Below, piece by piece: positions 1-64,000 of a stretch of DNA of 64,000 nt. Position numbers and translations under genes: made by a program. Within the stretch, counting starts at the first letter, position 1; the number at the start of each line of letters is the position of its first letter. The DNA comes from Tubulanus polymorphus. Taxonomy: Eukaryota > Animalia > Nemertea. The notes beneath the pieces are model-generated. The model searched no databases. It was given only the letters and a program-made list of their open reading frames with translations, and was not told the origin of the DNA. Where the stretch lies: the NCBI RefSeq assembly GCF_964204645.1, contig NC_134033.1, positions 3,930,231 to 3,994,230 of the forward strand, written 5' to 3'.

Positions 1-3000
1 GTAACCTTGTGAAATAATGCCAAAAAATCAAGTCAATTGTATTTGAAAGATTGTAAATTCAATGGAACTGTTGTTCTAACAAACTCCGGTGTACAATAGT
101 TTGTGAAAAATATAATTCGCAATAAAAGGAATACTGCTCGTTATAGCAGACAGTCATTTTACCGATCAATTTTGTTAATTTCTGTGAAGTTTATTTAGAC
201 AATGTTCCATTGAATGTTTGTTAAAGACTAGTTGATAAAAATTCAAGTTGATCAATTCTCTAATTTTACATATGTTGACTGTTTTTTCTTTTATACATCC
301 ATCATTTTCAATTCATATTGTTGTTTCAATAAAAACCTTTCAAAAATTATATATGACTGTGTTTGTCTTTCTTAGCCATCTAATTCAAGAAAGGTTACTT
401 GGGGTTCTTGGATCAAATTTATAGCAGGATGGTAATTTTATTCATAAAGAATGTATCTGGATCGAAATATTCCTCTAACATATCGTATATTATGGGTACC
501 CTGTGTATAAATTATTTACAATAAGTGAAAGGAAATGAGTCTCAGGATAAAGTTTTTGTAAAAGAAGTGTGGTTCTGACAGCTGTATTATAAAGGTGAGT
601 TTCTTGACTATTTCAAAGTTCATTTTCAAACTAACTTGAGTCTGTCCTTGAGTGAAATTGAAGTTTGTTACAGGACAATTGTTAGTCAAAATAGTGTTCC
701 AAAAGTGGTAGCATTTGACATGGTGAAATATCGAATTATCACTAACAATTTCTATCTGATGACAGACTGGTTAATTTTTCTTTTGCCTAATTAATCATTT
801 AATTTCCTCTGCATGCAACATACCAACAAATTTAAAACTATTCCATTTTCAGCAAGTGGTAGACATAGAATTTATTGAAATCATTGTTTCACAATAGACA
901 AATTGCGTCAAACTAAATACATGTATTACCTTATATATAATTAATTAAAAGCAAAAAATGCTGATACCTTTATGTTTTGAATTGTAATATTACAAAATGT
1001 TAGTTGCATTAACAGTTTTTAAAGTACGCTCGTGCAAGCTGCGCCATATAAATTTTATTTACAATAATTACTGGGTTTTACCTTAAGTTTTTATCTAATG
1101 AGTTGAATGTTCTTTCAATCAATCTAACAGGCTCTAGGAGAAAATCAGCGAAAAGTGACAGCAGTTGGCAGATGAAAGCAATGAAACACTTTTAACCGCA
1201 ACCCCTTCTTCGATACCAAAAAATATCGATTTCCTAAAAGGTCACGATGAGTGCGCGAAGCTTATTCTTAGTATTGCTCTAGAGATGTTCGTGAATTGTT
1301 CAAATCACGATATCCAACGTACGAAACTAGTTCGGCACTTTATGCAACTTATTCGAATAAGCGTAGTCCAATTGTTCGTAAATGCCAGTGCGGATTTTTT
1401 TCAAAAATATCGTCTCCGATACGAGGCGGTAAATCTGAAATAACAAGATTTTTCAATAAATAATACACTAAAAAGTCATAAAAATTATTTACAGATATTG
1501 TTCTACTTGCGAGCAGGGCTTTCATGCTTGTATTGTTATGAGAATTGCGATCGATTAAACTTACTTGAATAGCTTTGTCTGTCCCCTTTGAAAAACATTT
1601 GCTGTCTTAAAAAAACCTGTAATATATAATATGATAGGGCTTACGAAATGTACTGGAGGCTTTAGGCCTAGATTGACTATAATCGCACGGCGTCGATTGC
1701 CACAGATTATCAGATTATCGCCCACTCTCTATGCCTACCTGACAATATTACAACTCTTACTACAATTCATTGTGGTCACAACCCATCCCTGCTTCGACTG
1801 CCCCGAAAAAACAAATAACTGAGGGAATTTACTAGCCTGGGACGGGTCAAATTATCTGACAGTTTGCACTTCAATACATGAAATAGGCCCATCGATGAGC
1901 TAGGCCTGAAGGTGAATGCGGTTAACTATTGATACGAATCTTTTTTTCATTATGGGTTGACATCTTAACAGAATTACTTCAATATAGGCCGCGGTCTGAG
2001 TTAAGAATTTGAAGTGGAAATATTTCCGGGTTTCAGCGAACCCGGAAGTAAGTAAACAAATTCAGTCGTATTTTTACATTTATTGGGTCAACATGCAGCA
2101 AACATACACCATTAACGGCCACAAACGTAATTCTTTACTTACATTAACAAATGACACCCATTAAAGCAACTGGAATCGTTTCAAAGGCAACCAATTCATG
2201 ATACACTCCGATATTTTAACTATCGTGTCTAGCGAGGATGACTCCACGTCTTGCTGAAGATCGTGATCGCGCGCAATAGATTTGTTCGCGGCCACCGAAT
2301 AATATTGATTTCCTTAAAGGTCACAACAATTACCGGAACTTCAAGGTCTCTTATTCTTAGCATTGTCTGTACGTACGTGGGGTGGTGGTGTAAGTAGAAA
2401 TGACGGGGGATAAGCGTCCCGTGGCGCCTTTCAATAATGGGATGCTTATCCCCTGAAAACTCTGTAGGTCGAGGATAGGGCAATTTTGCTAAAACTTACC
2501 GTAAAAACATTGAAATATTCCTTTTAATCACGAGAGAATGATGACTATCCTTCTGTCGTCACGGCCGAGCTAATTTAAATAAACCTCGCTTTCAGCAACT
2601 AATTAAAACGCAGTAATTCAATACCGGCTAACTGGCTTGTGTGTGTTGTATGTACTGCATGCTTATTATATAACAACAACGTTGTGCAACACCTGTTTGA
2701 TTGATCAATATTCAAATGAAGCACTATCTTATAATAACATGTAACAGATGTACTGTATGATTGTAGTTGTTTATAAAACGACTAAGGTCATTTTGGATTC
2801 TAGATATTCATTATTTTTATTTCTTATTTAATCAACAATTTCTAAATCATGATGACCGTCTTCATTTTTCCCATGATATATTATCTTAAATCCTACTAAA
2901 TCTTTCAATTCCTCCGTACTCAATGAAACCCATTTATCGGGTAAAAACACTTTAAATTCTCGCGACATTACAGTAGCTTAAATTAGCTGATACTTTCTCT

Positions 3001-6000
3001 CCATATTTAGTTTTTATCTTTTCTAATTTCAATATTTTATGTTCAATTTCTTTTGTAACATCAACTAACTTTTTTATTTCAAATTGTTTTTTGCTGGTTT
3101 TATTCTGTTATTTATTGTTGCTAAGAATGCTTTTCTATCTCCCATTTATAAGGAAAACAAATTACTTGGTGATGAGTGTTTTCACTTTTCTAATTACTAC
3201 CGATTCGATAGGCATATGACCTCTCTTCAGGCACAACTAGGATTGATTGACCGTAATTTCGTTCTGAACAACACCAGAAAATATAAAAGGCATCGATTAG
3301 AAGTAAATTACAACGACAAATAAGCGTTATCTGACAGAAAATAAATTAATAGTCTAGAAATGAAGTCTCCGGTTACTACTTTGCGATGATCCGAGAATAC
3401 AACTGACATTCAGTCTCTAGATTTAGAATTATACCAAAATTACATCATTCGCCCAGATTGTCAAAACTTATAGATGATAGTAAAATAAAACAGCAAAATC
3501 ACAATAAAAAAAATCTGGAGTAACACTTTATGGATCTACGCGCCATATGACAATTTCGACAGGCATTCAATAAAGGCGGGCAACCTAACTTTAACGGTGA
3601 ATATCACGTAATTATTACACATCAAGAACAGGAAACTTTATCAAAATACTTCTTGATTTATCTACACAGTGAATACGGAGTAGAATGTTTAATTCGATTA
3701 CTCACGTTGTTATTTGTTAGTTGTTAGTTGTTAGTTCTGTCTCTTTCTTTATCTCTCTCTAGTTACATTTATTCTCTTCCTGTAGACCGTCTCTTAACGT
3801 TCAGTTATAGGCGTCAACAACGAGCTGCAACAGCCTCAGAGTATCAGATGTCACCGTTTTACACGCATGCGCACAGTAAGTGTTGCACGTCCACAGCTTG
3901 TTATTGGATAATAACAATCACGTGATGTTGCGCAACCCCGTAATCTGTGCCCAATGGGGGAACTCTTGATTATAACCGCAGTACTCCCTTAAGTTTTCCT
4001 TAACTAAATCCTCAACTCATCTTTAACTGTTTCGAAAGTAAGCTTCTATTGGTTACAATAGGTCGATGTGCTGCTCCCACAAACATCGTGTTATTATATT
4101 GCGAATATATTATCAAAAAGGTGTTTAGAGTTAAATTCAAGTGTTTTGAATGAATTAATAACTTATAAGAGACTTTTCTGACTTTACCTTTCTCGTTTTA
4201 TTGTGGGATTTTTGATACATAGTCTCAGCAGCAGTTGTAATGTTCAGGATGATTCATCAGCTAGAGGTCTGTGTATACATAATACTGTGTTTACATATAT
4301 CTATTTCACAATTATTGCGCGCTTCCTTGTTGACTCCTATTTTATCTATATCAAAGAAACCCTCATAAACGCTACAAATGCTGGTACTTGATAAAAAAAA
4401 GTTTCGCCACAAATGACTATTATTTTGAATTCATGCTTAACTCATTGAAATTAACGATCTTAAAGGTTAATTTTTTAGATTAATTTTTGGAATTTCTGTT
4501 TACAGTTTGGATACAATTCGACCAAAGTATACATTTGCTAAAAATTACCAGTTTTTTGTGATGCCCTACATAAAGATTGAATGTACATGAAGACAGCGCA
4601 CTGCGTCAGTAGTAGGGTTGCAGTGACCTACAGCCGTCTGCTGCACTACTTTCATTATAATTTCGACTGGCAAATTCTAACATCGCTTTGTCTGCATTCT
4701 GCAGCATTTTGTATTAGATGTTGATATTTTTTTCTATTGTTCATTACATTATGACTCTACCCTGATTATGATTTTGGAAAGTTGCTCTGATAATTAAAAA
4801 TGACTTATGGCAAAGATTGGCAATGATTTCTTAATTCCGCAATTGGTGGTAACCTTGTGAAATAATGCCAAAAAATCAAGTCAATTGTATTTGAAAGATT
4901 GTAAATTCAATGGAACTGTTGTTCTAACAAACTCCGGTGTACAATAGTTTGTGAAAAATATAATTCGCAATAAAAGGAATACTGCTCGTTATAGCAGACA
5001 GTCATTTTACCGATCAATTTTGTTAATTTCTGTGAAGTTTATTTAGACAATGTTCCATTGAATGTTTGTTAAAGACTAGTTGATAAAAATTCAAGTTGAT
5101 CAATTCTCTAATTTTACATATGTTGACTGTTTTTTCTTTTATACATCCATCATTTTCAATTCATATTGTTGTTTCAATAAAAACCTTTCAAAAATTATAT
5201 ATGACTGTGTTTGTCTTTCTTAGCCATCTAATTCAAGAAAGGTTACTTGGGGTTCTTGGATCAAATTTATAGCAGGATGGTAATTTTATTCATAAAGAAT
5301 GTATCTGGATCGAAATATTCCTCTAACATATCGTATATTATGGGTACCCTGTGTATAAATTATTTACAATAAGTGAAAGGAAATGAGTCTCAGGATAACG
5401 TTTTTGTAAAAGAAGTGTGGTTCTGACAGCTGTATTATAAAGGTGAGTTTCTTGACTATTTCAAAGTTCATTTTCAAACTAACTTGAGTCTGTCCTTGAG
5501 TGAAATTGAAGTTTGTTACAGGACAATTGTTAGTCAAAATAGTGTTCCAAAAGTGGTAGCATTTGACATGGTGAAATATCGAATTATCACTAACAATTTC
5601 TATCTGATGACAGACTGGTTAATTTTTCTTTTGCCTAATTAATCATTTAATTTCCTCTGCATGCAACATACCAACAAATTTAAAACAAATTTAAAAAATT
5701 TAAAACTATTCCATTTTCAGCAAGTGGTAGACATAGAATTTATTGAAATCATTGTTTCACAATAGACAAATTGCGTCAAACTAAATACATGTATTACCTT
5801 ATATATAATTAATTAAAAGCAAAAAATGCTGATACCTTTATGTTTTAAATTGTAATATTACAAAATGTTAGTTGCATTAACAGTTTTTAAAGTACGCTCG
5901 TGCAAGCTGCGCCATATAAATTTTATTTACAATAATTACTGGGTTGTACCTTAAGTTTTTATCTAATGAGTTGAATGTTCTTTCAATCAATCTAACAGGC

Positions 6001-9000
6001 TCTAGGAGAAAATCAGCGAAAAGTGACAGCAGTTGGCAGATGAAAGCAATGAAACACTTTTAACCGCAACCCCTTCTTCGATACCAAAAAATATCGATTT
6101 CCTAAAAGGTCACGATGAGTGCGCGAAGCTTATTCTTAGTATTGCTCTAGAGATGTTCGAGAATTGTTCAAATCACGATATCCAACGTACGAAACTAGTT
6201 CGGCACTTTATGCAACTTATTCGAATAAGCGTAGTCCAATTGTTCGTAAATGCCAGTGCGGATTTTTTTCAAAAATATCGTCTCCGATACGAGGCGGTAA
6301 ATCTGAAATAACAAGATTTTTCAATAAATAATACACTAAAAATTATTTACAGATATTGTTCTACTTGCGAGCAGGGCTTTCATGCTTGTATTGTTATGAG
6401 AATTGCGATCGATTAAACTTACTTGAATAGCTTTGTCTGTCCCCTTTGAAAAACATTTGCTGTCTTAAAAAAACCTGTAATATATAATATGATAGGGCTT
6501 ACGAAATGTACTGGAGGCTTTAGGCCTAGATTGACTATAATCGCACGGCGTCGATTGCCACAGATTATCAGATTATCGCCCACTCTCTATGCCTACCTGA
6601 CAATATTACAACTCTTACTACAATTCATTGTGGTCACAACCCATCCCTGCTTCGACTGCCCCGAAAAAACAAATAACTGAGGGAATTTACTAGCCTGGGA
6701 CGGGTCAAATTATCTGACAGTTTGCACTTCAATACATGAAATAGGCCCATCGATGAGCTAGGCCTGAAGGTGAATGCGGTTAACTATTGATACGAATCTT
6801 TTTTTCATTATGGGTTGACATCTTAACAGAATTACTTCAATATAGGCCGCGGTCTGAGTTAAGAATTTGAAGTGGAAATATTTCCGGGTTTCAGCGAACC
6901 CGGAAGTAAGTAAACAAATTCAGTCGTATTTTTACATTTATTGGGTCAACATGCAGCAAACATACACCATTAACGGCCACAAACGTAATTCTTTACTTAC
7001 ATTAACAAATGACACCCATTAAAGCAACTGGAATCGTTTCAAAGGCAACCAATTCATGATACACTCCGATATTTTAACTATCGTGTCTAGCGAGGATGAC
7101 TCCACGTCTTGCTGAAGATCGTGATCGCGCGCAATAGATTTGTTCGCGGCCACCGAATAATATTGATTTCCTTAAAGGTCACAACAATTACCGGAACTTC
7201 AAGGTCTCTTATTCTTAGCATTGTCTGTACGTACGTGGGGTGGTGGTGTAAGTAGAAATGACGGGGGATAAGCGTCCCGTGGCGCCTTTCAATAATGGGA
7301 TGCTTATCCCCTGAAAACTCTGTAGGTCGAGGATAGGGCAATTTTGCTAAAACTTACCGTAAAAACATTGAAATATTCCTTTTAATCACGAGAGAATGAT
7401 GACTATCCTTCTGTCGTCACGGCCGAGCTAATTTAAATAAACCTCGCTTTCAGCAACTAATTAAAACGCAGTAATTCAATACCGGCTAACTGGCTTGTGT
7501 GTGTTGTATGTACTGCATGCTTATTATATAACAACAACGTTGTGCAACACCTGTTTGATTGATCAATATTCAAATGAAGCACTATCTTATAATAACATGT
7601 AACAGATGTACTGTATGATTGTAGTTGTTTATAAAACGACTAAGGTCATTTTGGATTCTAGATATTCATTATTTTTATTTCTTATTTAATCAACAATTTC
7701 TAAATCATGATGACCGTCTTCATTTTTCCCATGATATATTATCTTAAATCCTACTAAATCTTTCAATTCCTCCGTACTCAATGAAACCCATTTATCGGGT
7801 AAAAACACTTTAAATTCTCGCGACATTACAGTAGCTTAAATTAGCTGATACTTTCTCTCCATATTTAGTTTTTATCTTTTCTAATTTCAATATTTTATGT
7901 TCAATTTCTTTTGTAACATCAACTAACTTTTTTATTTCAAATTGTTTTTTGCTGGTTTTATTCTGTTATTTATTGTTGCTAAGAATGCTTTTCTATCTCC
8001 CATTTATAAGGAAAACAAATTACTTGGTGATGAGTGTTTTCACTTTTCTAATTACTACCGATTCGATAGGCATATGACCTCTCTTCAGGCACAACTAGGA
8101 TTGATTGACCGTAATTTCGTTCTGAACAACACCAGAAAATATAAAAGGCATCGATTAGAAGTAAATTACAACGACAAATAAGCGTTATCTGACAGAAAAT
8201 AAATTAATAGTCTAGAAATGAAGTCTCCGGTTACTACTTTGCGATGATCCGAGAATACAACTGACATTCAGTCTCCAGATTTAGAATTATACCAAAATTA
8301 CATCATTCGCCCAGATTGTCAAAACTTATAGATGATAGTAAAATAAAACAGCAAAATCACAATAAAAAAAATCTGGAGTAACACTTTATGGATCTACGCG
8401 CCATATGACAATTTCGACAGGCATTCAATAAAGGCGGGCAACCTAACTTTAACGGTGAATATCACGTAATTATTACACATCAAGAACAGGAAACTTTATC
8501 AAAATACTTCTTGATTTATCTACACAGTGAATACGGAGTAGAATGTTTAATTCGATTACTCACGTTGTTATTTGTTAGTTGTTAGTTGTTAGTTCTGTCT
8601 CTTTCTTTATCTCTCTCTAGTTACATTTATTCTCTTCCTGTAGACCGTCTCTTAACGTTCAGTTATAGGCGTCAACAACGAGCTGCAACAGCCTCAGAGT
8701 ATCAGATGTCACCGTTTTACACGCATGCGCACAGTAAGTGTTGCACGTCCACAGCTTGTTATTGGATAATAACAATCACGTGATGTTGCGCAACCCCGTA
8801 ATCTGTGCCCAATGGGGGAACTCTTGATTATAACCGCAGTACTCCCTTAAGTTTTCCTTAACTAAATCCTCAACTCATCTTTAACTGTTTCGAAAGTAAG
8901 CTTCTATTGGTTACAATAGGTCGATGTGCTGCTCCCACAAACATCGTGTTATTATATTGCGAATATATTATCAAAAAGGTGTTTAGAGTTAAATTCAAGT

Positions 9001-9551
9001 GTTTTGAATGAATTAATAACTTATAAGAGACTTTTCTGACTTTACCTTTCTCGTTTTATTGTGGGATTTTTGATACATAGTCTCAGCAGCAGTTGTAATG
9101 TTCAGGATGATTCATCAGCTAGAGGTCTGTGTATACATAATACTGTGTTTACATATATCTATTTCACAATTATTGCGCGCTTCCTTGTTGACTCCTATTT
9201 TATCTATATCAAAGAAACCCTCATAAACGCTACAAATGCTGGTACTTGATAAAAAAAAGTTTCGCCACAAATGACTATTATTTTGAATTCATGCTTAACT
9301 CATTGAAATTAACGATCTTAAAGGTTAATTTTTTAGATTAATTTTTGGAATTTCTGTTTACAGTTTGGATACAATTCGACCAAAGTATACATTTGCTAAA
9401 AATTACCAGTTTTTTGTGATGCCCTACATAAAGATTGAATGTACATGAAGACAGCGCACTGCGTCAGTAGTAGGGTTGCAGTGACCTACAGCCGTCTGCT
9501 GCACTACTTTCATTATAATTTCGACTGGCAAATTCTAACATCGCTTTGTCT
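1..9551. repeat. Head-to-tail tandem duplication, unit ~4.86 kb (copy 1 <1-4693, copy 2 4694-9551)
   Basis: Position 1 matches 4849 (gtaaccttgtgaaata) and identity runs to 4693/9551 (catcgctttgtct). I saw about 5 substitutions, a 20-bp insertion near 5685 and a 10-bp deletion near 6340. The ORF track repeats accordingly. Confidence 0.97.
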
Positions 9552-12133
9552 CCTTACAGTAACATTCGAAAAACAATATATTGTTCATTTCAAAATGATT
9601 ACTTGACTTGTTCAATCTATATCTTCCTCGACACAGCGATGTGGGGAAAATCAGAAGTTACACGTTGTACAGTAAATATCAGGTCATATCCTGTTACTAA
9701 ATACTGCGACCACCCGTAATATTAGCAATGAACCGTTTACTCGATAGAAGCTCATTCGCATTGTTAATATAATACAGCTTTTAGTTGAAAAATTAAAAGA
9801 CCCAATATAGAGTTGAAAAGGAAGAGTTGTGTTTGTGAAATAGTAGTCGTGTTTCTTAAGACGAACCAGCCGGATCGTAAGATCACACACAGATTGTTTC
9901 AAATGGTTCATTAAGCAACAAGAGAAATCCCGCTATAGATTCGGCCTTTGAGCGGATTGAAAATCAAGTAACATTTTTCAAATCCGCCATTAACTGTAGT
10001 TTATAAATGAGATTGGCCTCGGACACAGAACGCTATTCTAAAAAATGAGGACCAATCATCACTCCGAAAATGATAGACTTTAGATATCATTTGAAAAACT
10101 AGTTTGAAGTCCTTGTTTATACTTAACACCAGATAATAAGAAACCATCCTTTTATGTTAACGATAAATGAGATAAACATAAACGGATATAATTCAAGGTC
10201 CAAATAGATCTAGATAAAACAGTTGATTATGAGCCAAAAAGCCAAATTTGCGGTTATGCAGTTTTGAACAGCTTACATGTATGTTCAAATGTTTGCGTCT
10301 ATTCAAAATATCGATACGGGAAAAATCAGTATCTATCTTTAAATCATTCATATATATATAGTCAAATGTACGGTTCGTTGATAGATAACACAGTAACACA
10401 ATGCTTATGTTAGTTTTGAAGCCGGTTAAAATAAATAAATACAAAATATAAATTTGCTATTTAGATAGAAGAATGATTCCTATTCTAAAACTAGATCTGC
10501 GCCAGGCCCCGTTGGACTTTATATTTGATACAGTTTTGTGCCGTCATTGACCGTCGCATGGCCACACTTATATTTATACATTGGGTATGAAATATTATTC
10601 CTAACAGGTAACACGAATAACATTTCTAAACCGTGAACGATGAATTCCCCAACGTGCTTTTAAACGCATTTAGTAACAAGTTTGTTTCACTATAGCGGTA
10701 AAAATGTTAATAAATTGCATTAATCAATGTATCCTACTGAATTTCAACTGAATCCGGCGATTTGGTGATTCGGAGAAATCCAAACACCCGGTTACGTTCG
10801 TCGAGTCCGCCTTCTGGAGATAACGACTTTTCTATAGACCACATGCCATAGGTTTATAGTGTGCATCTATTTTTTAAAAAAAGACTGTCTTTGAACTCGA
10901 CTAGTTTAAGTTCAAGCTAATTTATTCAATGGAAAAGAACTCAAAACCTTGAAGGCCGATGAAGTAAGCACATAAGGAGAGCGCATGGCTATGTTTTTGG
11001 AGCAAGTGTTGTGCAAGTGACCCGAAGGCAGTATTAGATTCTAAATTTCCACGTGTTTAATCTGACCAAAATATTGATTAAAGTTACATGACAACGGCTA
11101 CGGCGCGTGTCTCCTTCATTTCATATTTTCGATTATATCAAGTTGGATTGTTGCATAAGTGACGGAATGAAATGAAATATGAATGAATTAATTTTGTCCT
11201 AAACTTTTGAAACACTTTTGACTACTCCAGAGAATGTTTGAATGTCCATGCTCTGAAGATAGGTTTTGTGATTCCCCGTAGTAACTTAACTATTCAGAGT
11301 TATATGAATATAGTTGCGCACAAAAAACAACCGTAATATAACCAGAGAGATGCACTATACTAAAGATTAAAGAAATAAAATCAGCCTTGTCGATGATAAA
11401 GATTTATGGCGGTGATCCTCAGGTCGGGCGGATTGAGAGAGGTCCGAGGGGGTCCGTATCCCCCCTCCATAAATTGGAAGGTCCCTACAAACGTCTACTC
11501 CAAGAAATCCTAAGTGACCATTTTTAAATTAAGGTTAATTAGCACACAAACAGAAGTGCAAAATGATGAATATACGATGGTATTGTGATTGTGGTCGTGG
11601 TGTTGTGTATGTTACGATTATTATCATGGATTTCATTGTTCAACTTCGTGGAAATCTTACAACACATTCTTCTCAACTTTTCAAAACGTTTCTATAGTCG
11701 AGTAGCCCCTAACGGTCGGATGTCTATGTAATGTCGTTGTGCGTGTTGCATCGTCATTACAGTAACATTTAATATGGTTCCTTTTTACTTTCCCGGACTC
11801 CACCCCTACAAAAGTCCTAGATCCACCCCTGATCCCGACATGTTTTATTTTCGATTGAGTCCAGAGTGGAACTTTTGCTGACGAGAGTGGGGGGGGGGGG
11901 CTCTTTCAAATCCAGCCAACCCTAGGCCTGCTGATAATATCATCACATTGGTTAGGCAATAGACTTGGGCAGTGAGGATTGGAACTGGGGGGCAATGTTT
12001 CGGATATCTAAAAATTGTGGAGTTCACCTAAGTATATAAATATCTTGTGACAATTGTGATATCCATATTTCTCATTGTATGCATGGATTCAAATGGCGTA
12101 AGCATACTCTGACCGCGTTTATACAGACAGACA

Positions 12134-12950
12134 CAGGCGCGGAGCCATGGTTTTTCCTGGAGGGGGTTCATAAAAATGTTAATGTTAAACTGACGAAGGG
12201 CGAAGCTCGCTCGGCCTTAACGAACATGACGTGAAGGACGGGGGGTGGACAAACAATATTGAAAATACACGTCAGTGAGTTTCATTTTGGCCACAAAGAT
12301 ATTTGCATTGACAAAGTGAGTTAAACCGTTTTAACAGTTTATCTGAAATTCAAAACGTGCGCTGTTCATTTGAGAAACGTTCAGGATCCATCAGATACCA
12401 CCAATATATAATTTGTGTTTCCTGTGACTAAAAGAAATCTAGCCCCAAAAGCGAAAGATGATTTAAATCTTTGTGACTGTCCATTTCAGGCCTGAATCCA
12501 GGGGCCAGTGACGACTTACTGCACGGTGAAAAAAGGGCACCAACTTTGAAAAGGGCCAGTATTAAAGCCCAACGAGCGAGTTTGAGTTTGAGTGCCATTT
12601 ATTGGTATCATGCCACTAAATCTGTCTTCACATTCAATTTGCTTGTGCCTTTTTTAGATTTTTGGCGAAATTTACCCTTTTTCAATTAAATTTATAGAGC
12701 AACAATAATGTCTATTTTGTAATAGTGCCCTTTTGAGTAAAGGAAAATGCCTTAGATTGCCTTTTTTGATTTGGGCAATTTCATTCACATTTTGCTTTAG
12801 GCCTAGTACAGAAAGGCAATTACTTATTATGGCGCACAAATTGTGTGCCCTTTTATTTAACTTTTTCCTCGAAACATAAATTTTTCAAGGGCATTTGAAA
12901 ACTGCGACTACCGCACGTGCTGCATGTGCGATAGTCTGGATCCGCGCCTG
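12134..12950. mobile_element. Putative MITE or nested MITEs with CAGGCGCGGA-type terminal inverted repeats
   Basis: caggcgcggagcca at 12134 and tggatccgcgcctg ending at 12950 (13/14 inverted match). A related end, caggcctgaatcc, lies at 12487. No clear TSD. Confidence 0.4.
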
Positions 12951-15900
12951 CATTTGAGAACTAAAACTATGAGATGTACTTTAATTTGCTCTTCTATACG
13001 TGACTGGACATTGTGTAAAAGCTTTTGATTAAACTCAGAGGCCTATATGATATGCGTAATCTGGAAACAATTTATCGCTTTTACCGCTTATGCGCGAAGA
13101 AACGTTTTACATTGGAATGTCCAACACCAAGATTTGCGGTCCAAACACGCATATGTGAGAAAAGGTCAAGAACAGAAAATATACAAAGCTACCGAACTGC
13201 GGCGGATGGTAGCAGATGCTGAGCGAAAACAGTGCATCCTGCTGTCAGTTTGTGCAGTCGTTGTAGGTCAACGCGTTATCAGAATCATTCGCACCATAGG
13301 TTTTATCGAGTGAGCATATCCGTTTGGAGCTGAGCAGCAGAATTTACTTATTCTTCTATTCGAAGGTAAGATTTTATCTATACTTAGTTATAATGAACGG
13401 GTTTTAGTATCGATACTGATATAAGTCTAACAGACTTTTGAATGACCAAGTCCGTGTAAATGGGTTATCAATATCGTGCCTTCTTCAAACCCGTAGCCCG
13501 GATTTTGAAATGGGCGTTGTTTGAATTATAAAAAGGGCACTTCTGCGTGTTTTGTATCCCAGGAAAGCGAGCATCGTGTGCTTAAAAACAGAATTCTGTA
13601 GTTATTCCACAAACAATAAAAAAAAAAACAAATGCATTTCAGTATAACCATTTGAAATGTTAGAATGACATTTATTCACCGCTAATAGAAGTAACTCTGG
13701 ATGTTCAATAGTTCAAATTAAAATGTTTGCTAACTACATTCGTCTTGGGTTTTTTCCCGCGTATATTTTTGCAACAGCTGGTGAATTTGAATCTGTTGCT
13801 GAGTCGCTAGTAGGATGTGGCCTACACTGAACATCTCAAGTGGTGCCTCTGAACCCTTTTACATATTCGATAGCTCAGGCAGTAGTGTTTCGATTGATGC
13901 GCAAAAGCGATGATCAATTGACCTCAAACAAGTGTAATAAAGCGTGTAATAATTCGTAACAAGTTGGCTGAAAAAATTACCAAAATCACTAAGGGCATTT
14001 TCTATAAAGGGGCGTTCGTTCGAACGGACAACCCCCCCCCCTGGCTATGGGCTTGTTGTTAAAATCATCACTAGGCCTACTCCTAAACACACCCATGTAT
14101 TGTATTTTAACAACTGCTCTTCTTCAACAAAAACGACGAAATGAAATACAAATGTTTTTCCCGATAGCAAAGACATTGAAATAGGATTTCCAGAGGATGA
14201 ACCTTTTATATCTACTATTATATTTTTTCAGTATCCGAAAATAAAACGAACGTGAAGATGGATCGCAATATAAACGTCGAAGGACCGTGGGGTTTACGTT
14301 TCATCGGAAACGACGCATGGTTGGTTAATGACAACGATATCTCTGTACATATAAAAGACATAAAACAAGCCGGCTCGATTGGATGTGTGAAGGTATGTAA
14401 GTTCAAATTTCGCTTCTCTTACAGTGAACGTGAACAGAGCTCTATAACGCAACCTTTTTTCCACAGATTTCGACTTCGAATACCACAAAGCGCTACAAGC
14501 TGTCCCAGTTGATCACCGAAAACCTCCCCGAATGTTTAAAGCGGACAGTGAACTCCAGATCAGAATTTGTGAAGGCGTTTAATGAATTGTTATTAGAGGA
14601 TTCTCGTAAGTTACCTTAAGATTTTTTTGTATCTAGTAACATAAGCATGAAATGAGAGATTCTACAATGGGAAAAATGACAATAACCGAGATCTAGAAAT
14701 ATATTCAATAGATCTAAAAATCGCCTGAGTTTTCGACGATGTGATCTCATTATATAAAAGGGAACCTCGCTTTATTCGGACACAGTAATACTGGCAAACA
14801 TTTGTTTGATATAGAATAATAATTATGTTTATTTACATTGAGATGATTGGAAGGTTAGAAAAATATGCCAGAAAGTCGAAAAATGATCTCTTTTAGTTTT
14901 GGAAAAGTATCCACAATTTAGATAATAACAGAAAAATTTCATATTTGATTACGTAGATCAGTTTAGAATGTACACGTGTGTGTGTGTGTGTAAACCTAGC
15001 ATCACACACTCGACTTTTTGAAGAGAAATTGAGTTGTCTCAAATTTTCGATTTCTCAACTTCTGATAGAAAAATAAACAAAGTTGTGTCAAAATGCGCGC
15101 GAATATGCTGTATGTTGATTGGTTAGATTACTCTCGACTCCTCGACTTTGTTACGCCCGATTTTCCTCGACACAACTCTCGTCTCGACTAGTCGAGAGAA
15201 ATACTTCTATATTGGCTAGAGAAAAATCTAGCCAATCTGGCGCATTTTTAATAGTCTTCCTTTCTGGTAAGAGAAGGCAATATATTTCTACAATAAAAAG
15301 ACTAAACCTTTGATAAAAATCGTATCGAATCAACTTCAGTGACTCTGACATAGTTGATATAATGATACTCATTTCCTCTTTTAAAATTGATATCCGTAGT
15401 ACTTGATGACTGATTTCGTTTATCGACAAACATATTTTTGATTATGATTTCTTGTTCATCCATGTATGGGTCAATGCACTGCTGCATCTACGCTCAGCTG
15501 GTGTTGTGTGTGTGTGTGAACAAAAATTAAGACACAAATTTTATTTATTTTGCCAACCGGGTCAACAATAATTGAGAAATCGAGCTTCAAAAAGTTGTGT
15601 GGTCGAACCATCGTGTGCTTGCCGGCAGATACGCGTGTGACCTGAACCCGCTTCATCTGCCTCATGTTAGTGGAGATAATGTATTTATTCGTTTTAGAGT
15701 CCGTGATTTATCTTAGCGACTTTTTGCATATAGCTATCTGTTTGATATATCCAACGCCAATTTTGTCAGTCCAAAGAAATGCGGGAACTGCGATAAACAC
15801 GGAAAACATATCACCACTGCTTCAATGACTTATAACATTATACGGCATAGTCGCAGTCGTTTATTTTTAGGCTCACTGATAGTATCATACCGCCACCAGT

Positions 15901-18900
15901 GGCCTCCACCGGGATGGGTTCTTTGCTAGTGCACACAAAGATACACGTGCTACATAGTAACTACTAATAGCTAACATTATCAAAAAGGCGTGAAATGGCA
16001 TGGTTTACAAAGCTACAAATATATGATTAACATAAACAAAACGTTTAGATAAATAAGATACCACGTGTGGGACTGATTCTAGAAGTTTTGAGCCTTCCCT
16101 TGAGTCACTAAATTTGTATTTGATGAAATCAAAAATTAAAAGCTAACGAACTTTTCCAAAGCGCAAATTTTCTATTTTTAGTTTATCCAGTCTAGTGGTC
16201 AACACAGGCCACGTGTGACCTAAAACCTTCAGCCGTTATCATAACAGACGCTCATTAGAAACTCTCAAATATACTGATCACCTCTCTCGCCCTGTAACCC
16301 TCTCTCCAGGCGTGGTTCCAATGAGAGAGTGCAGGCCGGGGGTCCCCTTCTAGACATTATTATCAAGTTGCGCTGAAAATTTACGAGTAAACGAGAAATA
16401 TTGATACCAAAAGAAGTTTAAATTCATAAGTATTTCTAAAGAAAACTGTTAATTTTTGTCTATTGGTTTTTTTTCGGGGTCCCCTTTTTATCACGATATG
16501 CCCTATTCTTGGGGGGGGGGGGGGCATTCCTCACTGAATCAGAGCCAAGATCCGCCGTTGCCATCCGACGTTGGCGTCAAATTCCCAAGTAAAGGCTATT
16601 ATTACATCATTTTGTTAATCAATGATGTCTTGCTGTTTATCAAGTAATCAAACATTACTAAAGCGGATAACAGGCTCAGCGTAGCCTTTTATAGATGCAG
16701 CGTTTTAGTTACGATTCGCAATTATAGACGTGTAAATAGATACACGTTTTCACTCTAATCTCGGTTTAAGAAAATGCAATACACTAAGGTCGAAAAATAA
16801 ACCGCAACAACAAAATCCAATCCAACTACGCGGCAATAACTAACGTGAGATAATGTTTATATCGATTGTATATTCAACATGAGATTGATTTTAAATTTTT
16901 ACAGGTAATAAAAGTCCAATACGCCATGAAAAAAGTACTTCTGATGACACTTTTGAAACGAACGACATCTATACATTCAATGGTAAGGTTTCATTATTGA
17001 CACCCAGAAGAACTCTCCGAGTAAGCATTTAATGAAAACATGAAAGGGGTGGAATTTTTCAAGCTACTTATTATAAACATTTATAACAAGTAGTTTGCTG
17101 GATCCATGAATTTTGATTGCGAATTATTTGTCTATATTACATTGCAAAAGTACGCTCAGAATGCACGTCATTGCCTACAGTAGACTCCGCCTATTCTCTG
17201 TTCTAATTCTATCGAATACCGACTCAAGAGTTCGGGGAATTTTTCGTTAACAGTAGATGTTTTGAAATGTTACTTCGTACTGGATCGGCCATCACATTAC
17301 ATTTTGGCTCAAAGGGAAGGTAGCTGAGTTGATCCGTCACGTAATGAGTTTATCCCCCACGTTACTACATTATACTTCAATTTTTTGAGTTTATCCTTCA
17401 CGTGATGACCTAAACTTCTGTTTGGCGGGGATGGCCGCCCATACCCTATTGCTTTAATTTTCGCAAGGCCCTTTTTTAAAATGAATCCGCCCATAACATC
17501 AGCCCCGGGTTGTTCTATGTCGAAATAAATGCTGAAATTACATAGGTCAATAATCGCATGGAATTACATGCCGCGACTTGAATTATTATACAAATTATAA
17601 AAAATGTCATTATCAATATAATCATTGAAATAAATTCTTAATTTGAAATGTATTATTTCTATTTAGAACAAGATCCTTTCCATGGACTCCACTTAAACAC
17701 TGCCCTCGGTGATTCAACTAATGGTATGTATTGTTTAAGATATCATTATTCCGAGCTGTATTAGAGTGTAAAAATAACACCAATTTTGCCTTTGTGAAAT
17801 AAGTGAGGTCTCTTCCACACCTCCCCTGGTGATATGTTTGTTATTCTCCAAGAGTGATTCGAGTGTTTGAGTTCATTATATGACTTAGAATACAGTAGAA
17901 TGCTCTCTAGTAGTTGATTATACTTTCCGACCTTAAGTGGTGGTAGACATGTGTCCAACTTGAGTGACGTCAAATTGAGATGTGATAAGATATCCGAGTT
18001 GATCATATCTGAATTGAGTGAAGTGTTACATTTTTATCAAATTCCATTCTTGTTTTGTTCTATATTTTCGAGCGACTTTTCGAGATCATATCGATCGATA
18101 ATCTCCCTCTTTTTAAAACAAAGTGTTAATCATCCATCAATCAAACAGGAACGTATTTAATTCAATGTTACAACAACTCCGGACACTACGAGTTGCTATC
18201 AGAATTCATTGAGACTTAACAATTTACAAATCTCATCTCTTGTAGGTTGTGATGAAGTAAAATCCCTTGAACCATCGGAATTGTTAAAATGTCGTGATGG
18301 TAGGTCTTCATGTGTTACTTTCACTTAATTACTTTCGGGAAATAAAGAAATTCACAGACAAAAACAACATGCCATATAATTTGCTGAAAACATATTACGT
18401 CAATTTCCTCATTTCTGAAGTAATACAAAATTGGAAGAAAAAATTTGATTATCAAGTAAGAATCGAATTAGATTCAACATTAATGAGTTAAGTTATGGTG
18501 ACACCTAGAGAACTATAATTAGATATTTCCATTCGTGGTATATTTACAGAAATGCATGTACAACAAATTGAAAATACATGTACTGAAAACAGATCTTCAT
18601 CGGTTTGTTCAGGTAAGTCGACCAGATTACATCTTGCATTTCATAATCGCTTCGAACAGATTATTCAATTATATCAATTTAATTTATCCCCTTTCTTTCC
18701 TGTATAGATATGCTTCAAAAACAGGTCATACGCTTCAGACAAGGTGAGCTGATTTTCAAATCGTTTTCGTTATCAGTGTCTAATTTCCGATGCATCATGC
18801 ATCACCCTGGCTTTAATAGATAAGGCTAGCTACCATAAAGAAAATGAGACTATGGTCATCCCAAAAGAATCAGTCGTGCATAATGTTTACAATTACCCAT

Positions 18901-19017
18901 GGGTCACAGTTCAATCTGACAAATTTGTAAAACTTTCATATCGAGTTCTTAAACATCCAAAAAATGAAAAGAAACAGTGAAAAACATGTGAAATGATAAC
19001 TATTTTTCTTTCCGTAG

Positions 19018-19257
19018 GTACATACAAAATAGCGACCGAAAAGCTAAAAGCTCCGTCGTGGCCACTCCAGGTGCGATGTGTGGATCGGAAACACGTGGAC
19101 AGTTTGAAATCTGAGATGCTGGCACGCCCTGCATCAAACTTTATGTCCCTCGTAGGTCGTGCTACAGGGCCCATTATCTCTCCGTTAGAAAAAAATGTTA
19201 TCGAAATATTGGGTGGAAACCACACCAGAATCGCGCTACAGGAGCTTTTGATTGAAG
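19018..19257 (+). CDS. Exon 8 of the ParB-like gene, N-terminal half of the ParB/Srx-like domain
   Basis: tccgtag acceptor and gtgcgt donor. Encodes LQVRCVDRKHVDSLKSEM...IEILGGNHTRIALQEL, matching the ParB pattern (R...l..l..si ... hydrophobic strand-G-x-H-R/T-helix). Confidence 0.8.
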
Positions 19258-19432
19258 GTGCGTCACAGAATTGTACTACATTTGTTTAAAAGAACAAATG
19301 CAGCATTCCTAGGAACCAATATTGTCTAACTTCGTGTTGCATTACACGCGATTTGAAATTAAGTCATTCATTTACTTTAAAACAAGCCCGACATTAGCAT
19401 TGATCAATTAGAATTGATCCGAATCTTTGCAG

Positions 19433-19468
19433 GTGCTGATCCGAATCATTATGGTTCAGCGATGGTAC
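19433..19468 (+). CDS. 5' part of ParB-like exon 9, upstream of the LTR insertion
   Basis: ttgcag acceptor. Encodes (G)ADPNHYGSAMV and joins in frame to 34533 once the element and one GTAC are removed. Confidence 0.8.
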
Positions 19469-20729
19469 TGATACACCGGTCACAATCCTCTCCTTAATCG
19501 TTGAATATAAAAACGTAAAGATCGGTCCCTGGCGAGAGAACGTGTCCGTGCACAAACCCAAATAATTAAACTAAAATGCCGAAATTCTGATTGAATATAA
19601 TAATAATAAAATGGATTTTATTTACCTTGATAATAGTAATATCTCCAGTACACAGTCCAATTCCTAACTCCAAATTCCTATTGTACACTACTGTTGGTAA
19701 CCCGTCCTAATTCTGGTATTTCCACCCAAATCTCAAGTATCTTTAACGAGCGTCCCTGGTAAGTCTGCTTTCTCAAGACTGCGGGCCTCTTTTATGGAAA
19801 AGATCGGCATTCCTAGAATGCCGACTCTCCCGTTCGACTTTTGGCAAGGAGCAGCAACCTAGCTGTCATGACGGTTTTGGACATGTAGAATTAGCCTTAA
19901 TGATTCGCTAATCTAAAATTATTTGAGAAACTGATTTGCCAAAGTAACTTTTCTTTCCAACCCTCCTGTCATAACGCGCTTTGATTTACTCACTCCCTAC
20001 TCATCATCGTTGAGAGAGCAGCTATTCTCTACGAGTTACCAACAGACATGTACACCAACAGAAACCTTAGAGAGCTAGTATTGATATTTGCCACAATTAA
20101 ACTTCCATAAAACTTAAGCGATTATAAAGGTCTTGTCCTTAATTAACATCCAGGATACTTAATTTAGATATATTTTCAAAACTTAGTTTTCACCTAGATT
20201 ATGGAACAAACTCATCGTTTCTTTTTCCAATCAACAATAGTAAACTTTTGATTCAGAAATACAATGTAATTAATTATCAAATCTAAAATCATTCTATACT
20301 TATTATACCAATTTTCATTTATAATTTAACTAACTCTATAATACTACAGGATAAAGCAAAACAACCATGTCTCCCTATACTTCCGGTTCTTCCTTTTATA
20401 GAAAGTAGTCGGGAGTATCAAGAAGTAACAGCGAGATCCCTGCACAAACCACACTATCAAAGCACCTCATCGTTCCGACCCAACCAATTACGTCTATCCT
20501 TAAGTTTTTAAAAATAATTCTGAATGTTTGCCAGATATCGACGCACAAGAACCGAGGAAGAATTATTTTTACCCCTGGCTGATTTGTTGTCAGCGCTGGT
20601 AGATCAAAGCATCAAACAACAACTTGCACACATCGTTTGCTGTCTGATACCCATAAAGAAACCACCAACGTAAACAAAAACCATCATTACAAACATTTTT
20701 TAGTTACTACGGAATCTTGCTGCGGATCA
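19469..20729 (-). repeat. 3' LTR (1261 bp)
   Basis: Starts tgatacaccggt and ends gcggatca. Matches 33261-34528 apart from a 4-bp indel, a 3-bp indel and one substitution that I could see. Minus-strand AATAAA near 19617-19622. Confidence 0.97.
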
Positions 20730-20742
20730 TCACTCCCTATCC
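20730..20742 (-). promoter_or_regulatory. Polypurine tract
   Basis: Minus strand reads GGATAGGGAGTGA immediately before the 3' LTR. Confidence 0.85.
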
Positions 20743-22215
20743 AGTTTAAATTTCGTCCCGAAATTTTGAATTTAACCCAACTCGTGAATATCCCGCTGAT
20801 ACCTCTAGAACAAATCCTGAAAAAGAACATTAGTAAACAATTCATTATAACGAGTAACGAGTTTGACACTACAACGCATATTAAAGTTCATGATATAGTA
20901 TATCATAAAACCGCATTTAAAGTTCCGGATACCCAATCGGAAAAAAGTTCATTCGAGACCGCTGTCCCCGCACACTAAACACTCGAAAGTTAAGCACAAA
21001 ACAGTTCACAGTTTGAGTTTAGAATTTACCGCGAAGTGACGCAACAGCTACCAGACACAACAAGGTACGTCATGGACGGACGAATGACGTCATCCACCGC
21101 AGTTCCTCGAAGCGCGTACTGCTACGTTGATAGTACGGCAAAACACATTTATGTTCAGCTGAATACTTGCTCGCTATTCATAGACGCTATAGTACTACGG
21201 TTACTATATCGGAGTCTTTTCTCCACAGTTAATATAGAAACGGAACAGTAATGTATTCGCATCTTACGGCTTGAGCGAACAACATTCCATCGAATGTTAA
21301 TGTAACTACACGGGAGCCATCTTGAACACACTCGGCTTTACTCCGCTAAAATGTCTACGGAAATTATCACTTTTCTTCACATTTCGTATCGCATTGGCCA
21401 GGTGTCTTTGTCCACCCTTCATCACTTAAGTTTGTGAGTATATAGCAAGTCTTCGAGAGTGACAAACACCACTAACAATGGCAAGAATCGCATGACGAAT
21501 CATCGAGCATGATTCCATCCCGTTAAAACCAACGCCCAAAGTTCGCTGTTGTATGTCGTATATTCGCTCCGTTTCTTCGTTATTTGACGAATCGGCAAAT
21601 TAATATCACTCATCTCGACCAGAGCATACCAGTTGTTGGTTTATCATACTATCAATTGCGTCGAATAGAGTCTCAGGATACCTCCCAACAAGTCCCCATC
21701 TCCATATGGTCACTATCAGGGGGGTACCCGTCGACATCTATTGCGGTTGACAGAAGAAGGCATTCTTCCATCAAAGTGCTGTCATATCTCGACGGTCCCA
21801 TCTTCACACATCCGATAAGGGTACCTTACAATCAAATAAAAACACAGAGATTATATAAAAATTTCATAACTCTTCCTTTTCTATCTGACAATTAACAAGT
21901 TCTACTCAGACTACGGATAATAAACACTGGAGATTATTGATATTACGGCGATAGGCCAATAACACGACAGTTAAACCTATAATCTATGTTTATTTTATGG
22001 TTGTCTTTATCTCACATAACTTAAAGGCTTAATAGTACTTATTCCTAATATATTTGTGTTTCATCATCATATAATAACAACTTTCCGACAATTTTGCAGG
22101 ACATATGCATCCTGACCTTATTACTGATTAAATTATACTTACGTCAAATCCAATGAGGGCATTCGAGCACCCTTATTCAGAATAGCTACTCTTAAATAGC
22201 TTTCAAATACTGCCC

Positions 22216-24849
22216 TCAGTACAGATATGGGTACAGCCTACTGGCATCAGCCAATAGCGAATTCCTGGGAATCCCCACCGAATAGTCTGGTGGCGACAGA
22301 TCGCCGCCAGGGGAAGCTGTGAGTGCCAGTATACCGGGCCCATGCTCAGTCCGAGCCTCATCATGTATAACCACGATCTCGGGTTCCACTGACGAAACTG
22401 TCAGCTGGGTCGCTTCTCGTAGTTCGGTAGTAAACGACCGATAAACCGCAACAACCACAACCTTACTCGGAACTGACACGAGCTGTCTCATCGTGAAGAG
22501 ACTTACTCGTAGGGGAACCGAGCAGGAAGTCGGCAGATTATACATCGTCCCTTGCGAACAAGTCAGTTGCTTAGTCTGCCAGGTTAAGTTCAAGCGGGCG
22601 ACTCCACAAACGACTCGTAACGCAACCTTAGTAAGAGCTGGAGGCTCGAAACAACATCTCGTTTCACAACCGGACAATGTTAGTAGAGGCAAGTCCAATG
22701 TCTGAATTCCATTCTTAAGCCTTATGGCTAGCCTAACCGGATATTTTCCCGGTGAACAAGGTGCAGGCAAACAGTGTCGGCACCTATAGCACATAGCACG
22801 CAATAAAGGTCTGAACACAATTATAACTATACCTACTACAATAACTAAGAACAGGACGACATCGACGCGCACATTCTTGGCTGTGACAACCTCCCGAATG
22901 ACCGTATTATTCCAGCCACCTCGTTGTAGGTCATGGATAGCGGGGTGAACAGTCACCATAGCTTCAGCGGTCGGAAGAAGTCCTGCTCCCAGAATTGATA
23001 AGGACCCTTGCGACTTTAGCAAAACGAATATTGAGAGCAGCATGCTGCCCGCAGAGAGACCAATAGCGAGCCAAGTGAGCCACCCTGTACCGGTTCCAGA
23101 CGAAATAACAGGTTCAGAATGATCAAATAAAGCGTCTGCTTGCGATCGGTACAGTTTAGCGTCAGTTTGAACGGTTCTTGCTAACTTTTTGAAATCCATG
23201 CTAAATTTAGTGTCCACCGCAGCCACTTTTGACCAGTTATTAGCCTTGAAATCCAGACTAGGCAGCGGTGCGTATGGCGTTCCCTGGAACATTGTTGCTC
23301 CAGTAACGTTGGACACTACATTCTTTGAAAAGAAACTATGTAGGACTGGTAAATTAACAGCGTGCGCAATGGTCACCGTGTCTTGGTTAATACATTTGTT
23401 AATTCTACCGGGCACAAAAAATTTTGATCCACGCAATGCACATGCACACCCAATTTTTACCAAACAAAAACGACATGCTTTTATTGCTTTTGGTGACTTG
23501 CCAGGGCAGGCGAGAGTCCAAAAATCGTCAGTGCCTGAAACAACAAAATAGCCATCCCCTACGTCGACTGCCAGTTCGGCCAGGCCCTGGACCTCATACC
23601 GTATGTGGCATAAGGCTAGCACCTGTGAGGGTTTATCGAAGAAAAGGCTACTCAGGCATGATTCTACGGTTGCTTCGCGCATGGACACGCGCTGCCGGCA
23701 AGTCATCACATCGGTTCCATAACAAGTAGCAAATATATCGTGACCCATTTCAGTGTAGTAACTACCGTCCCTAGTAGCGCCAAAATAAGGGGCTGTACCA
23801 ACAATCATTGAAGTGTTATAGGACGTTGCGTTTATTGGCACTGGCATTAAGACAACCGAGTATAAATCAAAATATGTCTGACCAGATTGCAAGGGGATTT
23901 TGATTGATATGTAAACAAATTTATCGGTCTTAGAAAAGCACACATCCTTAACTATGTAATAATAGCCTACATCCCTATTAGCTATTGAAAACCCAGAATG
24001 CATCCTATTTAATTTTTCGGACACATCGTCAAGAACCTTCGAAACCATTTTTGGATTAACCAGGGCTCTAGGCAAATATCCCTCCAATAACTTTTCAACC
24101 CCCTGCAACCACTCACTGGAAACTGCCGTCAGTCGTTCCACTAGGATGATATTTCTTATTGTCATGTCAGACGCCAATGCTAGCATACTCGCATCGACAC
24201 TTTGCTTTAGCAGTGTCGTTCGAATTGATTTAAGTTCTTTTGAATTGGCCACGTATGCAGAGGTCAGGCTACTGATTCGTTTGTCAGTCGCGTTAATAAA
24301 TGAAGAGAGTGTCCCCTGTATGTGGGTGATTTGATCCGAATTCAACTTGACTATTTTTTCTACTTTTTCGACGTGATTTTCTACTTGCTGAACTTCATCT
24401 TCGGTAGCAGTACCGAACAAGGAAGACGAAATCGATCCGATAAATGAAAGTGGTGCACGTTTGACCCTGCGCCCACTGGCGTGTCGTTTCTTTCGTGAGT
24501 CGGTATCTGCAGCATCAGGTATCATTTGTCTCATATCAGCCAATTGTCCCCTGATATGGGTCAACGTGTCTAACTGTAGGCGATGCGCCTCACGAAACAT
24601 TTCCAAATAGCCGGAGCAGTGAGAACGAAGTTCTGGCTGGACAAGAGAACAGCGTAGCCGCAAGCCTTTACTCGGGGGGTCATTAACAACTAGCCATGGT
24701 ATCGCGAACGTGTGAAACCAGGCACTGTCGCCATTATGGACTCCTCCAATCCGATGAAAGGCGACACCATAGTTTGGCCTCAAGACCGTCGAGGGCATCA
24801 GACAATAGGCCGACGACCATGTGGCCACCAAGATTACGACAATTTGCAT
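22216..24849 (-). CDS. env: Envelope glycoprotein, class I fusion (errantivirus env / baculovirus F-like), ~877 aa, with C-terminal extension
   Basis: Signal peptide MQIVVILVATWSSAYC, furin site RRVKR followed by fusion peptide APLSFIGSISSSLFGTA, heptad repeats, Cys-rich ectodomain, TM WLTWLAIGLSAGSMLLSIFVLL. The ATG at 24849 directly follows a tttttcag acceptor with a TACTGAT branch-point-like motif, implying a spliced mRNA. Confidence 0.92.
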   Translation of the reverse strand: MQIVVILVATWSSAYCLMPSTVLRPNYGVAFHRIGGVHNGDSAWFHTFAIPWLVVNDPPSKGLRLRCSLVQPELRSHCSGYLEMFREAHRLQLDTLTHIRGQLADMRQMIPDAADTDSRKKRHASGRRVKRAPLSFIGSISSSLFGTATEDEVQQVENHVEKVEKIVKLNSDQITHIQGTLSSFINATDKRISSLTSAYVANSKELKSIRTTLLKQSVDASMLALASDMTIRNIILVERLTAVSSEWLQGVEKLLEGYLPRALVNPKMVSKVLDDVSEKLNRMHSGFSIANRDVGYYYIVKDVCFSKTDKFVYISIKIPLQSGQTYFDLYSVVLMPVPINATSYNTSMIVGTAPYFGATRDGSYYTEMGHDIFATCYGTDVMTCRQRVSMREATVESCLSSLFFDKPSQVLALCHIRYEVQGLAELAVDVGDGYFVVSGTDDFWTLACPGKSPKAIKACRFCLVKIGCACALRGSKFFVPGRINKCINQDTVTIAHAVNLPVLHSFFSKNVVSNVTGATMFQGTPYAPLPSLDFKANNWSKVAAVDTKFSMDFKKLARTVQTDAKLYRSQADALFDHSEPVISSGTGTGWLTWLAIGLSAGSMLLSIFVLLKSQGSLSILGAGLLPTAEAMVTVHPAIHDLQRGGWNNTVIREVVTAKNVRVDVVLFLVIVVGIVIIVFRPLLRAMCYRCRHCLPAPCSPGKYPVRLAIRLKNGIQTLDLPLLTLSGCETRCCFEPPALTKVALRVVCGVARLNLTWQTKQLTCSQGTMYNLPTSCSVPLRVSLFTMRQLVSVPSKVVVVAVYRSFTTELREATQLTVSSVEPEIVVIHDEARTEHGPGILALTASPGGDLSPPDYSVGIPRNSLLADASRLYPYLY

Positions 24850-24895
24850 CCTGAAAAATAGGGATAGCAAGAATCAGTAATCTCGAAACCACGTA

Positions 24896-27800
24896 CTAGT
24901 CGTCTCTTTCTCGACGTCTCTTCTTATTTTTACGAGTTTTTCGCTTCACTTTAGCGGCATGGTCATCCCAATAGGCTCGAATGATTTCAGGAGGCAGGTT
25001 TTCGGCTGGCTCAAACGTGTTCTCATTATCGTCATAGCCAACCCATTTTATAAGATATTTCAGAATGCCTTTCTCTTTTTTGTGACGAATCACTCGTTCT
25101 ACATAATAGATTGGCTCAACCGGATTCGCAGGCTGATTTTGATCGCCCGGATCATCCGGTGCGAGGACAGGCCCCTCCTCAGGTTGATCCCCGTCCTCCC
25201 TGTCAATAGGTGGATTCTCAGGTATGTCGTCCTCGAGCGGCCTAATGTCCGTTGAAAAGAAATGCTTCATTCTATTACAATGTACTGGGACGGCCAACTC
25301 TTGATTCCTCTCATTCTCCAAAATGAAAGATACAGGAGAAATCTGTCGGACAATTCGATAAGGGCCCGTCCATTGATGAAGCAATTTCTTACTAAGCCTC
25401 TTTATTTTCTTTGGAGTGAATAGCAACACTTGATCACCTACTGCGAAATTTGGGGGAACGGCAGTCCTGTCGAAACGTTCCTTCATCTTCTCCTGCGCCT
25501 TTTTGATATTAGCATTGGCCAACTTCCTGGCCTCTTTTAACTTTGGCAACATTGCTTGGACAAAGCCTCCCGCATCAAAGTAAACGTCCCTCGGATTAAG
25601 TAAAGCAACGTCCATCGGCAACCTCGGTTCTCGGCCATACATGAGGTAGAATGGCGAGTATTGCGACGTATCCGAAGCTGGACTTACCCGATATGCAAAT
25701 AGAATGGGGTAAAGGTATTCGTCCCAATCGGTTTGGCGTTCATTGCAGTACATGCTCAGAGCCTTAACAATCACAAGATTCATGTGCTCGACTTGTCCCT
25801 GAGTTTGTGGTCTATACGCACTGGACCGTGCCCGTGGCGTATTACATAGCCGCGAAACCTCGCTGACTAATTTACTCAGGAAATTTGTTCCGCGATCGCT
25901 CTGCAAAACAGAGGGCGCCCCATGGCGACAAATGATTTGTTCATAAAAGATCGTAGCGACCGTCGTGGCTTCTTGATTAGTCATAGCAAAAGCTTCAACC
26001 CACTTTGTAAGATAGTCGACAAAGACCAATATGTATTTATTTCCCGAGTCCGTTGTTGGAAAAGGACCACAGACATCCATTGAGACTCTATCCCACGGCC
26101 CTGTGACAGCTATGGGGTTAACCGGGGCCCTAATGGGCTTCCCTGGCTGATTCTTAGTCGCACAGTCCTTACAGGATTTAATCCAATTTTCAACGTCTCG
26201 ATACATACCATGCCATTAATACCTTGCTCGCAAGGTTTCGTAGGTCCGTTTGTGACCCAAGTGACCGCCAGTCATTGAATCATGACCAGCCTCTAACATT
26301 TCCGCATACATACTTTTAGGTATGACCAACTGACGAGGCCCATCAGCCTCAATTTTCTTTTTAGAGTCCACATGGTAAAGAACTCCATCATCGTCAACAA
26401 AGAAGTAGTCTGACTGCAAAATAATTCTCCGGGCTTCCTTGTCGTCATCTGGCAAGGTACCATCAAGTAAATAGTCTATAAGACACACTAATTGTAAATC
26501 AGACCGCTGGAGCTCGCCCATGTTGACGGGTACAGGCCACTCATTGTCAGCCTCGAGAGCACACGTGTCGATAGTGTCTTCCATACTATCAGAGATGGGA
26601 TACGGGCGACGAGAGAGCCCATCGGCGTTCCCGTTTGCCTTGCCTGGACGATGCGATATGGAGTAGTCAAATTGCTCTAAGTAGAGTGCAATACGGCCAA
26701 CACGACCCGAAAGTGTTTTCATGGTCTGAAGATACCGTAAGCAACTGTGGTCTGTGATAATCTCAAAATGATATCCCCGTAAGTAGGGTTCAAACTTTTT
26801 GACTCCTGCTGCAACAGCTAAGAGTTCACGGTCCGTTGTAGAATAATTTTTCTCCGCTTTATTCAATCCTCGCCCCGCATATGCAATTGCTCTTTCTTGC
26901 CCATCCTGGACCTGCGCCAGGACCATGCCGATACCTTCATCGGAGGCATCAGTATATAATAAAAATGGCGATGCCCCATAAATGGGGAAGGCCAATACTG
27001 GGGCTTCGAGCATCGCTTGCTTAAGGGTGTCGAAAGCCTGTTGACAAGAAGCGTCCCATCTATACGGCACGCCTTTCTTAGTCAACTGGTGTAAGGGGGC
27101 CGCCATAGTGCTGTAACCTTTACAAAAACGCCGATAATAATTGGTGAACCCCAGAAAACTTCGTAGTTCTTTTAAAGTCGTGGGGACAGGCCATTCCTGT
27201 ACGGCTGCTACCTTTTCCGGGTCAGTAGCGATCCCGTCCTTAGATATTCGATGCCCAAGGAAGTCAATGGTTTTGACAGCAAACCGACATTTCTTGGGAT
27301 TTAGGCGAAGGCCTGACTCACGAAATCGATCGAAAATTTGAGCCAGGTGAATTAAATGACCATCAAAAGAATTCGAGTAACAGATAATATCGTCCAAATA
27401 TACTAGACAAAATTTCCCAACCAAGACTCTCAGCAGACCACCAGTCAACCGCTGAAAGGTAGATGGCGCCGATTTCAGACCAAATGGGAGTACCTTAAAT
27501 TCCAAAAGAGACGACTGTGTTATAAAAGCAGTCTTATCCCTACTGGCCTCGTCAACTTCAACTTGCCAGTAGCCACTCAGAAAATCAAGTGAGCTAAAGA
27601 ATGTAGGTGCCGCTTGACCAACCTGAGCCAAGAGATCATCGATTCTAGGCAGGGGAAAAGAGTCTGAACGGGTGACAGCATTCAATCCCCGATAGTCAAC
27701 ACAGAATCTCCACTTGACATCTCCGTCCGGGCTCTTTTTCCGAACGAGAACGACCGGGGCAGCCCATGGGCTAGTACTATGCTGTACTATCCCCATGTCT

Positions 27801-29992
27801 AACATCTGTTTGACATGCGTGTCAATAACTTCTTGCATGGCCGGAGAGGCTCTATAAGGCCTTTTCCGAATTGGGGCCGCGTCCCCTGTGTCAATGACGT
27901 GTTTGACTAAGTCAGTTTTACCAAGTTCGTCCGGTGTTCGTGCAAAAATGTCCCGATACGATCGTATTAGTTCAAGAAGTTCCGCTTTCTGTGATACAGA
28001 AAGGTCCGAGTCTGACATATCTATTTCCGGTATCCCAATGTCAGCAGATGTCTGAGGGTAGTCCACATGTGTGACAGACACCTCTGGAGGTCGGGTCAGC
28101 TGTCCCGAATTCCCTTCATTCTTCAGGGATTGGTCAAGTGACCACCCATCTGTCCATAAGTGGCCAAGACACATATCCTCATAGAGGGTGACATGTCGTG
28201 ATGTGGGATTCATGACCCGAACCGGAATGCCTGATTGCGTAACGTCGACAACTGACCTTGCACTCATAAGATCATGTGCCCTTAATTGATTTGCCGGCTC
28301 AAAGACTGCCACCGATGCTTGTGTCCTGTCAATCGAGTACTTTCCGTCTATGATGGCCTCACACGAGGGGGGAATGACAGTCATTCGCGTAACCTTGACG
28401 GACGAAGATTTGCCCAAATTGACAGTATTGTTGAAGTAAATTGCATCGGCCCCTGGTAACAAAAGGGCCTTTCTTGCATAATCAATAACTGCCTGGTTTT
28501 GTTCCAAGAAATCAGCTCCAAGAATTACATCGGACGTGATACCGTCTACCACGTACATAGAGTGCGTAATTTCCAAATTGCCTAACACAAAATCCACACA
28601 AATAACTCCTCTCAGGTCAAATTTAGTTCCATCTACCCCACGGGCAGATTGGAATTGACCGACCTGCAAAGGGCCATTTGATATCTGAGGATGAGTCGTA
28701 AAATAATCGTTCGATAATACAGATATTTCGGCGCCCGTGTCGATCAAAATACTTAACGGTGTCCCCGAATGGCTACCTGTCACTCGGTTAGCGACAGTTG
28801 CCATGATCGACGGGGAATAAACCTCTTGTTCAATAGCATTATTCTGACTAGAAAGAGACCATATGTCGTTGGTTGGCGTGTTACCTAACGTCGTCGTAAT
28901 AGGTGGAAGTTGTTCCTGATAGTGAATAGTAGGTTGAAACTCGGAGTTCGAATCTCCTATTCCAACATTGTCGTTGGTTGGCATAATCGGTTCAGACGTG
29001 GGGACAACCTGACCTCTGTCCTGTGCGTTGGACATTTCATTACTGATTGGTTGATGAAAACCGCTGGTATTCGAGGTGACAGGACGATCCCGTTCTTTTT
29101 CGAATAACTGACAACAATTTTTTTTTGTTGACACCTGATTTGATACATTTGATACGACAGTCTCCGTATCATGATGATCATTACGACATTCCGACCGTGA
29201 ACTTTTATTACTTAAATCAACTGACACTAGGTCACATTGTACCGCTGATTCGGAAGTTACCGGGTACTTATATTGATCAAGAGTGCGTTCGTGACAATTC
29301 AATTGAGACTTCTTATCTCTAAAAAGGTCATCTTCTGCCGAATCCGTCGGACCATTAACCCCTCTAGAGTGTGACCTATCAACACTAATATTGTCACCCG
29401 AGCACGCCATATCTGCACGTACCTCCTGCAATTCAACCGGATCGCTAAATGTGACCCTCCTGTGTCTCTTTACAGGCTCTCTAGTAACCGACAACTGGGA
29501 ATTATTCATCCAGCTGTCCTCAAAATTGGATCCCCGATCCATATAAAAATTTCCATCAAACGACAACTGGGTATTGTCCCTCCAGCTGTCCCCAAAGTTA
29601 CGATCTTGAATGTCATAAACGTCATCGGCACCCCATGAATGAGTGTGATAATCAATAAACTTATTTAAATGTATAGGTTCATTTTCATCTAAGTAATCTA
29701 CATTACAGTTCCCCTCAGGTTCAAAATAAAGAGAAAATGAGTCAGCTAGCATGTTGCCCTGATCAAATGACATGTCGAATATATCATCCCTATCGTCCTC
29801 AAAATAATCATCAACATCATTAAAAATATAATCGTCGATTACAGGACTGTCATCGTCATATCTATGATATGAATATGAGTCGTCCCACCAAAAATCACTC
29901 CTTATCGCCGAATCGGGCGAGGGCTCTGTTGACCATTCATTGCGCGACCCCACCCTTGTCGGTCCATAGGATGAGGTCCCCGGTCGTTTCCC
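24896..29992 (-). CDS. pol: Pol polyprotein: long acidic N-terminal region, aspartic protease, RT, RNase H, integrase, chromodomain; in-frame TAA at 26218-26216
   Basis: LIDTGAEISVL (protease); WRFCVDYRGLN, LPFGL and YLDD (RT); LYTDASD and ITDH (RNase H); HDSMTGGHLG...CKDC plus the DDE core (integrase); YYVERV...YLIKWVGYDDNENTFEP (chromodomain). ORFs 29953-26216 and 26206-24896 share a frame across RY*WHGMY. Confidence 0.95.
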
Positions 29993-31061
29993 TGACTAAA
30001 TGTTCGATTAGCCCCTTGGGAACCACGTCCAATATTCTGTGACCGAAACTGGCCCCGACCATAGTTCTGGGGACGGCGATTATCACGCTGAAATGCGTCC
30101 CGGTTTGGCGAGACCCGCGACCTTTGTTGGTCGTAACGCCAAGTTGGACAATTCCTGGCGTAATGACCGGGGGCGTGACATTGGTAGCACACCACCTGCC
30201 CATCTTGCGACCGTTGTGATGGACGGTTCTCGCTATAATAAGTACCCCTATCATCCCGCTGAGTTCGGGTAGACTTTTGTGTGTCCATGATTTGGCGGAA
30301 CATGTCCCGTAGCTCGTCATGACATCCCCTATCGCCTTATTTGGTTCGGTCCCAATTTGCGATATCTTGGGAGACGACAGGGCCTTTCGTTGTTCGATAT
30401 GTTCAGCCATTATGGCTGCCTCCCATGCATCCCTAAAAGTTGTTGGACGTTGCGACAACAGATAGACTGAAATGTCAGGCCGAGAGTTATTGATCAATAA
30501 CATCTTTTTCTGGTGGTCCGAGAACTTCAAACTTGAGGCCACCCGATCAATTTCCTCCGCAAACCTATCGACCGGTTGCGTTTCCCCCTGTCGCATTGTC
30601 GTCAAGGCCGACTCCTTGACCAAGGCCCACGAGGTAGGGCTAAATTGCGTGCAAAATGCATGGACAATATGCTCCCAGGGAGTGGTAATTTTTGTGCCGG
30701 TCGAATCGGTCGCCTGATCAATGCGGAGGTCATTGAATAGAACTAGGGCTGGGCCAGCCAAAAACCAATACAACTGTTTCTTTTTGGCATTTTCGTCCCA
30801 GCCTCTCAGATCGGCCAAACGATTGAACCCTCTGAACCAATCAGAGACGCACTGACTGTCTCGTCCTGTAAATTTCGGGAGCATGGAAAAGTTCATAAAC
30901 GCGGTGGCCGTGTCCACCTGTTCGCGTAAGCCCGAGAGGGCCTCTAAAACCGTGCCATTGCTAATTGGGGGGTGACCCTGTGGGCTCCCTCCTGTAGAGG
31001 TTTGCCCCTGCAAGCCACCCGCATCGTCCGACCCGTATGTTGTCCCGCTTCTAGTTGCCAT
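29902..31061 (-). CDS. gag: Gag (capsid plus CCHC nucleocapsid) with an apparent 1-nt deletion near 30318
   Basis: Retrotransposon gag-like motifs (LPKFTG, WDENAKK, MRQGETQPVDRF) lie in ORF 31061-29937. The zinc knuckle CYQCHAPGHYARNC and an RG-rich tail lie in ORF 30303-29902. Restoring one G (ATG GAC GAG CTA CGG) fuses them into ~386 aa. Confidence 0.88.
29947..29992 (-). promoter_or_regulatory. -1 programmed ribosomal frameshift signal (gag-pol)
   Basis: Slippery heptamer G GGA AAC (29992-29986) in the gag frame, a 7-nt spacer, then an 11-bp stem GACCTCATCCT/AGGGTGGGGTC. The -1 frame is open into pol (GKRPGTSSYGPTRVGSRNEW). Confidence 0.8.
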
Positions 31062-31119
31062 TTTCTAAACCAGAGTAATCAAATTATTATTATTCCTACG
31101 ATGATGCTACTTTTAAATT

Positions 31120-31917
31120 CTAAACCTGATCCTGGCGATCAGCCCAACAAAGTAGGTTATCCCAAGTACGGGCAACCTCCTCCACCGTAATCTCTTCCCT
31201 TAAAAATGACGAAAGAATGTCATCAATCTCCTCAAAAATCCACGAAGTGCAAGGGCCAAGGGCAGACTGACTTTCAGAAAATCGGCCTATACCCCCGCTG
31301 GGCGACAGATCCAACGATTGGTCACCCGCAGACGCACCTAAGGACAGGTCTACTGGAAAACTTTGGACAGGTGCGCCCAAATGTCCGCCCAACAGTTGGC
31401 CCGCTACAGGCGTAACAATTGCTAATGGTCTGTTTAAAGATCGAGTTGCAGACAGGTCTGCCGGTTGCTCTGAGTCGAACTGATCAATCCCTATAGGTGA
31501 ACCAGGCGGCACCGAACAACAGCATGAAAAGCTTGAGTCGCTGGAACCGGTTGATCCAGCTGATGACGGCGGCCGTGTGAAAGGTTCACCAGTCCGTATC
31601 GAGCTATTTCGGTTCGAATCCGTACCCGAAGGACTTAGGGGCGGAGAAGGGGTCACTGAAGACGAGCAAGTACAATTTACCTGGTCCTGAAAAACCGCTA
31701 ACGTTGGGCACTCACAATACAAACAACTATCCAAAAAGTCAAAGTCTGAAGACTGAGAAGTTGGAGTCCCAGCACTGGTCCCAGGGGAAGCAGTTATGAT
31801 GGTAGGTGTTGCGGGTGCTAAACTCACAGTAGTGAGACACCTTTTTCGGGGTAGTGTACTCCAATAACCAGTGCTACGACGTTTGTTTGTGCACCTTACC
31901 GGAATCGACCCCGACAT
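31120..31917 (-). CDS. Accessory ORF3 of the retroelement (265 aa, Ser/Pro-rich, three PxDLS-like motifs, acidic C-terminal helix)
   Basis: Intact ATG-initiated ORF on the element sense strand, bounded by AT-rich spacers, directly upstream of gag. Contains PADLS, PVDLS and SLDLS. Confidence 0.6.
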   Translation of the reverse strand: MSGSIPVRCTNKRRSTGYWSTLPRKRCLTTVSLAPATPTIITASPGTSAGTPTSQSSDFDFLDSCLYCECPTLAVFQDQVNCTCSSSVTPSPPLSPSGTDSNRNSSIRTGEPFTRPPSSAGSTGSSDSSFSCCCSVPPGSPIGIDQFDSEQPADLSATRSLNRPLAIVTPVAGQLLGGHLGAPVQSFPVDLSLGASAGDQSLDLSPSGGIGRFSESQSALGPCTSWIFEEIDDILSSFLREEITVEEVARTWDNLLCWADRQDQV

Positions 31918-32009
31918 TAACGTACTAACTTACAAATAATAATCACCAAAAAGAAAATTATACAATTCGAGTTTAATTGCTTATTATAATTTCAATAAAT
32001 AACCCCAAT

Positions 32010-32450
32010 TTAATCAAAGTAGCTGTATATTCGCGACTTATCAGCCAACAATACGTTATGGTCAGGGATAGCACATAAACTGAAATCCCCCTGATCCCAG
32101 GTAGACGTATAAGTATTAAGCCCGCTGGGTGGAGGGTTCGAATCCCTCAGAGTCTGTCCGACCGCTCCGTCGTTATTGGTACCCTTTGTGCTGAGTGGGT
32201 TTGAATCCCACAGTGGCTGTTCAACAGCTCTGTCGTTGGTAATACCCTTGATGCTAAGTGGGTTCGAATCCCACAGTGGCTGTTCAGCAGCTCTGTTGTT
32301 AGTGGTCCCCTTGGTGCTAAGTGGGTTCGAATCCCACAGTGGCTCCCTTAAATGAGCTGGTACCTCCCAACTAGACTTGGGGACTGGGGCAAGCGTGTGC
32401 GTCTTGGACACCGTTGCCCCACAGTAACCACGCCTCAACCCAGCTGACAT
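32010..32450 (-). CDS. Accessory ORF2 (146 aa, 4 x 21-aa L[WR]DSNP repeats)
   Basis: Intact ORF with a 63-bp in-frame repeat. Shares WEVPAHLREPLWDSNP with FEIPVEFREPLWDLNP of ORF1. Confidence 0.55.
   Translation of the reverse strand: MSAGLRRGYCGATVSKTHTLAPVPKSSWEVPAHLREPLWDSNPLSTKGTTNNRAAEQPLWDSNPLSIKGITNDRAVEQPLWDSNPLSTKGTNNDGAVGQTLRDSNPPPSGLNTYTSTWDQGDFSLCAIPDHNVLLADKSRIYSYFD
32132..32337 (+). repeat. Four tRNA T-arm/B-box palindromes at exact 63-bp spacing
   Basis: gagggttcgaatccctc 32132, gtgggtttgaatcccac 32195, gtgggttcgaatcccac 32258 and 32321. Confidence 0.92.
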
Positions 32451-32544
32451 GTATCAATCACAAACAACACCAAATATTTTTCACAAATAACAATCAGGCA
32501 ATCATAAAGTTAACAATTGACTGGTACTATAAGACCCCCTTAGT

Positions 32545-33201
32545 CTATGCTGGACAAAGGAAATAGCCGTCAGCGTCTTTATCACCAAAGAACAACTCGG
32601 CCGGGTTTGCAAAATCACGAACAAAATGTGCCCAAAATGGGTCGAATTTCTCGGGCACTTTCACTGGCTTTACCCTTTGCCGGCGTTCGAGAGGGTTTGA
32701 ATCCCTCGAGGTGATCGAAGCTTCGCGCTGAGTGTCGGTCGGGTTAGAATCCCGTAAAGGCTCAGCAGATACGGCCAAAGTCAGCAGTGGGTTCGAATCC
32801 CACAACGGCTCCCGATACTCTTCCGGGATTTCAAATGGCTGTGCACCTCTGGGGTTCGAATCCCGCAGTGTCTCAACAGGGTCGACCGGAGTTGGCAGTG
32901 GGTTCAAATCCCACAATGGTTCCCGAAACTCGACCGGAATTTCAAATGGCTGTGCACCTCTGGGGTTCGAATCCCGCAGTGTCTCAACAGGGTCGACCGG
33001 AGTTGGCAGTGGGTTCAAATCCCACAATGGTTCCCGAAACTCGACCGGAATTTCAAACGGTTTGGTATTAGGTGGGTTCGACCCCCACAATTTCTTTTTG
33101 TATGTTGAGTTGGTTGTAGTGCGGCGCTTCTTAGAGAATGCGTTCCTCGCACCACAGTGGGAGCATACGAAGATATGAACCATTTGAACAAAACTAAACA
33201 A
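32545..33201 (-). CDS. Accessory ORF1 (218 aa, or 212 aa from the ATG at 33183; N-terminal CxxC, basic patch, 8 DSNP-type repeats)
   Basis: First ORF after the PBS. Contains CSHC and KKRR; repeat periods of 48 and 63 bp are multiples of three. Confidence 0.55.
   Translation of the reverse strand: MFSFVQMVHIFVCSHCGARNAFSKKRRTTTNSTYKKKLWGSNPPNTKPFEIPVEFREPLWDLNPLPTPVDPVETLRDSNPRGAQPFEIPVEFREPLWDLNPLPTPVDPVETLRDSNPRGAQPFEIPEEYREPLWDSNPLLTLAVSAEPLRDSNPTDTQREASITSRDSNPLERRQRVKPVKVPEKFDPFWAHFVRDFANPAELFFGDKDADGYFLCPA
32691..33088 (+). repeat. Eight tRNA T-arm/B-box palindromes with 48/63-bp spacing (111-bp higher-order repeat)
   Basis: Motif starts at 32691, 32739, 32787, 32850, 32898, 32961, 33009 and 33072; core GGGTTCRAATCCC. 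Confidence 0.92.
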
Positions 33202-33240
33202 TTAATGTAAAAAGTTTATCGTAAACCGAAGATTATTGAT

Positions 33241-33259
33241 ATCCCGGGTTTCGGCACCA
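33241..33259 (-). promoter_or_regulatory. Primer-binding site for tRNA-Phe(GAA)
   Basis: Minus strand TGGTGCCGAAACCCGGGAT, 1 nt inside the 5' LTR boundary. Complementary to the 3' end of eukaryotic tRNA-Phe (...ATCCCGGGTTTCGGCACCA). Confidence 0.93.
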
Positions 33260-33260
33260 A

Positions 33261-34528
33261 TGATACACCGGTCACAATCCTCTCCTTAATCGTTGAATAT
33301 AAAAACGTAAAGATCGGTCCCTGGCGAGAGAACGTGTCCGTGCACAAACCCAAATAATTAAACTAAAATGCCGAAATTCTGATTGAATATAATAATAATA
33401 AAATGGATTTTATTTACCTTGATAATAGTAATATCTCCAGATAGTACACAGTCCAATTCCTAACTCCAAATTCCTATTGTACACTACTGTTGGTAACCCG
33501 TCCTAATTCTGGTATTTCCACCCAAATCTCAAGTATCTTTAACGAGCGTCCCTGGTAAGTCTGCTTTCTCAAGACTGCGGGCCTCTTTTATGGAAAAGAT
33601 CGGCATTCCTAGAATGCCGACTCTCCCGTTCGACTTTTGGCAAGGAGCAGCAACCTAGCTGTCATGACGGTTTTGGACATGTAGAATTAGCCTTAATGAT
33701 TCGCTAATCTAAAATTATTTGAGAAACTGATTTGCCAAAGTAACTTTTCTTTCCAACCCTCCTGTCATAACGCGCTTTGATTTACTCACTCCCTACTCAT
33801 CATCGTTGAGAGAGCAGCTATTCTCTACGAGTTACCAACAGACATGTACACCAACAGAAACCTTAGAGAGCTAGTATTGATATTTGCCACAATTAAACTT
33901 CCATAAAACTTAAGCGATTATAAAGGTCTTGTCCTTAATTAACATCCAGGATACTTAATTTAGATATATTTTCAAAACTTAGTTTTCACCTAGATTATGG
34001 AACAAACTCATCGTTTCTTTTTCCAATCAACAATAGTAAACTTTTGATTCAGAAATACAATGTAATTAATTATCAAATCTAAAATCATTCTATACTTATT
34101 ATACCAATTTTCATTTATAATTTAACTAACTCTATAATACTACAGGATAAAGCAAAACAACCATGTCTCCCTATACTTCCGGTTCTTCCTTTTATAGAAA
34201 GTAGTCGGGAGTATCAAGAAGTAACAGCGAGATCCCTGCACAAACCACACTATCAAAGCACCTCATCGTTCCGACCCAACCAATTTATACGTCTATCCTT
34301 AAGTTTTTAAAAATAATTCTGAATGTTTGCCAGATATCGACGCACAAGAACCGAGGAAGAATTATTTTTACCCCTGGCTGATTTATTGTCAGCGCTGGTA
34401 GATCAAAGCATCAAACAACAACTTGCACACATCGTTTGCTGTCTGATACCCATAAAGAAACCACCAACGTAAACAAAAACCATCATTACAAACATTTTTT
34501 AGTTACTACGGAATCTTGCTGCGGATCA
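33261..34528 (-). repeat. 5' LTR (1268 bp)
   Basis: Direct repeat of 19469-20729, adjacent to the PBS and followed by the GTAC TSD. Confidence 0.97.
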
Positions 34529-34532
34529 GTAC

Positions 34533-34759
34533 ACACCTATTCGTCGGACCTCCCGGACGACATGGCGAGGATGCTAGCTATTCAACACAACGCCGTGCAC
34601 GAGAAATACCTGCCAGCTACATTCGCGGATCAGGTGTTAACCTGTCGGCGATGCCTGTATCACCACGCTGGCAGGACTGACTTGGAGGGTGACACTCCGA
34701 ACGATCCCGAAATCGTTAAACGATGGAAAAAAGGGCTCGAAACAGTGTATCAGTTGAAT
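34533..34759 (+). CDS. 3' part of ParB-like exon 9
   Basis: HTYSSDLPDDMARMLAIQHNAVHEKYLPATFADQVLTCRRCL resembles the ParB segment l.d.ea..lal.eN...l...e. Donor gtgagt at 34760. Confidence 0.8.
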
Positions 34760-35501
34760 GTGAGTTGTTTTCTCTTTGCTGTTGTTCTTCCAGTTTCAGA
34801 AATGAAATATCTGCACATAAATGTTGATGATTATTTCAGAGAAAAGCACTAAACAACAAAATGAATATCGCGATATTTTTCGCCCAATTGGACAAACCAA
34901 CATTTCACGCTTGGACTAATCTAAACCAGAACTGGGCGAATGTTAAAAACAATAAAGGACCGCTTACTCGACATGTGGCACGGAAATTTTTCCGTGTCAA
35001 ATCAGGCAACAAGTTACGGGCTGTGTTCGTCGATATGGCAAGGGGGGCGATGGATTTATCCACTGCCTTGGAAATTTGCGCGTAAGTAAAAGAATGATAT
35101 TCGGTGAATAAAATTGTCACTCGAAATCATTTTATGATTTTCCTTAATGCACGTGCAAAAATTGATGTTTTTCTACTCTCTTAATCCGATATCGATAGGA
35201 ACGAAATATTGGGAAAAAACAATATGTCAGTAGATGAGACGGAGGAGGAAAGTGTTAATGAAAATCAGGTAATTATGACAAAAATAACGTTACCTTAACA
35301 TGCAACACCGAGTGACCGTCCTATTCATATCTTTCATGCGTCAAATTCGATTAATTAAATCTAGTGTTTGTTTGCTCTAGAACATCAATGAAAACCAACA
35401 AAAAGATGATGAAACGACACCACCATCCAATCATCGAGCTTTGACTGAAAAGGTAATTGTCGCATATTCCAACAGTTTTTCCATTTAATACCCACTGTTA
35501 G

Positions 35502-35671
35502 GTCGTTGATTATGATAACGTGATAATATTTCTAATTATATTAAAAGCTAAAAGCTTCGTCTTGGCCACACCAGGTGCGATGTGTGGATCGGAAACACGT
35601 GGACAGTTTGAAATCTGAGATGCTGGCACGCCGTCGTTGATTATGATAACGTGATAATATTTCTAATTATA
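35502..35671 (+). repeat. 90-bp copy of ParB exon 8 (source 19039-19128) flanked by a 39-bp direct duplication
   Basis: 35543-35632 matches 19039-19128 with 3 mismatches. gtcgttgattatgataacgtgataatatttctaattata occurs at 35502-35540 and 35633-35671. Confidence 0.93.
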
Positions 35672-36296
35672 GGTCACGAACACAGAAAGAAATGCTGTAT
35701 TAAATGAAAATCTTGTCAAGATAAAGGTATAGAATTTTTAGAGTCGGAAATGTTATAATTTTAGACTAAAATTATATAATTTAGCATCAGCCTATTAGAG
35801 CCTGTATATCTATTATGTAGTTAAGGAGATTTCATTTCTTTATATTCCAGGAGAAAAACAACGAACTAAGATCGGCGGTCAGTGATCTGAAGGCAAAACT
35901 CAAACAACAGAAGGTACGTTTATCCCGAGTTGATATTCCGTTAAATAGAATATACGATTATGCTGTTAATGTGTGCATTCGTCGTTCAATTGTAGGATGT
36001 GAATTCAGAGACGCTGTTAAAACTCAAGAACAGTGACCATACAATATCAGTATTGGAGGTAGGCATTTAAACCGAATGTGTAGGCTTAGTTATCTGATAT
36101 ATTTGAACTACATGGAACTAAAAACAATCATTTCATTTTTATTCAGAAAGAAAAGGAGTGCCTCGAGGCTAAAATAAACGAACTACAAACCCAGCTGCAG
36201 GTAAATTATTCATCTTTTTGTTATATTCACAGTACCCGGTATAGCATGGTTTATGTGCGAAACAGAATACGCTTTAGTTTAACGCAAAATATCCAG

Positions 36297-36769
36297 GCGG
36301 CGCTACGTACCGGTTTGAGTCGCAGACAGAGCCGATAGAATATGCCCCACTTGTAATACTTTAGTTGACGAATCCCATTTTCTGTTTGACTGTACCTTAC
36401 TTAACAAACAACGCAAAAACTTTTTGAATTTGAACACCTTAAATACCCTTGATATTCTGAAAAACCCAACGGTCAACTTAGCTGAATTCATTAAGACCGG
36501 CTTAGATGTATATAGATCCCTCCAATAGTATATATAGTATTGTAAATAGTTGATGTATATAATAGTATATATAGTATTGTAAATAGTTGATGTATATATA
36601 TATATATATTTCGTTACGTTTTCATTCTCTAAATTTTAATCACTTCAGTGTTGTTTTGTAAATATTTGTATATACATGTGTAATAGTTTTCCTCCATATA
36701 CCATGGAAATGGTTGGAGTGTAAATAAATCGTAATCGTAATCGTAATCGTAATCGTAATCGTAATCGTA
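36297..36769 (+). mobile_element. 5'-truncated non-LTR retrotransposon (LINE) 3' end with (AATCGT)n tail
   Basis: Frame RYVPV*VADRADRICPTCNTLVDESHFLFDC...* matches the C-terminal CCHC motif of LINE ORF2. It is followed by a 3' UTR, AATAAA at 36722-36727 and a hexamer repeat tail. Confidence 0.75.
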
Positions 36770-36770
36770 G

Positions 36771-36802
36771 TCGCTTCTCGGCCTATTGGCTAAGATCAAA
36801 GT
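36771..36802 (+). pseudogene. 5' fragment (~32 nt) of U2 snRNA
   Basis: tcgcttctcggcctattggctaagatcaaagt matches the conserved U2 5' end; similarity stops before the branch-point recognition GTAGTA. Confidence 0.88.
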
Positions 36803-37546
36803 CTCTGTACTGAATATCTTCCAGTGGTTTATTGAACCGCTACAAATTAACCCAATGAAGAATAATACACCGGTACACGCAATTCAGTGTTAATTATGAA
36901 TATTTATTTTTAGAAGCGACCAGCAGTAACCACAGGCGCTACCTATGAAAGGCGACCGAAAAGACAGAAGGTAAGCGATTTCAAATAATGAAATTTCCGT
37001 CGTCAAAGGGTTTCAATCGTGTTGTTGTAGTGTTAGTGAAAACCGATCATTGGCAATGTGTTCTTGGTCTCTTCAATTCAGGTTGGGCAGGACGTAAATA
37101 AGACGTTATCGACAAACTACAGTAAGTAACATTGTTGCTATAAAATATGTCTACTTATCAGTCGATAGAATTAAGATAAGGATATTAAAATCGTTTCTAT
37201 TTTCCCGCTTGTTTTAGCTGTTCCTGGCTTGGATATTAACGTCGTTTGCCCAGACGTTGGTGAAAATCTTCTCGTCAAACCGGGTATGTCATCGTGTTAA
37301 CACTAGAGTGAATACATTGGATACAATACGCTCATTCTACGAAAGCGTCCTGCGCACACATAACAACAAATCCAGCTTTATCCCGATTCGAAGTCACTTT
37401 TAACTGCTAACTTTTGACAAACTAGGGATAAACCTCGTAATGTTTTGTCCGCAGAGCGTTTCGACTGCGGTTTTTTACTCATTTAGAATGAAAACATAAA
37501 CGAATGTGTTCTACACTAAAACCCGTTTATGTATGTTATATTACAG

Positions 37547-37845
37547 GCGAGGGAGCTAAGAATATCCAGGTCGTCGACAGAGACGTAGTTCTCGTTGATT
37601 GGGAAAATTACGGAATTTACGTGGCCGCGGTATCCAAAAAACAATTAATTAGTTGTAGAAGGCCGGTCAGGAAATTATCAGGATCTATCGTACTCGATGA
37701 TGACTCGTTATCAAATTTAGACGTTCACGATCGGCAGGAACTCAAACAAGTCCTTTTCGTGGTTCCCGGCGCCAGTGTCGTTGACGGAAAGAAAATAAAC
37801 GGAGTCAATAGTTCGTGGATAGTGGCTGCCCTCACTTATTACTAG
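37547..37845 (+). CDS. Terminal exon of the ParB-like gene (possible Tudor/SH3-like barrel)
   Basis: ttacag acceptor in phase 1. DRDVVLVDWENYGIYVAAV resembles the Tudor start motif (Gd.Vla.W..g..Y.A.V). Ends in TAG at 37845. Confidence 0.7.
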
Positions 37846-39024
37846 ACTCGATTTTTGATTTTCGATTTCTAAATTAATTTATATTGTCGTATTGTTTTGC
37901 TTATATTACATGTCTCGGTAAACTATATTATGACGGCTTTCTGACTGCTAACTACCACACAACAGCTGTCGGTGTTAGCTCATTTATACGTTTTATTTTT
38001 AGTCCTGAATTTTCCGTCTATCAAACCTTTGCGAAATCATCGAATAGACCGTATCTTATATAACATTACACTGCATGATTAATTTGGTCCCAGTAAGCCA
38101 AATCAACTAAATTGTCGTCGAAACGTATCGGAAAAAGGAAAGCTGCTGTAAGGAGCTAAGATTTCATGATCGGTTTTAATACTACTGTTCTGCCTCTTAT
38201 CGGGAAGTTTTAAAACCACTTTTTGAGACAAATCGTAGATAAAAATTGAAAAGGTGAAATAAGATATTGCTGTTGACGTCATAAGCATTATTCATGTACA
38301 CCCTATGGATATTCTCTTGTTTTAAAGTATACATTCAGATATTAATTCCACTATACTAGCATTGAAACTTCATCGGTAAATCCGTACACCGTATTTTGGA
38401 TATGACATATATATATATATTTTCTGGAATCGTAATATACAAGGTTTACTGTAGTGTGTAAGGAGCACATCAATGTCTCATTCATTTTTGTTGAATTATG
38501 TGCGCTTGATTGAATTGTTTCTATATTTGGATTTGGGTAGTTTACTTACAATGGGCTTGTCCGTAATGTTTTTCTTTAATTTTAATCCCTTATCGATTTT
38601 TGATTGTATATTGCAATTTTGTGTGTTTGTATATTGTCCTTTTCCGATAACGACCCATGATGGTTTCCTTTGTGGCCTAGCTTATGATAGACTTATGATA
38701 GCCCACGATTAGCATTATTGTCGTATAGAAGTTTGTAAAGTACTTTCACCAGAAGATCTGCTGTTTTTGGATATCCAATTCTTAGTTTTAAAAGTATCTA
38801 TTAAGCCTGATTATCTATCATACATGTATTCCATAAACCATGGTGGCTTTTTCAACTGTTTTTTCATCCGCGGCTCAAATGAGCTGAGGACTCAAATCCT
38901 CCTATCAAAATTACTAATCTTGAATGAACGTTTTAAAATGCGTCCTGAAATCTGGTGCAGAAAATACTAAAATGAGTTTCAATACTGGAATCGAATGATT
39001 CATTAAGTGATCGTTTTAGAACGT

Positions 39025-39860
39025 TAGAGTCCTAGGACGCAATTTAGTAAAATGAGTCTCAAGACTCGCATCTAACGATGAATGAGTCCTAGGACGCAAT
39101 TTAGAAAAGCAGATACTAAAATGAGTCTTAAGACTCGGATCTAACGATGAATGAGTCCTAGGACGCAATTTAGTAAATCAGATACTAAAATGAGTCTCAA
39201 TACTCGAATCTAACGACGAATGAGTCCTAGGACGCAATTTAGAAAAGCAGATACTAAAATGAGTCTTAAGACTCGGATCTAACGATGAATGAGTCCTAGG
39301 ACGCAATTTAGCAAAGCAGATACTGAAATGAGTCTTAAGACTCGAATCAATAGATGAATGAGTCCTAGGACGCAATTTAGAAAAGCAGATACTAAAATGA
39401 GTCTCAAGACTCGAATCTAACGATTCAAACCAGTGAACGTTTTAGAATGAGTCCTAGGACGCAATTTAGTAAAATGAGTCTCAAGACTCGCATCTAACGA
39501 TGAATAACGTTTTAGAATGAGTCATAGGACGCAATTTAGAAAAGCAGATACTAAAATGAGTCTTAAGACTCGGATCTAACGACGAATGAGTCCTAGGACG
39601 CAATTTAGAAAAGCAGATACTAAAATGAGTCTTAAGACTCGGATCTAACGATGAATGAGTCCTAGGACGCAATTTAGAAAAGCAGATACTAAAATGAGTC
39701 TCAAGACTCGAATCTAACGATTCAAACCAGTGAACGTTTTAGAATGAGTCCTAGGACGCAATTTAGTAAAATGAGTCTCAAGACTCGACTCTAACGATGA
39801 ATGAGTCCTAGGACGCAATTCAGAAAAGTAGATACAAAAATGAGTCTCAAGACTCGATTC
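39025..39860. repeat. Irregular minisatellite, ~69-bp unit with two palindromes
   Basis: The unit alternates GAGTCCTAGGACGC and GAGTCTTAAGACTC (perfect 14-bp palindrome). Degenerate copies extend from about 38880 to 40030. Confidence 0.9.
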
Positions 39861-40211
39861 TAATTTCTTATCATATCAATATTGCAATTCCTAAAATGCA
39901 TGTTTTAAGACCCGATACAAATAATACCTCGAACTAATTTTTGAAAATGCGTCCTGAGACTCAATGTCTTGTATTAACTACAAAACTGGAATCATGTAAC
40001 CCGATTGATTGAGTCTCAGGACTCAAAGCTCTTGATTTTGTATGTAAGATTCTGTTTTATGTGAACTAATAAATGTCATTTTTACTGTATTGTAGACGCG
40101 AATCAGTTGTTTTTGGGTATGGAGAAGTGTATTCTGTGTTTATATTCATATTGCAGGAATTAGGACTAAAAAGGGAACTAAAAAGAAATTCCCTTTTTAT
40201 TTGGGAAGGCC

Positions 40212-41039
40212 TTATATTTTGTAAACTTGCACAAGTAACTGCGACTTAAACCAAGATCTACTTGAAATGAATTCAATACGTGCTTTATTAGTTTTAGTAT
40301 AAAACGATGAAGGTGGATGTCCGGTTTGTTCTCGTATAAGAGCTATAGGTTCACTGGTGCTGTTCCATCCGTCGTACATTTGAGGACGAGTTTTCATTGG
40401 ATCCTCACCTGGTTTTAATCTGAAATCTATCTGTATAAACGTTAAATTCATTGCAAACCCGTCTGGCATCTCGATCCATTCTAACAACAATTTACATCGC
40501 CGGATAGAAATCATAAATTCATAACCTGTTTGAGTTGGTAATTCTTTTACCGCACGCTGTGAGCATTTATGTACGATTTTCAAGCGACTCTGTTCTTCAA
40601 AACGATATATGATATAAACCCGACTACCTCGCGCTCCATCGACGTTACTCCTAAACAACAACGCAATCAAATCGTTCCTGCGGATATCTAGTTGTTTTCT
40701 TCCGGTAGCGCAGAGTTTGTTGTCGGACTCACCGACGAGAAGGTAGTTTTCGTTACAGAATATCGACGGCTCGATGTCGTAGTAAACTTGAACGAGAAAA
40801 CTTCCCGGTAAAGAGCTGTTGACGAACCAACGACATTCAACACCGCGCACTAACGACGGATAGTTCGGTGAAACGATGTAACCAGACGTAGAATCGACGG
40901 AGTATTGAGTGTTGTTACAAGATGAACTGACTGTAACAGACGCGGCTTCCTCGATAGAGTTTGCGCGATCAGCCCGCATAAATATACAGTCTCCGCAAGC
41001 GATCAGTAAAACTACGAACAACGCTTTCATTCGCTGCAT
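40212..41039 (-). pseudogene. Truncated 5' copy (signal peptide, CUB region) of the GRL101-like receptor gene
   Basis: About 40215-41835 is homologous to about 50580-52215. Homology ends abruptly at about 40214, where the junction creates a TAA. Confidence 0.85.
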
Positions 41040-44000
41040 ATTGAACACAATTCACGCTTCAAAACAAACACATTTCTAACTATTTCCAAGTTCGCTCGAC
41101 ATTTCTCATAATAGTCGTTGCAAAGTAATGACGAGTTGTCAGAATGTCAGAAGTTGACGAATTGATCGAGTCCAATTATTTTGTAAAAAGATCTCCCATC
41201 AAACTGGCGCCAGTCTCGTATTTCTGTAACTTTCACCTGCGCTCGGTTTCGCAGTAATTACTGCGGTTTCTAAATTTAGACGTGTTTCAATATATCGTGT
41301 TTATAATCATGTGCAATTATTTCTCTAATAATATTTACTGTGGCTCCCGAACTGCGTTCAGTTTGTGATAATATTCGACGACATTTTCTGTCTTTACCTC
41401 AAAATATTCTGCATCTCTGTAAAACACTTGGTCAATATCTGTTTCGACAATTCACACTCTACAGTCAATATAATAACTGAGTTGAAGCTAAGTGAAGCGC
41501 GTGGATATCTGATTGTGGTGAGTAAGGTCTTGTTTGGTACAGATTGTTTTGAAGAAACAATAGCAACCAAGTAAGACGGGGATGACAGCGGTAGAGAAAG
41601 AGAGACAGCGGTTCAGAATCTTTAGTTAGGAAACAGTGACAATAACCCCGGCGAGAATCTGACTCGCGCACTCTGATTCGGTCTGTTCTAAATTTGTCCC
41701 GTTCCGGACCCGTTTTGAACGGTCTAACTGGTTCGTAGTGTGAACGCGACGAAAGTCCACCCAATAATAAATGAGGTGAATTAATAATTCCGAAACTTAT
41801 GATCATTATTTAGAAACGTTTGATTCGACTCAATCTATGTACATTACAGTCCGTTTGGCATTTTACTTGACACGGATCAGCAAAATTCATCGTACTGAAT
41901 TGTTTTTATTCCTCCTTCCTCTTTTCGGCACAATTTTTCAACAAAAGAAAATTCTGTTATTCCTTTCCAGGTTTCAATCCAGTTACTTATAAAAGTTATG
42001 TTCATCTTAATTTTCAATCTCATGATTTGCGAAAACTAGTTCTTTTTTCATTTTTCCCATTATTTGAATCAACTTAATCACAATTTCCAATCATTTTTGT
42101 TTTTTTGCGGTCCTTTGATGTTTTTTGTGTTGAATACTCTAATAATAAAAAAAATTAATTTTTTTCCCATTTGTCTCCCTCTGTTTTGGAGCGCCTACAT
42201 GAATGATTGCAAAAAATGATGATCTTATATGTTCGGTCACCGATAGTTGTGGAAATGTTTGTGTGTCTTAATAATGATTATTGAGAATAAGTTGGCGCCA
42301 GCGGTAGATTCAACTTTTAAGTATCCGATATAATTTGTTCCTCTGGTACGAAATTATCGTCTTTTGATAATAGGTTTAACTCAGATATATTAAAGAACTT
42401 TTTGATATTGTATTATTTCAACACTGGTGTATAATCAATCGGTCTGTGAAAAAGAACATATATTTCAATATTCCCCAATCAACTGTGTTTATGCATTACG
42501 ATGTTATATTTCTGGTGGGAGGTGCTTCGTCTCTCGTGGTAGAAACAGTTATATTGATAAATCTAACTAACAGCGTCCTCGCGAGAGACATGAATTCTTA
42601 ATCCGTATCATTTTCATCGAGTGACTTAAATCATTGTTAAACTCAATTCTTCTTTCGGAACTAAATGACAATATTTCATAGATTTTTCAAATGTTTGAAG
42701 GTTGAATCGTAGATTACTATTTAGAAATATAACTCCTCCGAATTAGGGGAATTTTGTATCCATGAAACTTTAAATCCTAGTTTCAAACGGATGATTCCCT
42801 CTCGCTCCAATCAGACCTGCTTATATTTACGCAAGCGTCTTGGGGATATAGATGTTAAAGAATTGGATATAAAGTGTAAGCTTAATCCTTCTCAGTTAGA
42901 AATAATTTTAAAGGTTTTTACGAGTTAGTAATTTGGAAAACACGACTCCGGTAAAATTACTACCAATTCCAGAAAGTTGTGAGTTAGATATAACAAAAAC
43001 CAAAATTTACGGTAGTTATGATAATCGGGGCTGACTATCCATAGAATTGTCACCACAATACACTTATAAACTAGTTCATTCGTCCACGATTGAATGCAGT
43101 TTCGACGATTCAATTCATACGACAAACTATTTTCGCATTTCATCATTTCTCTGGTGCAGTGTCTGAAAACAGCGTCAGGCATCGTGTCGACGTAACCTTA
43201 GATAGATTTTCGTGTAGTTTGCATTTTTCATTAACTTGAAAAACTTTAGTTTAGTTTAGTTTAGTTTATAGCAACTTTTACAATGTTGTGGTTTTCAGTG
43301 GATCATAAAATACCAATTTGATTAAGGCCCTGTCTAATATAGAGGAGCAGTTCCTTGTTAAATGAGGAATATATGAACAGCGTTAATTAGTAAATTGTCC
43401 TAGTATACGTCCCATGGTTGGCCTGTTTTTGTTACAAGAACTTATAATTCTTTGAGCACTCACCTGGCATTTTGTATTAATTGTTTTAGAGGTACTCTGG
43501 AGAATAAAATCTGATTGATACAATTTACACGAATGTAAAACAGTTAAAATGAAATCAAAGATCGATTTGTTAATCTTAAGCTTTTTAGAGTGAATTCGTT
43601 ACTTTCAATCGTTTCATGAAGTTTTTAGCAGCAATCAAAGGTTCTGCTTTGTTTATTTCATCGTTGTTTCTTCGAATAAATAATATTGACTTTTATCACT
43701 TGTGTTGTGGTGACTCTTTCTCATATTCGAGAAGTTTGAATTGGTCAGTGTGGACAATTTATGAATTTACACGCGCCAATCCGCTGGACTTGGAATAATC
43801 CTACATGATTGCAAAAATTAGGATTCGAGCATGCAAGCGCTGGACCCTAACCCTTTGGTCCCTCTAGACCCATTACTGTTAACTGTAAACCCTGCGATTA
43901 AAAAAGCCGCCATTTGGTTCAGAGAAACGACACTATTCCTCGGTGGCAGCACCGTACGGTCTAATTCAATGCAAATGTACTATATTGATAAAGGAGAATG

Positions 44001-45177
44001 GAAGCAAGCGGGTTCGTAATGGGAGATACTTTTCCGAGTTTTTGAGCTGGTAAGTGATTTAGATATTCATTCATTACAATTAAAATTATAATAAATTTCG
44101 CTAGATGTTATTAAACGTCGAAGTTCCTAATTTACATAAATTTCATAGAATCTACTGAAAACGCTTTTAAAGATTTTTCATCGAATTAACATGGATGATA
44201 ATTCGGGTTATAGACAATGAAAATTCGATTTATGAAAGTATTGCAAACTAGTGTTTCATCTAATTCATGTAATTTTCAAAAGGATTTGAGGCGTTGCATA
44301 AATATATCATTTCAACGCGATCTACTTCGTACATTAGTGAAATATATTCGCTAAGATATTGAAGTTAAGATGTACAGGGTCAGTCTGGTATTATATCTAG
44401 CCAATGGTGGTCGTCGTGTCCATTGAACCATGACGTAATCTGTTTATATCGTGTCCTGTTATTATTGTCCTCGGTCTTTGAAATCACGAAATTGAATTGA
44501 ATTGTAAAACGTTCGATTCGAAGTGAATCAGTTCGAGGATCAATCCTACTAAACATTGGTCAAATCCAGCTTACAAATAGTTAGGTGTAGCCCATGCGAG
44601 CACTTTGACCACAATCTAAAGCTTAGCGGATACTGACGTATTCAGCATTTCTACATGAAATTGAACGTCCTTGAGATCACTCGCTGGTCTAACACGCTTT
44701 GAATCGTCCAGTAGAATTTAAAGTATTTGTTTTTTTTTTAATGTTGGCCTTTCGCAATTGCTCTGATTGCTACCGTGCCGATTAAACCAACCCAAATCGA
44801 CCGGAAGACTCAAACTCTTCCGGAATAAACTAAGGAGCTCCACGAGTCACATGAATCATGGCGAGTAGACATTTTGTGGAGTCAAAATGTCTTATCACCA
44901 TGATATAATCTCAGTAAACTGCAGAGCTGTAGGATAGTCAATCCAAACTTATGTTTCAAAAATGAGCGCAAATTATCGCAACAATGGGGATCTCGAGGGA
45001 CCGCCACAAAATGGCGCCTAGAAACTGGAAAATTATCTATTGTGAATCATTGTATTCGTTCATCTAATGCGGTCACGTAGGTCCAAACGATGTCGAACCC
45101 AAGTTTTAGGATTTCAAAGTTCAAAACCGATTTATAGATAGGCAAACATTATAAGGGGACTCGTGTCAAACTGTAGT

Positions 45178-48100
45178 TTATTTACTGGATGTCGTCAATC
45201 CTAGTCGTCGTTTATTGCGTTCACGAATAGATTTCATATCGATTGTAAGTATTGTATAAAGAAGCGGATTCAGAGACGAGTTGATCGGTAAAAATAGAAC
45301 GGCCAGCCAAGCGGCCACCTGGTTCGGTATCTCGACCGAAAATACGGCGCAAAACTGAACGATTATTATCGGTAGCCAGCAAAATAGATTACAAAGATTG
45401 ATTACTAAACTCCTTCGAGCTAAAACCAGTTCGGTAGGATCGGCTCTTCCCGAGCCCGACCTACTTCCAGATACGAGTTTATACATCTGAGCGTACGTCG
45501 TCATTATCGTAGCCAATATGGCCGCATTAAACAAGGCAAAAATAGCAAATGAATAGTGCCAGCCATTGACGTCGATCGTCAGTAAATTCATAGGCAAACA
45601 AACTCCGGTTGTACCGTAAAAATTGTGTCCGAAGTAAGACGACGATGACAGCGGTAGAATAGAAACTGTGCTCATAACGAGCCAACAAATGCAGCAAATC
45701 CCGATAACGTATTTAGGAGTTATGATCGGACTTCTAGAAAAAGGGTTGACGATATTTGAATATCTCTGACGCGTTAGAATTAAGAGAAAAGTCAGGGAAC
45801 CTTCGCACGAAACGGTGACAATAACCCCTGAGAGACGGCATAATGAGCTATCCGTCCAGGTTTCAGAATTCAGATAATAAACGCCTTTGAACACGTAGTC
45901 AGCTCCTGCGATCAAAAACAAATAGACCGACATCAGAAAATCACAACCGGCAATATTTATGATGAGGATATCTGAAGATGTGTTACGTGTTCCGGTGGAT
46001 TCCATCCGCAAAGCTTGAACGCGAAATAAGATAACGATACTGTTAGCGAGAAAACTGAAAGATGCGATCATCCAGATGATGGCTCTCAGTACAGCGTTAC
46101 CCATCAGGTCAGAACAGGTGGAAAATTGATCAGCTTCGGGAAGACATCGGTCAACATTCGGTGCCATGCAGCAAAATTTGTAAGCATCCGAAGCGAGGTA
46201 TTTCAATGATGTAAGATCGCCAAGAACGTTTCCTTTTACAAATATCACTTCGGCATTTTTGACAAGGTCTAGAATTTCTAGTCCAACCAATCCAGAAAAA
46301 GCATAACTGGAAATATAATGTATTCTATTACTGCTGATATTTAGCGACTGTAATGCGGATAAACCTTTAAATACATTTTCACCGAGAACCGATATAGAAA
46401 GTCCGTGAAGATCGAGAGTAGTAAGTGACATCAGACCTCGAAAACTACCGTCTTCTAAATGTTGCAGCGGATTTCCGATAAGAAATAGTTGTTTTAAACC
46501 AATCAAACCTGCGAATGTATTAGCAGATAATGATGTTATGCGGTTGTGAGTCAGGTCTAATGTGTATAGATTGTTAAGATTAGAAAACGCGTTTGGAACG
46601 ATGTAAGACAAATTATTGCCCGAAATATCGAGAAAACGAAGATAAATGAAAGAGTTGAACGTCGACTCGTTAAATACGACTCGGTTATTCGACAAAATCA
46701 AAACCCGAGTTGATTCTATAAAACGACCAGTAATATCTGATAAAAGAGCATTTTCACAATCGATGAAATGACCCCGGCAATTACAACGTTCAGGACACGT
46801 GACCTTACAGTATGACTCGTCATCCGAGTTATGTTTACAATTTACGACACCGTCGCAAACTTCAGATTGCGGAATACATCGTTTTTCCTGGCCGCATTTA
46901 AACATTCCCGGACACGACCAAGTCTCGCAGTTTCGTTCATCTTCTGAATTAGGACAATCGGATCGACCGTCACAAACGTGTCTGATCGGTATACAGTAAG
47001 ATGCCGGACATTTTATAGTACCAGCCGCGCATTCGAAGTCATTACACGCGAGTATATGTTCAAGATTTCTACATACCGGGAAACCAATCGGTAACCTTTC
47101 TAAAATACACCTTTCGTGTCGGGAATAACAGCGAGGAGAATTGAACGAACATCTTTGTTCATCCGATTCCTTACACAGATCTGTGAAACGAGTCGTACAG
47201 TGATTGTCATTATTACAGTAAACCTCGGGATTCACTGTCATATTAGTGACCAATTCGTCTTCTTCGAGACTTCCGCTACAATCAACGACACCATCCCGAT
47301 ACAACTGAGAACTAATACATTCACCGTCCGCGCACGAGAACCCCTGACAAATTTCGGCAGTGCATCCGATCTCATCGGAACCGTCTTCACAGTTGGCTAG
47401 TCCGTCACATCGTTCGTAACTATCGATGCATTGGTGATTGGAACAGCGATATTGCGTAGATAAACACGGTGGATGATAGCACGAGTTCTCATCCGAGCCA
47501 TCGACGCAATCTCTCATAAAGTCGCAGAAACCGCTAATCGATATAACCTGTCCATCGTTACAGCGGAACTGACTGTGTAAATTGATATCCGTACAATCGA
47601 GTTCATCTTCACCGCGTTGACAGTCGTGTCTGGTATCACATACGCGATGGTCGCTGATACATCTTTGATCGTTACATTCAAACTGCCACGATTTACAACC
47701 GCTTGTAGAAGCTGACTCTTCACCAGTTACATTATAGGTACATAACACGGAATGCGCTTTATCTTTTGTATTATCGAAAGGTTTCAATAACCATTTAAGC
47801 GATTGAATATAAGTAATTTCATTTTTGGTCACCAGTGGTTTGATAACTTTAAATGCGTCGCGGTCCATTGTCAGTATAGCGCCATATTGATGGCGATATT
47901 GAAATTTGTTGATCAAATTTTTCATATCACTTTCTATATTTAAGTTGATTCTTACTATTTCGGCGCTGATGCTGTGACACATTTCTCTGGCACTCCGAAT
48001 ATTCAAACCTCGATTGTTTTTCCAGTCGGTTAGTATTTGATAACATTGTCCAGAATTAGTTACCCAACCTCTTGGACAGGTTGAATTTATTAAAGTAACA

Positions 48101-51100
48101 TCGGGAATCATTTGATCTATGGTTTTATTTAAGTCTGTATTTGTTGAATCGTTCGCGTCGTTTATCGTTGAATTATGTTTGTTTTTGATGTCGATTCTCT
48201 CAGATTCACAAATGAATGTCGTGTGCGTCTCCTCGATTTGACACGGGAATCGAACCCAGTTCGCTGATCCTCGTGGATTATTCAGTATCATCGCCGTACA
48301 CGGCATATTGACGTCATTTATCGGTTGTTTTCTTAGCGGAGATATCAATCCTCGAATAACTTCTGGTATCGTTTCATTAATAACAGGTTTATACCACTCT
48401 GTGTAGCTCAATGGTTTACCGTCAGTCCACGTGTAATAACCATCATTCTGTTTCGTGAAGAAAATGAAATATATTATTTCTTTAAATTCTATCTTTTCAA
48501 ATTAATTTTTGAATGCATTAGTCTTACCTGCCAATTCAATCCAATCATCATTATGAGCGCTTTTAATGTGTACGCCATTCGGAGAAGTTCTGTAGCGAAT
48601 AATCTTTTGATGGAAATCATTTCCTGTTCTGAGTTGATACTGAGTAGATGTCCCGCGTACTTCTGTCTACAGTATATTTCAGCGTTCTCCCAATTCAGAC
48701 GTTCATCTCTGATGAATTTGATGCAGGAAATTCCCGAATCCAGAAATCCTTGTTTACAGTAGAAATTATTGAAATGTTTAATCGGTAACGACTCGTGTAA
48801 AGTGTATTGTATTTGAAATATCGGAATGAAATTGTTTACTTCAAAACGCAGAGTATTTTCTCTTAAACTATATAATATAAGTCCACGAACCGCGTTATTT
48901 TCACATATTTTCGTTTCATGTTGAGTTTCAATGGTTTTGAAATATTTCCCATTAAGAAAGGGTTCGTAATTGATTGATTGTATCAAAATGATCGGATCAT
49001 TTCGACCGAATCTGTCTGTTTCACATGATACTGGTCCAATAAATTTGACAATAAATCTGTAATATTGAAATATATTTAGTTGTATCGGGTTTTCAAATTC
49101 ATATGAAATAGATTTTGATGTACGTCGTGCCTCACCCGGGTAGTTCGGTGACTGCACGAGTCCACATTTATCTTTAGTAGTAACTGGGAGACGGGAACCG
49201 GCAAATCCAAAACTATCCGATTTTTTCACTCCTAAACATTTACGACGTAATTTAACTATTAGTGGTCGCTGCCAGAATCCAAACCCACCTGTGAAATCTA
49301 CAATGTTTAATACGAGACTGTTATTAAGAAACTGATTACTCAAACTCAGAGACAGATCACATCGCCATGACATCTTGAGAAAACATCGGTCAATTTGATA
49401 TTCGTGTTCTGATAATATGTGAATATTTCTCGAGCGAAGGCGTCGATTTTCAGGTGTAATCACGAGACAGTGTGACGTCATATTGATCTGACGTTCTTCT
49501 TCCTGTAGAACATAACCATCACAATCAGTAGGAGCAAATTGAAGATATGACCTGTTGGGATCACCAACTGTTAACTGATTGTTATAGTAATAAGCGTATG
49601 CTACTACAGTAACCGGTCCACCTGATGTAATCAGGCTGACGACAGATCGACCGTAGTATGAACCAGGACAATACGGACCATAGCGTCTAGCTGTGAAATT
49701 ACTACCATCAAATATATAAAAACCAGCTCGATCACAGTTTTCTGATAGCACTGTTAGTTTCAACTGTTCTTCATAGATGTTCACTTTCCAGTTTAGTTGT
49801 AATGTAGTTACACGATAAAATGTATTCTTTGATCTCGGGAACAATCGATTAGCTGATATTGATTTCCTTGTGTATGATTGCTGAAATGTTAGAGAATTGA
49901 TTACAGCATTGAACGTTTACAATACGACAATTTCAAACCACTCACAACCTGAAAATATCGATAATAGTTCTCCTTGTAATCCAAACTAAATCTAAATTCT
50001 TCCACTAATCATCATAATTACTTTGCGTAAACAACATGTGCTTTGGGTTACACATACCCGCTGTTATTCCAAGTTTCTCGGTAAAGTTTCACTGGTCAAA
50101 ATCGCCATCAAAATCATAGATTATTACAATGATTCCATTACACGAACCTAATTTACAAATCATTGTAATAAACTTACCGATATCTGCGGCTTGTTGACGT
50201 TGACGTCTGATATTGTTATTGATTTCATTTCAAATTCTATTTTCAAATTCGATCTTAAAAAATCCGATGTCGTTAAAACGCACAGAATGACGAGAAATCC
50301 GTCTGATTTTACACTCAGAGATTTAAGATGGTTAAAACTGAGTAAAATATCAGTTCTCACAATACGTAACCCTTCCCGTGTATATACACCAACGACACCT
50401 GGTGACGAGACGAGATCACGTGTCCAGTTGAAGACGACGTACTGCAGAACATCGACTGTGATAGACCAGCAGTATAAGTGTTTAGTCTGAGTTACTATAT
50501 GTGGTATTCCATCAATTGTAGTGAGCAATCCTGATTTATTATAGACTTGAATTAACGGGTTAGAGATGTTCCAATCTGATAATTTGTAAACTTGCACGAG
50601 TAACTGCGACTTAAAAAGTGGGTTTCTATTTGAAATAATTTCAATACGTGCTTTATTAGTTTTAGTATAAAACGATGAAGGTGGATGTCCGGTTTGTTCT
50701 CGTATAAGAGCTATAGGTTCACTGGTGCTGTTCCATCCGTCGTAAATTTGAGGACGAGTTTTCATCGGATCCTCACCTGGATATAATCTGAAATCTATCT
50801 GTATAAACGTTAAATTCATTGCAAACCCGTCTGACATCCCGATCCATTCTAACAACAATTTACATCGGAGGGTAGAAATCATGAATTCATAACCTGTTTG
50901 AGTTGGTAATTCTTTCACTGCATGCTTGTGACATGTATGTAAGATTTTCAAGCGACTTTTTCCTTCAAAACGATATATGATATAAACCCGACTACCTCGC
51001 GCTCCATCGACGTTACTCCTAAACAACAACGAAATCAAATCGTTACTGCGGATATCTAGTTGTTTTCTTCCGGTAGCGCAGAGTTTGTTGTCGGACTCAC

Positions 51101-51407
51101 CGACGAGAAGGTAGTTTTCGTTACAGAATATCGACGGCTCGATGTCGTAGTAAACTTGAACGAGAAAACTTCCCGGTAAAGAGCTGTTGACGAACCAACG
51201 ACATTCAACACCGCGCACTAACGACGGATAGTTCGGTGAAACGATGTAACCAGACGTAGAATCGACGGAGTATTGAGTGTTGTTACAAGATGAACTGACT
51301 GTAACAGACGCGGCTTTCTCGACAGAGTTTGCGCGATCAGCCCGCGTAAATATACAGTCTCCGCAAGCGATCAGTAAAACTACGAACAACGCTTTCATTC
51401 GCTGCAT
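45178..51407 (-). CDS. GRL101-like (LGR type C) GPCR, ~1950 aa: signal peptide, CUB domains, C-type lectin domain(s), ~7 LDLa repeats, LRRs, 7TM
   Basis: Three phase-0 exons (51407-50178, 49880-48528, 48447-45178) with GT-AG sites. CUB motifs SGYIVSPNYP and GLVQSPNYP; CTLD IGLNWQ/NDGYYTWTDGKPLSYTEW spans intron 2; LDLa DCxDGSDE; LRRs; FCC hinge; NPLLY. Confidence 0.9.
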
Positions 51408-52403
51408 ATTGAACACAATTCACGCTTCAAAACAAACACATTTCTAACTATTTCCAAGTTTGCGCGATATTTCTCATAAGAGTCGCTGCAAAGTAATGAC
51501 GAGTTGTCAGAATGTCAGAAGTTGACGAATTGATCGAGTCTAATTATTTTGTAAAAAGATCTCCCATCAAACTGGCGCCAGTCTCGTATTTCTCGTTACT
51601 TTCACCTGCGCTCGGTTTCGCTGTAATTACCGCGGTATCTAAATTTAAACATGTTTAAATATATATTGTGTTTATAATCATGTGCAATTATTTCTCTAAA
51701 AATATTTACTGTCACTCCCGAACTGCGTTCAGTTTGTGATAATATTCGATGACATTTTCTATCTATACCTCAAAATATTCTGCGTCTCTGTAAAACACTT
51801 CGTCAATATCTGTTTGGACTAAATTCGCTCTACACTCAATATAATAACTGAGTTGAAGCTAAGTGAAGCGCATGGATATCTGATTGTGGTGAGTAATAGG
51901 TCTTGTTCGGTACAGATTGTTTTGAAGAAACAACAGCAACCAAGTAAGACGGGGATGACAGCGGTAGAATAGAAACAGAGAAATGTTAGGAATCTTTAGT
52001 TAGGAAACTGTTGCAATAACCCCGGCGAGAATCCGACTCGCGCACTCTGATTCGGTCCGTTCTAAATTTGTCCCGTTCCGGACCCGGACCCGTTTAGAAC
52101 GGTCTAACTGGTTCGTAGTGTGAACGCGACGAAATTCCAACCAATAATAAATGAGGTGAATTGATAATTCCGAAACTTCTGATCATCATTTAAAAACGTT
52201 TAATTTGACTCAATTTAGATTAGTCCAATCTAGCAGAGAGGCAGCTGTGATGAAGTCTTGTTAACCTGTCGCGAAAAAGACTCCATTAGAACGATAACCG
52301 CACTCAAACGTGGTGAACGGATAATAAGATAAAAACCCACTATCTACAGATTAAAAGATTTTAAAAACAAGAATTTATTCATTAAATCTAAAATATATAT
52401 AAG

Positions 52404-52445
52404 ACACGACGTTTCGATCTCACCCTAGAGATTATCGTCAGGTGT
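52404..52445 (-). ncRNA. Minimal hammerhead ribozyme motif of Penelope-like element type
   Basis: Minus strand acac CTGACGA taatctc tagggt gagatc GAAA cg TC gtgt: helix I acac/gtgt, helix II atctc/gagat, palindromic ACGT helix III. AATAAA lies downstream on the same strand. Confidence 0.65.
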
Positions 52446-52722
52446 GAGATTTAGACTAAAAACAGGGGTATATATACAGACGAGGACAGGTTAATTGAGT
52501 AAATTGGCGAGTGAGTAAATAATTAGTGTTTGGTAAGACTCTATTATTGGTCTAGTTGCTGTACTGGTGACTGGTACGTGTTTACAATGTCGGCAACGAT
52601 CCAAACTGAACCGCTTTGTAAGCTTTAACTTCGATACCCGACGTCGATGTCAAGCCGGCAAAATGTAAAGATCGACTTTGAAGGTTCACTATGTATTATT
52701 CAGAGTAAGACTTTCGCTACTT

Positions 52723-52891
52723 CAGTGGAATCTCGTTACAGCGAACTTCACGGGACCAGAAAATCTGTTCCTTATACTCGATTCTTCGTTATATCCAGTA
52801 TGAAGTGAATTTTCTTACTCGGCACACAATTTCATATTTGTTATATCCGATGAATCGTTGTATCCGAGTTCGTTATAACGAGGTTCCACTT
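52723..52891. mobile_element. pogo/Tigger-like MITE
   Basis: Imperfect ~24-bp TIRs: cagtggaatctcgttacagcgaact and agttcgttataacgaggttccact. Confidence 0.65.
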
Positions 52892-53073
52892 TAGTGCATA
52901 TGGTGATTTAGATATTCAGGTGAAGTACTGCAAATGAATCTAGTTAACTTTCAAAGTACTATTCGTCTGTAAGTGTAACTGATTCAATCTTGGAGAATAG
53001 TTAAAATATGAGATTATACTTGAAATATCAAATATGCGATAAAAACCACGTGCGCTCTACGTCAATGCATGAT

Positions 53074-53145
53074 TCCCATATGGTCTAGTGGTTAGGATTC
53101 CTGGCTTTCACCCACGCGGCCCGGGTTCGATTCCCGGTGTGGGAA
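53074..53145 (+). tRNA. tRNA-Glu(TTC), with one C:C mismatch in the anticodon stem
   Basis: TCCCATA...TGTGGGA acceptor stem, A box TGGTCTAGTGG, anticodon loop CTTTCAC, B box GGTTCGATTCC, T5 terminator at 53152-53156. Confidence 0.92.
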
Positions 53146-54078
53146 CGAGTATTTTTGGTTTAATTTTTTTTGCTACCTTTTTACAAATGCAATTGATTAA
53201 AGTCTGTTCAATTAATTGAAAGGAATCTTTTTCATTTCCGTATATGAATCGTACAAAATGAACTTACCATCTTTATAAAGCGGATCCTCGTAAGGAATCT
53301 TGAACGCTGTAAACATAGATGAATGCTATTGATGAAATTTTGAAGAAATCGTCTTTGGAGCAATCGTCTAATTCGTCTTATAGATTACTCCAAAATAAAA
53401 TGAACGCTCATTTCATGATTCAAACAGGGCCCAGTCCCACAAATAAGTTGAACATAGTTTAAATAGCTCACAGACTTAAGATAAGGTTTTAAAGTTATGT
53501 TGGAACGAGTTTTTGAATTTGTCACAAATATTTACCACAGTTATTCAAACGCGTAAATCAGTAATAAACAAAGCAAGATTCCGCAATTGAAAAATAGTAG
53601 AGATAATCAAGGATTGAAAAGTTGATTATGTCACAACACTTCAATTGTTCCCTAAAAGCCAAACTGTTCCCTAAAAACCATCGACAATCCACGTGTGATG
53701 ATGACTGATAGATTGTGGTATTTTGGCTTTTACGCCTTGAAAACTGAATCCAATGTCAAATTGGTAATATTGATTTCATCAAAAATGAATTGGTAAAAAG
53801 AAGCGATATTTATTACATTTTACCTCCAGTGCAGCGGAAAACTGCTAAAATCCAGAATATGCCGAACATGTTCGCAATGATAGTATATAGACATTTATTG
53901 AACTATTTATTCTGTTTAAAAAAACAAACCAGATGTCACGTTCCCAATACTGGTTACCAAGTCAGGATTTTAAAAGTAGCAGCCACGAAAATTTATTCGT
54001 ATTTTTCTACCTAAAAGTAGGGATTGAACATGTTATTTATTTAATTGATAGATTTTGATTCTTTTCTGTTTTTATTCC

Positions 54079-56981
54079 GTGTCCCTTACAGACCATCGAC
54101 ACGTGCCGGGAACGAAACACATGGGGGAGGGAGGGGGAGGGGGGTTGATTTTAAAATTGGAAATTGAAGCACAGATACAATAGAAATAGCATCGGCGGTC
54201 GAATTTACAAATTCTTTTTGTTTAAATCGAAGTACATATCGAAGTGCATAATTGTAAAATGTCGATTCCGGTTCATTCAACCAATCTTCCAACTAACCTG
54301 AACAGGCAAGCGACTGACAGGGGTTAATTATGTTGGCCGCCTAATTTAATACATCGAGATTTCGGAAATAACTGTAATTTGAGAGACATTTTGCCCAAGG
54401 CCAAGGTCACCTTATTATTTCGATATCACTTTTAAATGCACTCGCAAACCCGTCCAGCTAGTTTATGGAATTGAACTAAAGGAACAAAATAATGATCTTG
54501 CCCAAAAATGTGTGGGAGAGTGGTACATGGAGGCTACGCCCCTTCACTCGGGACAGCCTACAACTATGTAGACGAAGAACTCAAATCAATCAATAGAATA
54601 AATAGTAGGATAATCATGCGTATGTCAAAAAGAGATCTATGAAATCATAACCATGCTGACATATCACGATCTCATCTGACTGTGTTATCTGCTGCTGCGC
54701 TTATCTTGACAATACATTATTTACATTTCGACGAATACAACGAAACCATAGATCCGAATTTGTTTTAGATATAGCGACGCCAAACACGAACAACGTCGAT
54801 CTATCAACAGTTGACATCAACTACTGCGGCAAGAAAATTCCACCTGTGGCAAGTGAGGATCCACCACGTGTCGCTAGTGTGCAGTAGGACATCAACTACT
54901 GCGACAATAGAGGATTCCACTTGTGGAAAGTGAAGATCCACCACGTGTCGCTAGTGTGCAGTAGGACATCAACTACTGCGGCAAGAAAATTCCACCTGTG
55001 GCAAGTGAGGATCCACCACGTGTCGCTAGTGTGCAGTAGGACATCAACTACTGCGGCAATAGAGGATTCCACTTGTGGAAAGTGAGGATCCACCAGGTGT
55101 CGCTAGTGTGCAGTAGGACATCAACTACTGCGACAATAGAGGATTCCACTTGTGGAAAGTGAGGATCCACCACGTGTCGCTAGTGTGCAGTAGGACATCA
55201 ACTACTGCGACAATAGAGGATTCCACTTGTGGAAAGTGAGGATCCACCAGGTGTCGCTAGTGTGCAGTAGGACATCAACTACTGCGGCAATAGAGGATTC
55301 CACTTGTGGAAAGTGAGGATCCACCAGGTGTCGCTAGTGTGCAGTAGGACATCAACTACTGCGACAATAGAGGATTCCACTTGTGGAAAGTGAGGATCCA
55401 CCACGTGTCGCTAGTGTCCAGTAGGACATCAACTACTGTGACAATAGAGGATTCCACTTGTGGAAAGTGAGGATCCACCAGGTGTCGCTAGTGTGCAGTA
55501 GGACATCAACTACTGCGACAATAGAGGATTCCACTTGTGGAAAGTGAGGATCCACCAGGTGTCGCTAGTGTGCAGTAGGACATCAACTACTGCGGCAAGA
55601 AAATTCCACTTGTGGCAAGTGAGGATCCAGCGGGTGTCGCTAGTAGTTACTTGGTCCTCCGCGCTTTAATTCCTTCTACATTTCATTCAACTGAAATCGG
55701 ATAATTTATTCTTTTTTGCTTGAAGTTTAACTTTACCAAACACCGAGCAGTTAATCTGATCCATTGTCTGGTTAAGGTTGACTGAACGTAAACTGACGGT
55801 AGGCAAAAATGATTTTGCCTAAATGTAAAGATAGATAAATTAATTTATTTTCCTAACATTTTGATAGTCATGGTATATATGTAGGGAACAATAATTTTGC
55901 TTACAATCGAAATAAAGACTTTTAACAAGGTTATTTACAAGGTTATACAAATGTACTATTTACTAACATACAACACCAGCGATCTATACTATCTAAACCG
56001 TTATGAATGAATTTTGTCAATTCTGGGTTGTGTATATACTAGCTGAATACCCGGCTTTCTCGTCGGTCGTGAGCACACCCCCCTTATGGCATTAATCCCG
56101 AATCTAGAGGTGTACTTACTTTATTGACCAACCATACGTTCATTTTGAAGCCTATTCCCATCAATCGACGAATTGTATGAGGTTATTTTTCAAATTGTTG
56201 ACCTACCATTAATTGAAAATGACCCGAATGTACTCAAAGATCGCATCTCAGGGCCTTGATATTCAGAATTTTCTTGGGAGTGCCCCCAGATCCTCCATAT
56301 TTGGCCATGATGTAGGTGACTATCCAGTTAACCTATCCGCCCTTAGGTGGTAAAACATCTGGATCCGTTCTTAGACCAGAGATATAACCTCAATGGCATT
56401 GTATCATCAACAGAAAAATTATTCAAATATGAGCTCTCATGTACCCACCAGAACGGAAATCTCGGACGTTTAATGCTAGAATTCAATAGCGACGATGACA
56501 TTAGGATTATGTAATTGTATTACTGTTTGACATGATTTTTGATTCCTCTTAGTACGTGCATTTTCTTAAGAGAGCCCGTCTCAGAAAAGTACGTACATAC
56601 ATGTATATCGCTAACTGATCCAATCATATTAATTTCGATCCAAAGATTACATTTGAAAATTTTTTTTTTCTTTTAGCTTAATTCAGAAATTCTTGTACAT
56701 TACTTAATCTATATTTCATCTATAATGTTCCAATGTTTGTATGAGGTAATTAGATTAAATATCCTCTAATTTTATCATTCCTAGCACGATGAAACGTGAA
56801 TGTAAAATTAGTGATTAACGTAACTCAGGAAACCAATTACCAATTGTACTTCGATTTGAACAAAACAAAATTTTTGAACTCGATCGCCGATCACACAACT
56901 ATATCTGTACTTCGATTTTCGATTTTAAAATCAAACCCCCTGTTTCGCTCCCGGCAGGTGTGGTGGGTCTGTAAGGGACAC
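54079..56981. mobile_element. Putative non-autonomous DNA element bounded by ~150-bp diverged inverted repeats
   Basis: gtgtcccttacagacc at 54079 and ggtctgtaagggacac ending at 56981; inverted similarity continues through gattttaaaat and aaatcgaagtac. No TSD seen. Confidence 0.5.
54813..55644. repeat. Minisatellite, 11 units of 75/77 bp
   Basis: gacatcaactactg recurs at 54813, 54888, 54965, 55040, 55117, 55194, 55271, 55348, 55425, 55502 and 55579. Confidence 0.96.
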
Positions 56982-57868
56982 TCAATCGAAAAATCAAACG
57001 AAATTTACCAGCCAAACAAATATATAACGTGGACAATCCCTATTTTATGATCAAAACACGTGATCAAACACTTACTTCTCACATATTTGAACAGTCAGGT
57101 GATTCAACACTTCTCGCATATTTAAACAGTCAACAAACAACACTTCTCACGTATTTACATCAACGTTCGTAATTTCTGTTTCTTGTATTTTGAAGGTCGT
57201 GGCTAAGAATTCTATCGATCGTTAAGTTGCCGCTTATATTGTCAATATGTCCAGTATCGGTTCGATTCGTGGGTTCGACTTGAAGGTCGATTCCTGTATA
57301 ATCAGTAAAGCGACTTTTGACGCGACTTGGGGCGGTACAATTTGGACCGCACGGGGTACGTAAACTATTGGGACAGCTTTTGGGCCCACCGGTTAAGGTA
57401 TATGAACAGGGACTCCGAGTATCTGACAAACATTCTTCATCGTTGAACCGTTGTTTATTTGTTTGTCTCCAGATAAGAGTAAACTCTATTGTCGCGCGTA
57501 CGACATTGACCCGATTCGTTTTAGATCACGTGCTCACAGCGACACCGGAAACGCAGACGATGTTTGACGATCAGTTGAAACGGACCCGGACGGGGGCGAT
57601 TTGCAGGTATCACACACGGCACGTGAGACTCGGATATCAATATCAGTATTTCACTCAGTAATTTGAAATCGTTTGTAATTAGCTTCGTCTTATTCTATAT
57701 AAATACCAGTATGATATGTAAATTTAATCATTTGCGCTATGCCTGACGAGGGGATGATGTAACTCCCGAAAACGTTCACTTAATAAATATATGTTACTCA
57801 TTAGAAAATGAGATTTGTACTGTTTTTGCTGCTATGGATTTTTAATCATCTAGACTCTCTACCCAAGA

Positions 57869-57870
<2 letters not shown>

Positions 57871-57952
<82 letters not shown>
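57871..57952. repeat. (TA)n microsatellite
   Basis: About 41 uninterrupted TA units. Confidence 0.99.
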
Positions 57953-57960
<8 letters not shown>

Positions 57961-58044
57961 CAAATGTTTTTATATTCGGAATGTCGCAAAACCGACTGTT
58001 AGTCGCGCCATCTAGTGTTTGTCACCGGTTCCTCGACGAGTCGT

Positions 58045-60686
58045 TCACATTTCGTCCGCCGCGTTGACGACAACTCGTATATCGCCGAGACCGAGGTTCA
58101 ACGGTTTCATACGCAGCATACGCCGCCACTGTACCACGTGCACGAGCGCCATCGTATTCAGGCGCATGCGCGTCACCGTCGAAATCGTCTCCTTCAGCTC
58201 GTCGTGTTTCGAGTGCACGCCGGTCATAATCGCTATCAGAAAGTTCAACATCACGATGGCCACGATGAAAACCATTTCCATATGGTAAACCTGGAACAAC
58301 ACCAACTTGTGGCGATCCGACGATATTTGCGCGTAGTCCGCCATGTTTATCATGCTCAGAAACGTGCCGTAGATCACTTTCCAGCTGGACCATCCGCAGA
58401 CGTTCGCGTTCACCAGCAACGACGATAGACACGTGCAGTAGATCATGAAAACCGCCGTGAATATGAAGGAAAACCTCGCCAGAGCTTGCAACATCTTTTG
58501 CAAGCTCATGAAGTAGAAACCGAACGAGGGAAATATTTGAAAAAACGCGCAGACGTTGCTGAGAAAAACCGGCGTGAAAAACAGGTACATCCAGCTGAAC
58601 TCGTAGGGCACTCGATTCATGGTGTAGACGGCGTTCGCTAGCATGATCGTCACCAGAATCGAATCGTGGAGAAGTTGACCGAACGTATTGCGTAAGATAA
58701 ATTTCAGTACGAGCCTGCGTTTAAGCGAGGCGATGATGAGGGCGACGTAGGCCAGTATCTTCAATACAACTATCAAGCTGACCGCGTAAGCGGACGCACG
58801 CATGCATACTCGAACCGGTCGCGGCATCGGTATGTATGACTTATTCGCCATGCAGTAATCTGCAGAGAAAAAATCGAAAAAAAATTTGAATATATATTAA
58901 AAATATAATATAAATTCAGAATAAAATATGTAAATGTACGTATGCGAATTGTGATTGCGATTTGAGAGATGTGAGATGTGAAGATAGGATTCTTGAGTTT
59001 CGGATAGTTAATTAGGTACGGTCTTAATTGACACAGTTTAGCCATAGGCTGTTACGAGCTGTTTAGATACCACAATTAGCGCTAACTTTCGAGTTGGAAA
59101 AAAATCCTCCAACCGTGAGACAATGCTCAGACCAGACTGGGCGATTTTCGGTTATCGGAATAAGCCGAACCAGAGAAGTGCGATGACACATCGCTGGTCG
59201 AACTAAGTGAAACCGAATGTCAGCTAGTCGGAACTATAGTCCGGAATTAGTCGACCACGGAATTGAGCATTTAACGGGAAAACCAACAGAAGCCTAACGT
59301 TGTTTAATACAGGCCACATTGGCCCGACCTGATTCTGGTTGGCTAGTAACGACTCCAACGACCCGTGAGGTCAAGGGATTCGAACCCACTTAGCGAAAGC
59401 CGTTCCACGAGAAAATAAACTAGTATATATATAATACGAACAAGGCTGCGCAGAAAATCCGTTATCGCTGCCTTGCAGCTATATTTACTATCGCTATTAA
59501 CTTGTTAATACTATCGTTTCGGCAATGTAGACAAATAAAGTAAACTTATTTCATTGTATTCTGTTCTGCAATAGCTACGGTACGCCAACGAGGAAGAGAT
59601 GACCTCCAGCGCGCCAGTAGAAGCTGTATAACGTCATCAATGTATCGCTACTGGACTGGTTACCGGTCAATTCGATAATCGATTTTTTTTTTAAATCCAA
59701 AATTACTTTATTGATCCTAAATACTAGCTAACTTAATATCATGTTTTTCATTGTCGACAATATAACGCAATATATGTGTTATTTCTAAATGCGTCTAAAC
59801 TTTCATATTAGTTTTCTTGTTTACCTGTGTTGTTGAGATCCGCTGAAATGTGTTCCTGATATTCGTAAAACCTGACGTGCGGCATCAACATGAACAGCAT
59901 GAAAATACACAATCTAAAAGCGCTATCCAGACAGTGCACGTATTTACTCCTAGCCCAAATCAGCTTCGACCAGGCCTCGATCGACGGGTTCTTCAAACAG
60001 GCGCTGGCGTGCATCTTCTCCAGCACCGAATCGGCGTCGTTCAAGACGAAAAACCAGTGCGGCGATTTATCGTAACGATCGCTGTCCGCATCGTAAACCC
60101 CGAGATCGTACGAGTATACGACCTTCATGCCGTGATCGGCGGTCATCGTGCGGTAGACGCCCTCCGTGTTCAAAATAACCGAAAACAAACCGAACGTCCC
60201 CACGCGGGCGGCGAACTCTAACGGTCGAAGTTCTAGTTTATTCTCGTCCGTCAGTAGAACTGCCATATTCGGCGATATTTGGCGGTATACGAGGCGGTAG
60301 ATTTCGACGAGTTTTGACTCGAGACGCGGGCACGCGGCCGCCGCCGAGACCAGCGCGTGAACGACGTTGTTACCGTTAACGTCCTTGACCAGCACGTCTG
60401 CTCCCTCGGCGATGAGATACCAGACGACATCCGCGCTGCAGAAAATACAAGCCAGAAACAGCGGGTTCGAAACCACCGACTTGTCGGCTATCTCGTCCGG
60501 GTAGCGCCGCTCGGGAACGACGACGCTAGAATCGTCGGTTAGATTTACGGTTAGATCTGAATCGATCAAATCCGATCCTCGCTCGAGTTTGAAGAATTCG
60601 TCGCGCGTTTTCTTGACGACGCCGAGGTCGTTACGTTTGATGGCGTCCCGGAATTCGCGGGTTACACGCCTTTTATCGCTTTCCAT
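58045..60686 (-). CDS. TRPV5/6-like ankyrin-repeat cation channel, two coding exons, ~558 aa
   Basis: Exons 60686-59825 and 58859-58045, with a phase-1 GT-AG intron. Ankyrin motifs NPLFLAC, GADVLVKDVNGNNVVHAL and LRPLEFAARVG; S6 IVMLNFLIAIMT resembles TRPV LMLNLLIAMM. The start codon is uncertain. Confidence 0.82.
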
Positions 60687-61559
60687 AATTCGCGGATAAA
60701 TTCTCCTGAAAAGTTCGCTCCAGTCAACTTGATCGCGAAGTGGCAATCAGCTTGGAATGATTTCGCTTCAAAATCACGATTAGTTTCCGATGATTTGGCA
60801 AGAATGTCACAATCAGTTTTCAATGTGTCAATTTCTAAAGAATTTCAAATTCAATTTTCCAACGATTTACTAGAACTTACAATCAGATTTCATTTTTCAC
60901 AATCATTGTCCAACGATAATATCTGTAATGTCACAATCAGTTTTAGCACGTCACTGTTAAGTTTCTTCCGATTGTTTCGCAATAAATTCAAAATCAGTTG
61001 TCAGTTATTCCCTCCGAGATTCCGATCAGTTTTCAATATATGAATCACTCGTCATTATCCAGTTTCCAATGTAGTCGCCATAGAAAGTTTAGTTCCTTTC
61101 GTATCATATACGATCAAGATTAAGTTGTTTTTTTTAACATTCATAAATTCAACATAATCAAATTGTAACGGCAAATATGGAACTGGGTTCGACCGGCTCC
61201 CGAAGTTGACGAAATGCTAGCGATGATAAAGTACAACTGGTTGCCAGATCCCAGAACTGTGTGACAAACATTCACTGATGAAAAACGCGATTAAAATGAC
61301 TGTTCAAGTACGTCGCGCACTGGTACGTACATACGAGCTGACGTGTGGAGAGGTGTTGTATCGATACAGATTCGTTTCAAACGTATTTTATAACTCATCA
61401 TCGCGGTTTTATTTGCATTTATTACGAGTAATTTATCCGCTGATATGATCGCCGGCTCGCTGGTGCGTTCGTATAATATGTGAAAAAATATTTATACATC
61501 GCTATGAAACGATGTATCTAACCGTGATGTTTATCACTGGCTGTGATATTTGTTATTGG

Positions 61560-61681
61560 AGAGGGAAAGGGAGAGGGGGCAGAGGGAGAGGCAGAGGCAG
61601 TGGTAGAGGCAGAGGCAGGGGCAGAGGCAGGGGCAGGGGCAGGCACAGAGGCAGGGGCAGGCGCAGAGGCAGAGGCAGGGT
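61560..61681. repeat. (GGCAGA/GGCAGG)n purine-rich hexamer repeat
   Basis: Visible directly; it explains the GR-rich and AEAG-rich ORFs. Confidence 0.9.
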
Positions 61682-62963
61682 CAAGGGCGGTTTGCTATCA
61701 TCAAAACTATGAACAAATGAAAGTTAGTATTAATAAACTGTGAATCTGTTTCTGAGATTAAAACTGAAATATATTTTTGAACCAGAGGTCACCCCGGAAA
61801 AAATGAACTGCACCAGACGTTAGATACATTCAATCAGCAGCCTTTCAATAGTGATCGCTTGAAGCGATGTGGTTCCATGGATACAAAATGATACCCGCAT
61901 TAAGCGTACGTAATACAATGGATACTCGGTACCGGCAACGCCCCAATATACTCGAATATAGTCAACTTTCGAAATGAAATCTGATAAAACATGATTAATT
62001 TGTGAGAGAAATAAATAGAGAAATAGGGAAATCCACTATTCTGTTTAAATCACATATCGCGTGGTATATCCGTTGAGAGTCTGTCTCATCGGTAGCGATC
62101 ATATTACACAAGTGCATATCAGTTTTTGATACTTTGATAATATGACTTCGAAATAAAACATTTGATTTTCAAGGATTTAATCATGCAAGGGAAGAGCAAG
62201 TAGATAAAAGTGATAGTGAATATATATAGTCTATTAAGCATTAAACTTGACTTCGTATTCTATAGAAAATTGATTGCATATATCGATTATTATATTCAAT
62301 GCTTATGATATTTTGCATGAGGTATATTGCACTCTATTTTACTTGGCAATTTCGTTAACCCGAATCGGTCACCATACGATTCGGTGGTGGCTGAAAAATA
62401 CTTTCATCCGGTGGCACATTTAGTAAAGTAGTATAGTGTTTATTTTTCATTAGGTCGTTGCATTATTACATTATTGATATCGCATGATATACAGTGACAA
62501 AAATGTAACAAGAAAATGTGGGCTACACGAAGAGATCACAAAGATCTATTGGAGCCGTGCCGCCCTAAAAGAAAAATCAAACCAATCACTCTTACACACA
62601 CGCTCACACTACATCAGTGAATACATTCATAGATTAATACGTCGTCATCTATGTAATCGTCTATTTCAATTACACTGGACAGTAAAGGGCTCACCGAGCC
62701 CCTTAAATCCACATCCTGAAGTGAATACTATTGCATTCAACAAACAATCTACAATGAATCTAATAGCTACGAAAAAAACATTAATTTATATGAATTGTGT
62801 AGATAAAGTAGTGATATAAAAACTGAATGGACCACGGGCCCAAAGGTCATCGTTAATATCTGTTCTTTGTTCTTTAGATTCATTACTAGAGTTTGGTGCG
62901 CGACCATGAACGCTAAAACGATTCGTTTAAAAGCTCCTTTATTGCTATTGAAGTGTTCTTAAT

Positions 62964-64000
62964 CTACTTCTTTTGTTGACGTTTATATCTCGTTCTAATT
63001 GATTTCATATCGATCGTCAGTATTGTATAAAGAAGCGGATTCAGAGACGAGTTGATCGGTAAAAATAGAACGGCCAGCCAAGCGGCCACCTGGTTCGGTA
63101 TCTCGACCGAAAATACGGCGCAAAACTGGACGATTATTATCGGTAGCCAGCAAAATAGATTACAAAGATTGATTACTAAACTCCTTCGAGCTAAAACCAG
63201 TTCGGTAGGATCGGCTCTACCCGAGCCCGACCTACTTCCAGATACGAGTCTATACATCTGAGCGTACGTCGTCATTATCGTAGCCAATATAGCCGCATTA
63301 AACGAGGCAAAAATAGCGAATGAATAGTGCCAGCCATTGACGTCGATCGTCAGTAAATTCATAGGCAAACAAACTCCGGTTGTACCGTAAAAATTGTCTC
63401 CGAAGTAAGACGACGATGACAGCGGTAGAATAGAAACTGTGCTTATAACGAGCCAACAAATGCTGCAAATACCGATAACGTATTTCGGAGTTATAATCGG
63501 ACTTCTAGAAAACGGGTTGACGATATTTGAATATCTCTGACGCGTTAGAATTAGGAGAAAAGTCAGGGAACCTTCGCACGAAACGGTGACAATAACCCCG
63601 GCGAGACGGCATAATGAGCTATCCGTCCAGGTTTCAGAATTCAGATAATAAACGCCTTTGAACGCGTGGTCAGCTCCCGCGATCAAAAACAAATAGACCG
63701 ACATCAGAAAATCACAACCGGCAATATTTATGATGAAGATATCTGAAGATGTGTTACGTGTTCCGGAGGATTCCATCCGCAAAGCTTGAACGCGAAATAA
63801 AATAACGATACTGTTAGCGAGAAAACTGAAAGATGCGATCATCCAGATGATGGCTCTCAGTACAGTGTTACCCATCAGGTCAGAACAGGTGGAAAATTGA
63901 TCAGCTTCGGGAAGACATTGGTCAACATTCGGTGCCATGCAGCAAAATTTGTAAGCATCCGAAGCGAGGTATTTCAATGATGTAAGATCGCCAAGAACGT
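62964..64000 (-). CDS. 3' end (hinge plus 7TM) of a further GRL101-like paralogue, continuing beyond the window
   Basis: Near-identical to the 7TM region of 45178-46230 (about 12 aa differences in ~325) with a different C-terminal tail. Confidence 0.92.
   Translation of the reverse strand, partial: VLGDLTSLKYLASDAYKFCCMAPNVDQCLPEADQFSTCSDLMGNTVLRAIIWMIASFSFLANSIVILFRVQALRMESSGTRNTSSDIFIINIAGCDFLMSVYLFLIAGADHAFKGVYYLNSETWTDSSLCRLAGVIVTVSCEGSLTFLLILTRQRYSNIVNPFSRSPIITPKYVIGICSICWLVISTVSILPLSSSSYFGDNFYGTTGVCLPMNLLTIDVNGWHYSFAIFASFNAAILATIMTTYAQMYRLVSGSRSGSGRADPTELVLARRSLVINLCNLFCWLPIIIVQFCAVFSVEIPNQVAAWLAVLFLPINSSLNPLLYTILTIDMKSIRTRYKRQQKK

Follow-up and report, generated by a model that had tools for sequence, protein, structure and literature searches.

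An intron-rich invertebrate gene with a predicted ParB/Srx-fold core, split by a young LTR retroelement in Tubulanus polymorphus

The window analysed here, a 64,000-nucleotide stretch of the Tubulanus polymorphus genome (GCF_964204645.1 NC_134033.1:3930231-3994230), contains a region that was shown, by exon structure and homology, to be a genuine 20-exon invertebrate animal gene. Overall, the best explanation (probability roughly 0.6) is that it is a genuine member of a ParB-fold gene family, that its exon 9 has been split by a young retroelement, and that the intact protein would be an NTP-binding switch acting on DNA or chromatin. Exon-by-exon searches found 14 weak relatives, and these comparisons showed that the gene belongs to an undescribed animal family with members in amphioxus, the bivalve Solemya, the annelid Owenia and environmental animal fragments.

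The exon chain was rebuilt from the sequence and runs on the plus strand from 14258 to 37845 with GT-AG introns. All internal exon boundaries are of the AG...GT type, no exon contains a stop in its phase, and the phases are compatible from the ATG at 14258 to the TAG at 37843-37845; together with the homology of separate exons and the introns shared with relatives (see below), this upheld an earlier reading of the region as an intron-rich animal gene. Exon 1 (14258-14392; ATG and 45 codons, with a phase-0 end on V-K) aligns with the N-termini of homologues, and exon 2 (14467-14605), the second half of the N-terminal domain, is colinear with them, best with Owenia. Exons 3 to 6 (16905-16982, 17667-17723, 18246-18299 and 18550-18612) encode a linker, each running from phase 1 to phase 1, and were placed by splice signals and phase, as the homologue linker is of low complexity and gives no homology support. 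The final G of exon 7 (18708-18743) completes the codon of a family-invariant Gly, at a junction (...RFRQ/G) that resembles that of amphioxus (...RHFV/G). Exon 8 (19018-19257), whose product is 36-47% identical to 14 database proteins, supplies the first half of the ParB-like domain, in which GGNHTR lies. Exon 9 lies in two pieces, a 5' part (19433-19468; ADPNHYGSAMV; acceptor cag at 19430-19432) truncated by the retroelement and a 3' part (34533-34759) encoding the second half of the ParB-like domain with LPDD...QHN. These are followed by exon 10 (34840-35081; helical domain), exons 11 and 12 (35199-35268 and 35381-35452; acidic linker), exons 13 to 16 (35673-35726, 35851-35913, 35996-36058 and 36147-36200; coiled-coil region), exon 17 (36914-36970; a basic, bipartite NLS-like patch), exons 18 and 19 (37082-37121 and 37218-37283), which are required to pass from phase 0 to phase 1 ahead of the last exon, and exon 20 (37547-37845; a C-terminal module of about 98 aa and the TAG), all on the plus strand. 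Homology backs exons 1, 2, 7, 8, 9 and 10; for exons 3-6 and 11-19 the basis is splice signals, phase and the fact that homologue genes are split likewise.

The window exons were translated one by one, and the protein length is a count over them: the chain amounts to 2142 nt (714 codons) only when exon 9 is assembled from 19433-19468 and 34533-34759, so that a 15,060-bp LTR retroelement drops out together with one of the two copies of its 4-bp target duplication. The first-pass annotation had spliced 20 exons to a stop-free protein of 714 aa. The chain, the phases and the codon count stood, but only with the retroelement taken out of exon 9; the exon 9 of that annotation started exactly at the LTR end, and normal splicing of this allele does not give the 714-aa protein.

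The full homologues are uncharacterised proteins of 650-1000 aa with a common order of parts. A small domain at the N-terminus is joined by a low-complexity linker to the ParB/Srx-fold domain (about 270 aa), which passes directly into a helical domain; an acidic linker then leads to a coiled coil, and the basic NLS-like patch and a small C-terminal module come last. The acidic linker, the short coiled-coil exons (54, 63, 63 and 54 nt) and the basic bipartite patch described earlier for the window gene were all present, and they recur in the homologues, where the coiled-coil exons are also small and give weak matches to coiled-coil families, comparable basic patches lie at the same relative place and the C-terminus is likewise encoded by a single terminal exon. 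The proposed Tudor-like nature of the last exon found no support in these searches. Exon 20 had no Pfam match, and profile comparison showed no similarity to the barrel at the C-terminus of the amphioxus and Solemya homologues; its sole relative was the C-terminus of the Owenia protein, matched weakly but colinearly (E 1.0). The amphioxus-type module is itself a predicted beta barrel (pLDDT 83.5) that matches Sm, BAH, Agenet and KOW only weakly (E 0.03-0.09).

The ParB/Srx fold of the core was confirmed at the level of structure prediction. The fold was modelled on the homologue P0003, which is 30-45% identical to the window's exons; the AF2 model of its residues 115-389 reached a pLDDT of 93.3 and a pTM of 0.88, and exons 8, 9 and 10 of the window are colinear with this segment and retain all of the invariant residues. 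When this core was compared to the PDB with Foldseek, the top match was Noc (7ol9, E 3.5e-5), followed by 7nfu, and further matches were ParB (7bnk, 6t1f, 6sdk), pNOB8 ParB-N (5k5d) and KorB (8qa9), then Srx (1xw3), SbnI and PadC. The top matches had a probability of 1.0 and alignments of about 265 columns, and the alignments to ParB, Noc and KorB (TM 0.42-0.55) took in the helical domain. Searches of BFVD returned phage ParB/Spo0J-like proteins (TM up to 0.55) as well as phage sulfur-modification and DndB-like proteins, and all significant matches in both databases were ParB-fold proteins. The fold assigned to the core in the first-pass annotation is therefore confirmed by model and structure matches, whereas profile searches gave nothing: no Pfam or NCBIfam family reached threshold in exon-by-exon searches, nor did PADLOC report anything; Pfam ParBc (PF02195) and related profiles had no match in the window exons or 15 family members at E values up to 10; and the helical domain had no HTH profile match.

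The residues invariant in the family are an Arg that follows strand 1, E-x-x-G-G-N-H-[TS]-R-x-A-L at the turn from strand 3 to the helix, and H-N at the start of the next helix, and all of them, GGNH[TS]R and H-N included, are present in the window exons. By motif order and predicted secondary structure, rather than by superposition or a ligand-bound model, they map to the positions of boxes I, II and III of ParB, Noc and KorB, with which the family shares the fold, the order of elements and a predicted dimeric state, but no profile-level sequence similarity. Within these positions the residues differ. At box II the family has G-G-N-H-[TS]-R-x-A where the general motif is GxxRxxA and ParB has GERRxRA, and setting the Gly and Ala in register puts the Arg one residue later. 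At box III, H-N stands in place of ParB E-N-x-x-R: only the Asn, assigned by position, is kept, it is preceded by His (Asp in the metagenomic relative L012), and no conserved Arg follows. The C-terminal part also departs from canonical ParB CTPases, as it consists of the coiled coil, in place of the ParB C-terminal dimerisation domain, and the small module. No ParA-binding peptide [LFI]G[KR]G[LFI] occurred in 10 homologues or in any window exon. Unlike bacterial and phage ParB, Noc and KorB, the family is eukaryotic, and its genes are rich in introns and code for an NLS-like patch.

Since the invariant residues occupy, in sequence, the three positions lining the nucleotide pocket of ParB, the intact protein would be expected to act as an NTP-binding switch. 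By analogy with ParB we infer binding of both nucleotide and DNA: contact with DNA would fall to the helical domain, the coiled coil may provide the dimerisation that ParB takes from its C-terminal domain, and the basic patch may mediate nuclear entry. The most likely mode would be a nucleotide-dependent engagement of two N-domains on DNA or chromatin. To our knowledge, ParB-CTPase switches have so far been confined to bacteria, archaea and phages. With its ParB N-domain, helical domain, coiled coil and nuclear-type basic patch together, the family offers a concrete protein for asking whether NTP-gated DNA clamping exists in eukaryotic nuclei. A broader proposal, which we regard as tentative and on balance doubtful, is that bilaterians ancestrally possessed such a nuclear ParB-type switch (ParB N-domain, DNA-binding helical domain and coiled-coil dimer) that was loaded on DNA or chromatin in an NTP-dependent manner, shared an origin with ParB-DNA-methyltransferase fusions and was later lost in most lineages, including vertebrates. 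If true, this would be the first ParB-like NTPase associated with DNA in eukaryotes, the enzyme sulfiredoxin aside. A 2025 survey of the fold named sulfiredoxin as its main eukaryotic member and searched eukaryotes with the Pfam ParBc model (PMC12704722), which does not detect this animal family.

The ParB-fold domain might instead be enzymatic, in the manner of sulfiredoxin, SerK or SbnI: an ATP-dependent phosphotransferase whose substrate is a protein or small molecule and which has nothing to do with DNA. The list of fold matches includes both sulfiredoxin and SbnI, eukaryotic members of the fold are usually sulfiredoxins (PMC12704722), and the G-G-x-H-R-like turn common to both is closer to Srx GGCHR than to GERRxRA. 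We nevertheless consider this unlikely, as the best and longest fold matches were ParB, Noc and KorB, including their DNA-binding helical domain, and as a link to nucleic acid is indicated by the coiled coil, by the basic patch and by the relative that is fused to a DNA methyltransferase. Moreover, every family member has Asn in place of the catalytic Cys of the GGCHR turn, and sulfiredoxin is a single domain of about 110 aa whereas the family proteins have 650-1000 aa with helical, coiled-coil and C-terminal modules, in agreement with the earlier view that the protein is distinct from sulfiredoxin.

The protein could also be a leftover or partner of a DNA-modification system, with a core that targets or regulates a DNA methyltransferase, or senses modified DNA like the DndB/DGQHR proteins, rather than a clamp. 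Fusions of ParB-fold domains with N6_N4 methyltransferases in phages and prophages, and varied use of NTPs, have been documented (PMC12704722). In L012 the GGNHTR core of the family (hhalign 97.7%) is followed by N6_N4_Mtase (PF01555; E 3e-11, 44 bits against a cut-off of 26.7), and a second relative, L013, matched the N6_N4_Mtase family weakly; the fused relative is a lead on the origin of the family. DndB has a ParB-like fold, and DGQHR resembles GGNH[TS]R. Further points in favour are the sulfur-modification and DndB-like proteins in the BFVD list, a sub-threshold DndB match (PF14072; 21.8 bits against a cut-off of 29.1) in one of 15 members and the weak likeness of the amphioxus-type barrel to the BAH domains of DNMT1, MET1 and ZMET2. 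Against this, PF01555 was absent from the window exons and from all full-length animal homologues, which carry no methyltransferase domain, and the BAH-like matches were not significant (E 0.03-0.09); this reading, too, seems improbable. The family differs from DndB in that its motif is not DGQHR and that 14 of the 15 members had no PF14072 match. We know of no dnd-type partners in animals.

The insert in exon 9 (19469-34528, minus strand, 15,060 bp) is, by its sequence, a very young LTR retroelement, Ty3/Gypsy-like with an env-like ORF. Its LTRs (19469-20729 and 33261-34528) have TG...CA ends and are near-identical, differing by one substitution and two small indels, and the target-site duplication GTAC lies at 19465-19468 on the left and at 34529-34532 on the right. 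A site complementary to a tRNA 3' end adjoins 33261 as a candidate primer site, and the minus strand encodes gag (31061-29937), PR-RT-RNaseH (29953-26216), integrase with a chromodomain (26206-24896) and a Baculo_F-like env ORF (24870-22216). In all of these features it agrees with Ty3/Gypsy elements that carry a chromodomain integrase and env, from which it differs by a long leader with tandem repeats, extra ORFs (31120-33201) and a single in-frame stop (26216-26218) within the integrase zinc-binding domain. A reading of the element as an intron was rejected: it lies within a coding exon, it is bordered by the GTAC duplication, and its removal is not a splice because its ends are TG...CA, not GT...AG.

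Read as it stands, exon 9 meets a stop 10 codons into the LTR, shortly past the GGNHTR helix, so this genome copy is most likely a recently inactivated allele, possibly polymorphic, and the element provides an example of recent gene knockout by insertion into an exon. We think it quite improbable that the allele still functions because the element leaves as part of a 15-kb intron through a cryptic AG at 34528-34529, formed by the LTR end and the duplicated G. This AG is in frame with the exon 8 donor and would give 2109 nt, or 703 codons, a protein lacking 11 residues of a variable loop, and the remaining exons are all intact. However, the native acceptor (19430-19432) has stayed intact, at a distance of only 175 nt from the donor, and splicing to it leads to the stop in the LTR. 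The spacing from GGNH[TS]R to H-N also argues against it: it is 39 residues with 19433-19468 counted and 28 without, and the family range of 33-42 is satisfied only with that piece included.

Three intron positions, with their phases, are common to the window gene and its relatives. The intron after exon 1 has the same place and phase in Owenia and Solemya, a phase-1 intron interrupts the same invariant Gly codon (the end of exon 7) in amphioxus and Solemya, and a phase-0 intron precedes R/K-K-x-L-N-N (exon 10) in the window gene, amphioxus, Solemya and Owenia. Such shared introns argue for an old host gene and against mobile-element cargo. The earlier suggestion that the gene is mobile-element cargo or a recent domestication is hence very improbable: the distribution is patchy, amphioxus has several paralogues, two Solemya loci encode an identical protein and prokaryotic ParB-fold genes are often carried by mobile elements (PMC12704722), but the introns are common to a cephalochordate, a bivalve, an annelid and this genome, the homologue genes span 13-25 kb with many introns, the Solemya loci represent a segmental or haplotype duplicate of >35 kb with no bounded element, and neither 185,579 prokaryotic genomes nor IMG/VR yielded a relative in motif scans.

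Six peptides quoted in the first-pass annotation were all located on the plus strand at the places given for them. One of them, QVRCVDRK..., is present twice, at 19068 and, as a 97% copy, at 35572. The second occurrence belongs to an oddity within intron 12 (35502-35671, plus strand), where 90 nt of exon 8 (19039-19128) recur at 35543-35632 with 97% identity, and this copy is flanked by a perfect 39-nt direct repeat.

The exon chain was rebuilt from the sequence and checked by script, giving 20 exons from an ATG at 14258 to a TAG at 37843-37845, with AG...GT at every internal exon boundary, each exon stop-free in its own phase and all phases compatible. The six peptides quoted in the first-pass annotation were all recovered where it had placed them on the + strand, and the gene is, as described there, mostly invisible in the ORF track, since ORFs of at least 50 aa cover only exons 8 (19018-19257), 9 (19433-19468 and 34533-34759) and 20 (37547-37845). 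The exons were translated one by one, each separately; exons 3-6 and 11-19 are placed by splice signals and phase and by homologue genes with the same kind of splitting. A direct splice of exon 2 to exon 8 is in phase, but it puts an Arg at a position where the family has an invariant Gly, and exons 3-7 were therefore preferred. The total of 714 codons holds for the empty-site form of exon 9 (the exon without a retroelement and one GTAC copy) but not for the allele as it stands, so that the 714-residue product is that of the uninterrupted gene form.

Exon 9 carries a young 15,060-bp LTR retroelement (19469-34528, − strand). Its two direct repeats (1261 and 1268 nt; 19469-20729 and 33261-34528), which start with TG, end with CA and are flanked by GTAC at 19465-19468 and 34529-34532, are told apart by a single substitution and two small indels. 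Between them the − strand encodes gag, then protease, reverse transcriptase and RNase H, integrase with a chromodomain, and a Baculo_F-like env ORF; the 5' LTR is adjoined by a tRNA-3'-end-complementary site. The retroelement interrupts a coding exon rather than an intron. The acceptor (cag, 19430-19432) is intact, and the exon that it opens at 19433 is phase-compatible with the exon 8 donor (19257/19258), reads ADPNHYGSAMV and runs on across the empty site as HTYSSDLPDD. Between the Arg of the family motif GGNH[TS]R and the His of the following H-N, 12 relatives have 33-42 residues, and the window has 39 with the 19433-19468 piece and 28 without it. A plain intronic insertion was rejected on account of this acceptor, the continuity of frame over the empty site and the family spacing. 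The final LTR base and the opening base of the duplication together make an AG that happens to be in frame, and its use would give 703 codons. As the sequence stands, exon 9 enters the LTR and meets a stop after 10 codons.

Within the retroelement, the pol frame contains a single in-frame stop (26216-26218) in the integrase zinc-binding domain, and the Pfam H2C2 match is divided between two ORFs even though the LTRs hardly differ. The leader between the 5' LTR and gag (31120-33201 region, − strand) carries an extra ORF of 265 aa belonging to no family and two tandem-repeat ORFs (63-nt units at 32134-32344 and 111-nt units at 32741-33073, − strand); on the + strand these repeats include GGTTCGAATCC, a tRNA T-arm sequence.

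Scans of single exons and family members against Pfam, NCBIfam and PADLOC found no family, the Pfam and NCBIfam result including exons 8, 9 and 20, and a word-index protein search with exon 8 returned nothing, which justified an exhaustive search. Word-index searches with the core of P0003, a homologue, returned amphioxus paralogues only, and those with the full-length alignment only itself and one unrelated coiled coil, while PDB sequence searches with exon 8 and the family profile gave chance matches only. The exhaustive protein search found 14 proteins (E 7e-9 to 7e-4; none better). Three amphioxus species, Solemya velum and Owenia fusiformis supply the full-length relatives, which are 650-1000 aa long and either unnamed or annotated as "uncharacterized"; the remainder are ORF fragments from environmental or raw assemblies. 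Window and homologues share a layout of N-terminal domain, low-complexity linker, core, helical region, acidic stretch, coiled coil, basic patch and C-terminal module; the homologue coiled coils match coiled-coil families weakly, and the homologue genes span 13-25 kb.

Three introns are common to the window and its homologues: one after about 45 residues, on V-K in phase 0 (shared with Owenia and Solemya), one in the invariant Gly codon just before the core in phase 1 (amphioxus and Solemya), and one before R/K-K-x-L-N-N in phase 0 (amphioxus, Solemya and Owenia). In every case the C-terminus is a single last exon, which together with the shared introns supports the splice model. The first-pass annotation had considered a mobile-element-borne gene; the sharing of introns in position and phase argues instead for a gene inherited since early bilaterians and often lost. 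Solemya velum encodes one and the same 714-aa protein twice, 25 Mb apart on a single scaffold (L002 and L003); the blocks are 98-99.9% identical over more than 35 kb, differ by a 2.2-kb intronic indel and represent a recent segmental duplication or else an uncollapsed haplotype.

The fold of the core was assessed on P0003, which is 30-45% identical to the window's exons, using a 15-sequence core alignment for an AlphaFold model of residues 115-389 (pLDDT 93.3, pTM 0.88). All significant Foldseek matches in the PDB were ParB-fold proteins, namely Noc (7ol9, E 3.5e-5; 7ng0; 7nfu), pNOB8 ParB-N (5k5d), ParB (7bnk, 6t1f, 6sdk) and KorB (8qa9), with sulfiredoxin, PadC and SbnI ranked after ParB, Noc and KorB; the ParB/Srx fold proposed from the sequence, for which the absence of such a match would have been damaging, is thus borne out through this homologue. 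Against ParB, Noc and KorB the alignments cover about 265 columns and so include the helical domain that follows the N-domain, and a search of BFVD returned phage ParB/Spo0J-like proteins with TM up to 0.55. The protein would act most like the N-domain and DNA-binding-domain part of ParB, Noc and KorB. Its family lies outside theirs by sequence and by motifs and lacks the ParA-binding peptide. It is likewise distinct from sulfiredoxin, as had been proposed, because it lacks the Cys and has several domains.

Invariant or near-invariant residues are few in the family alignment: L-x-x-P and an Arg after strand 1, E-x-x-G-G-N-H-[TS]-R-x-A-L where strand 3 turns into a helix, and H-N at the start of the next helix. 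All of them are kept in the window's exons. In ParB, boxes I, II and III line the nucleotide pocket, and by order and secondary structure the conserved residues map, as a predicted positional correspondence, to the places of these boxes. Because of this placement, the intact protein is predicted to be an NTP-binding switch. However, the family Arg in box II is shifted by one residue relative to GxxRxxA and the box III Glu is replaced by His, so that NTP binding and hydrolysis are considered putative. Mutation of the Arg of ParB box II abolishes binding, and nucleotide specificity is not predictable from sequence (PMC12704722).

The amphioxus/Solemya-type C-terminus is predicted to form a small beta barrel (pLDDT 83.5), with weak matches only to Sm/LSm, BAH (DNMT1, MET1, ORC1, BAHCC1), Agenet and KOW (E 0.03-0.09). 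An hhalign comparison found no similarity between this type and the window/Owenia type. The description of the last exon as Tudor-like is therefore unproven for this gene, as exon 20 resembles only the Owenia C-terminus, and that weakly (E 1.0).

Scanned for the motif, 185,579 prokaryotic species (one genome each) and the viral contigs of IMG/VR yielded no relative; a scan of metagenome contigs gave 12 loci. One of these, L012 (1675-4944), is an intronless ORF of 1090 codons on a contig of 28% G+C, with an acidic/Ser-rich N-terminus, the same GGNHTR ParB-like core as the family (hhalign 97.7%, E 1.6e-12), a domain of the N6_N4 DNA methyltransferase family (44 bits, above cut-off) and a C-terminal Cys-rich zinc finger; a second contig locus, L013, matches the N6_N4 methyltransferase family weakly. 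L012, a relative of the animal family, may come from a protist or a giant virus. Fusions of a ParB fold with an N6_N4 methyltransferase are common in phages and prophages (PMC12704722), and a shared origin of such fusions and the animal family is a lead, not a result. A literature search found no paper on the gene's family; a 2025 survey searched eukaryotes with PF02195 at the gathering threshold (PMC12704722), which misses the window's family.

Outside the retroelement the G+C content is 33-39%, and the adjoining genes are animal genes, among them LDLa-LRR-7TM receptors and ORFs whose CUB match is weak and stays below the family cut-off. The gene's closest relatives come from amphioxus, a bivalve and an annelid, and the contig was not taken to be human. 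They form a duplicated receptor gene cluster on the − strand (40212-51416 and 62964-63977), which comprises a single-exon ORF of 1077 aa with six LDLa, LRR and a rhodopsin-type 7TM domain (45178-48411), another 7TM copy where the window ends, and an ORF present twice (40212-41048 and 50160-51416) that has a signal-peptide-like start and the sub-threshold CUB match. A tRNA-Glu (TTC) gene lies on the + strand at 53074-53146. Upstream of the gene, two 92-codon ORFs without a family match (1165-1443 and 6033-6311), 4868 nt apart, differ by one residue, indicating a tandem duplication.

Within intron 12 (35502-35671), 90 nt from inside exon 8 (19039-19128) recur as a copy with three mismatches; 'tt' comes just before the copy, and a perfect direct repeat of 39 nt (35502-35540 and 35633-35671) lies on either side of it. 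This looks like a templated insertion with target duplication, the template of which may be a paralogue or another allele since the copy is mismatched while its flanks are perfect. Intron 16 (36319-36770) contains a 69-codon open stretch with a C-x2-C...H-x4-C pattern and no Pfam match, which looks like a non-LTR retrotransposon ORF's 3' end; AT-rich repeats and a (CGTAAT)n microsatellite come after it.

Follow-up and report, generated by a model that had tools for sequence, protein, structure and literature searches.

The combination of a chromodomain with an F-type envelope is known in Ty3/gypsy elements: Chary and Hayashi (eLife 2026, PMC13524379) describe a clade of errantiviruses with a chromodomain from Cnidaria, Mollusca and Annelida; at least seven of the elements in their tables carry a chromodomain together with ENV_F. 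In the MDG1 group (412, mdg1, Stalker) the accessory frames sORF1 and sORF2 lie upstream of gag on unspliced RNA, and sORF1 is nuclear (10.1101/2025.03.14.642691). Cer1 expresses from a spliced mRNA a Rev-like protein, CERV, which is Cys-rich, nuclear and needed for export of the genomic RNA (PMC10309623). Two further systems concern chromatin: in the Drosophila gypsy insulator the 5' UTR carries 12 Su(Hw) sites (PMC3383448), and a cluster of five B-boxes without tRNA genes helps to block heterochromatin spread at the S. pombe IR boundary (PMC4502379). For errantiviruses a 2012 review states that accessory genes had not been shown, and the 2026 metazoan survey (PMC13524379) does not mention them.

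The window, that is the whole 64,000-nucleotide stretch of Tubulanus polymorphus DNA analysed, contains a Ty3/gypsy element spanning 15,060 bp on the minus strand. The sequence-only reading had claimed the order LTR-PBS(Phe)-ORF1-ORF2-ORF3-gag-pol(chromo)-env-noncoding-PPT-LTR, and all of these were found where it had placed them, on the minus strand. The parts, with further features, are:

19465-19468 (left) and 34529-34532 (right): GTAC target-site duplication, 4 bp
33261-34528, minus strand: 5' LTR, 1268 bp, TG..CA ends
34196-34190, minus strand: TATAAAA in the 5' LTR
33409-33420, minus strand: candidate splice donor AAG/GTAAAT (cut at 33418/33417), a consensus match only
33241-33259, minus strand: primer-binding site (PBS), tRNA-Phe type
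32545-33183, minus strand: ORF1, 212 aa; CxxC and basic patches near the N-terminus; repeat unit of 111 nt (63+48)
32689-33090, plus strand: eight T-arm/B-box motifs at intervals of 63/48 nt, antisense to ORF1
32010-32450, minus strand: ORF2, 146 aa; repeat unit of 63 nt; paralogous to the repeat region of ORF1
32130-32339, plus strand: four T-arm/B-box motifs at intervals of 63 nt, antisense to ORF2
31120-31917, minus strand: ORF3, 265 aa; rich in Ser, Pro and Thr, with basic patches near the N-terminus, clusters of Cys and a helix pair predicted at the C-terminus
31606-31626, plus strand: single T-arm/B-box motif within ORF3
29902-31061, minus strand: gag, capsid-like with CCHC knuckle; this copy has a frameshift near 30315
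29944-29992, minus strand: putative -1 frameshift signal, G GGA AAC (29992-29986, gag phase), then a long hairpin
24896-29995, minus strand: pol frame with protease (DTG), RT (YLDD), RNase H, 92-aa bridge, integrase (D-D-E) and chromodomain
24965-25108, minus strand: chromodomain C-terminal to integrase, complete aromatic cage Y/W/Y
22216-24849, minus strand: env, 877 aa, F-type class I fusogen
20730-22215, minus strand: 3' non-coding region, 1.49 kb
20730-20742, minus strand: polypurine tract (PPT), short and imperfect, adjoining the 3' LTR
19469-20729, minus strand: 3' LTR, 1261 bp, TG..CA ends

The TG..CA LTRs, the 4-bp duplication, the PBS and the PPT place the element in Ty3/gypsy (Metaviridae), as do the pol order PR-RT-RNase H-IN and an integrase that is closest to Ty3; the best solved match is Ty3 Gag-Pol (9e-22). 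Pfam matches cover protease, RT, RNase H and integrase, and include Chromo (4.8e-13) and Baculo_F (7.5e-10). The chromodomain keeps the Y/W/Y cage that had been noted from the letters, here aligned with Y/W/F of HP1. The F-type call on env also holds, with the Baculo_F match and with RSV and NDV F as the top Foldseek matches (E 7e-8, low TM-scores); in the fold comparison the longest alignments are F chains at Z 7-8, and helical bundles tie with them. Furin-type sites of the protein, at 119 and 128, precede a hydrophobic stretch that resembles a fusion peptide; it also has two predicted membrane helices and a C-terminal beta domain. An env 3' of pol that is homologous to the F protein of paramyxo-, pneumo- and baculoviruses and has furin site and fusion peptide is that of an F-type errantivirus in the broad sense of PMC13524379, and the chromodomain C-terminal to integrase is the character of the chromodomain clade. 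We are highly confident of the class, an F-env, chromodomain-bearing Ty3/gypsy element. Two other classes were rejected: Troyka, which has a 3-bp duplication and CG..CG ends against 4-bp GTAC and TG..CA here, and the complex vertebrate retroviruses (Retroviridae), which have a retroviral env and a tether plus second RNase H against an F-type env and single RNase H here. No ATG-initiated ORF longer than 59 aa is present on either strand of 20730-22215.

The chromodomain 'ancient' errantiviruses of Chary and Hayashi (PMC13524379) share with this element the gag-pol-env order, an F-type env that has a furin site and a fusion peptide, a chromodomain following integrase, LTRs of great length (1.1-1.6 kb in three of the tabulated chromodomain elements) and a short RNase H-integrase bridge. 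Since it is only 92 aa long, the bridge leaves no room for a second RNase H; its likeness to the 'ancient' bridge of one RNase H plus mini-domain is one of length alone. In an RT tree of the element and database matches, an 84-tip clade (support 0.965) contains the element and 39 of the 42 matches that bear a chromodomain, at a best identity of about 55%. The joint presence of chromodomain and env, part of what the sequence-only reading had suggested might be undescribed, is already found in mollusc, annelid and cnidarian errantiviruses (PMC13524379). The element differs from these in its PBS, whose 12-nt complement is the tRNA-Phe type in the table of Chary and Hayashi (PMC13524379); none of the six tRNA-Phe entries found there is from a mollusc, annelid or cnidarian. 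The distance from PBS to pol is about 3.25 kb here versus 0.8-1.9 kb in the ten PBS-bearing mollusc entries among 15 compared from PMC13524379, provided that the coordinates there begin 5 kb before pol, as we infer. The text of that paper mentions no reading frames upstream of gag. The chromodomain/F-env errantivirus type was already known; what sets this element apart is the three extra pre-gag frames, which are likely genes, and the T-arm-coded repeats described below.

The copy is a recent insertion that is already broken. Its LTRs are identical at 1260 of 1268 positions and differ by one substitution and two short indels. Beyond the break near 30315 the gag zinc knuckle sits in another frame, and the break is absent from 210 of 281 reads of one sequencing run; pol carries an in-frame stop at 26216-26218, within the integrase zinc finger. 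With these two lesions the element lacks the continuous gag, RT and integrase frames of an 'intact' copy in PMC13524379, a term that is an inclusion filter of that survey and no lineage character. Neither lesion had been described in the sequence-only reading. The pol frame has no start codon of its own, and G GGA AAC with its hairpin is a likely -1 ribosomal frameshift signal, the hairpin being weak by itself (fold z -1.64).

The leader that holds ORF1-3 is 2.2 kb long. As had been claimed, short AT-rich spacers separate the frames (22-32% GC, versus 51-52% in ORF1-3), and an ATG stands directly after each spacer. Two ATG-initiated ORFs of at least 140 aa occurred in none of 1000 shuffles of the leader and one such ORF in 16, in a shuffle that takes no account of the repeats. 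Among sibling copies 18 of 32 differences in ORF1-3 are synonymous, against 29% expected (p=0.001), while the same 32 read in the other two frames give 5 and 7; these sites are the 40 best-supported of 498 sibling differences less 7 repeat duplicates and 1 spacer site, and they are not independent, 12 coming from one 66-nt stretch. Paralogous units of ORF1 and ORF2 share 6 of 11 residues before the hairpin described below, 5 of the 6 with different codons, and the motif spacings of 63 and 48 nt are multiples of three throughout. The three frames, proposed from the letters as accessory genes, thus behave like selected genes, with a synonymous excess confined to the annotated frames, and we hold them with good confidence to be real.

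It is very unlikely that ORF1 and ORF2 are not genes and that the leader consists of a non-coding array of B-boxes, with a frame left open by chance in its GC-rich repeats. Over the ORF1 repeats two antisense frames of 116-148 codons are indeed open as well, and frameshifted siblings occur: 3 of 11 sibling joints of known length are out of frame, one contig has a net change of -4 over the 5' part of ORF3, and 8 of 136 sibling reads carry a 2-base insertion in ORF2. The other 8 joints keep the frame, 4 of them trivially, being motif-to-motif. No homologue was found either: ORF1-3 have no Pfam family above cut-off and no NCBIfam family, and ORF3 has no match at E<=1 among 1636 candidates. An ORF1 match to a HEAT-like repeat protein (1.7e-5) was rejected as a repeat artefact. 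Against the non-coding view stand the frame-specific synonymous excess, the peptide kept while codons differ, the spacings in threes and the ATG behind each spacer. At 85% likeness the read depth is about 30-90 over ORF2-3 and up to about 390 over gag; most gag relatives therefore have a very different leader or none.

Accessory genes, cited in the sequence-only reading as typical of complex vertebrate retroviruses, also occur in the MDG1 group (sORF1/sORF2) and in Cer1 (CERV). MDG1 elements likewise belong to Ty3/gypsy, and their accessory ORFs, which are under selection, lie behind the 5' LTR and ahead of gag (10.1101/2025.03.14.642691). They are env-less, and their two ORFs are about 110 and 70 aa long, sORF2 being a membrane fusogen (10.1101/2025.03.14.642691), whereas the present element has three ORFs of 146-265 aa without a membrane helix (maximum hydropathy 1.14), plus env and chromodomain. 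Membership in that group, defined by two sORFs of 60-130 aa, one with a membrane helix, and no env, was rejected on these grounds. Cer1 resembles the present element as a Ty3/gypsy-type element with an accessory protein, Cys-rich and nuclear in that case, a likeness not based on sequence; CERV, unlike ORF1-3, stands in the place of env and has exons in common with gag (PMC10309623). Disordered nuclear regulators are the probable products of ORF1 and ORF3; the single-sequence model of ORF3 (pLDDT 44) forms a C-terminal helix pair only.

The family would replicate like other errantiviruses, with tRNA-Phe priming, Gag-Pol by -1 frameshift and env from a spliced RNA. Full-length RNA would yield ORF1. 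With three ORFs ahead of gag, splicing from the LTR donor probably supplies the RNAs for gag-pol, ORF3 and env. That donor, anticipated near 33415, lies upstream of the PBS and overlaps the sole AATAAA downstream of the TATA-like box. An AG stands 1-11 nt upstream of four of the five start codons, and 17 of 708 internal AGs pass a stricter acceptor filter, among them one 99 nt before ORF2 and that of env (ending at 24851, strong). Of the acceptor-like sites first noted before gag and env, only the latter passes; those before ORF1 (33194), ORF3 (31925-31929) and gag (31065) are moderate. We give splicing of several mRNAs from a shared LTR donor an even chance. Somewhat below that, the upstream ORFs may be expressed as in MDG1 elements, which manage without alternative splicing: a short RNA would end behind ORF2, where an internal poly(A) site would lie, and gag would be reached by internal entry or reinitiation. 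ATTAAA at 32014 and 31977, right behind ORF2, and the moderate acceptors fit this scheme, but chance would be expected to give ATTAAA in a spacer of 22% GC, and the good donor upstream of the PBS and the AGs ahead of the start codons speak for splicing.

The DNA coding for the repeat core of ORF1 and ORF2, W/R-D-S-N-P, reads as a tRNA T-arm/B-box on the opposite strand. The sequence-only reading does not mention this array. Exact B-boxes are present in 10 of the 13 motifs, all on one strand between 31611 and 33085, where 0.71 would be expected in the whole 64-kb window, and the loop pattern T-T-N-purine-A is kept in all 13. The motifs are paralogues, so that counts over them overstate independence. 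All fold as a 5-bp stem with a 7-nt loop (92% of cells paired). Three stem pairs show double changes, and the covariation is reached by 3 of 500 shuffles in a computation on the 13 motifs without a tRNA reference row, in which kinship alone can beat shuffles. Two copies have a single mismatched stem pair each, and at these positions 123 of 164 sibling reads (site 32851) and 30 of 53 (site 32962) restore the pairing. Codon choice is equally uniform: the motif Asn is AAC in 13 of 13 cases (22 of 51 elsewhere) and Asp is GAT in 12 of 12 (45 of 87 elsewhere), and the hairpin codons of ORF1 and ORF2 show zero synonymous differences. The B-box is preserved in the variants that alter a residue, which are Ser to Leu and Asp to Gly. 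Taken together these patterns point to constraint at the nucleotide level, which we consider probable.

An A-box-like site upstream is absent for all 13 motifs, on which Pol III transcription of the array was rejected; a tRNA gene or tRNA-derived SINE was rejected as well, ARAGORN finding none within the element and Rfam tRNA-clan rows falling far under the gathering score. The motifs are therefore B-box-only sites, and they have the make-up of a TFIIIC boundary, a clustered B-box consensus without A-box or tRNA gene. TFIIIC needs the tRNA base C56, and the equivalent base is altered in 3 of 13 motifs, by synonymous changes that keep the stem; pairing of the stem beyond the B-box is no known requirement of TFIIIC. 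Tentatively, and as the likeliest role, we read the array as putative TFIIIC landing sites acting as a chromatin boundary. About a dozen repeated putative factor sites directly behind the 5' LTR recall the gypsy insulator (PMC3383448), and clustered B-box consensus sites without tRNA genes recall the S. pombe IR (PMC4502379). Both of these are non-coding, whereas here the sites overlap selected frames and the full T-arm stem is kept.

That stem lends some weight to an RNA role, which we nevertheless think rather unlikely: with ORF1-3 real, the hairpins would be packaging or export stem-loops behind the PBS, perhaps bound by ORF1/ORF2 or Gag in a Rev/RRE- or CERV-like circuit, or antisense T-loops. 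Compensatory pairs, a loop kept more widely than the B-box, a position that suits a packaging leader, and CERV as precedent for an accessory export protein agree with it. The loop, however, resembles tRNA solely on the strand opposite the mRNA, no G-U pair tells the strand on either one, and an antisense Pol III RNA would have no A-box to drive it. Equally improbable in our estimate is that the T-arm is a neutral relic of a tRNA 3' half copied into the leader, for instance by primer over-copying, which became part of a repeat protein and left the proteins alone under selection. Template switching would explain the uniformity and palindrome correction the 'compensatory' pairs; reads with motif-to-motif joints between ORF1 and ORF2 repeats mean that homogenisation occurs, the motif orientation is what over-copying would presumably give, and the synonymous nature of the C56-equivalent changes agrees. 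But comparison of ORF1 with ORF2 shows synonymous sites at saturation just before the hairpin and frozen within it, and the residue-changing variants still respect the T-loop.

On the boundary reading, the intact chromodomain cage would steer integration into methylated chromatin, where the array, placed directly behind the promoter, would allow the element to remain expressible, on the model of the 12 Su(Hw) sites of gypsy and the five B-boxes of the fission-yeast IR; acting as a DNA site it would need no antisense RNA. The whole explanation, a recent broken F-env and chromodomain Ty3/gypsy copy with likely-selected accessory ORFs and a likely TFIIIC boundary, we favour slightly over its negation. 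If true, three selected ORFs before gag with env and chromodomain would make this a 'complex' invertebrate endogenous retrovirus, and the dual-coded array offers a testable answer to the old question of how a chromodomain element in silent chromatin stays expressible. The fullest version remains doubtful: an invertebrate lineage as complex as the vertebrate ones, with env, chromodomain and three spliced accessory genes, two dual-coded as TFIIIC-recruiting T-arms, which would target heterochromatin and carry its own boundary in coding sequence.

In the titles and abstract openings searched, a scope outside which most subscription journals and Repbase lie, no comparable array in a retroelement is described. 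Among the best 80 of 574 metagenome RT relatives none has similarity to ORF1-3 or at least two B-boxes, in a comparison that is weak because RT identity is 39-54% and most contigs have little DNA before gag; a chromodomain match is present in nine of these 80 and an env-profile match in one. Viral contigs gave no RT relative and no Phe-PBS match. The paired T-arm pattern does occur in them, at 16 phage loci of which 13 lie beside tRNA genes, and these are unrelated.

The element is a Ty3/gypsy copy on the minus strand, whose order is ORF1, ORF2, ORF3, gag, pol, env and 1.49 kb of non-coding DNA. The sequence-only reading was right on this anatomy, as the LTRs, the PBS, ORF1-3, gag, the chromodomain pol, the F-type env and the purine tract are all confirmed, while it overlooked an array of tRNA T-arm motifs within the upstream frames.

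Features of the element (positions in the window)
19469-34528, minus strand: whole element
LTRs: 1268 and 1261 bp, TG..CA ends, differing by 1 substitution and 2 short indels
Target duplication: GTAC
PBS: tRNA-Phe type
Purine tract: short
22219-23080, minus strand: env C-terminal segment (env residues about 590-835)

Pfam matches cover gag, zinc knuckle, protease, RT, RNase H, integrase, chromodomain and Baculo_F, and alignment to HP1 matches the aromatic cage of the chromodomain. From 29995 onward pol is open in a frame lying -1 relative to gag; G GGA AAC is in the correct phase for a -1 shift, with a hairpin 3' of it. The near-identical LTRs indicate a very recent insertion; their single substitution sits in the upstream AATAAA (34382-34387, minus strand). 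The copy in the window is defective, with a frameshift in gag near 30315 and an in-frame pol stop at 26216-26218. As the gag break is absent from 210 of 281 reads (different sample, same species label), it is peculiar to this copy or its assembly. A 97%-identical 90-bp repeat flanks the insertion (19039-19128 and 35543-35632) and falls within a 98-aa ORF without Pfam match.

The combination of chromodomain and env, proposed as novel, is already published: a chromodomain-bearing errantivirus clade is described for Cnidaria, Mollusca and Annelida, with Cari_2, Cari_4, Csin_3, Dpol_2, Gtel_3, Dlin_6 and Gmag_4 each carrying a chromodomain and an F env, and no passage of the text treats accessory or upstream ORFs (PMC13524379). 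In a tree of 118 of the 120 database matches, with no named reference element among the tips, the RT falls in an 84-tip clade (support 0.965) holding 39 of the 42 chromodomain-bearing matches. Identity with Troyka was rejected, as its 3-bp target duplication and CG..CG ends differ from the GTAC and TG..CA of the element (PMC12440569). The MDG1 group, which lacks env, also has ORFs 5' of gag, and long reads revealed no splicing there (10.1101/2025.03.14.642691). Cer1 encodes an accessory protein resembling Rev (PMC10309623), and for errantiviruses accessory genes had not been shown according to a 2012 review (PMC3383448). Literature searches at title and abstract level found neither an env-bearing element with three probably selected upstream genes, although MDG1-like sORF supplements may add upstream-ORF elements, nor a dual-coded T-arm/B-box array; neither feature was found in the best 80 of 574 related loci either.

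Chromodomain RT relatives outside the window carry additional ORFs 3' of pol (L019:7401-10721, L022:7295-7780, L017:6682-9438, L036:5491-7596). These include a GDSL esterase in L019 and L022, the others being 528-717 aa proteins without Pfam match; the one in L019 has no sequence match among solved structures either. The gypsy-like contig L082 (231-4355) has 574- and 393-aa ORFs, without Pfam match, 5' of a presumed gag and pol.

As no homologues of ORF1-3 were found in Pfam, NCBIfam or database sequence searches, the coding test relied on sibling copies. From three runs, reads and contigs were aligned to 31062-33262, and the best-supported 40 of 498 variable sites were reduced to 32 by removing 7 duplicates within repeats and 1 site in a spacer. 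In the ORF1-3 frames 18 of these 32 best-supported, non-independent sites are synonymous against 29% expected (p=0.001; ORF1 10/17, ORF2 4/7, ORF3 4/8), and in the alternative frames 5/32 and 7/32. Sibling joints of known length are in frame in 8 of 11 cases, 4 of those 8 trivially so. In one joint (36-37 reads), codons 1-22 of ORF1 run in frame into a repeat of the ORF2 type, indicating that modules are shuffled among families. Counting against coding are the three out-of-frame joints, one ORF3 contig (net -4), a minor ORF2 insertion and a read depth of ORF2-3 several-fold below that of gag. Within the window, ORF1 and ORF2 are paralogues, and 5 of the 6 residues they share before the hairpin are encoded by different codons, which agrees with coding. 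The three upstream genes in this env-bearing element are probably selected. Their products are Ser/Pro/Thr-rich without membrane helix, ORF1 and ORF3 having basic patches and Cys motifs, and are therefore likely to be disordered nuclear regulators. Expression by splicing from a candidate LTR donor (33409-33420, minus strand) is plausible from consensus matches; this site lies upstream of the PBS and overlaps the downstream AATAAA poly(A) signal of the LTR.

Read on the plus strand, the sequence coding for the repeated peptide W/R-D-S-N-P is a tRNA T-arm. There are 13 such motifs (ORF1 8, ORF2 4, ORF3 1), folding as a 5-bp stem with a 7-nt loop, and exact B-boxes number 10 within 31611-33085 against 0.71 expected across the whole window. 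In the stem, position 1 of the Trp/Arg codon is paired to the free third position of the Pro codon, as T-A in 7, A-T in 2 and C-G in 1, with a mismatch in 2; both mismatched copies are paired in the majority of sibling reads. This covariation is matched by 3 of 500 shuffles and never reached by slid registers. Within the hairpin, synonymous sites are frozen, and adjoining ones are saturated, which argues for two overlapping codes.

Searches for a tRNA gene, an Rfam family or an A-box accompanying the array found none. Chromodomains direct integration into silent chromatin. We tentatively propose that the array provides TFIIIC landing sites, which would explain the B-box consensus on the non-coding strand, the missing A-box and the need of a chromodomain element for an array just behind its promoter. 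Gypsy carries 12 Su(Hw) sites in this same place (PMC3383448), and in fission yeast the IR boundary relies in part on five B-boxes (PMC4502379). Three of the 13 motifs have lost the C56-equivalent base and retain the stem. TFIIIC requires this base, which is one weak point; the other is that the stem covariation suits hairpins acting as RNA or a neutral tRNA relic equally well. On these two grounds the TFIIIC role, though the likeliest of the three, is less likely than not, and the RNA role and the relic are each somewhat less likely.

Env has 13 homologues (best 42%), scallop and mussel among them. Its structure model (pLDDT 62) matched RSV and NDV F in Foldseek; with a second structural aligner the longest alignments were to F chains, but helical bundles tied with these in score. 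The first membrane helix is followed by a stretch resembling a signal peptide, another membrane helix and a beta domain of about 110 aa that bears Cys residues. This C-terminal segment is common to 9 of the 13 homologues, as judged by eye from the alignment, and has no match in Pfam or NCBIfam. Cleavage of the env frame could possibly yield a second, putative membrane protein.

Elsewhere in the window, an uninterrupted 1107-codon frame (45178-48501, minus strand) with LDLa, LRR and 7TM domains encodes a GRL101-like receptor, near duplicated CUB-bearing fragments (40212-41051, 50160-51419). Together with the env homologues from scallop and mussel, this receptor would suit an invertebrate host other than an insect. 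A 2.9-kb unit at 54062-56998, bounded by inverted repeats around a 77-bp tandem array, resembles a non-autonomous DNA transposon. Also present are a near-identical 4.85 kb tandem duplication (1-6640), a 69-bp satellite (38949-39871) and a tRNA-Glu(TTC) gene (53074-53146).

Follow-up and report, generated by a model that had tools for sequence, protein, structure and literature searches.

The window, that is, the whole stretch of 64,000 nucleotides of Tubulanus polymorphus analysed here, carries on its minus strand a 15.06-kb LTR element, which is the setting of the palindromes described below (Table 1). One substitution and two short indels separate the 5' from the 3' LTR, and this near-identity, together with the GTAC on both sides, points to a young insertion. 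The element belongs to the env-carrying Ty3/gypsy elements that PMC13524379 names errantiviruses, with paired LTRs, a target-site duplication, a tRNA PBS, the order protease-RT-RNase H-integrase and an F-type env downstream of pol. The same source reserves uninterrupted gag, pol and env for the intact element, which is a matter separate from the kind, and in this copy two of the three are interrupted: gag is broken, since the capsid part and the zinc knuckle lie in different frames, and pol has one in-frame stop inside the integrase zinc-binding domain. The best matches of the RT-RNase H region are at most 56% identical. Over its first 12 bases the PBS is identical to the Phe_GAA/His 12-mer listed in supplement 1 of PMC13524379, and a Phe-type PBS, as found here, is rare in the table of that paper. 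Ahead of the protease, pol contains about 400 acidic low-complexity codons (28810-29995, minus strand) that have no Pfam match and include the last palindrome. At the end of the LTR (33268-33400), read depth exceeds that of the leader several-fold and many indels occur, which suggests that many solo LTRs or related families share this end.

Table 1. Features of the element and its palindromes, with positions in the window
Feature	Position	Strand	Description
5' LTR	33261..34528	-	1268 bp, TG...CA; GTAC target-site duplication at 34529-34532
PBS, tRNA-Phe type	33241..33259	-	starts one base past the 5' LTR
Leader ORF1	32545..33183	-	212 aa; N-terminal CxxC and basic patch, then 8 (L/S)(W/R)DSNP-type repeats
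Array A, 8 palindromes	32691..33088	+	48/63-bp spacing; 111-bp tandem unit at 32784-33057
Leader ORF2	32010..32450	-	146 aa; four (W/R)DSNP repeats
Array B, 4 palindromes	32132..32337	+	63-bp unit
Leader ORF3	31120..31917	-	265 aa; Ser/Pro-rich, 12 Cys; absent from the initial annotation
Outlier palindrome in ORF3	31610..31622	+	3-bp stem, C-G outer pair; DSN phase
gag	29902..31061	-	capsid part 29937-31061; zinc knuckle 29902-30336 (Pfam)
pol	24896..29995	-	protease, RT, RNase H, integrase, C-terminal chromodomain (Pfam)
Outlier palindrome in pol N-terminal spacer	28943..28957	+	4-bp stem, A-T second pair; DSN phase
env, F-type	22216..24873	-	Baculo_F, E 7.5e-10 (Pfam); 885-codon open frame
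3' LTR	19469..20729	-	1261 bp, purine-rich tract before the LTR; GTAC target-site duplication at 19465-19468

Three consecutive ORFs, each beginning with ATG, occupy the 2.2-kb leader between PBS and gag, and AT-rich spacers of 60-95 bases lie between them. A T-rich spacer precedes each leader ORF and gag (31062-31110, 31918-31965, 32451-32500 and 33184-33230, minus strand), and TTAG stands 3-12 bases ahead of the ATG in ORF1, ORF3 and gag; judged by sequence, these TTAG sites could be candidate splice acceptors for separate accessory mRNAs. Variation was taken from four runs of the same species in one study, of which X1 is possibly the source of the window, and from the X5 reads of a second study. 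The X5 raw reads were mapped to the stretch twice and the best-supported differences were used (the best 40 of 520 and the best 40 of 55). The reads reveal several sequence classes of the element in the same species. In ORF1, 14 of the 27 differences listed from the first mapping (among the best 40 of 520) are synonymous against 7.8 expected (P 0.008), and 10 of 20 are synonymous when seven tandem duplicates are removed from the same best 40 of 520 (P 0.04). Within the non-repeated part of ORF1 at 32640-32741, 12 of 18 listed differences are synonymous, with 4.8 expected. The pooled count, which leaves out the seven duplicates and 12 rows of other-unit reads on 32748-32783 (5 of the 12 synonymous), gives 27 synonymous among 47 listed differences against 13.7 expected (P about 4e-5). 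On this synonymous excess, ORF1 is a selected gene, protein-coding and under purifying selection; one sequence class has a premature stop in it. ORF3 is probably coding (synonymous changes in 5 of 9 listed differences, third positions in 6 of 9), and ORF2 is plausibly coding and weakly tested, as its two listed differences are both non-synonymous and two of three length variants are in frame. Between copies, 8 of 11 length variants are in frame, in part because the repeat units are multiples of three.

The leader proteins have no recognizable kin in the collections searched. No ORF1 homologue was found among 475 candidates, no Pfam match past the cut-off for ORF1-3, no homologue of gag residues 40-250 among 938 candidates, and no (W/R)(D/E)SNP in the 121 proteins examined. 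The sole match of ORF1 among 1.84 billion representatives, a HEAT-repeat-like protein, was rejected, the similarity being one of Trp/acidic repeats. A single-sequence AlphaFold prediction of ORF1 is of low confidence and mostly unstructured (pLDDT 49).

Between PBS and gag, 12 T-arm-like palindromes were found, eight in ORF1 and four in ORF2, and the count, the plus strand and the spacings of 48 or 63 bp given for them in the initial annotation were borne out in all 12. The first G of GGTTCGAATCC lies at 32135, 32198, 32261 and 32324 in array B (spacing 63/63/63) and at 32694, 32742, 32790, 32853, 32901, 32964, 33012 and 33075 in array A (spacing 48/48/63/48/63/48/63). When up to one mismatch is allowed, the window contains 16 occurrences of the motif where 2.27 would be expected, a count that none of 100 shuffles reached. 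The form GGGTTCRAATCCC, under which the motif had been described, is exact in 8 of the 12 copies, while four have loop variants (two TTTGA, one TTAGA and one GACC). The tandem arrays measure 63 bp in 3.3 copies with 84% matches and 111 bp in 2.5 copies with 95% matches; the twelve copies are about seven unit types, not 12 independent sites. Stems are of 5 bp in nine copies, 4 bp in one and 3 bp in two (copies 32853 and 32964 in this window), and never longer.

The previous description proved right for the stem sequences, for the S>L and D>G variants and for the loop variants that are synonymous. The S>L and TTTGA variants do exist, but both are transitions at the central CG and are hardly informative on either constraint; TCG is the element's commonest Ser codon, and CpG decay as the sole cause of the loop variants is unproven. 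The two extra copies in ORF3 and pol, which had also been pointed out, are real, since 20731-32100 contains two such hairpins against 0.009 expected and none of 1000 shuffles contained two or more. The 14 palindromes, spread over four ORFs, all share the plus strand, which is antisense to the element, and the same codon phase (DSN).

The palindrome is retained at the level of bases. Mean identity among the seven unit types is 0.80 within the 17-base arm versus 0.35 in the flanks. All 9 types, with the outliers counted in, have AAC as the Asn codon, and the long ORFs of the element use AAC in 27% and AAT in 73%; the Asp codon is GAT in 8 of 8 types and the Ser codon TCG in 7 of 9, and the Leu, Pro and Glu codons adjoining the arm are variable among types. 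Stem pair 4, whose column identities among the seven unit types are 0.19 and 0.24, is complementary in six of the seven, in the three states A-T, T-A and C-G, and its 3' partner falls on the third, silent position of the Pro codon. This is one of 210 arrangements, with a permutation P of 0.005 if the types were independent; the types are related by descent, so this value overstates the case, and three lineages give about 0.06-0.17 by a hand estimate. The seventh unit type has a perfect GCGGG/CCCGC stem in most X5 reads (84 and 87 of 114 at 32851 and 32850), and both differences between the window and the X5 majority are silent. Other outer pairs are compensated in the pol outlier (A-T), the ORF3 outlier (C-G) and one X1 contig (A-T). 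Loop base 59, which is free in the B box, silent in the codon and completes the palindrome, is A in 13 of 14 copies. TTCGAA is kept in only 6 of the 12 array copies of the window, and at two sites where the window copy deviates it is the majority (55 of 90 reads at 32698 and 154 of 180 at 33017).

Decay of single copies is seen as well. In the class to which this copy belongs, C56 is gone from three units and two stem pairs are missing in two others, every one of these losses being silent. One sequence class, assigned by contig depth, has three silent one-sided stem changes at 32692, 32707 and 32788, of which one strand can accommodate two as G-U pairs and the opposite strand one. Loop base 58 is altered at 32970 in 26 of 86 reads, and the PBS-proximal unit type varies exactly at T-loop positions 59-60, a pattern to be expected of a B box or T loop more than of a palindrome. 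The silent drift destroying the palindrome, which the initial annotation had set against its own claim, is thus found in part: several recent silent changes weaken stems or loops. Its claim of joint constraint on protein and nucleic acid is supported, given the synonymous differences of ORF1 (27 of 47), the complementarity of pair 4 (6 of 7) and the near-fixed silent bases of D, S and N. As far as sequence comparison goes, the pattern reads as long-standing selection at the level of bases, in a redundant array where individual copies may decay. The palindrome array itself is real and dual-coded, and it lies in accessory ORFs of a young element of errantivirus type.

Tentatively, and at somewhat less than an even chance, the 17-base units are taken as redundant pairing signals of the genomic RNA that would serve genome dimerization and packaging. 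The signal is placed at the level of RNA because complementarity, not a fixed sequence, is kept, and conserved self-complementarity implies relevance in single strands. Read as RNA, each unit of the genomic RNA would form a hairpin with the loop A-UUCGAA, which may open and pair over 16 bp with another unit, either of that RNA molecule or of a different one, comparable to PAL1-PAL2 of Ty1. Redundancy would allow the loss of individual copies to be tolerated, and the unit may have originated from a tRNA T-arm fragment that was multiplied by template slippage in three-base steps; repeat number differs between copies, mostly in frame. For two intact units, the 16-bp dimer is predicted to be 11.5 kcal/mol better than two hairpins, which is what any palindrome yields. 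On the genomic strand in local context, the predicted probability of the closing pair is at least 0.5 in only 5 of 14 copies; folding of the whole region gives z-scores of -2.2 and -0.7, and the units are predicted to pair with one another too. By analogy, the position of the array directly 3' of the PBS fits the placement of dimerization and packaging signals. In Ty1, leader palindromes serve dimerization and packaging through a PAL1-PAL2 duplex (PMC6844567). The likeness to these palindromes and to retroviral dimer-initiation palindromes is that of a self-complementary 5'-leader hairpin with a possible extended intermolecular duplex, here a predicted one (PMC6844567, PMC4974528). In contrast to the two or three copies described for Ty1 PAL and retroviral DIS in these sources, 12-14 copies are spread here over 4 kb within coding frames; the units here, unlike those, have the shape of an antisense tRNA T arm, and their function is a candidate one.

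An account by selection on proteins only, in which the palindrome is a tRNA-derived scrap that seeded slippage, was copied and was sometimes perfected by fold-back synthesis, is doubtful as a whole; a passive origin is nevertheless a strong rival, because recent silent changes erode several copies, and these changes in stem and loop are mostly silent and uncompensated. Protein-level signal is strong in ORF1, the single codon phase of all 14 palindromes across four ORFs suits a peptide repeat, copies differ in repeat number with 8 of 11 length variants keeping the frame, template switching perfects imperfect inverted repeats (PMC3820800), and no array was found in 88 distant relatives, of which 19 extend 5.3 kb upstream. 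Such an account leaves aside that the silent positions of the arm are fixed while the flanks have diverged past alignment, and that the residues around DSNP (W/R, L/S, P/L/R) are alike in bases and not in chemistry. Furthermore, the isolated ORF3 and pol outliers retain stem and loop, and a contig with a stop in the ORF2 frame retains a compensated stem. Turning from protein to DNA, the initial annotation had proposed an insulator, and a TFIIIC-binding B-box cluster acting as a chromatin barrier for the element is rather unlikely. The Su(Hw) insulator of gypsy occupies a leader position comparable to that of the array. A barrier would be useful, since a chromodomain integrase, and a chromodomain is found in pol by Pfam, would likely target the element to silent chromatin. 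The consensus GTTCRANNC is fitted by 9 of the 12 array copies and 11 of 14 overall, all palindromes are on one strand, the variation of the PBS-proximal unit at 59-60 falls on free positions, and an A box with at most one mismatch occurs in none of the 12 array copies, as at Extra-TFIIIC (ETC) sites, which are TFIIIC-dependent barriers (PMC12409998). The likeness to these sites lies in clustered B-box consensus without A boxes (PMC12409998, PMC5391098); the differences here are pairing conserved outside the B box, loss of invariant bases in several copies and the coding location. TFIIIC reads B-box bases and DNA shape, and mutation of C56 cuts yeast binding 370-fold (PMC11811891); the covarying pair lies outside the TFIIIC-contacted bases given in that source, base 59 is fixed beyond what a B box needs, and C56 is lost in 3 of 12 copies. 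Two of the C56-less copies, near 32694-32750, are also present in an X1 contig (summed depth 124.8) and are thus not private to this insertion, and base 58 is altered in another sequence class. A TFIIIC insulator is accordingly a possible function that is not favoured, because self-complementarity is conserved beyond the B box, and RNA pairing is favoured over it.

The T-arm shape itself allows a further use at the RNA level, in which the genomic RNA anneals to T arms or fragments of non-primer tRNAs, or the antisense RNA presents T-arm mimics to tRNA-binding or tRNA-modifying enzymes; this is improbable. Box B of brome mosaic virus is a precedent for a T-arm mimic, and the HIV-1 PAS is a primer-pairing site comparable to those of Ty1 and Ty3. 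The geometry here is exactly that of a T arm, with a 7-base loop and stems of at most 5 bp, variation at 57, 59 and 60 obeys the T-loop consensus, and Ty1 and Ty3 pair with the T and D arms of the primer (PMC4974528). Against such pairing or mimicry, contiguous matches reach at most six bases to the PBS-implied primer end and at most eight to the window's tRNA-Glu, the array has no tRNA call and only sub-threshold Rfam matches, and a mimic would be oriented antisense to the element. Primer loading, which the initial annotation had also put forward as possible, is not supported for the cognate primer, since the PBS implies a different T stem (3' strand CCGGG versus CCCAC/CCCTC/CCCGC in the array) and the match is limited to the six bases; unlike the extended primer-pairing sites of Ty1 and Ty3 (PMC4974528), the array has no complementarity beyond this to the T arm of its own primer. 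A broader statement, that a multi-copy T-arm code in accessory-gene codons is read by the host tRNA machinery (TFIIIC on DNA, or tRNAs or T-arm-binding proteins on RNA) and shields the provirus from silencing or assembles the genome, is unlikely. Two other structures were considered and rejected. A tRNA or tRNA-like cloverleaf was set aside on the missing tRNA call and the sub-threshold Rfam matches, and a Pol III transcription unit on the lack of an A box in all 12 copies and of a T run within either array. Bovine leukemia virus is alike in being a retrovirus with several clustered B boxes, and each B box of its Pol III miRNA units is preceded by an A box and a terminator (PMC12498455); a cassette of this kind fails here for want of A boxes and terminators.

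If the units are RNA pairing signals, they would add to a small set: cis signals for dimerization and packaging have been mapped in few retroviruses, in Ty1 and in Ty3, and hardly in the ancient env-carrying gypsy elements of invertebrates. With 12-14 copies of a 17-base unit whose silent positions can be changed independently of the protein, the array is an unusually clean handle for separating functions of RNA structure, DNA binding and peptide. The three accessory ORFs without detected relatives, with ORF1 under clear purifying selection, give the element the look of a complex retrovirus. Should TFIIIC or tRNAs prove to read the array, a retroelement would be seen to mimic tRNA by a new route.

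The distribution of the array was followed through the reverse transcriptase. An RT search with the single sequence gave no match; an alignment-based search gave 88 related-RT loci, all at most 52% identical, of which 19 reach 5.3 kb upstream. None of the 88 has at least three antisense T-arm hairpins within 6.5 kb upstream of the RT (the window has 14), and the array looks lineage-restricted under thin sampling. Pattern scans returned 27 viral loci with two copies and at least 117 metagenome loci with three. None of the 144 listed loci gave a tblastn match with the ORFs of the element, and all were set aside; they resemble short duplicated tRNA 3' ends. The three-copy pattern occurs in two large viral contigs, and the exact EPLWDSNP-coding pattern in no viral locus.

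By domains, the element resembles the ancient chromodomain errantiviruses of PMC13524379, a clade with F-type env in Cnidaria, Mollusca and Annelida, in its LTRs, PBS, gag, pol with C-terminal chromodomain and F-type env. It differs from them in the three ORFs and the palindrome array between PBS and gag and in its broken gag and pol; no ORFs or tandem repeats between PBS and gag were found in the available part of that paper. The MDG1/412 group of Drosophila also has small accessory ORFs ahead of gag, sORF1 and sORF2, which evolve under purifying selection (PMC11952523). In contrast to these, the three ORFs here are repeat-built and of 146-265 aa, sequence similarity to them was not found, and env is also present. 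The FAST-like fusogen of MDG1-group sORF2, a short ORF marked by an N-myristoylation Gly2 and a transmembrane helix, differs too, as the ORFs here begin MV, MS and MS and hence have no Gly2, and the available text of PMC11952523 reports no embedded palindrome array for the sORFs. The literature covered on LTR elements (B boxes, T arms, the motif, leader ORFs and repeats), a scope outside which most subscription papers fall, describes no such array.

Several further loci came up in these searches. Many metagenome contigs have at least three T-arm-like motifs 21-71 bases apart, some in long regular arrays (L039, L072, L129, L132), which are presumably repeated tRNA 3' ends. A Ty3/gypsy-like RT is encoded by 79 contigs (L156-L234) from bacterial and archaeal genome bins, and these contigs are most likely eukaryotic host DNA. 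One of them, L223, filed under a bacterial genome, carries a different gypsy element with 78-bp repeats at 1-191 and 8803-9033; these hold a T-loop-like hairpin on the sense strand in an Arg/Ser-rich ORF downstream of pol and are probably unrelated to the array.

The remainder of the window gives the surroundings of the element. A 90-base direct repeat of 97% identity (19039-19128 and 35543-35632) flanks it outside the LTRs, which suggests insertion in duplicated or repeated host sequence. The minus strand at 40212-51419 has long open frames with CUB, lectin-like, six LDLa, LRR and 7TM parts, the CUB part being duplicated; we take this receptor locus to be GRL101-like. An LDLa-LRR-7TM receptor frame so near, along with the errantivirus kind of the element, suggests by itself an invertebrate animal host. 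One tRNA-Glu gene lies at 53074-53146. Isolated B-box-like sites with 3-bp stems and no tRNA call occur at 59376-59386 and 48246-48256 (minus), and minisatellites with units of 69 bp and 77 bp, about 11 copies each, occupy 39048-39863 and 54813-55644.
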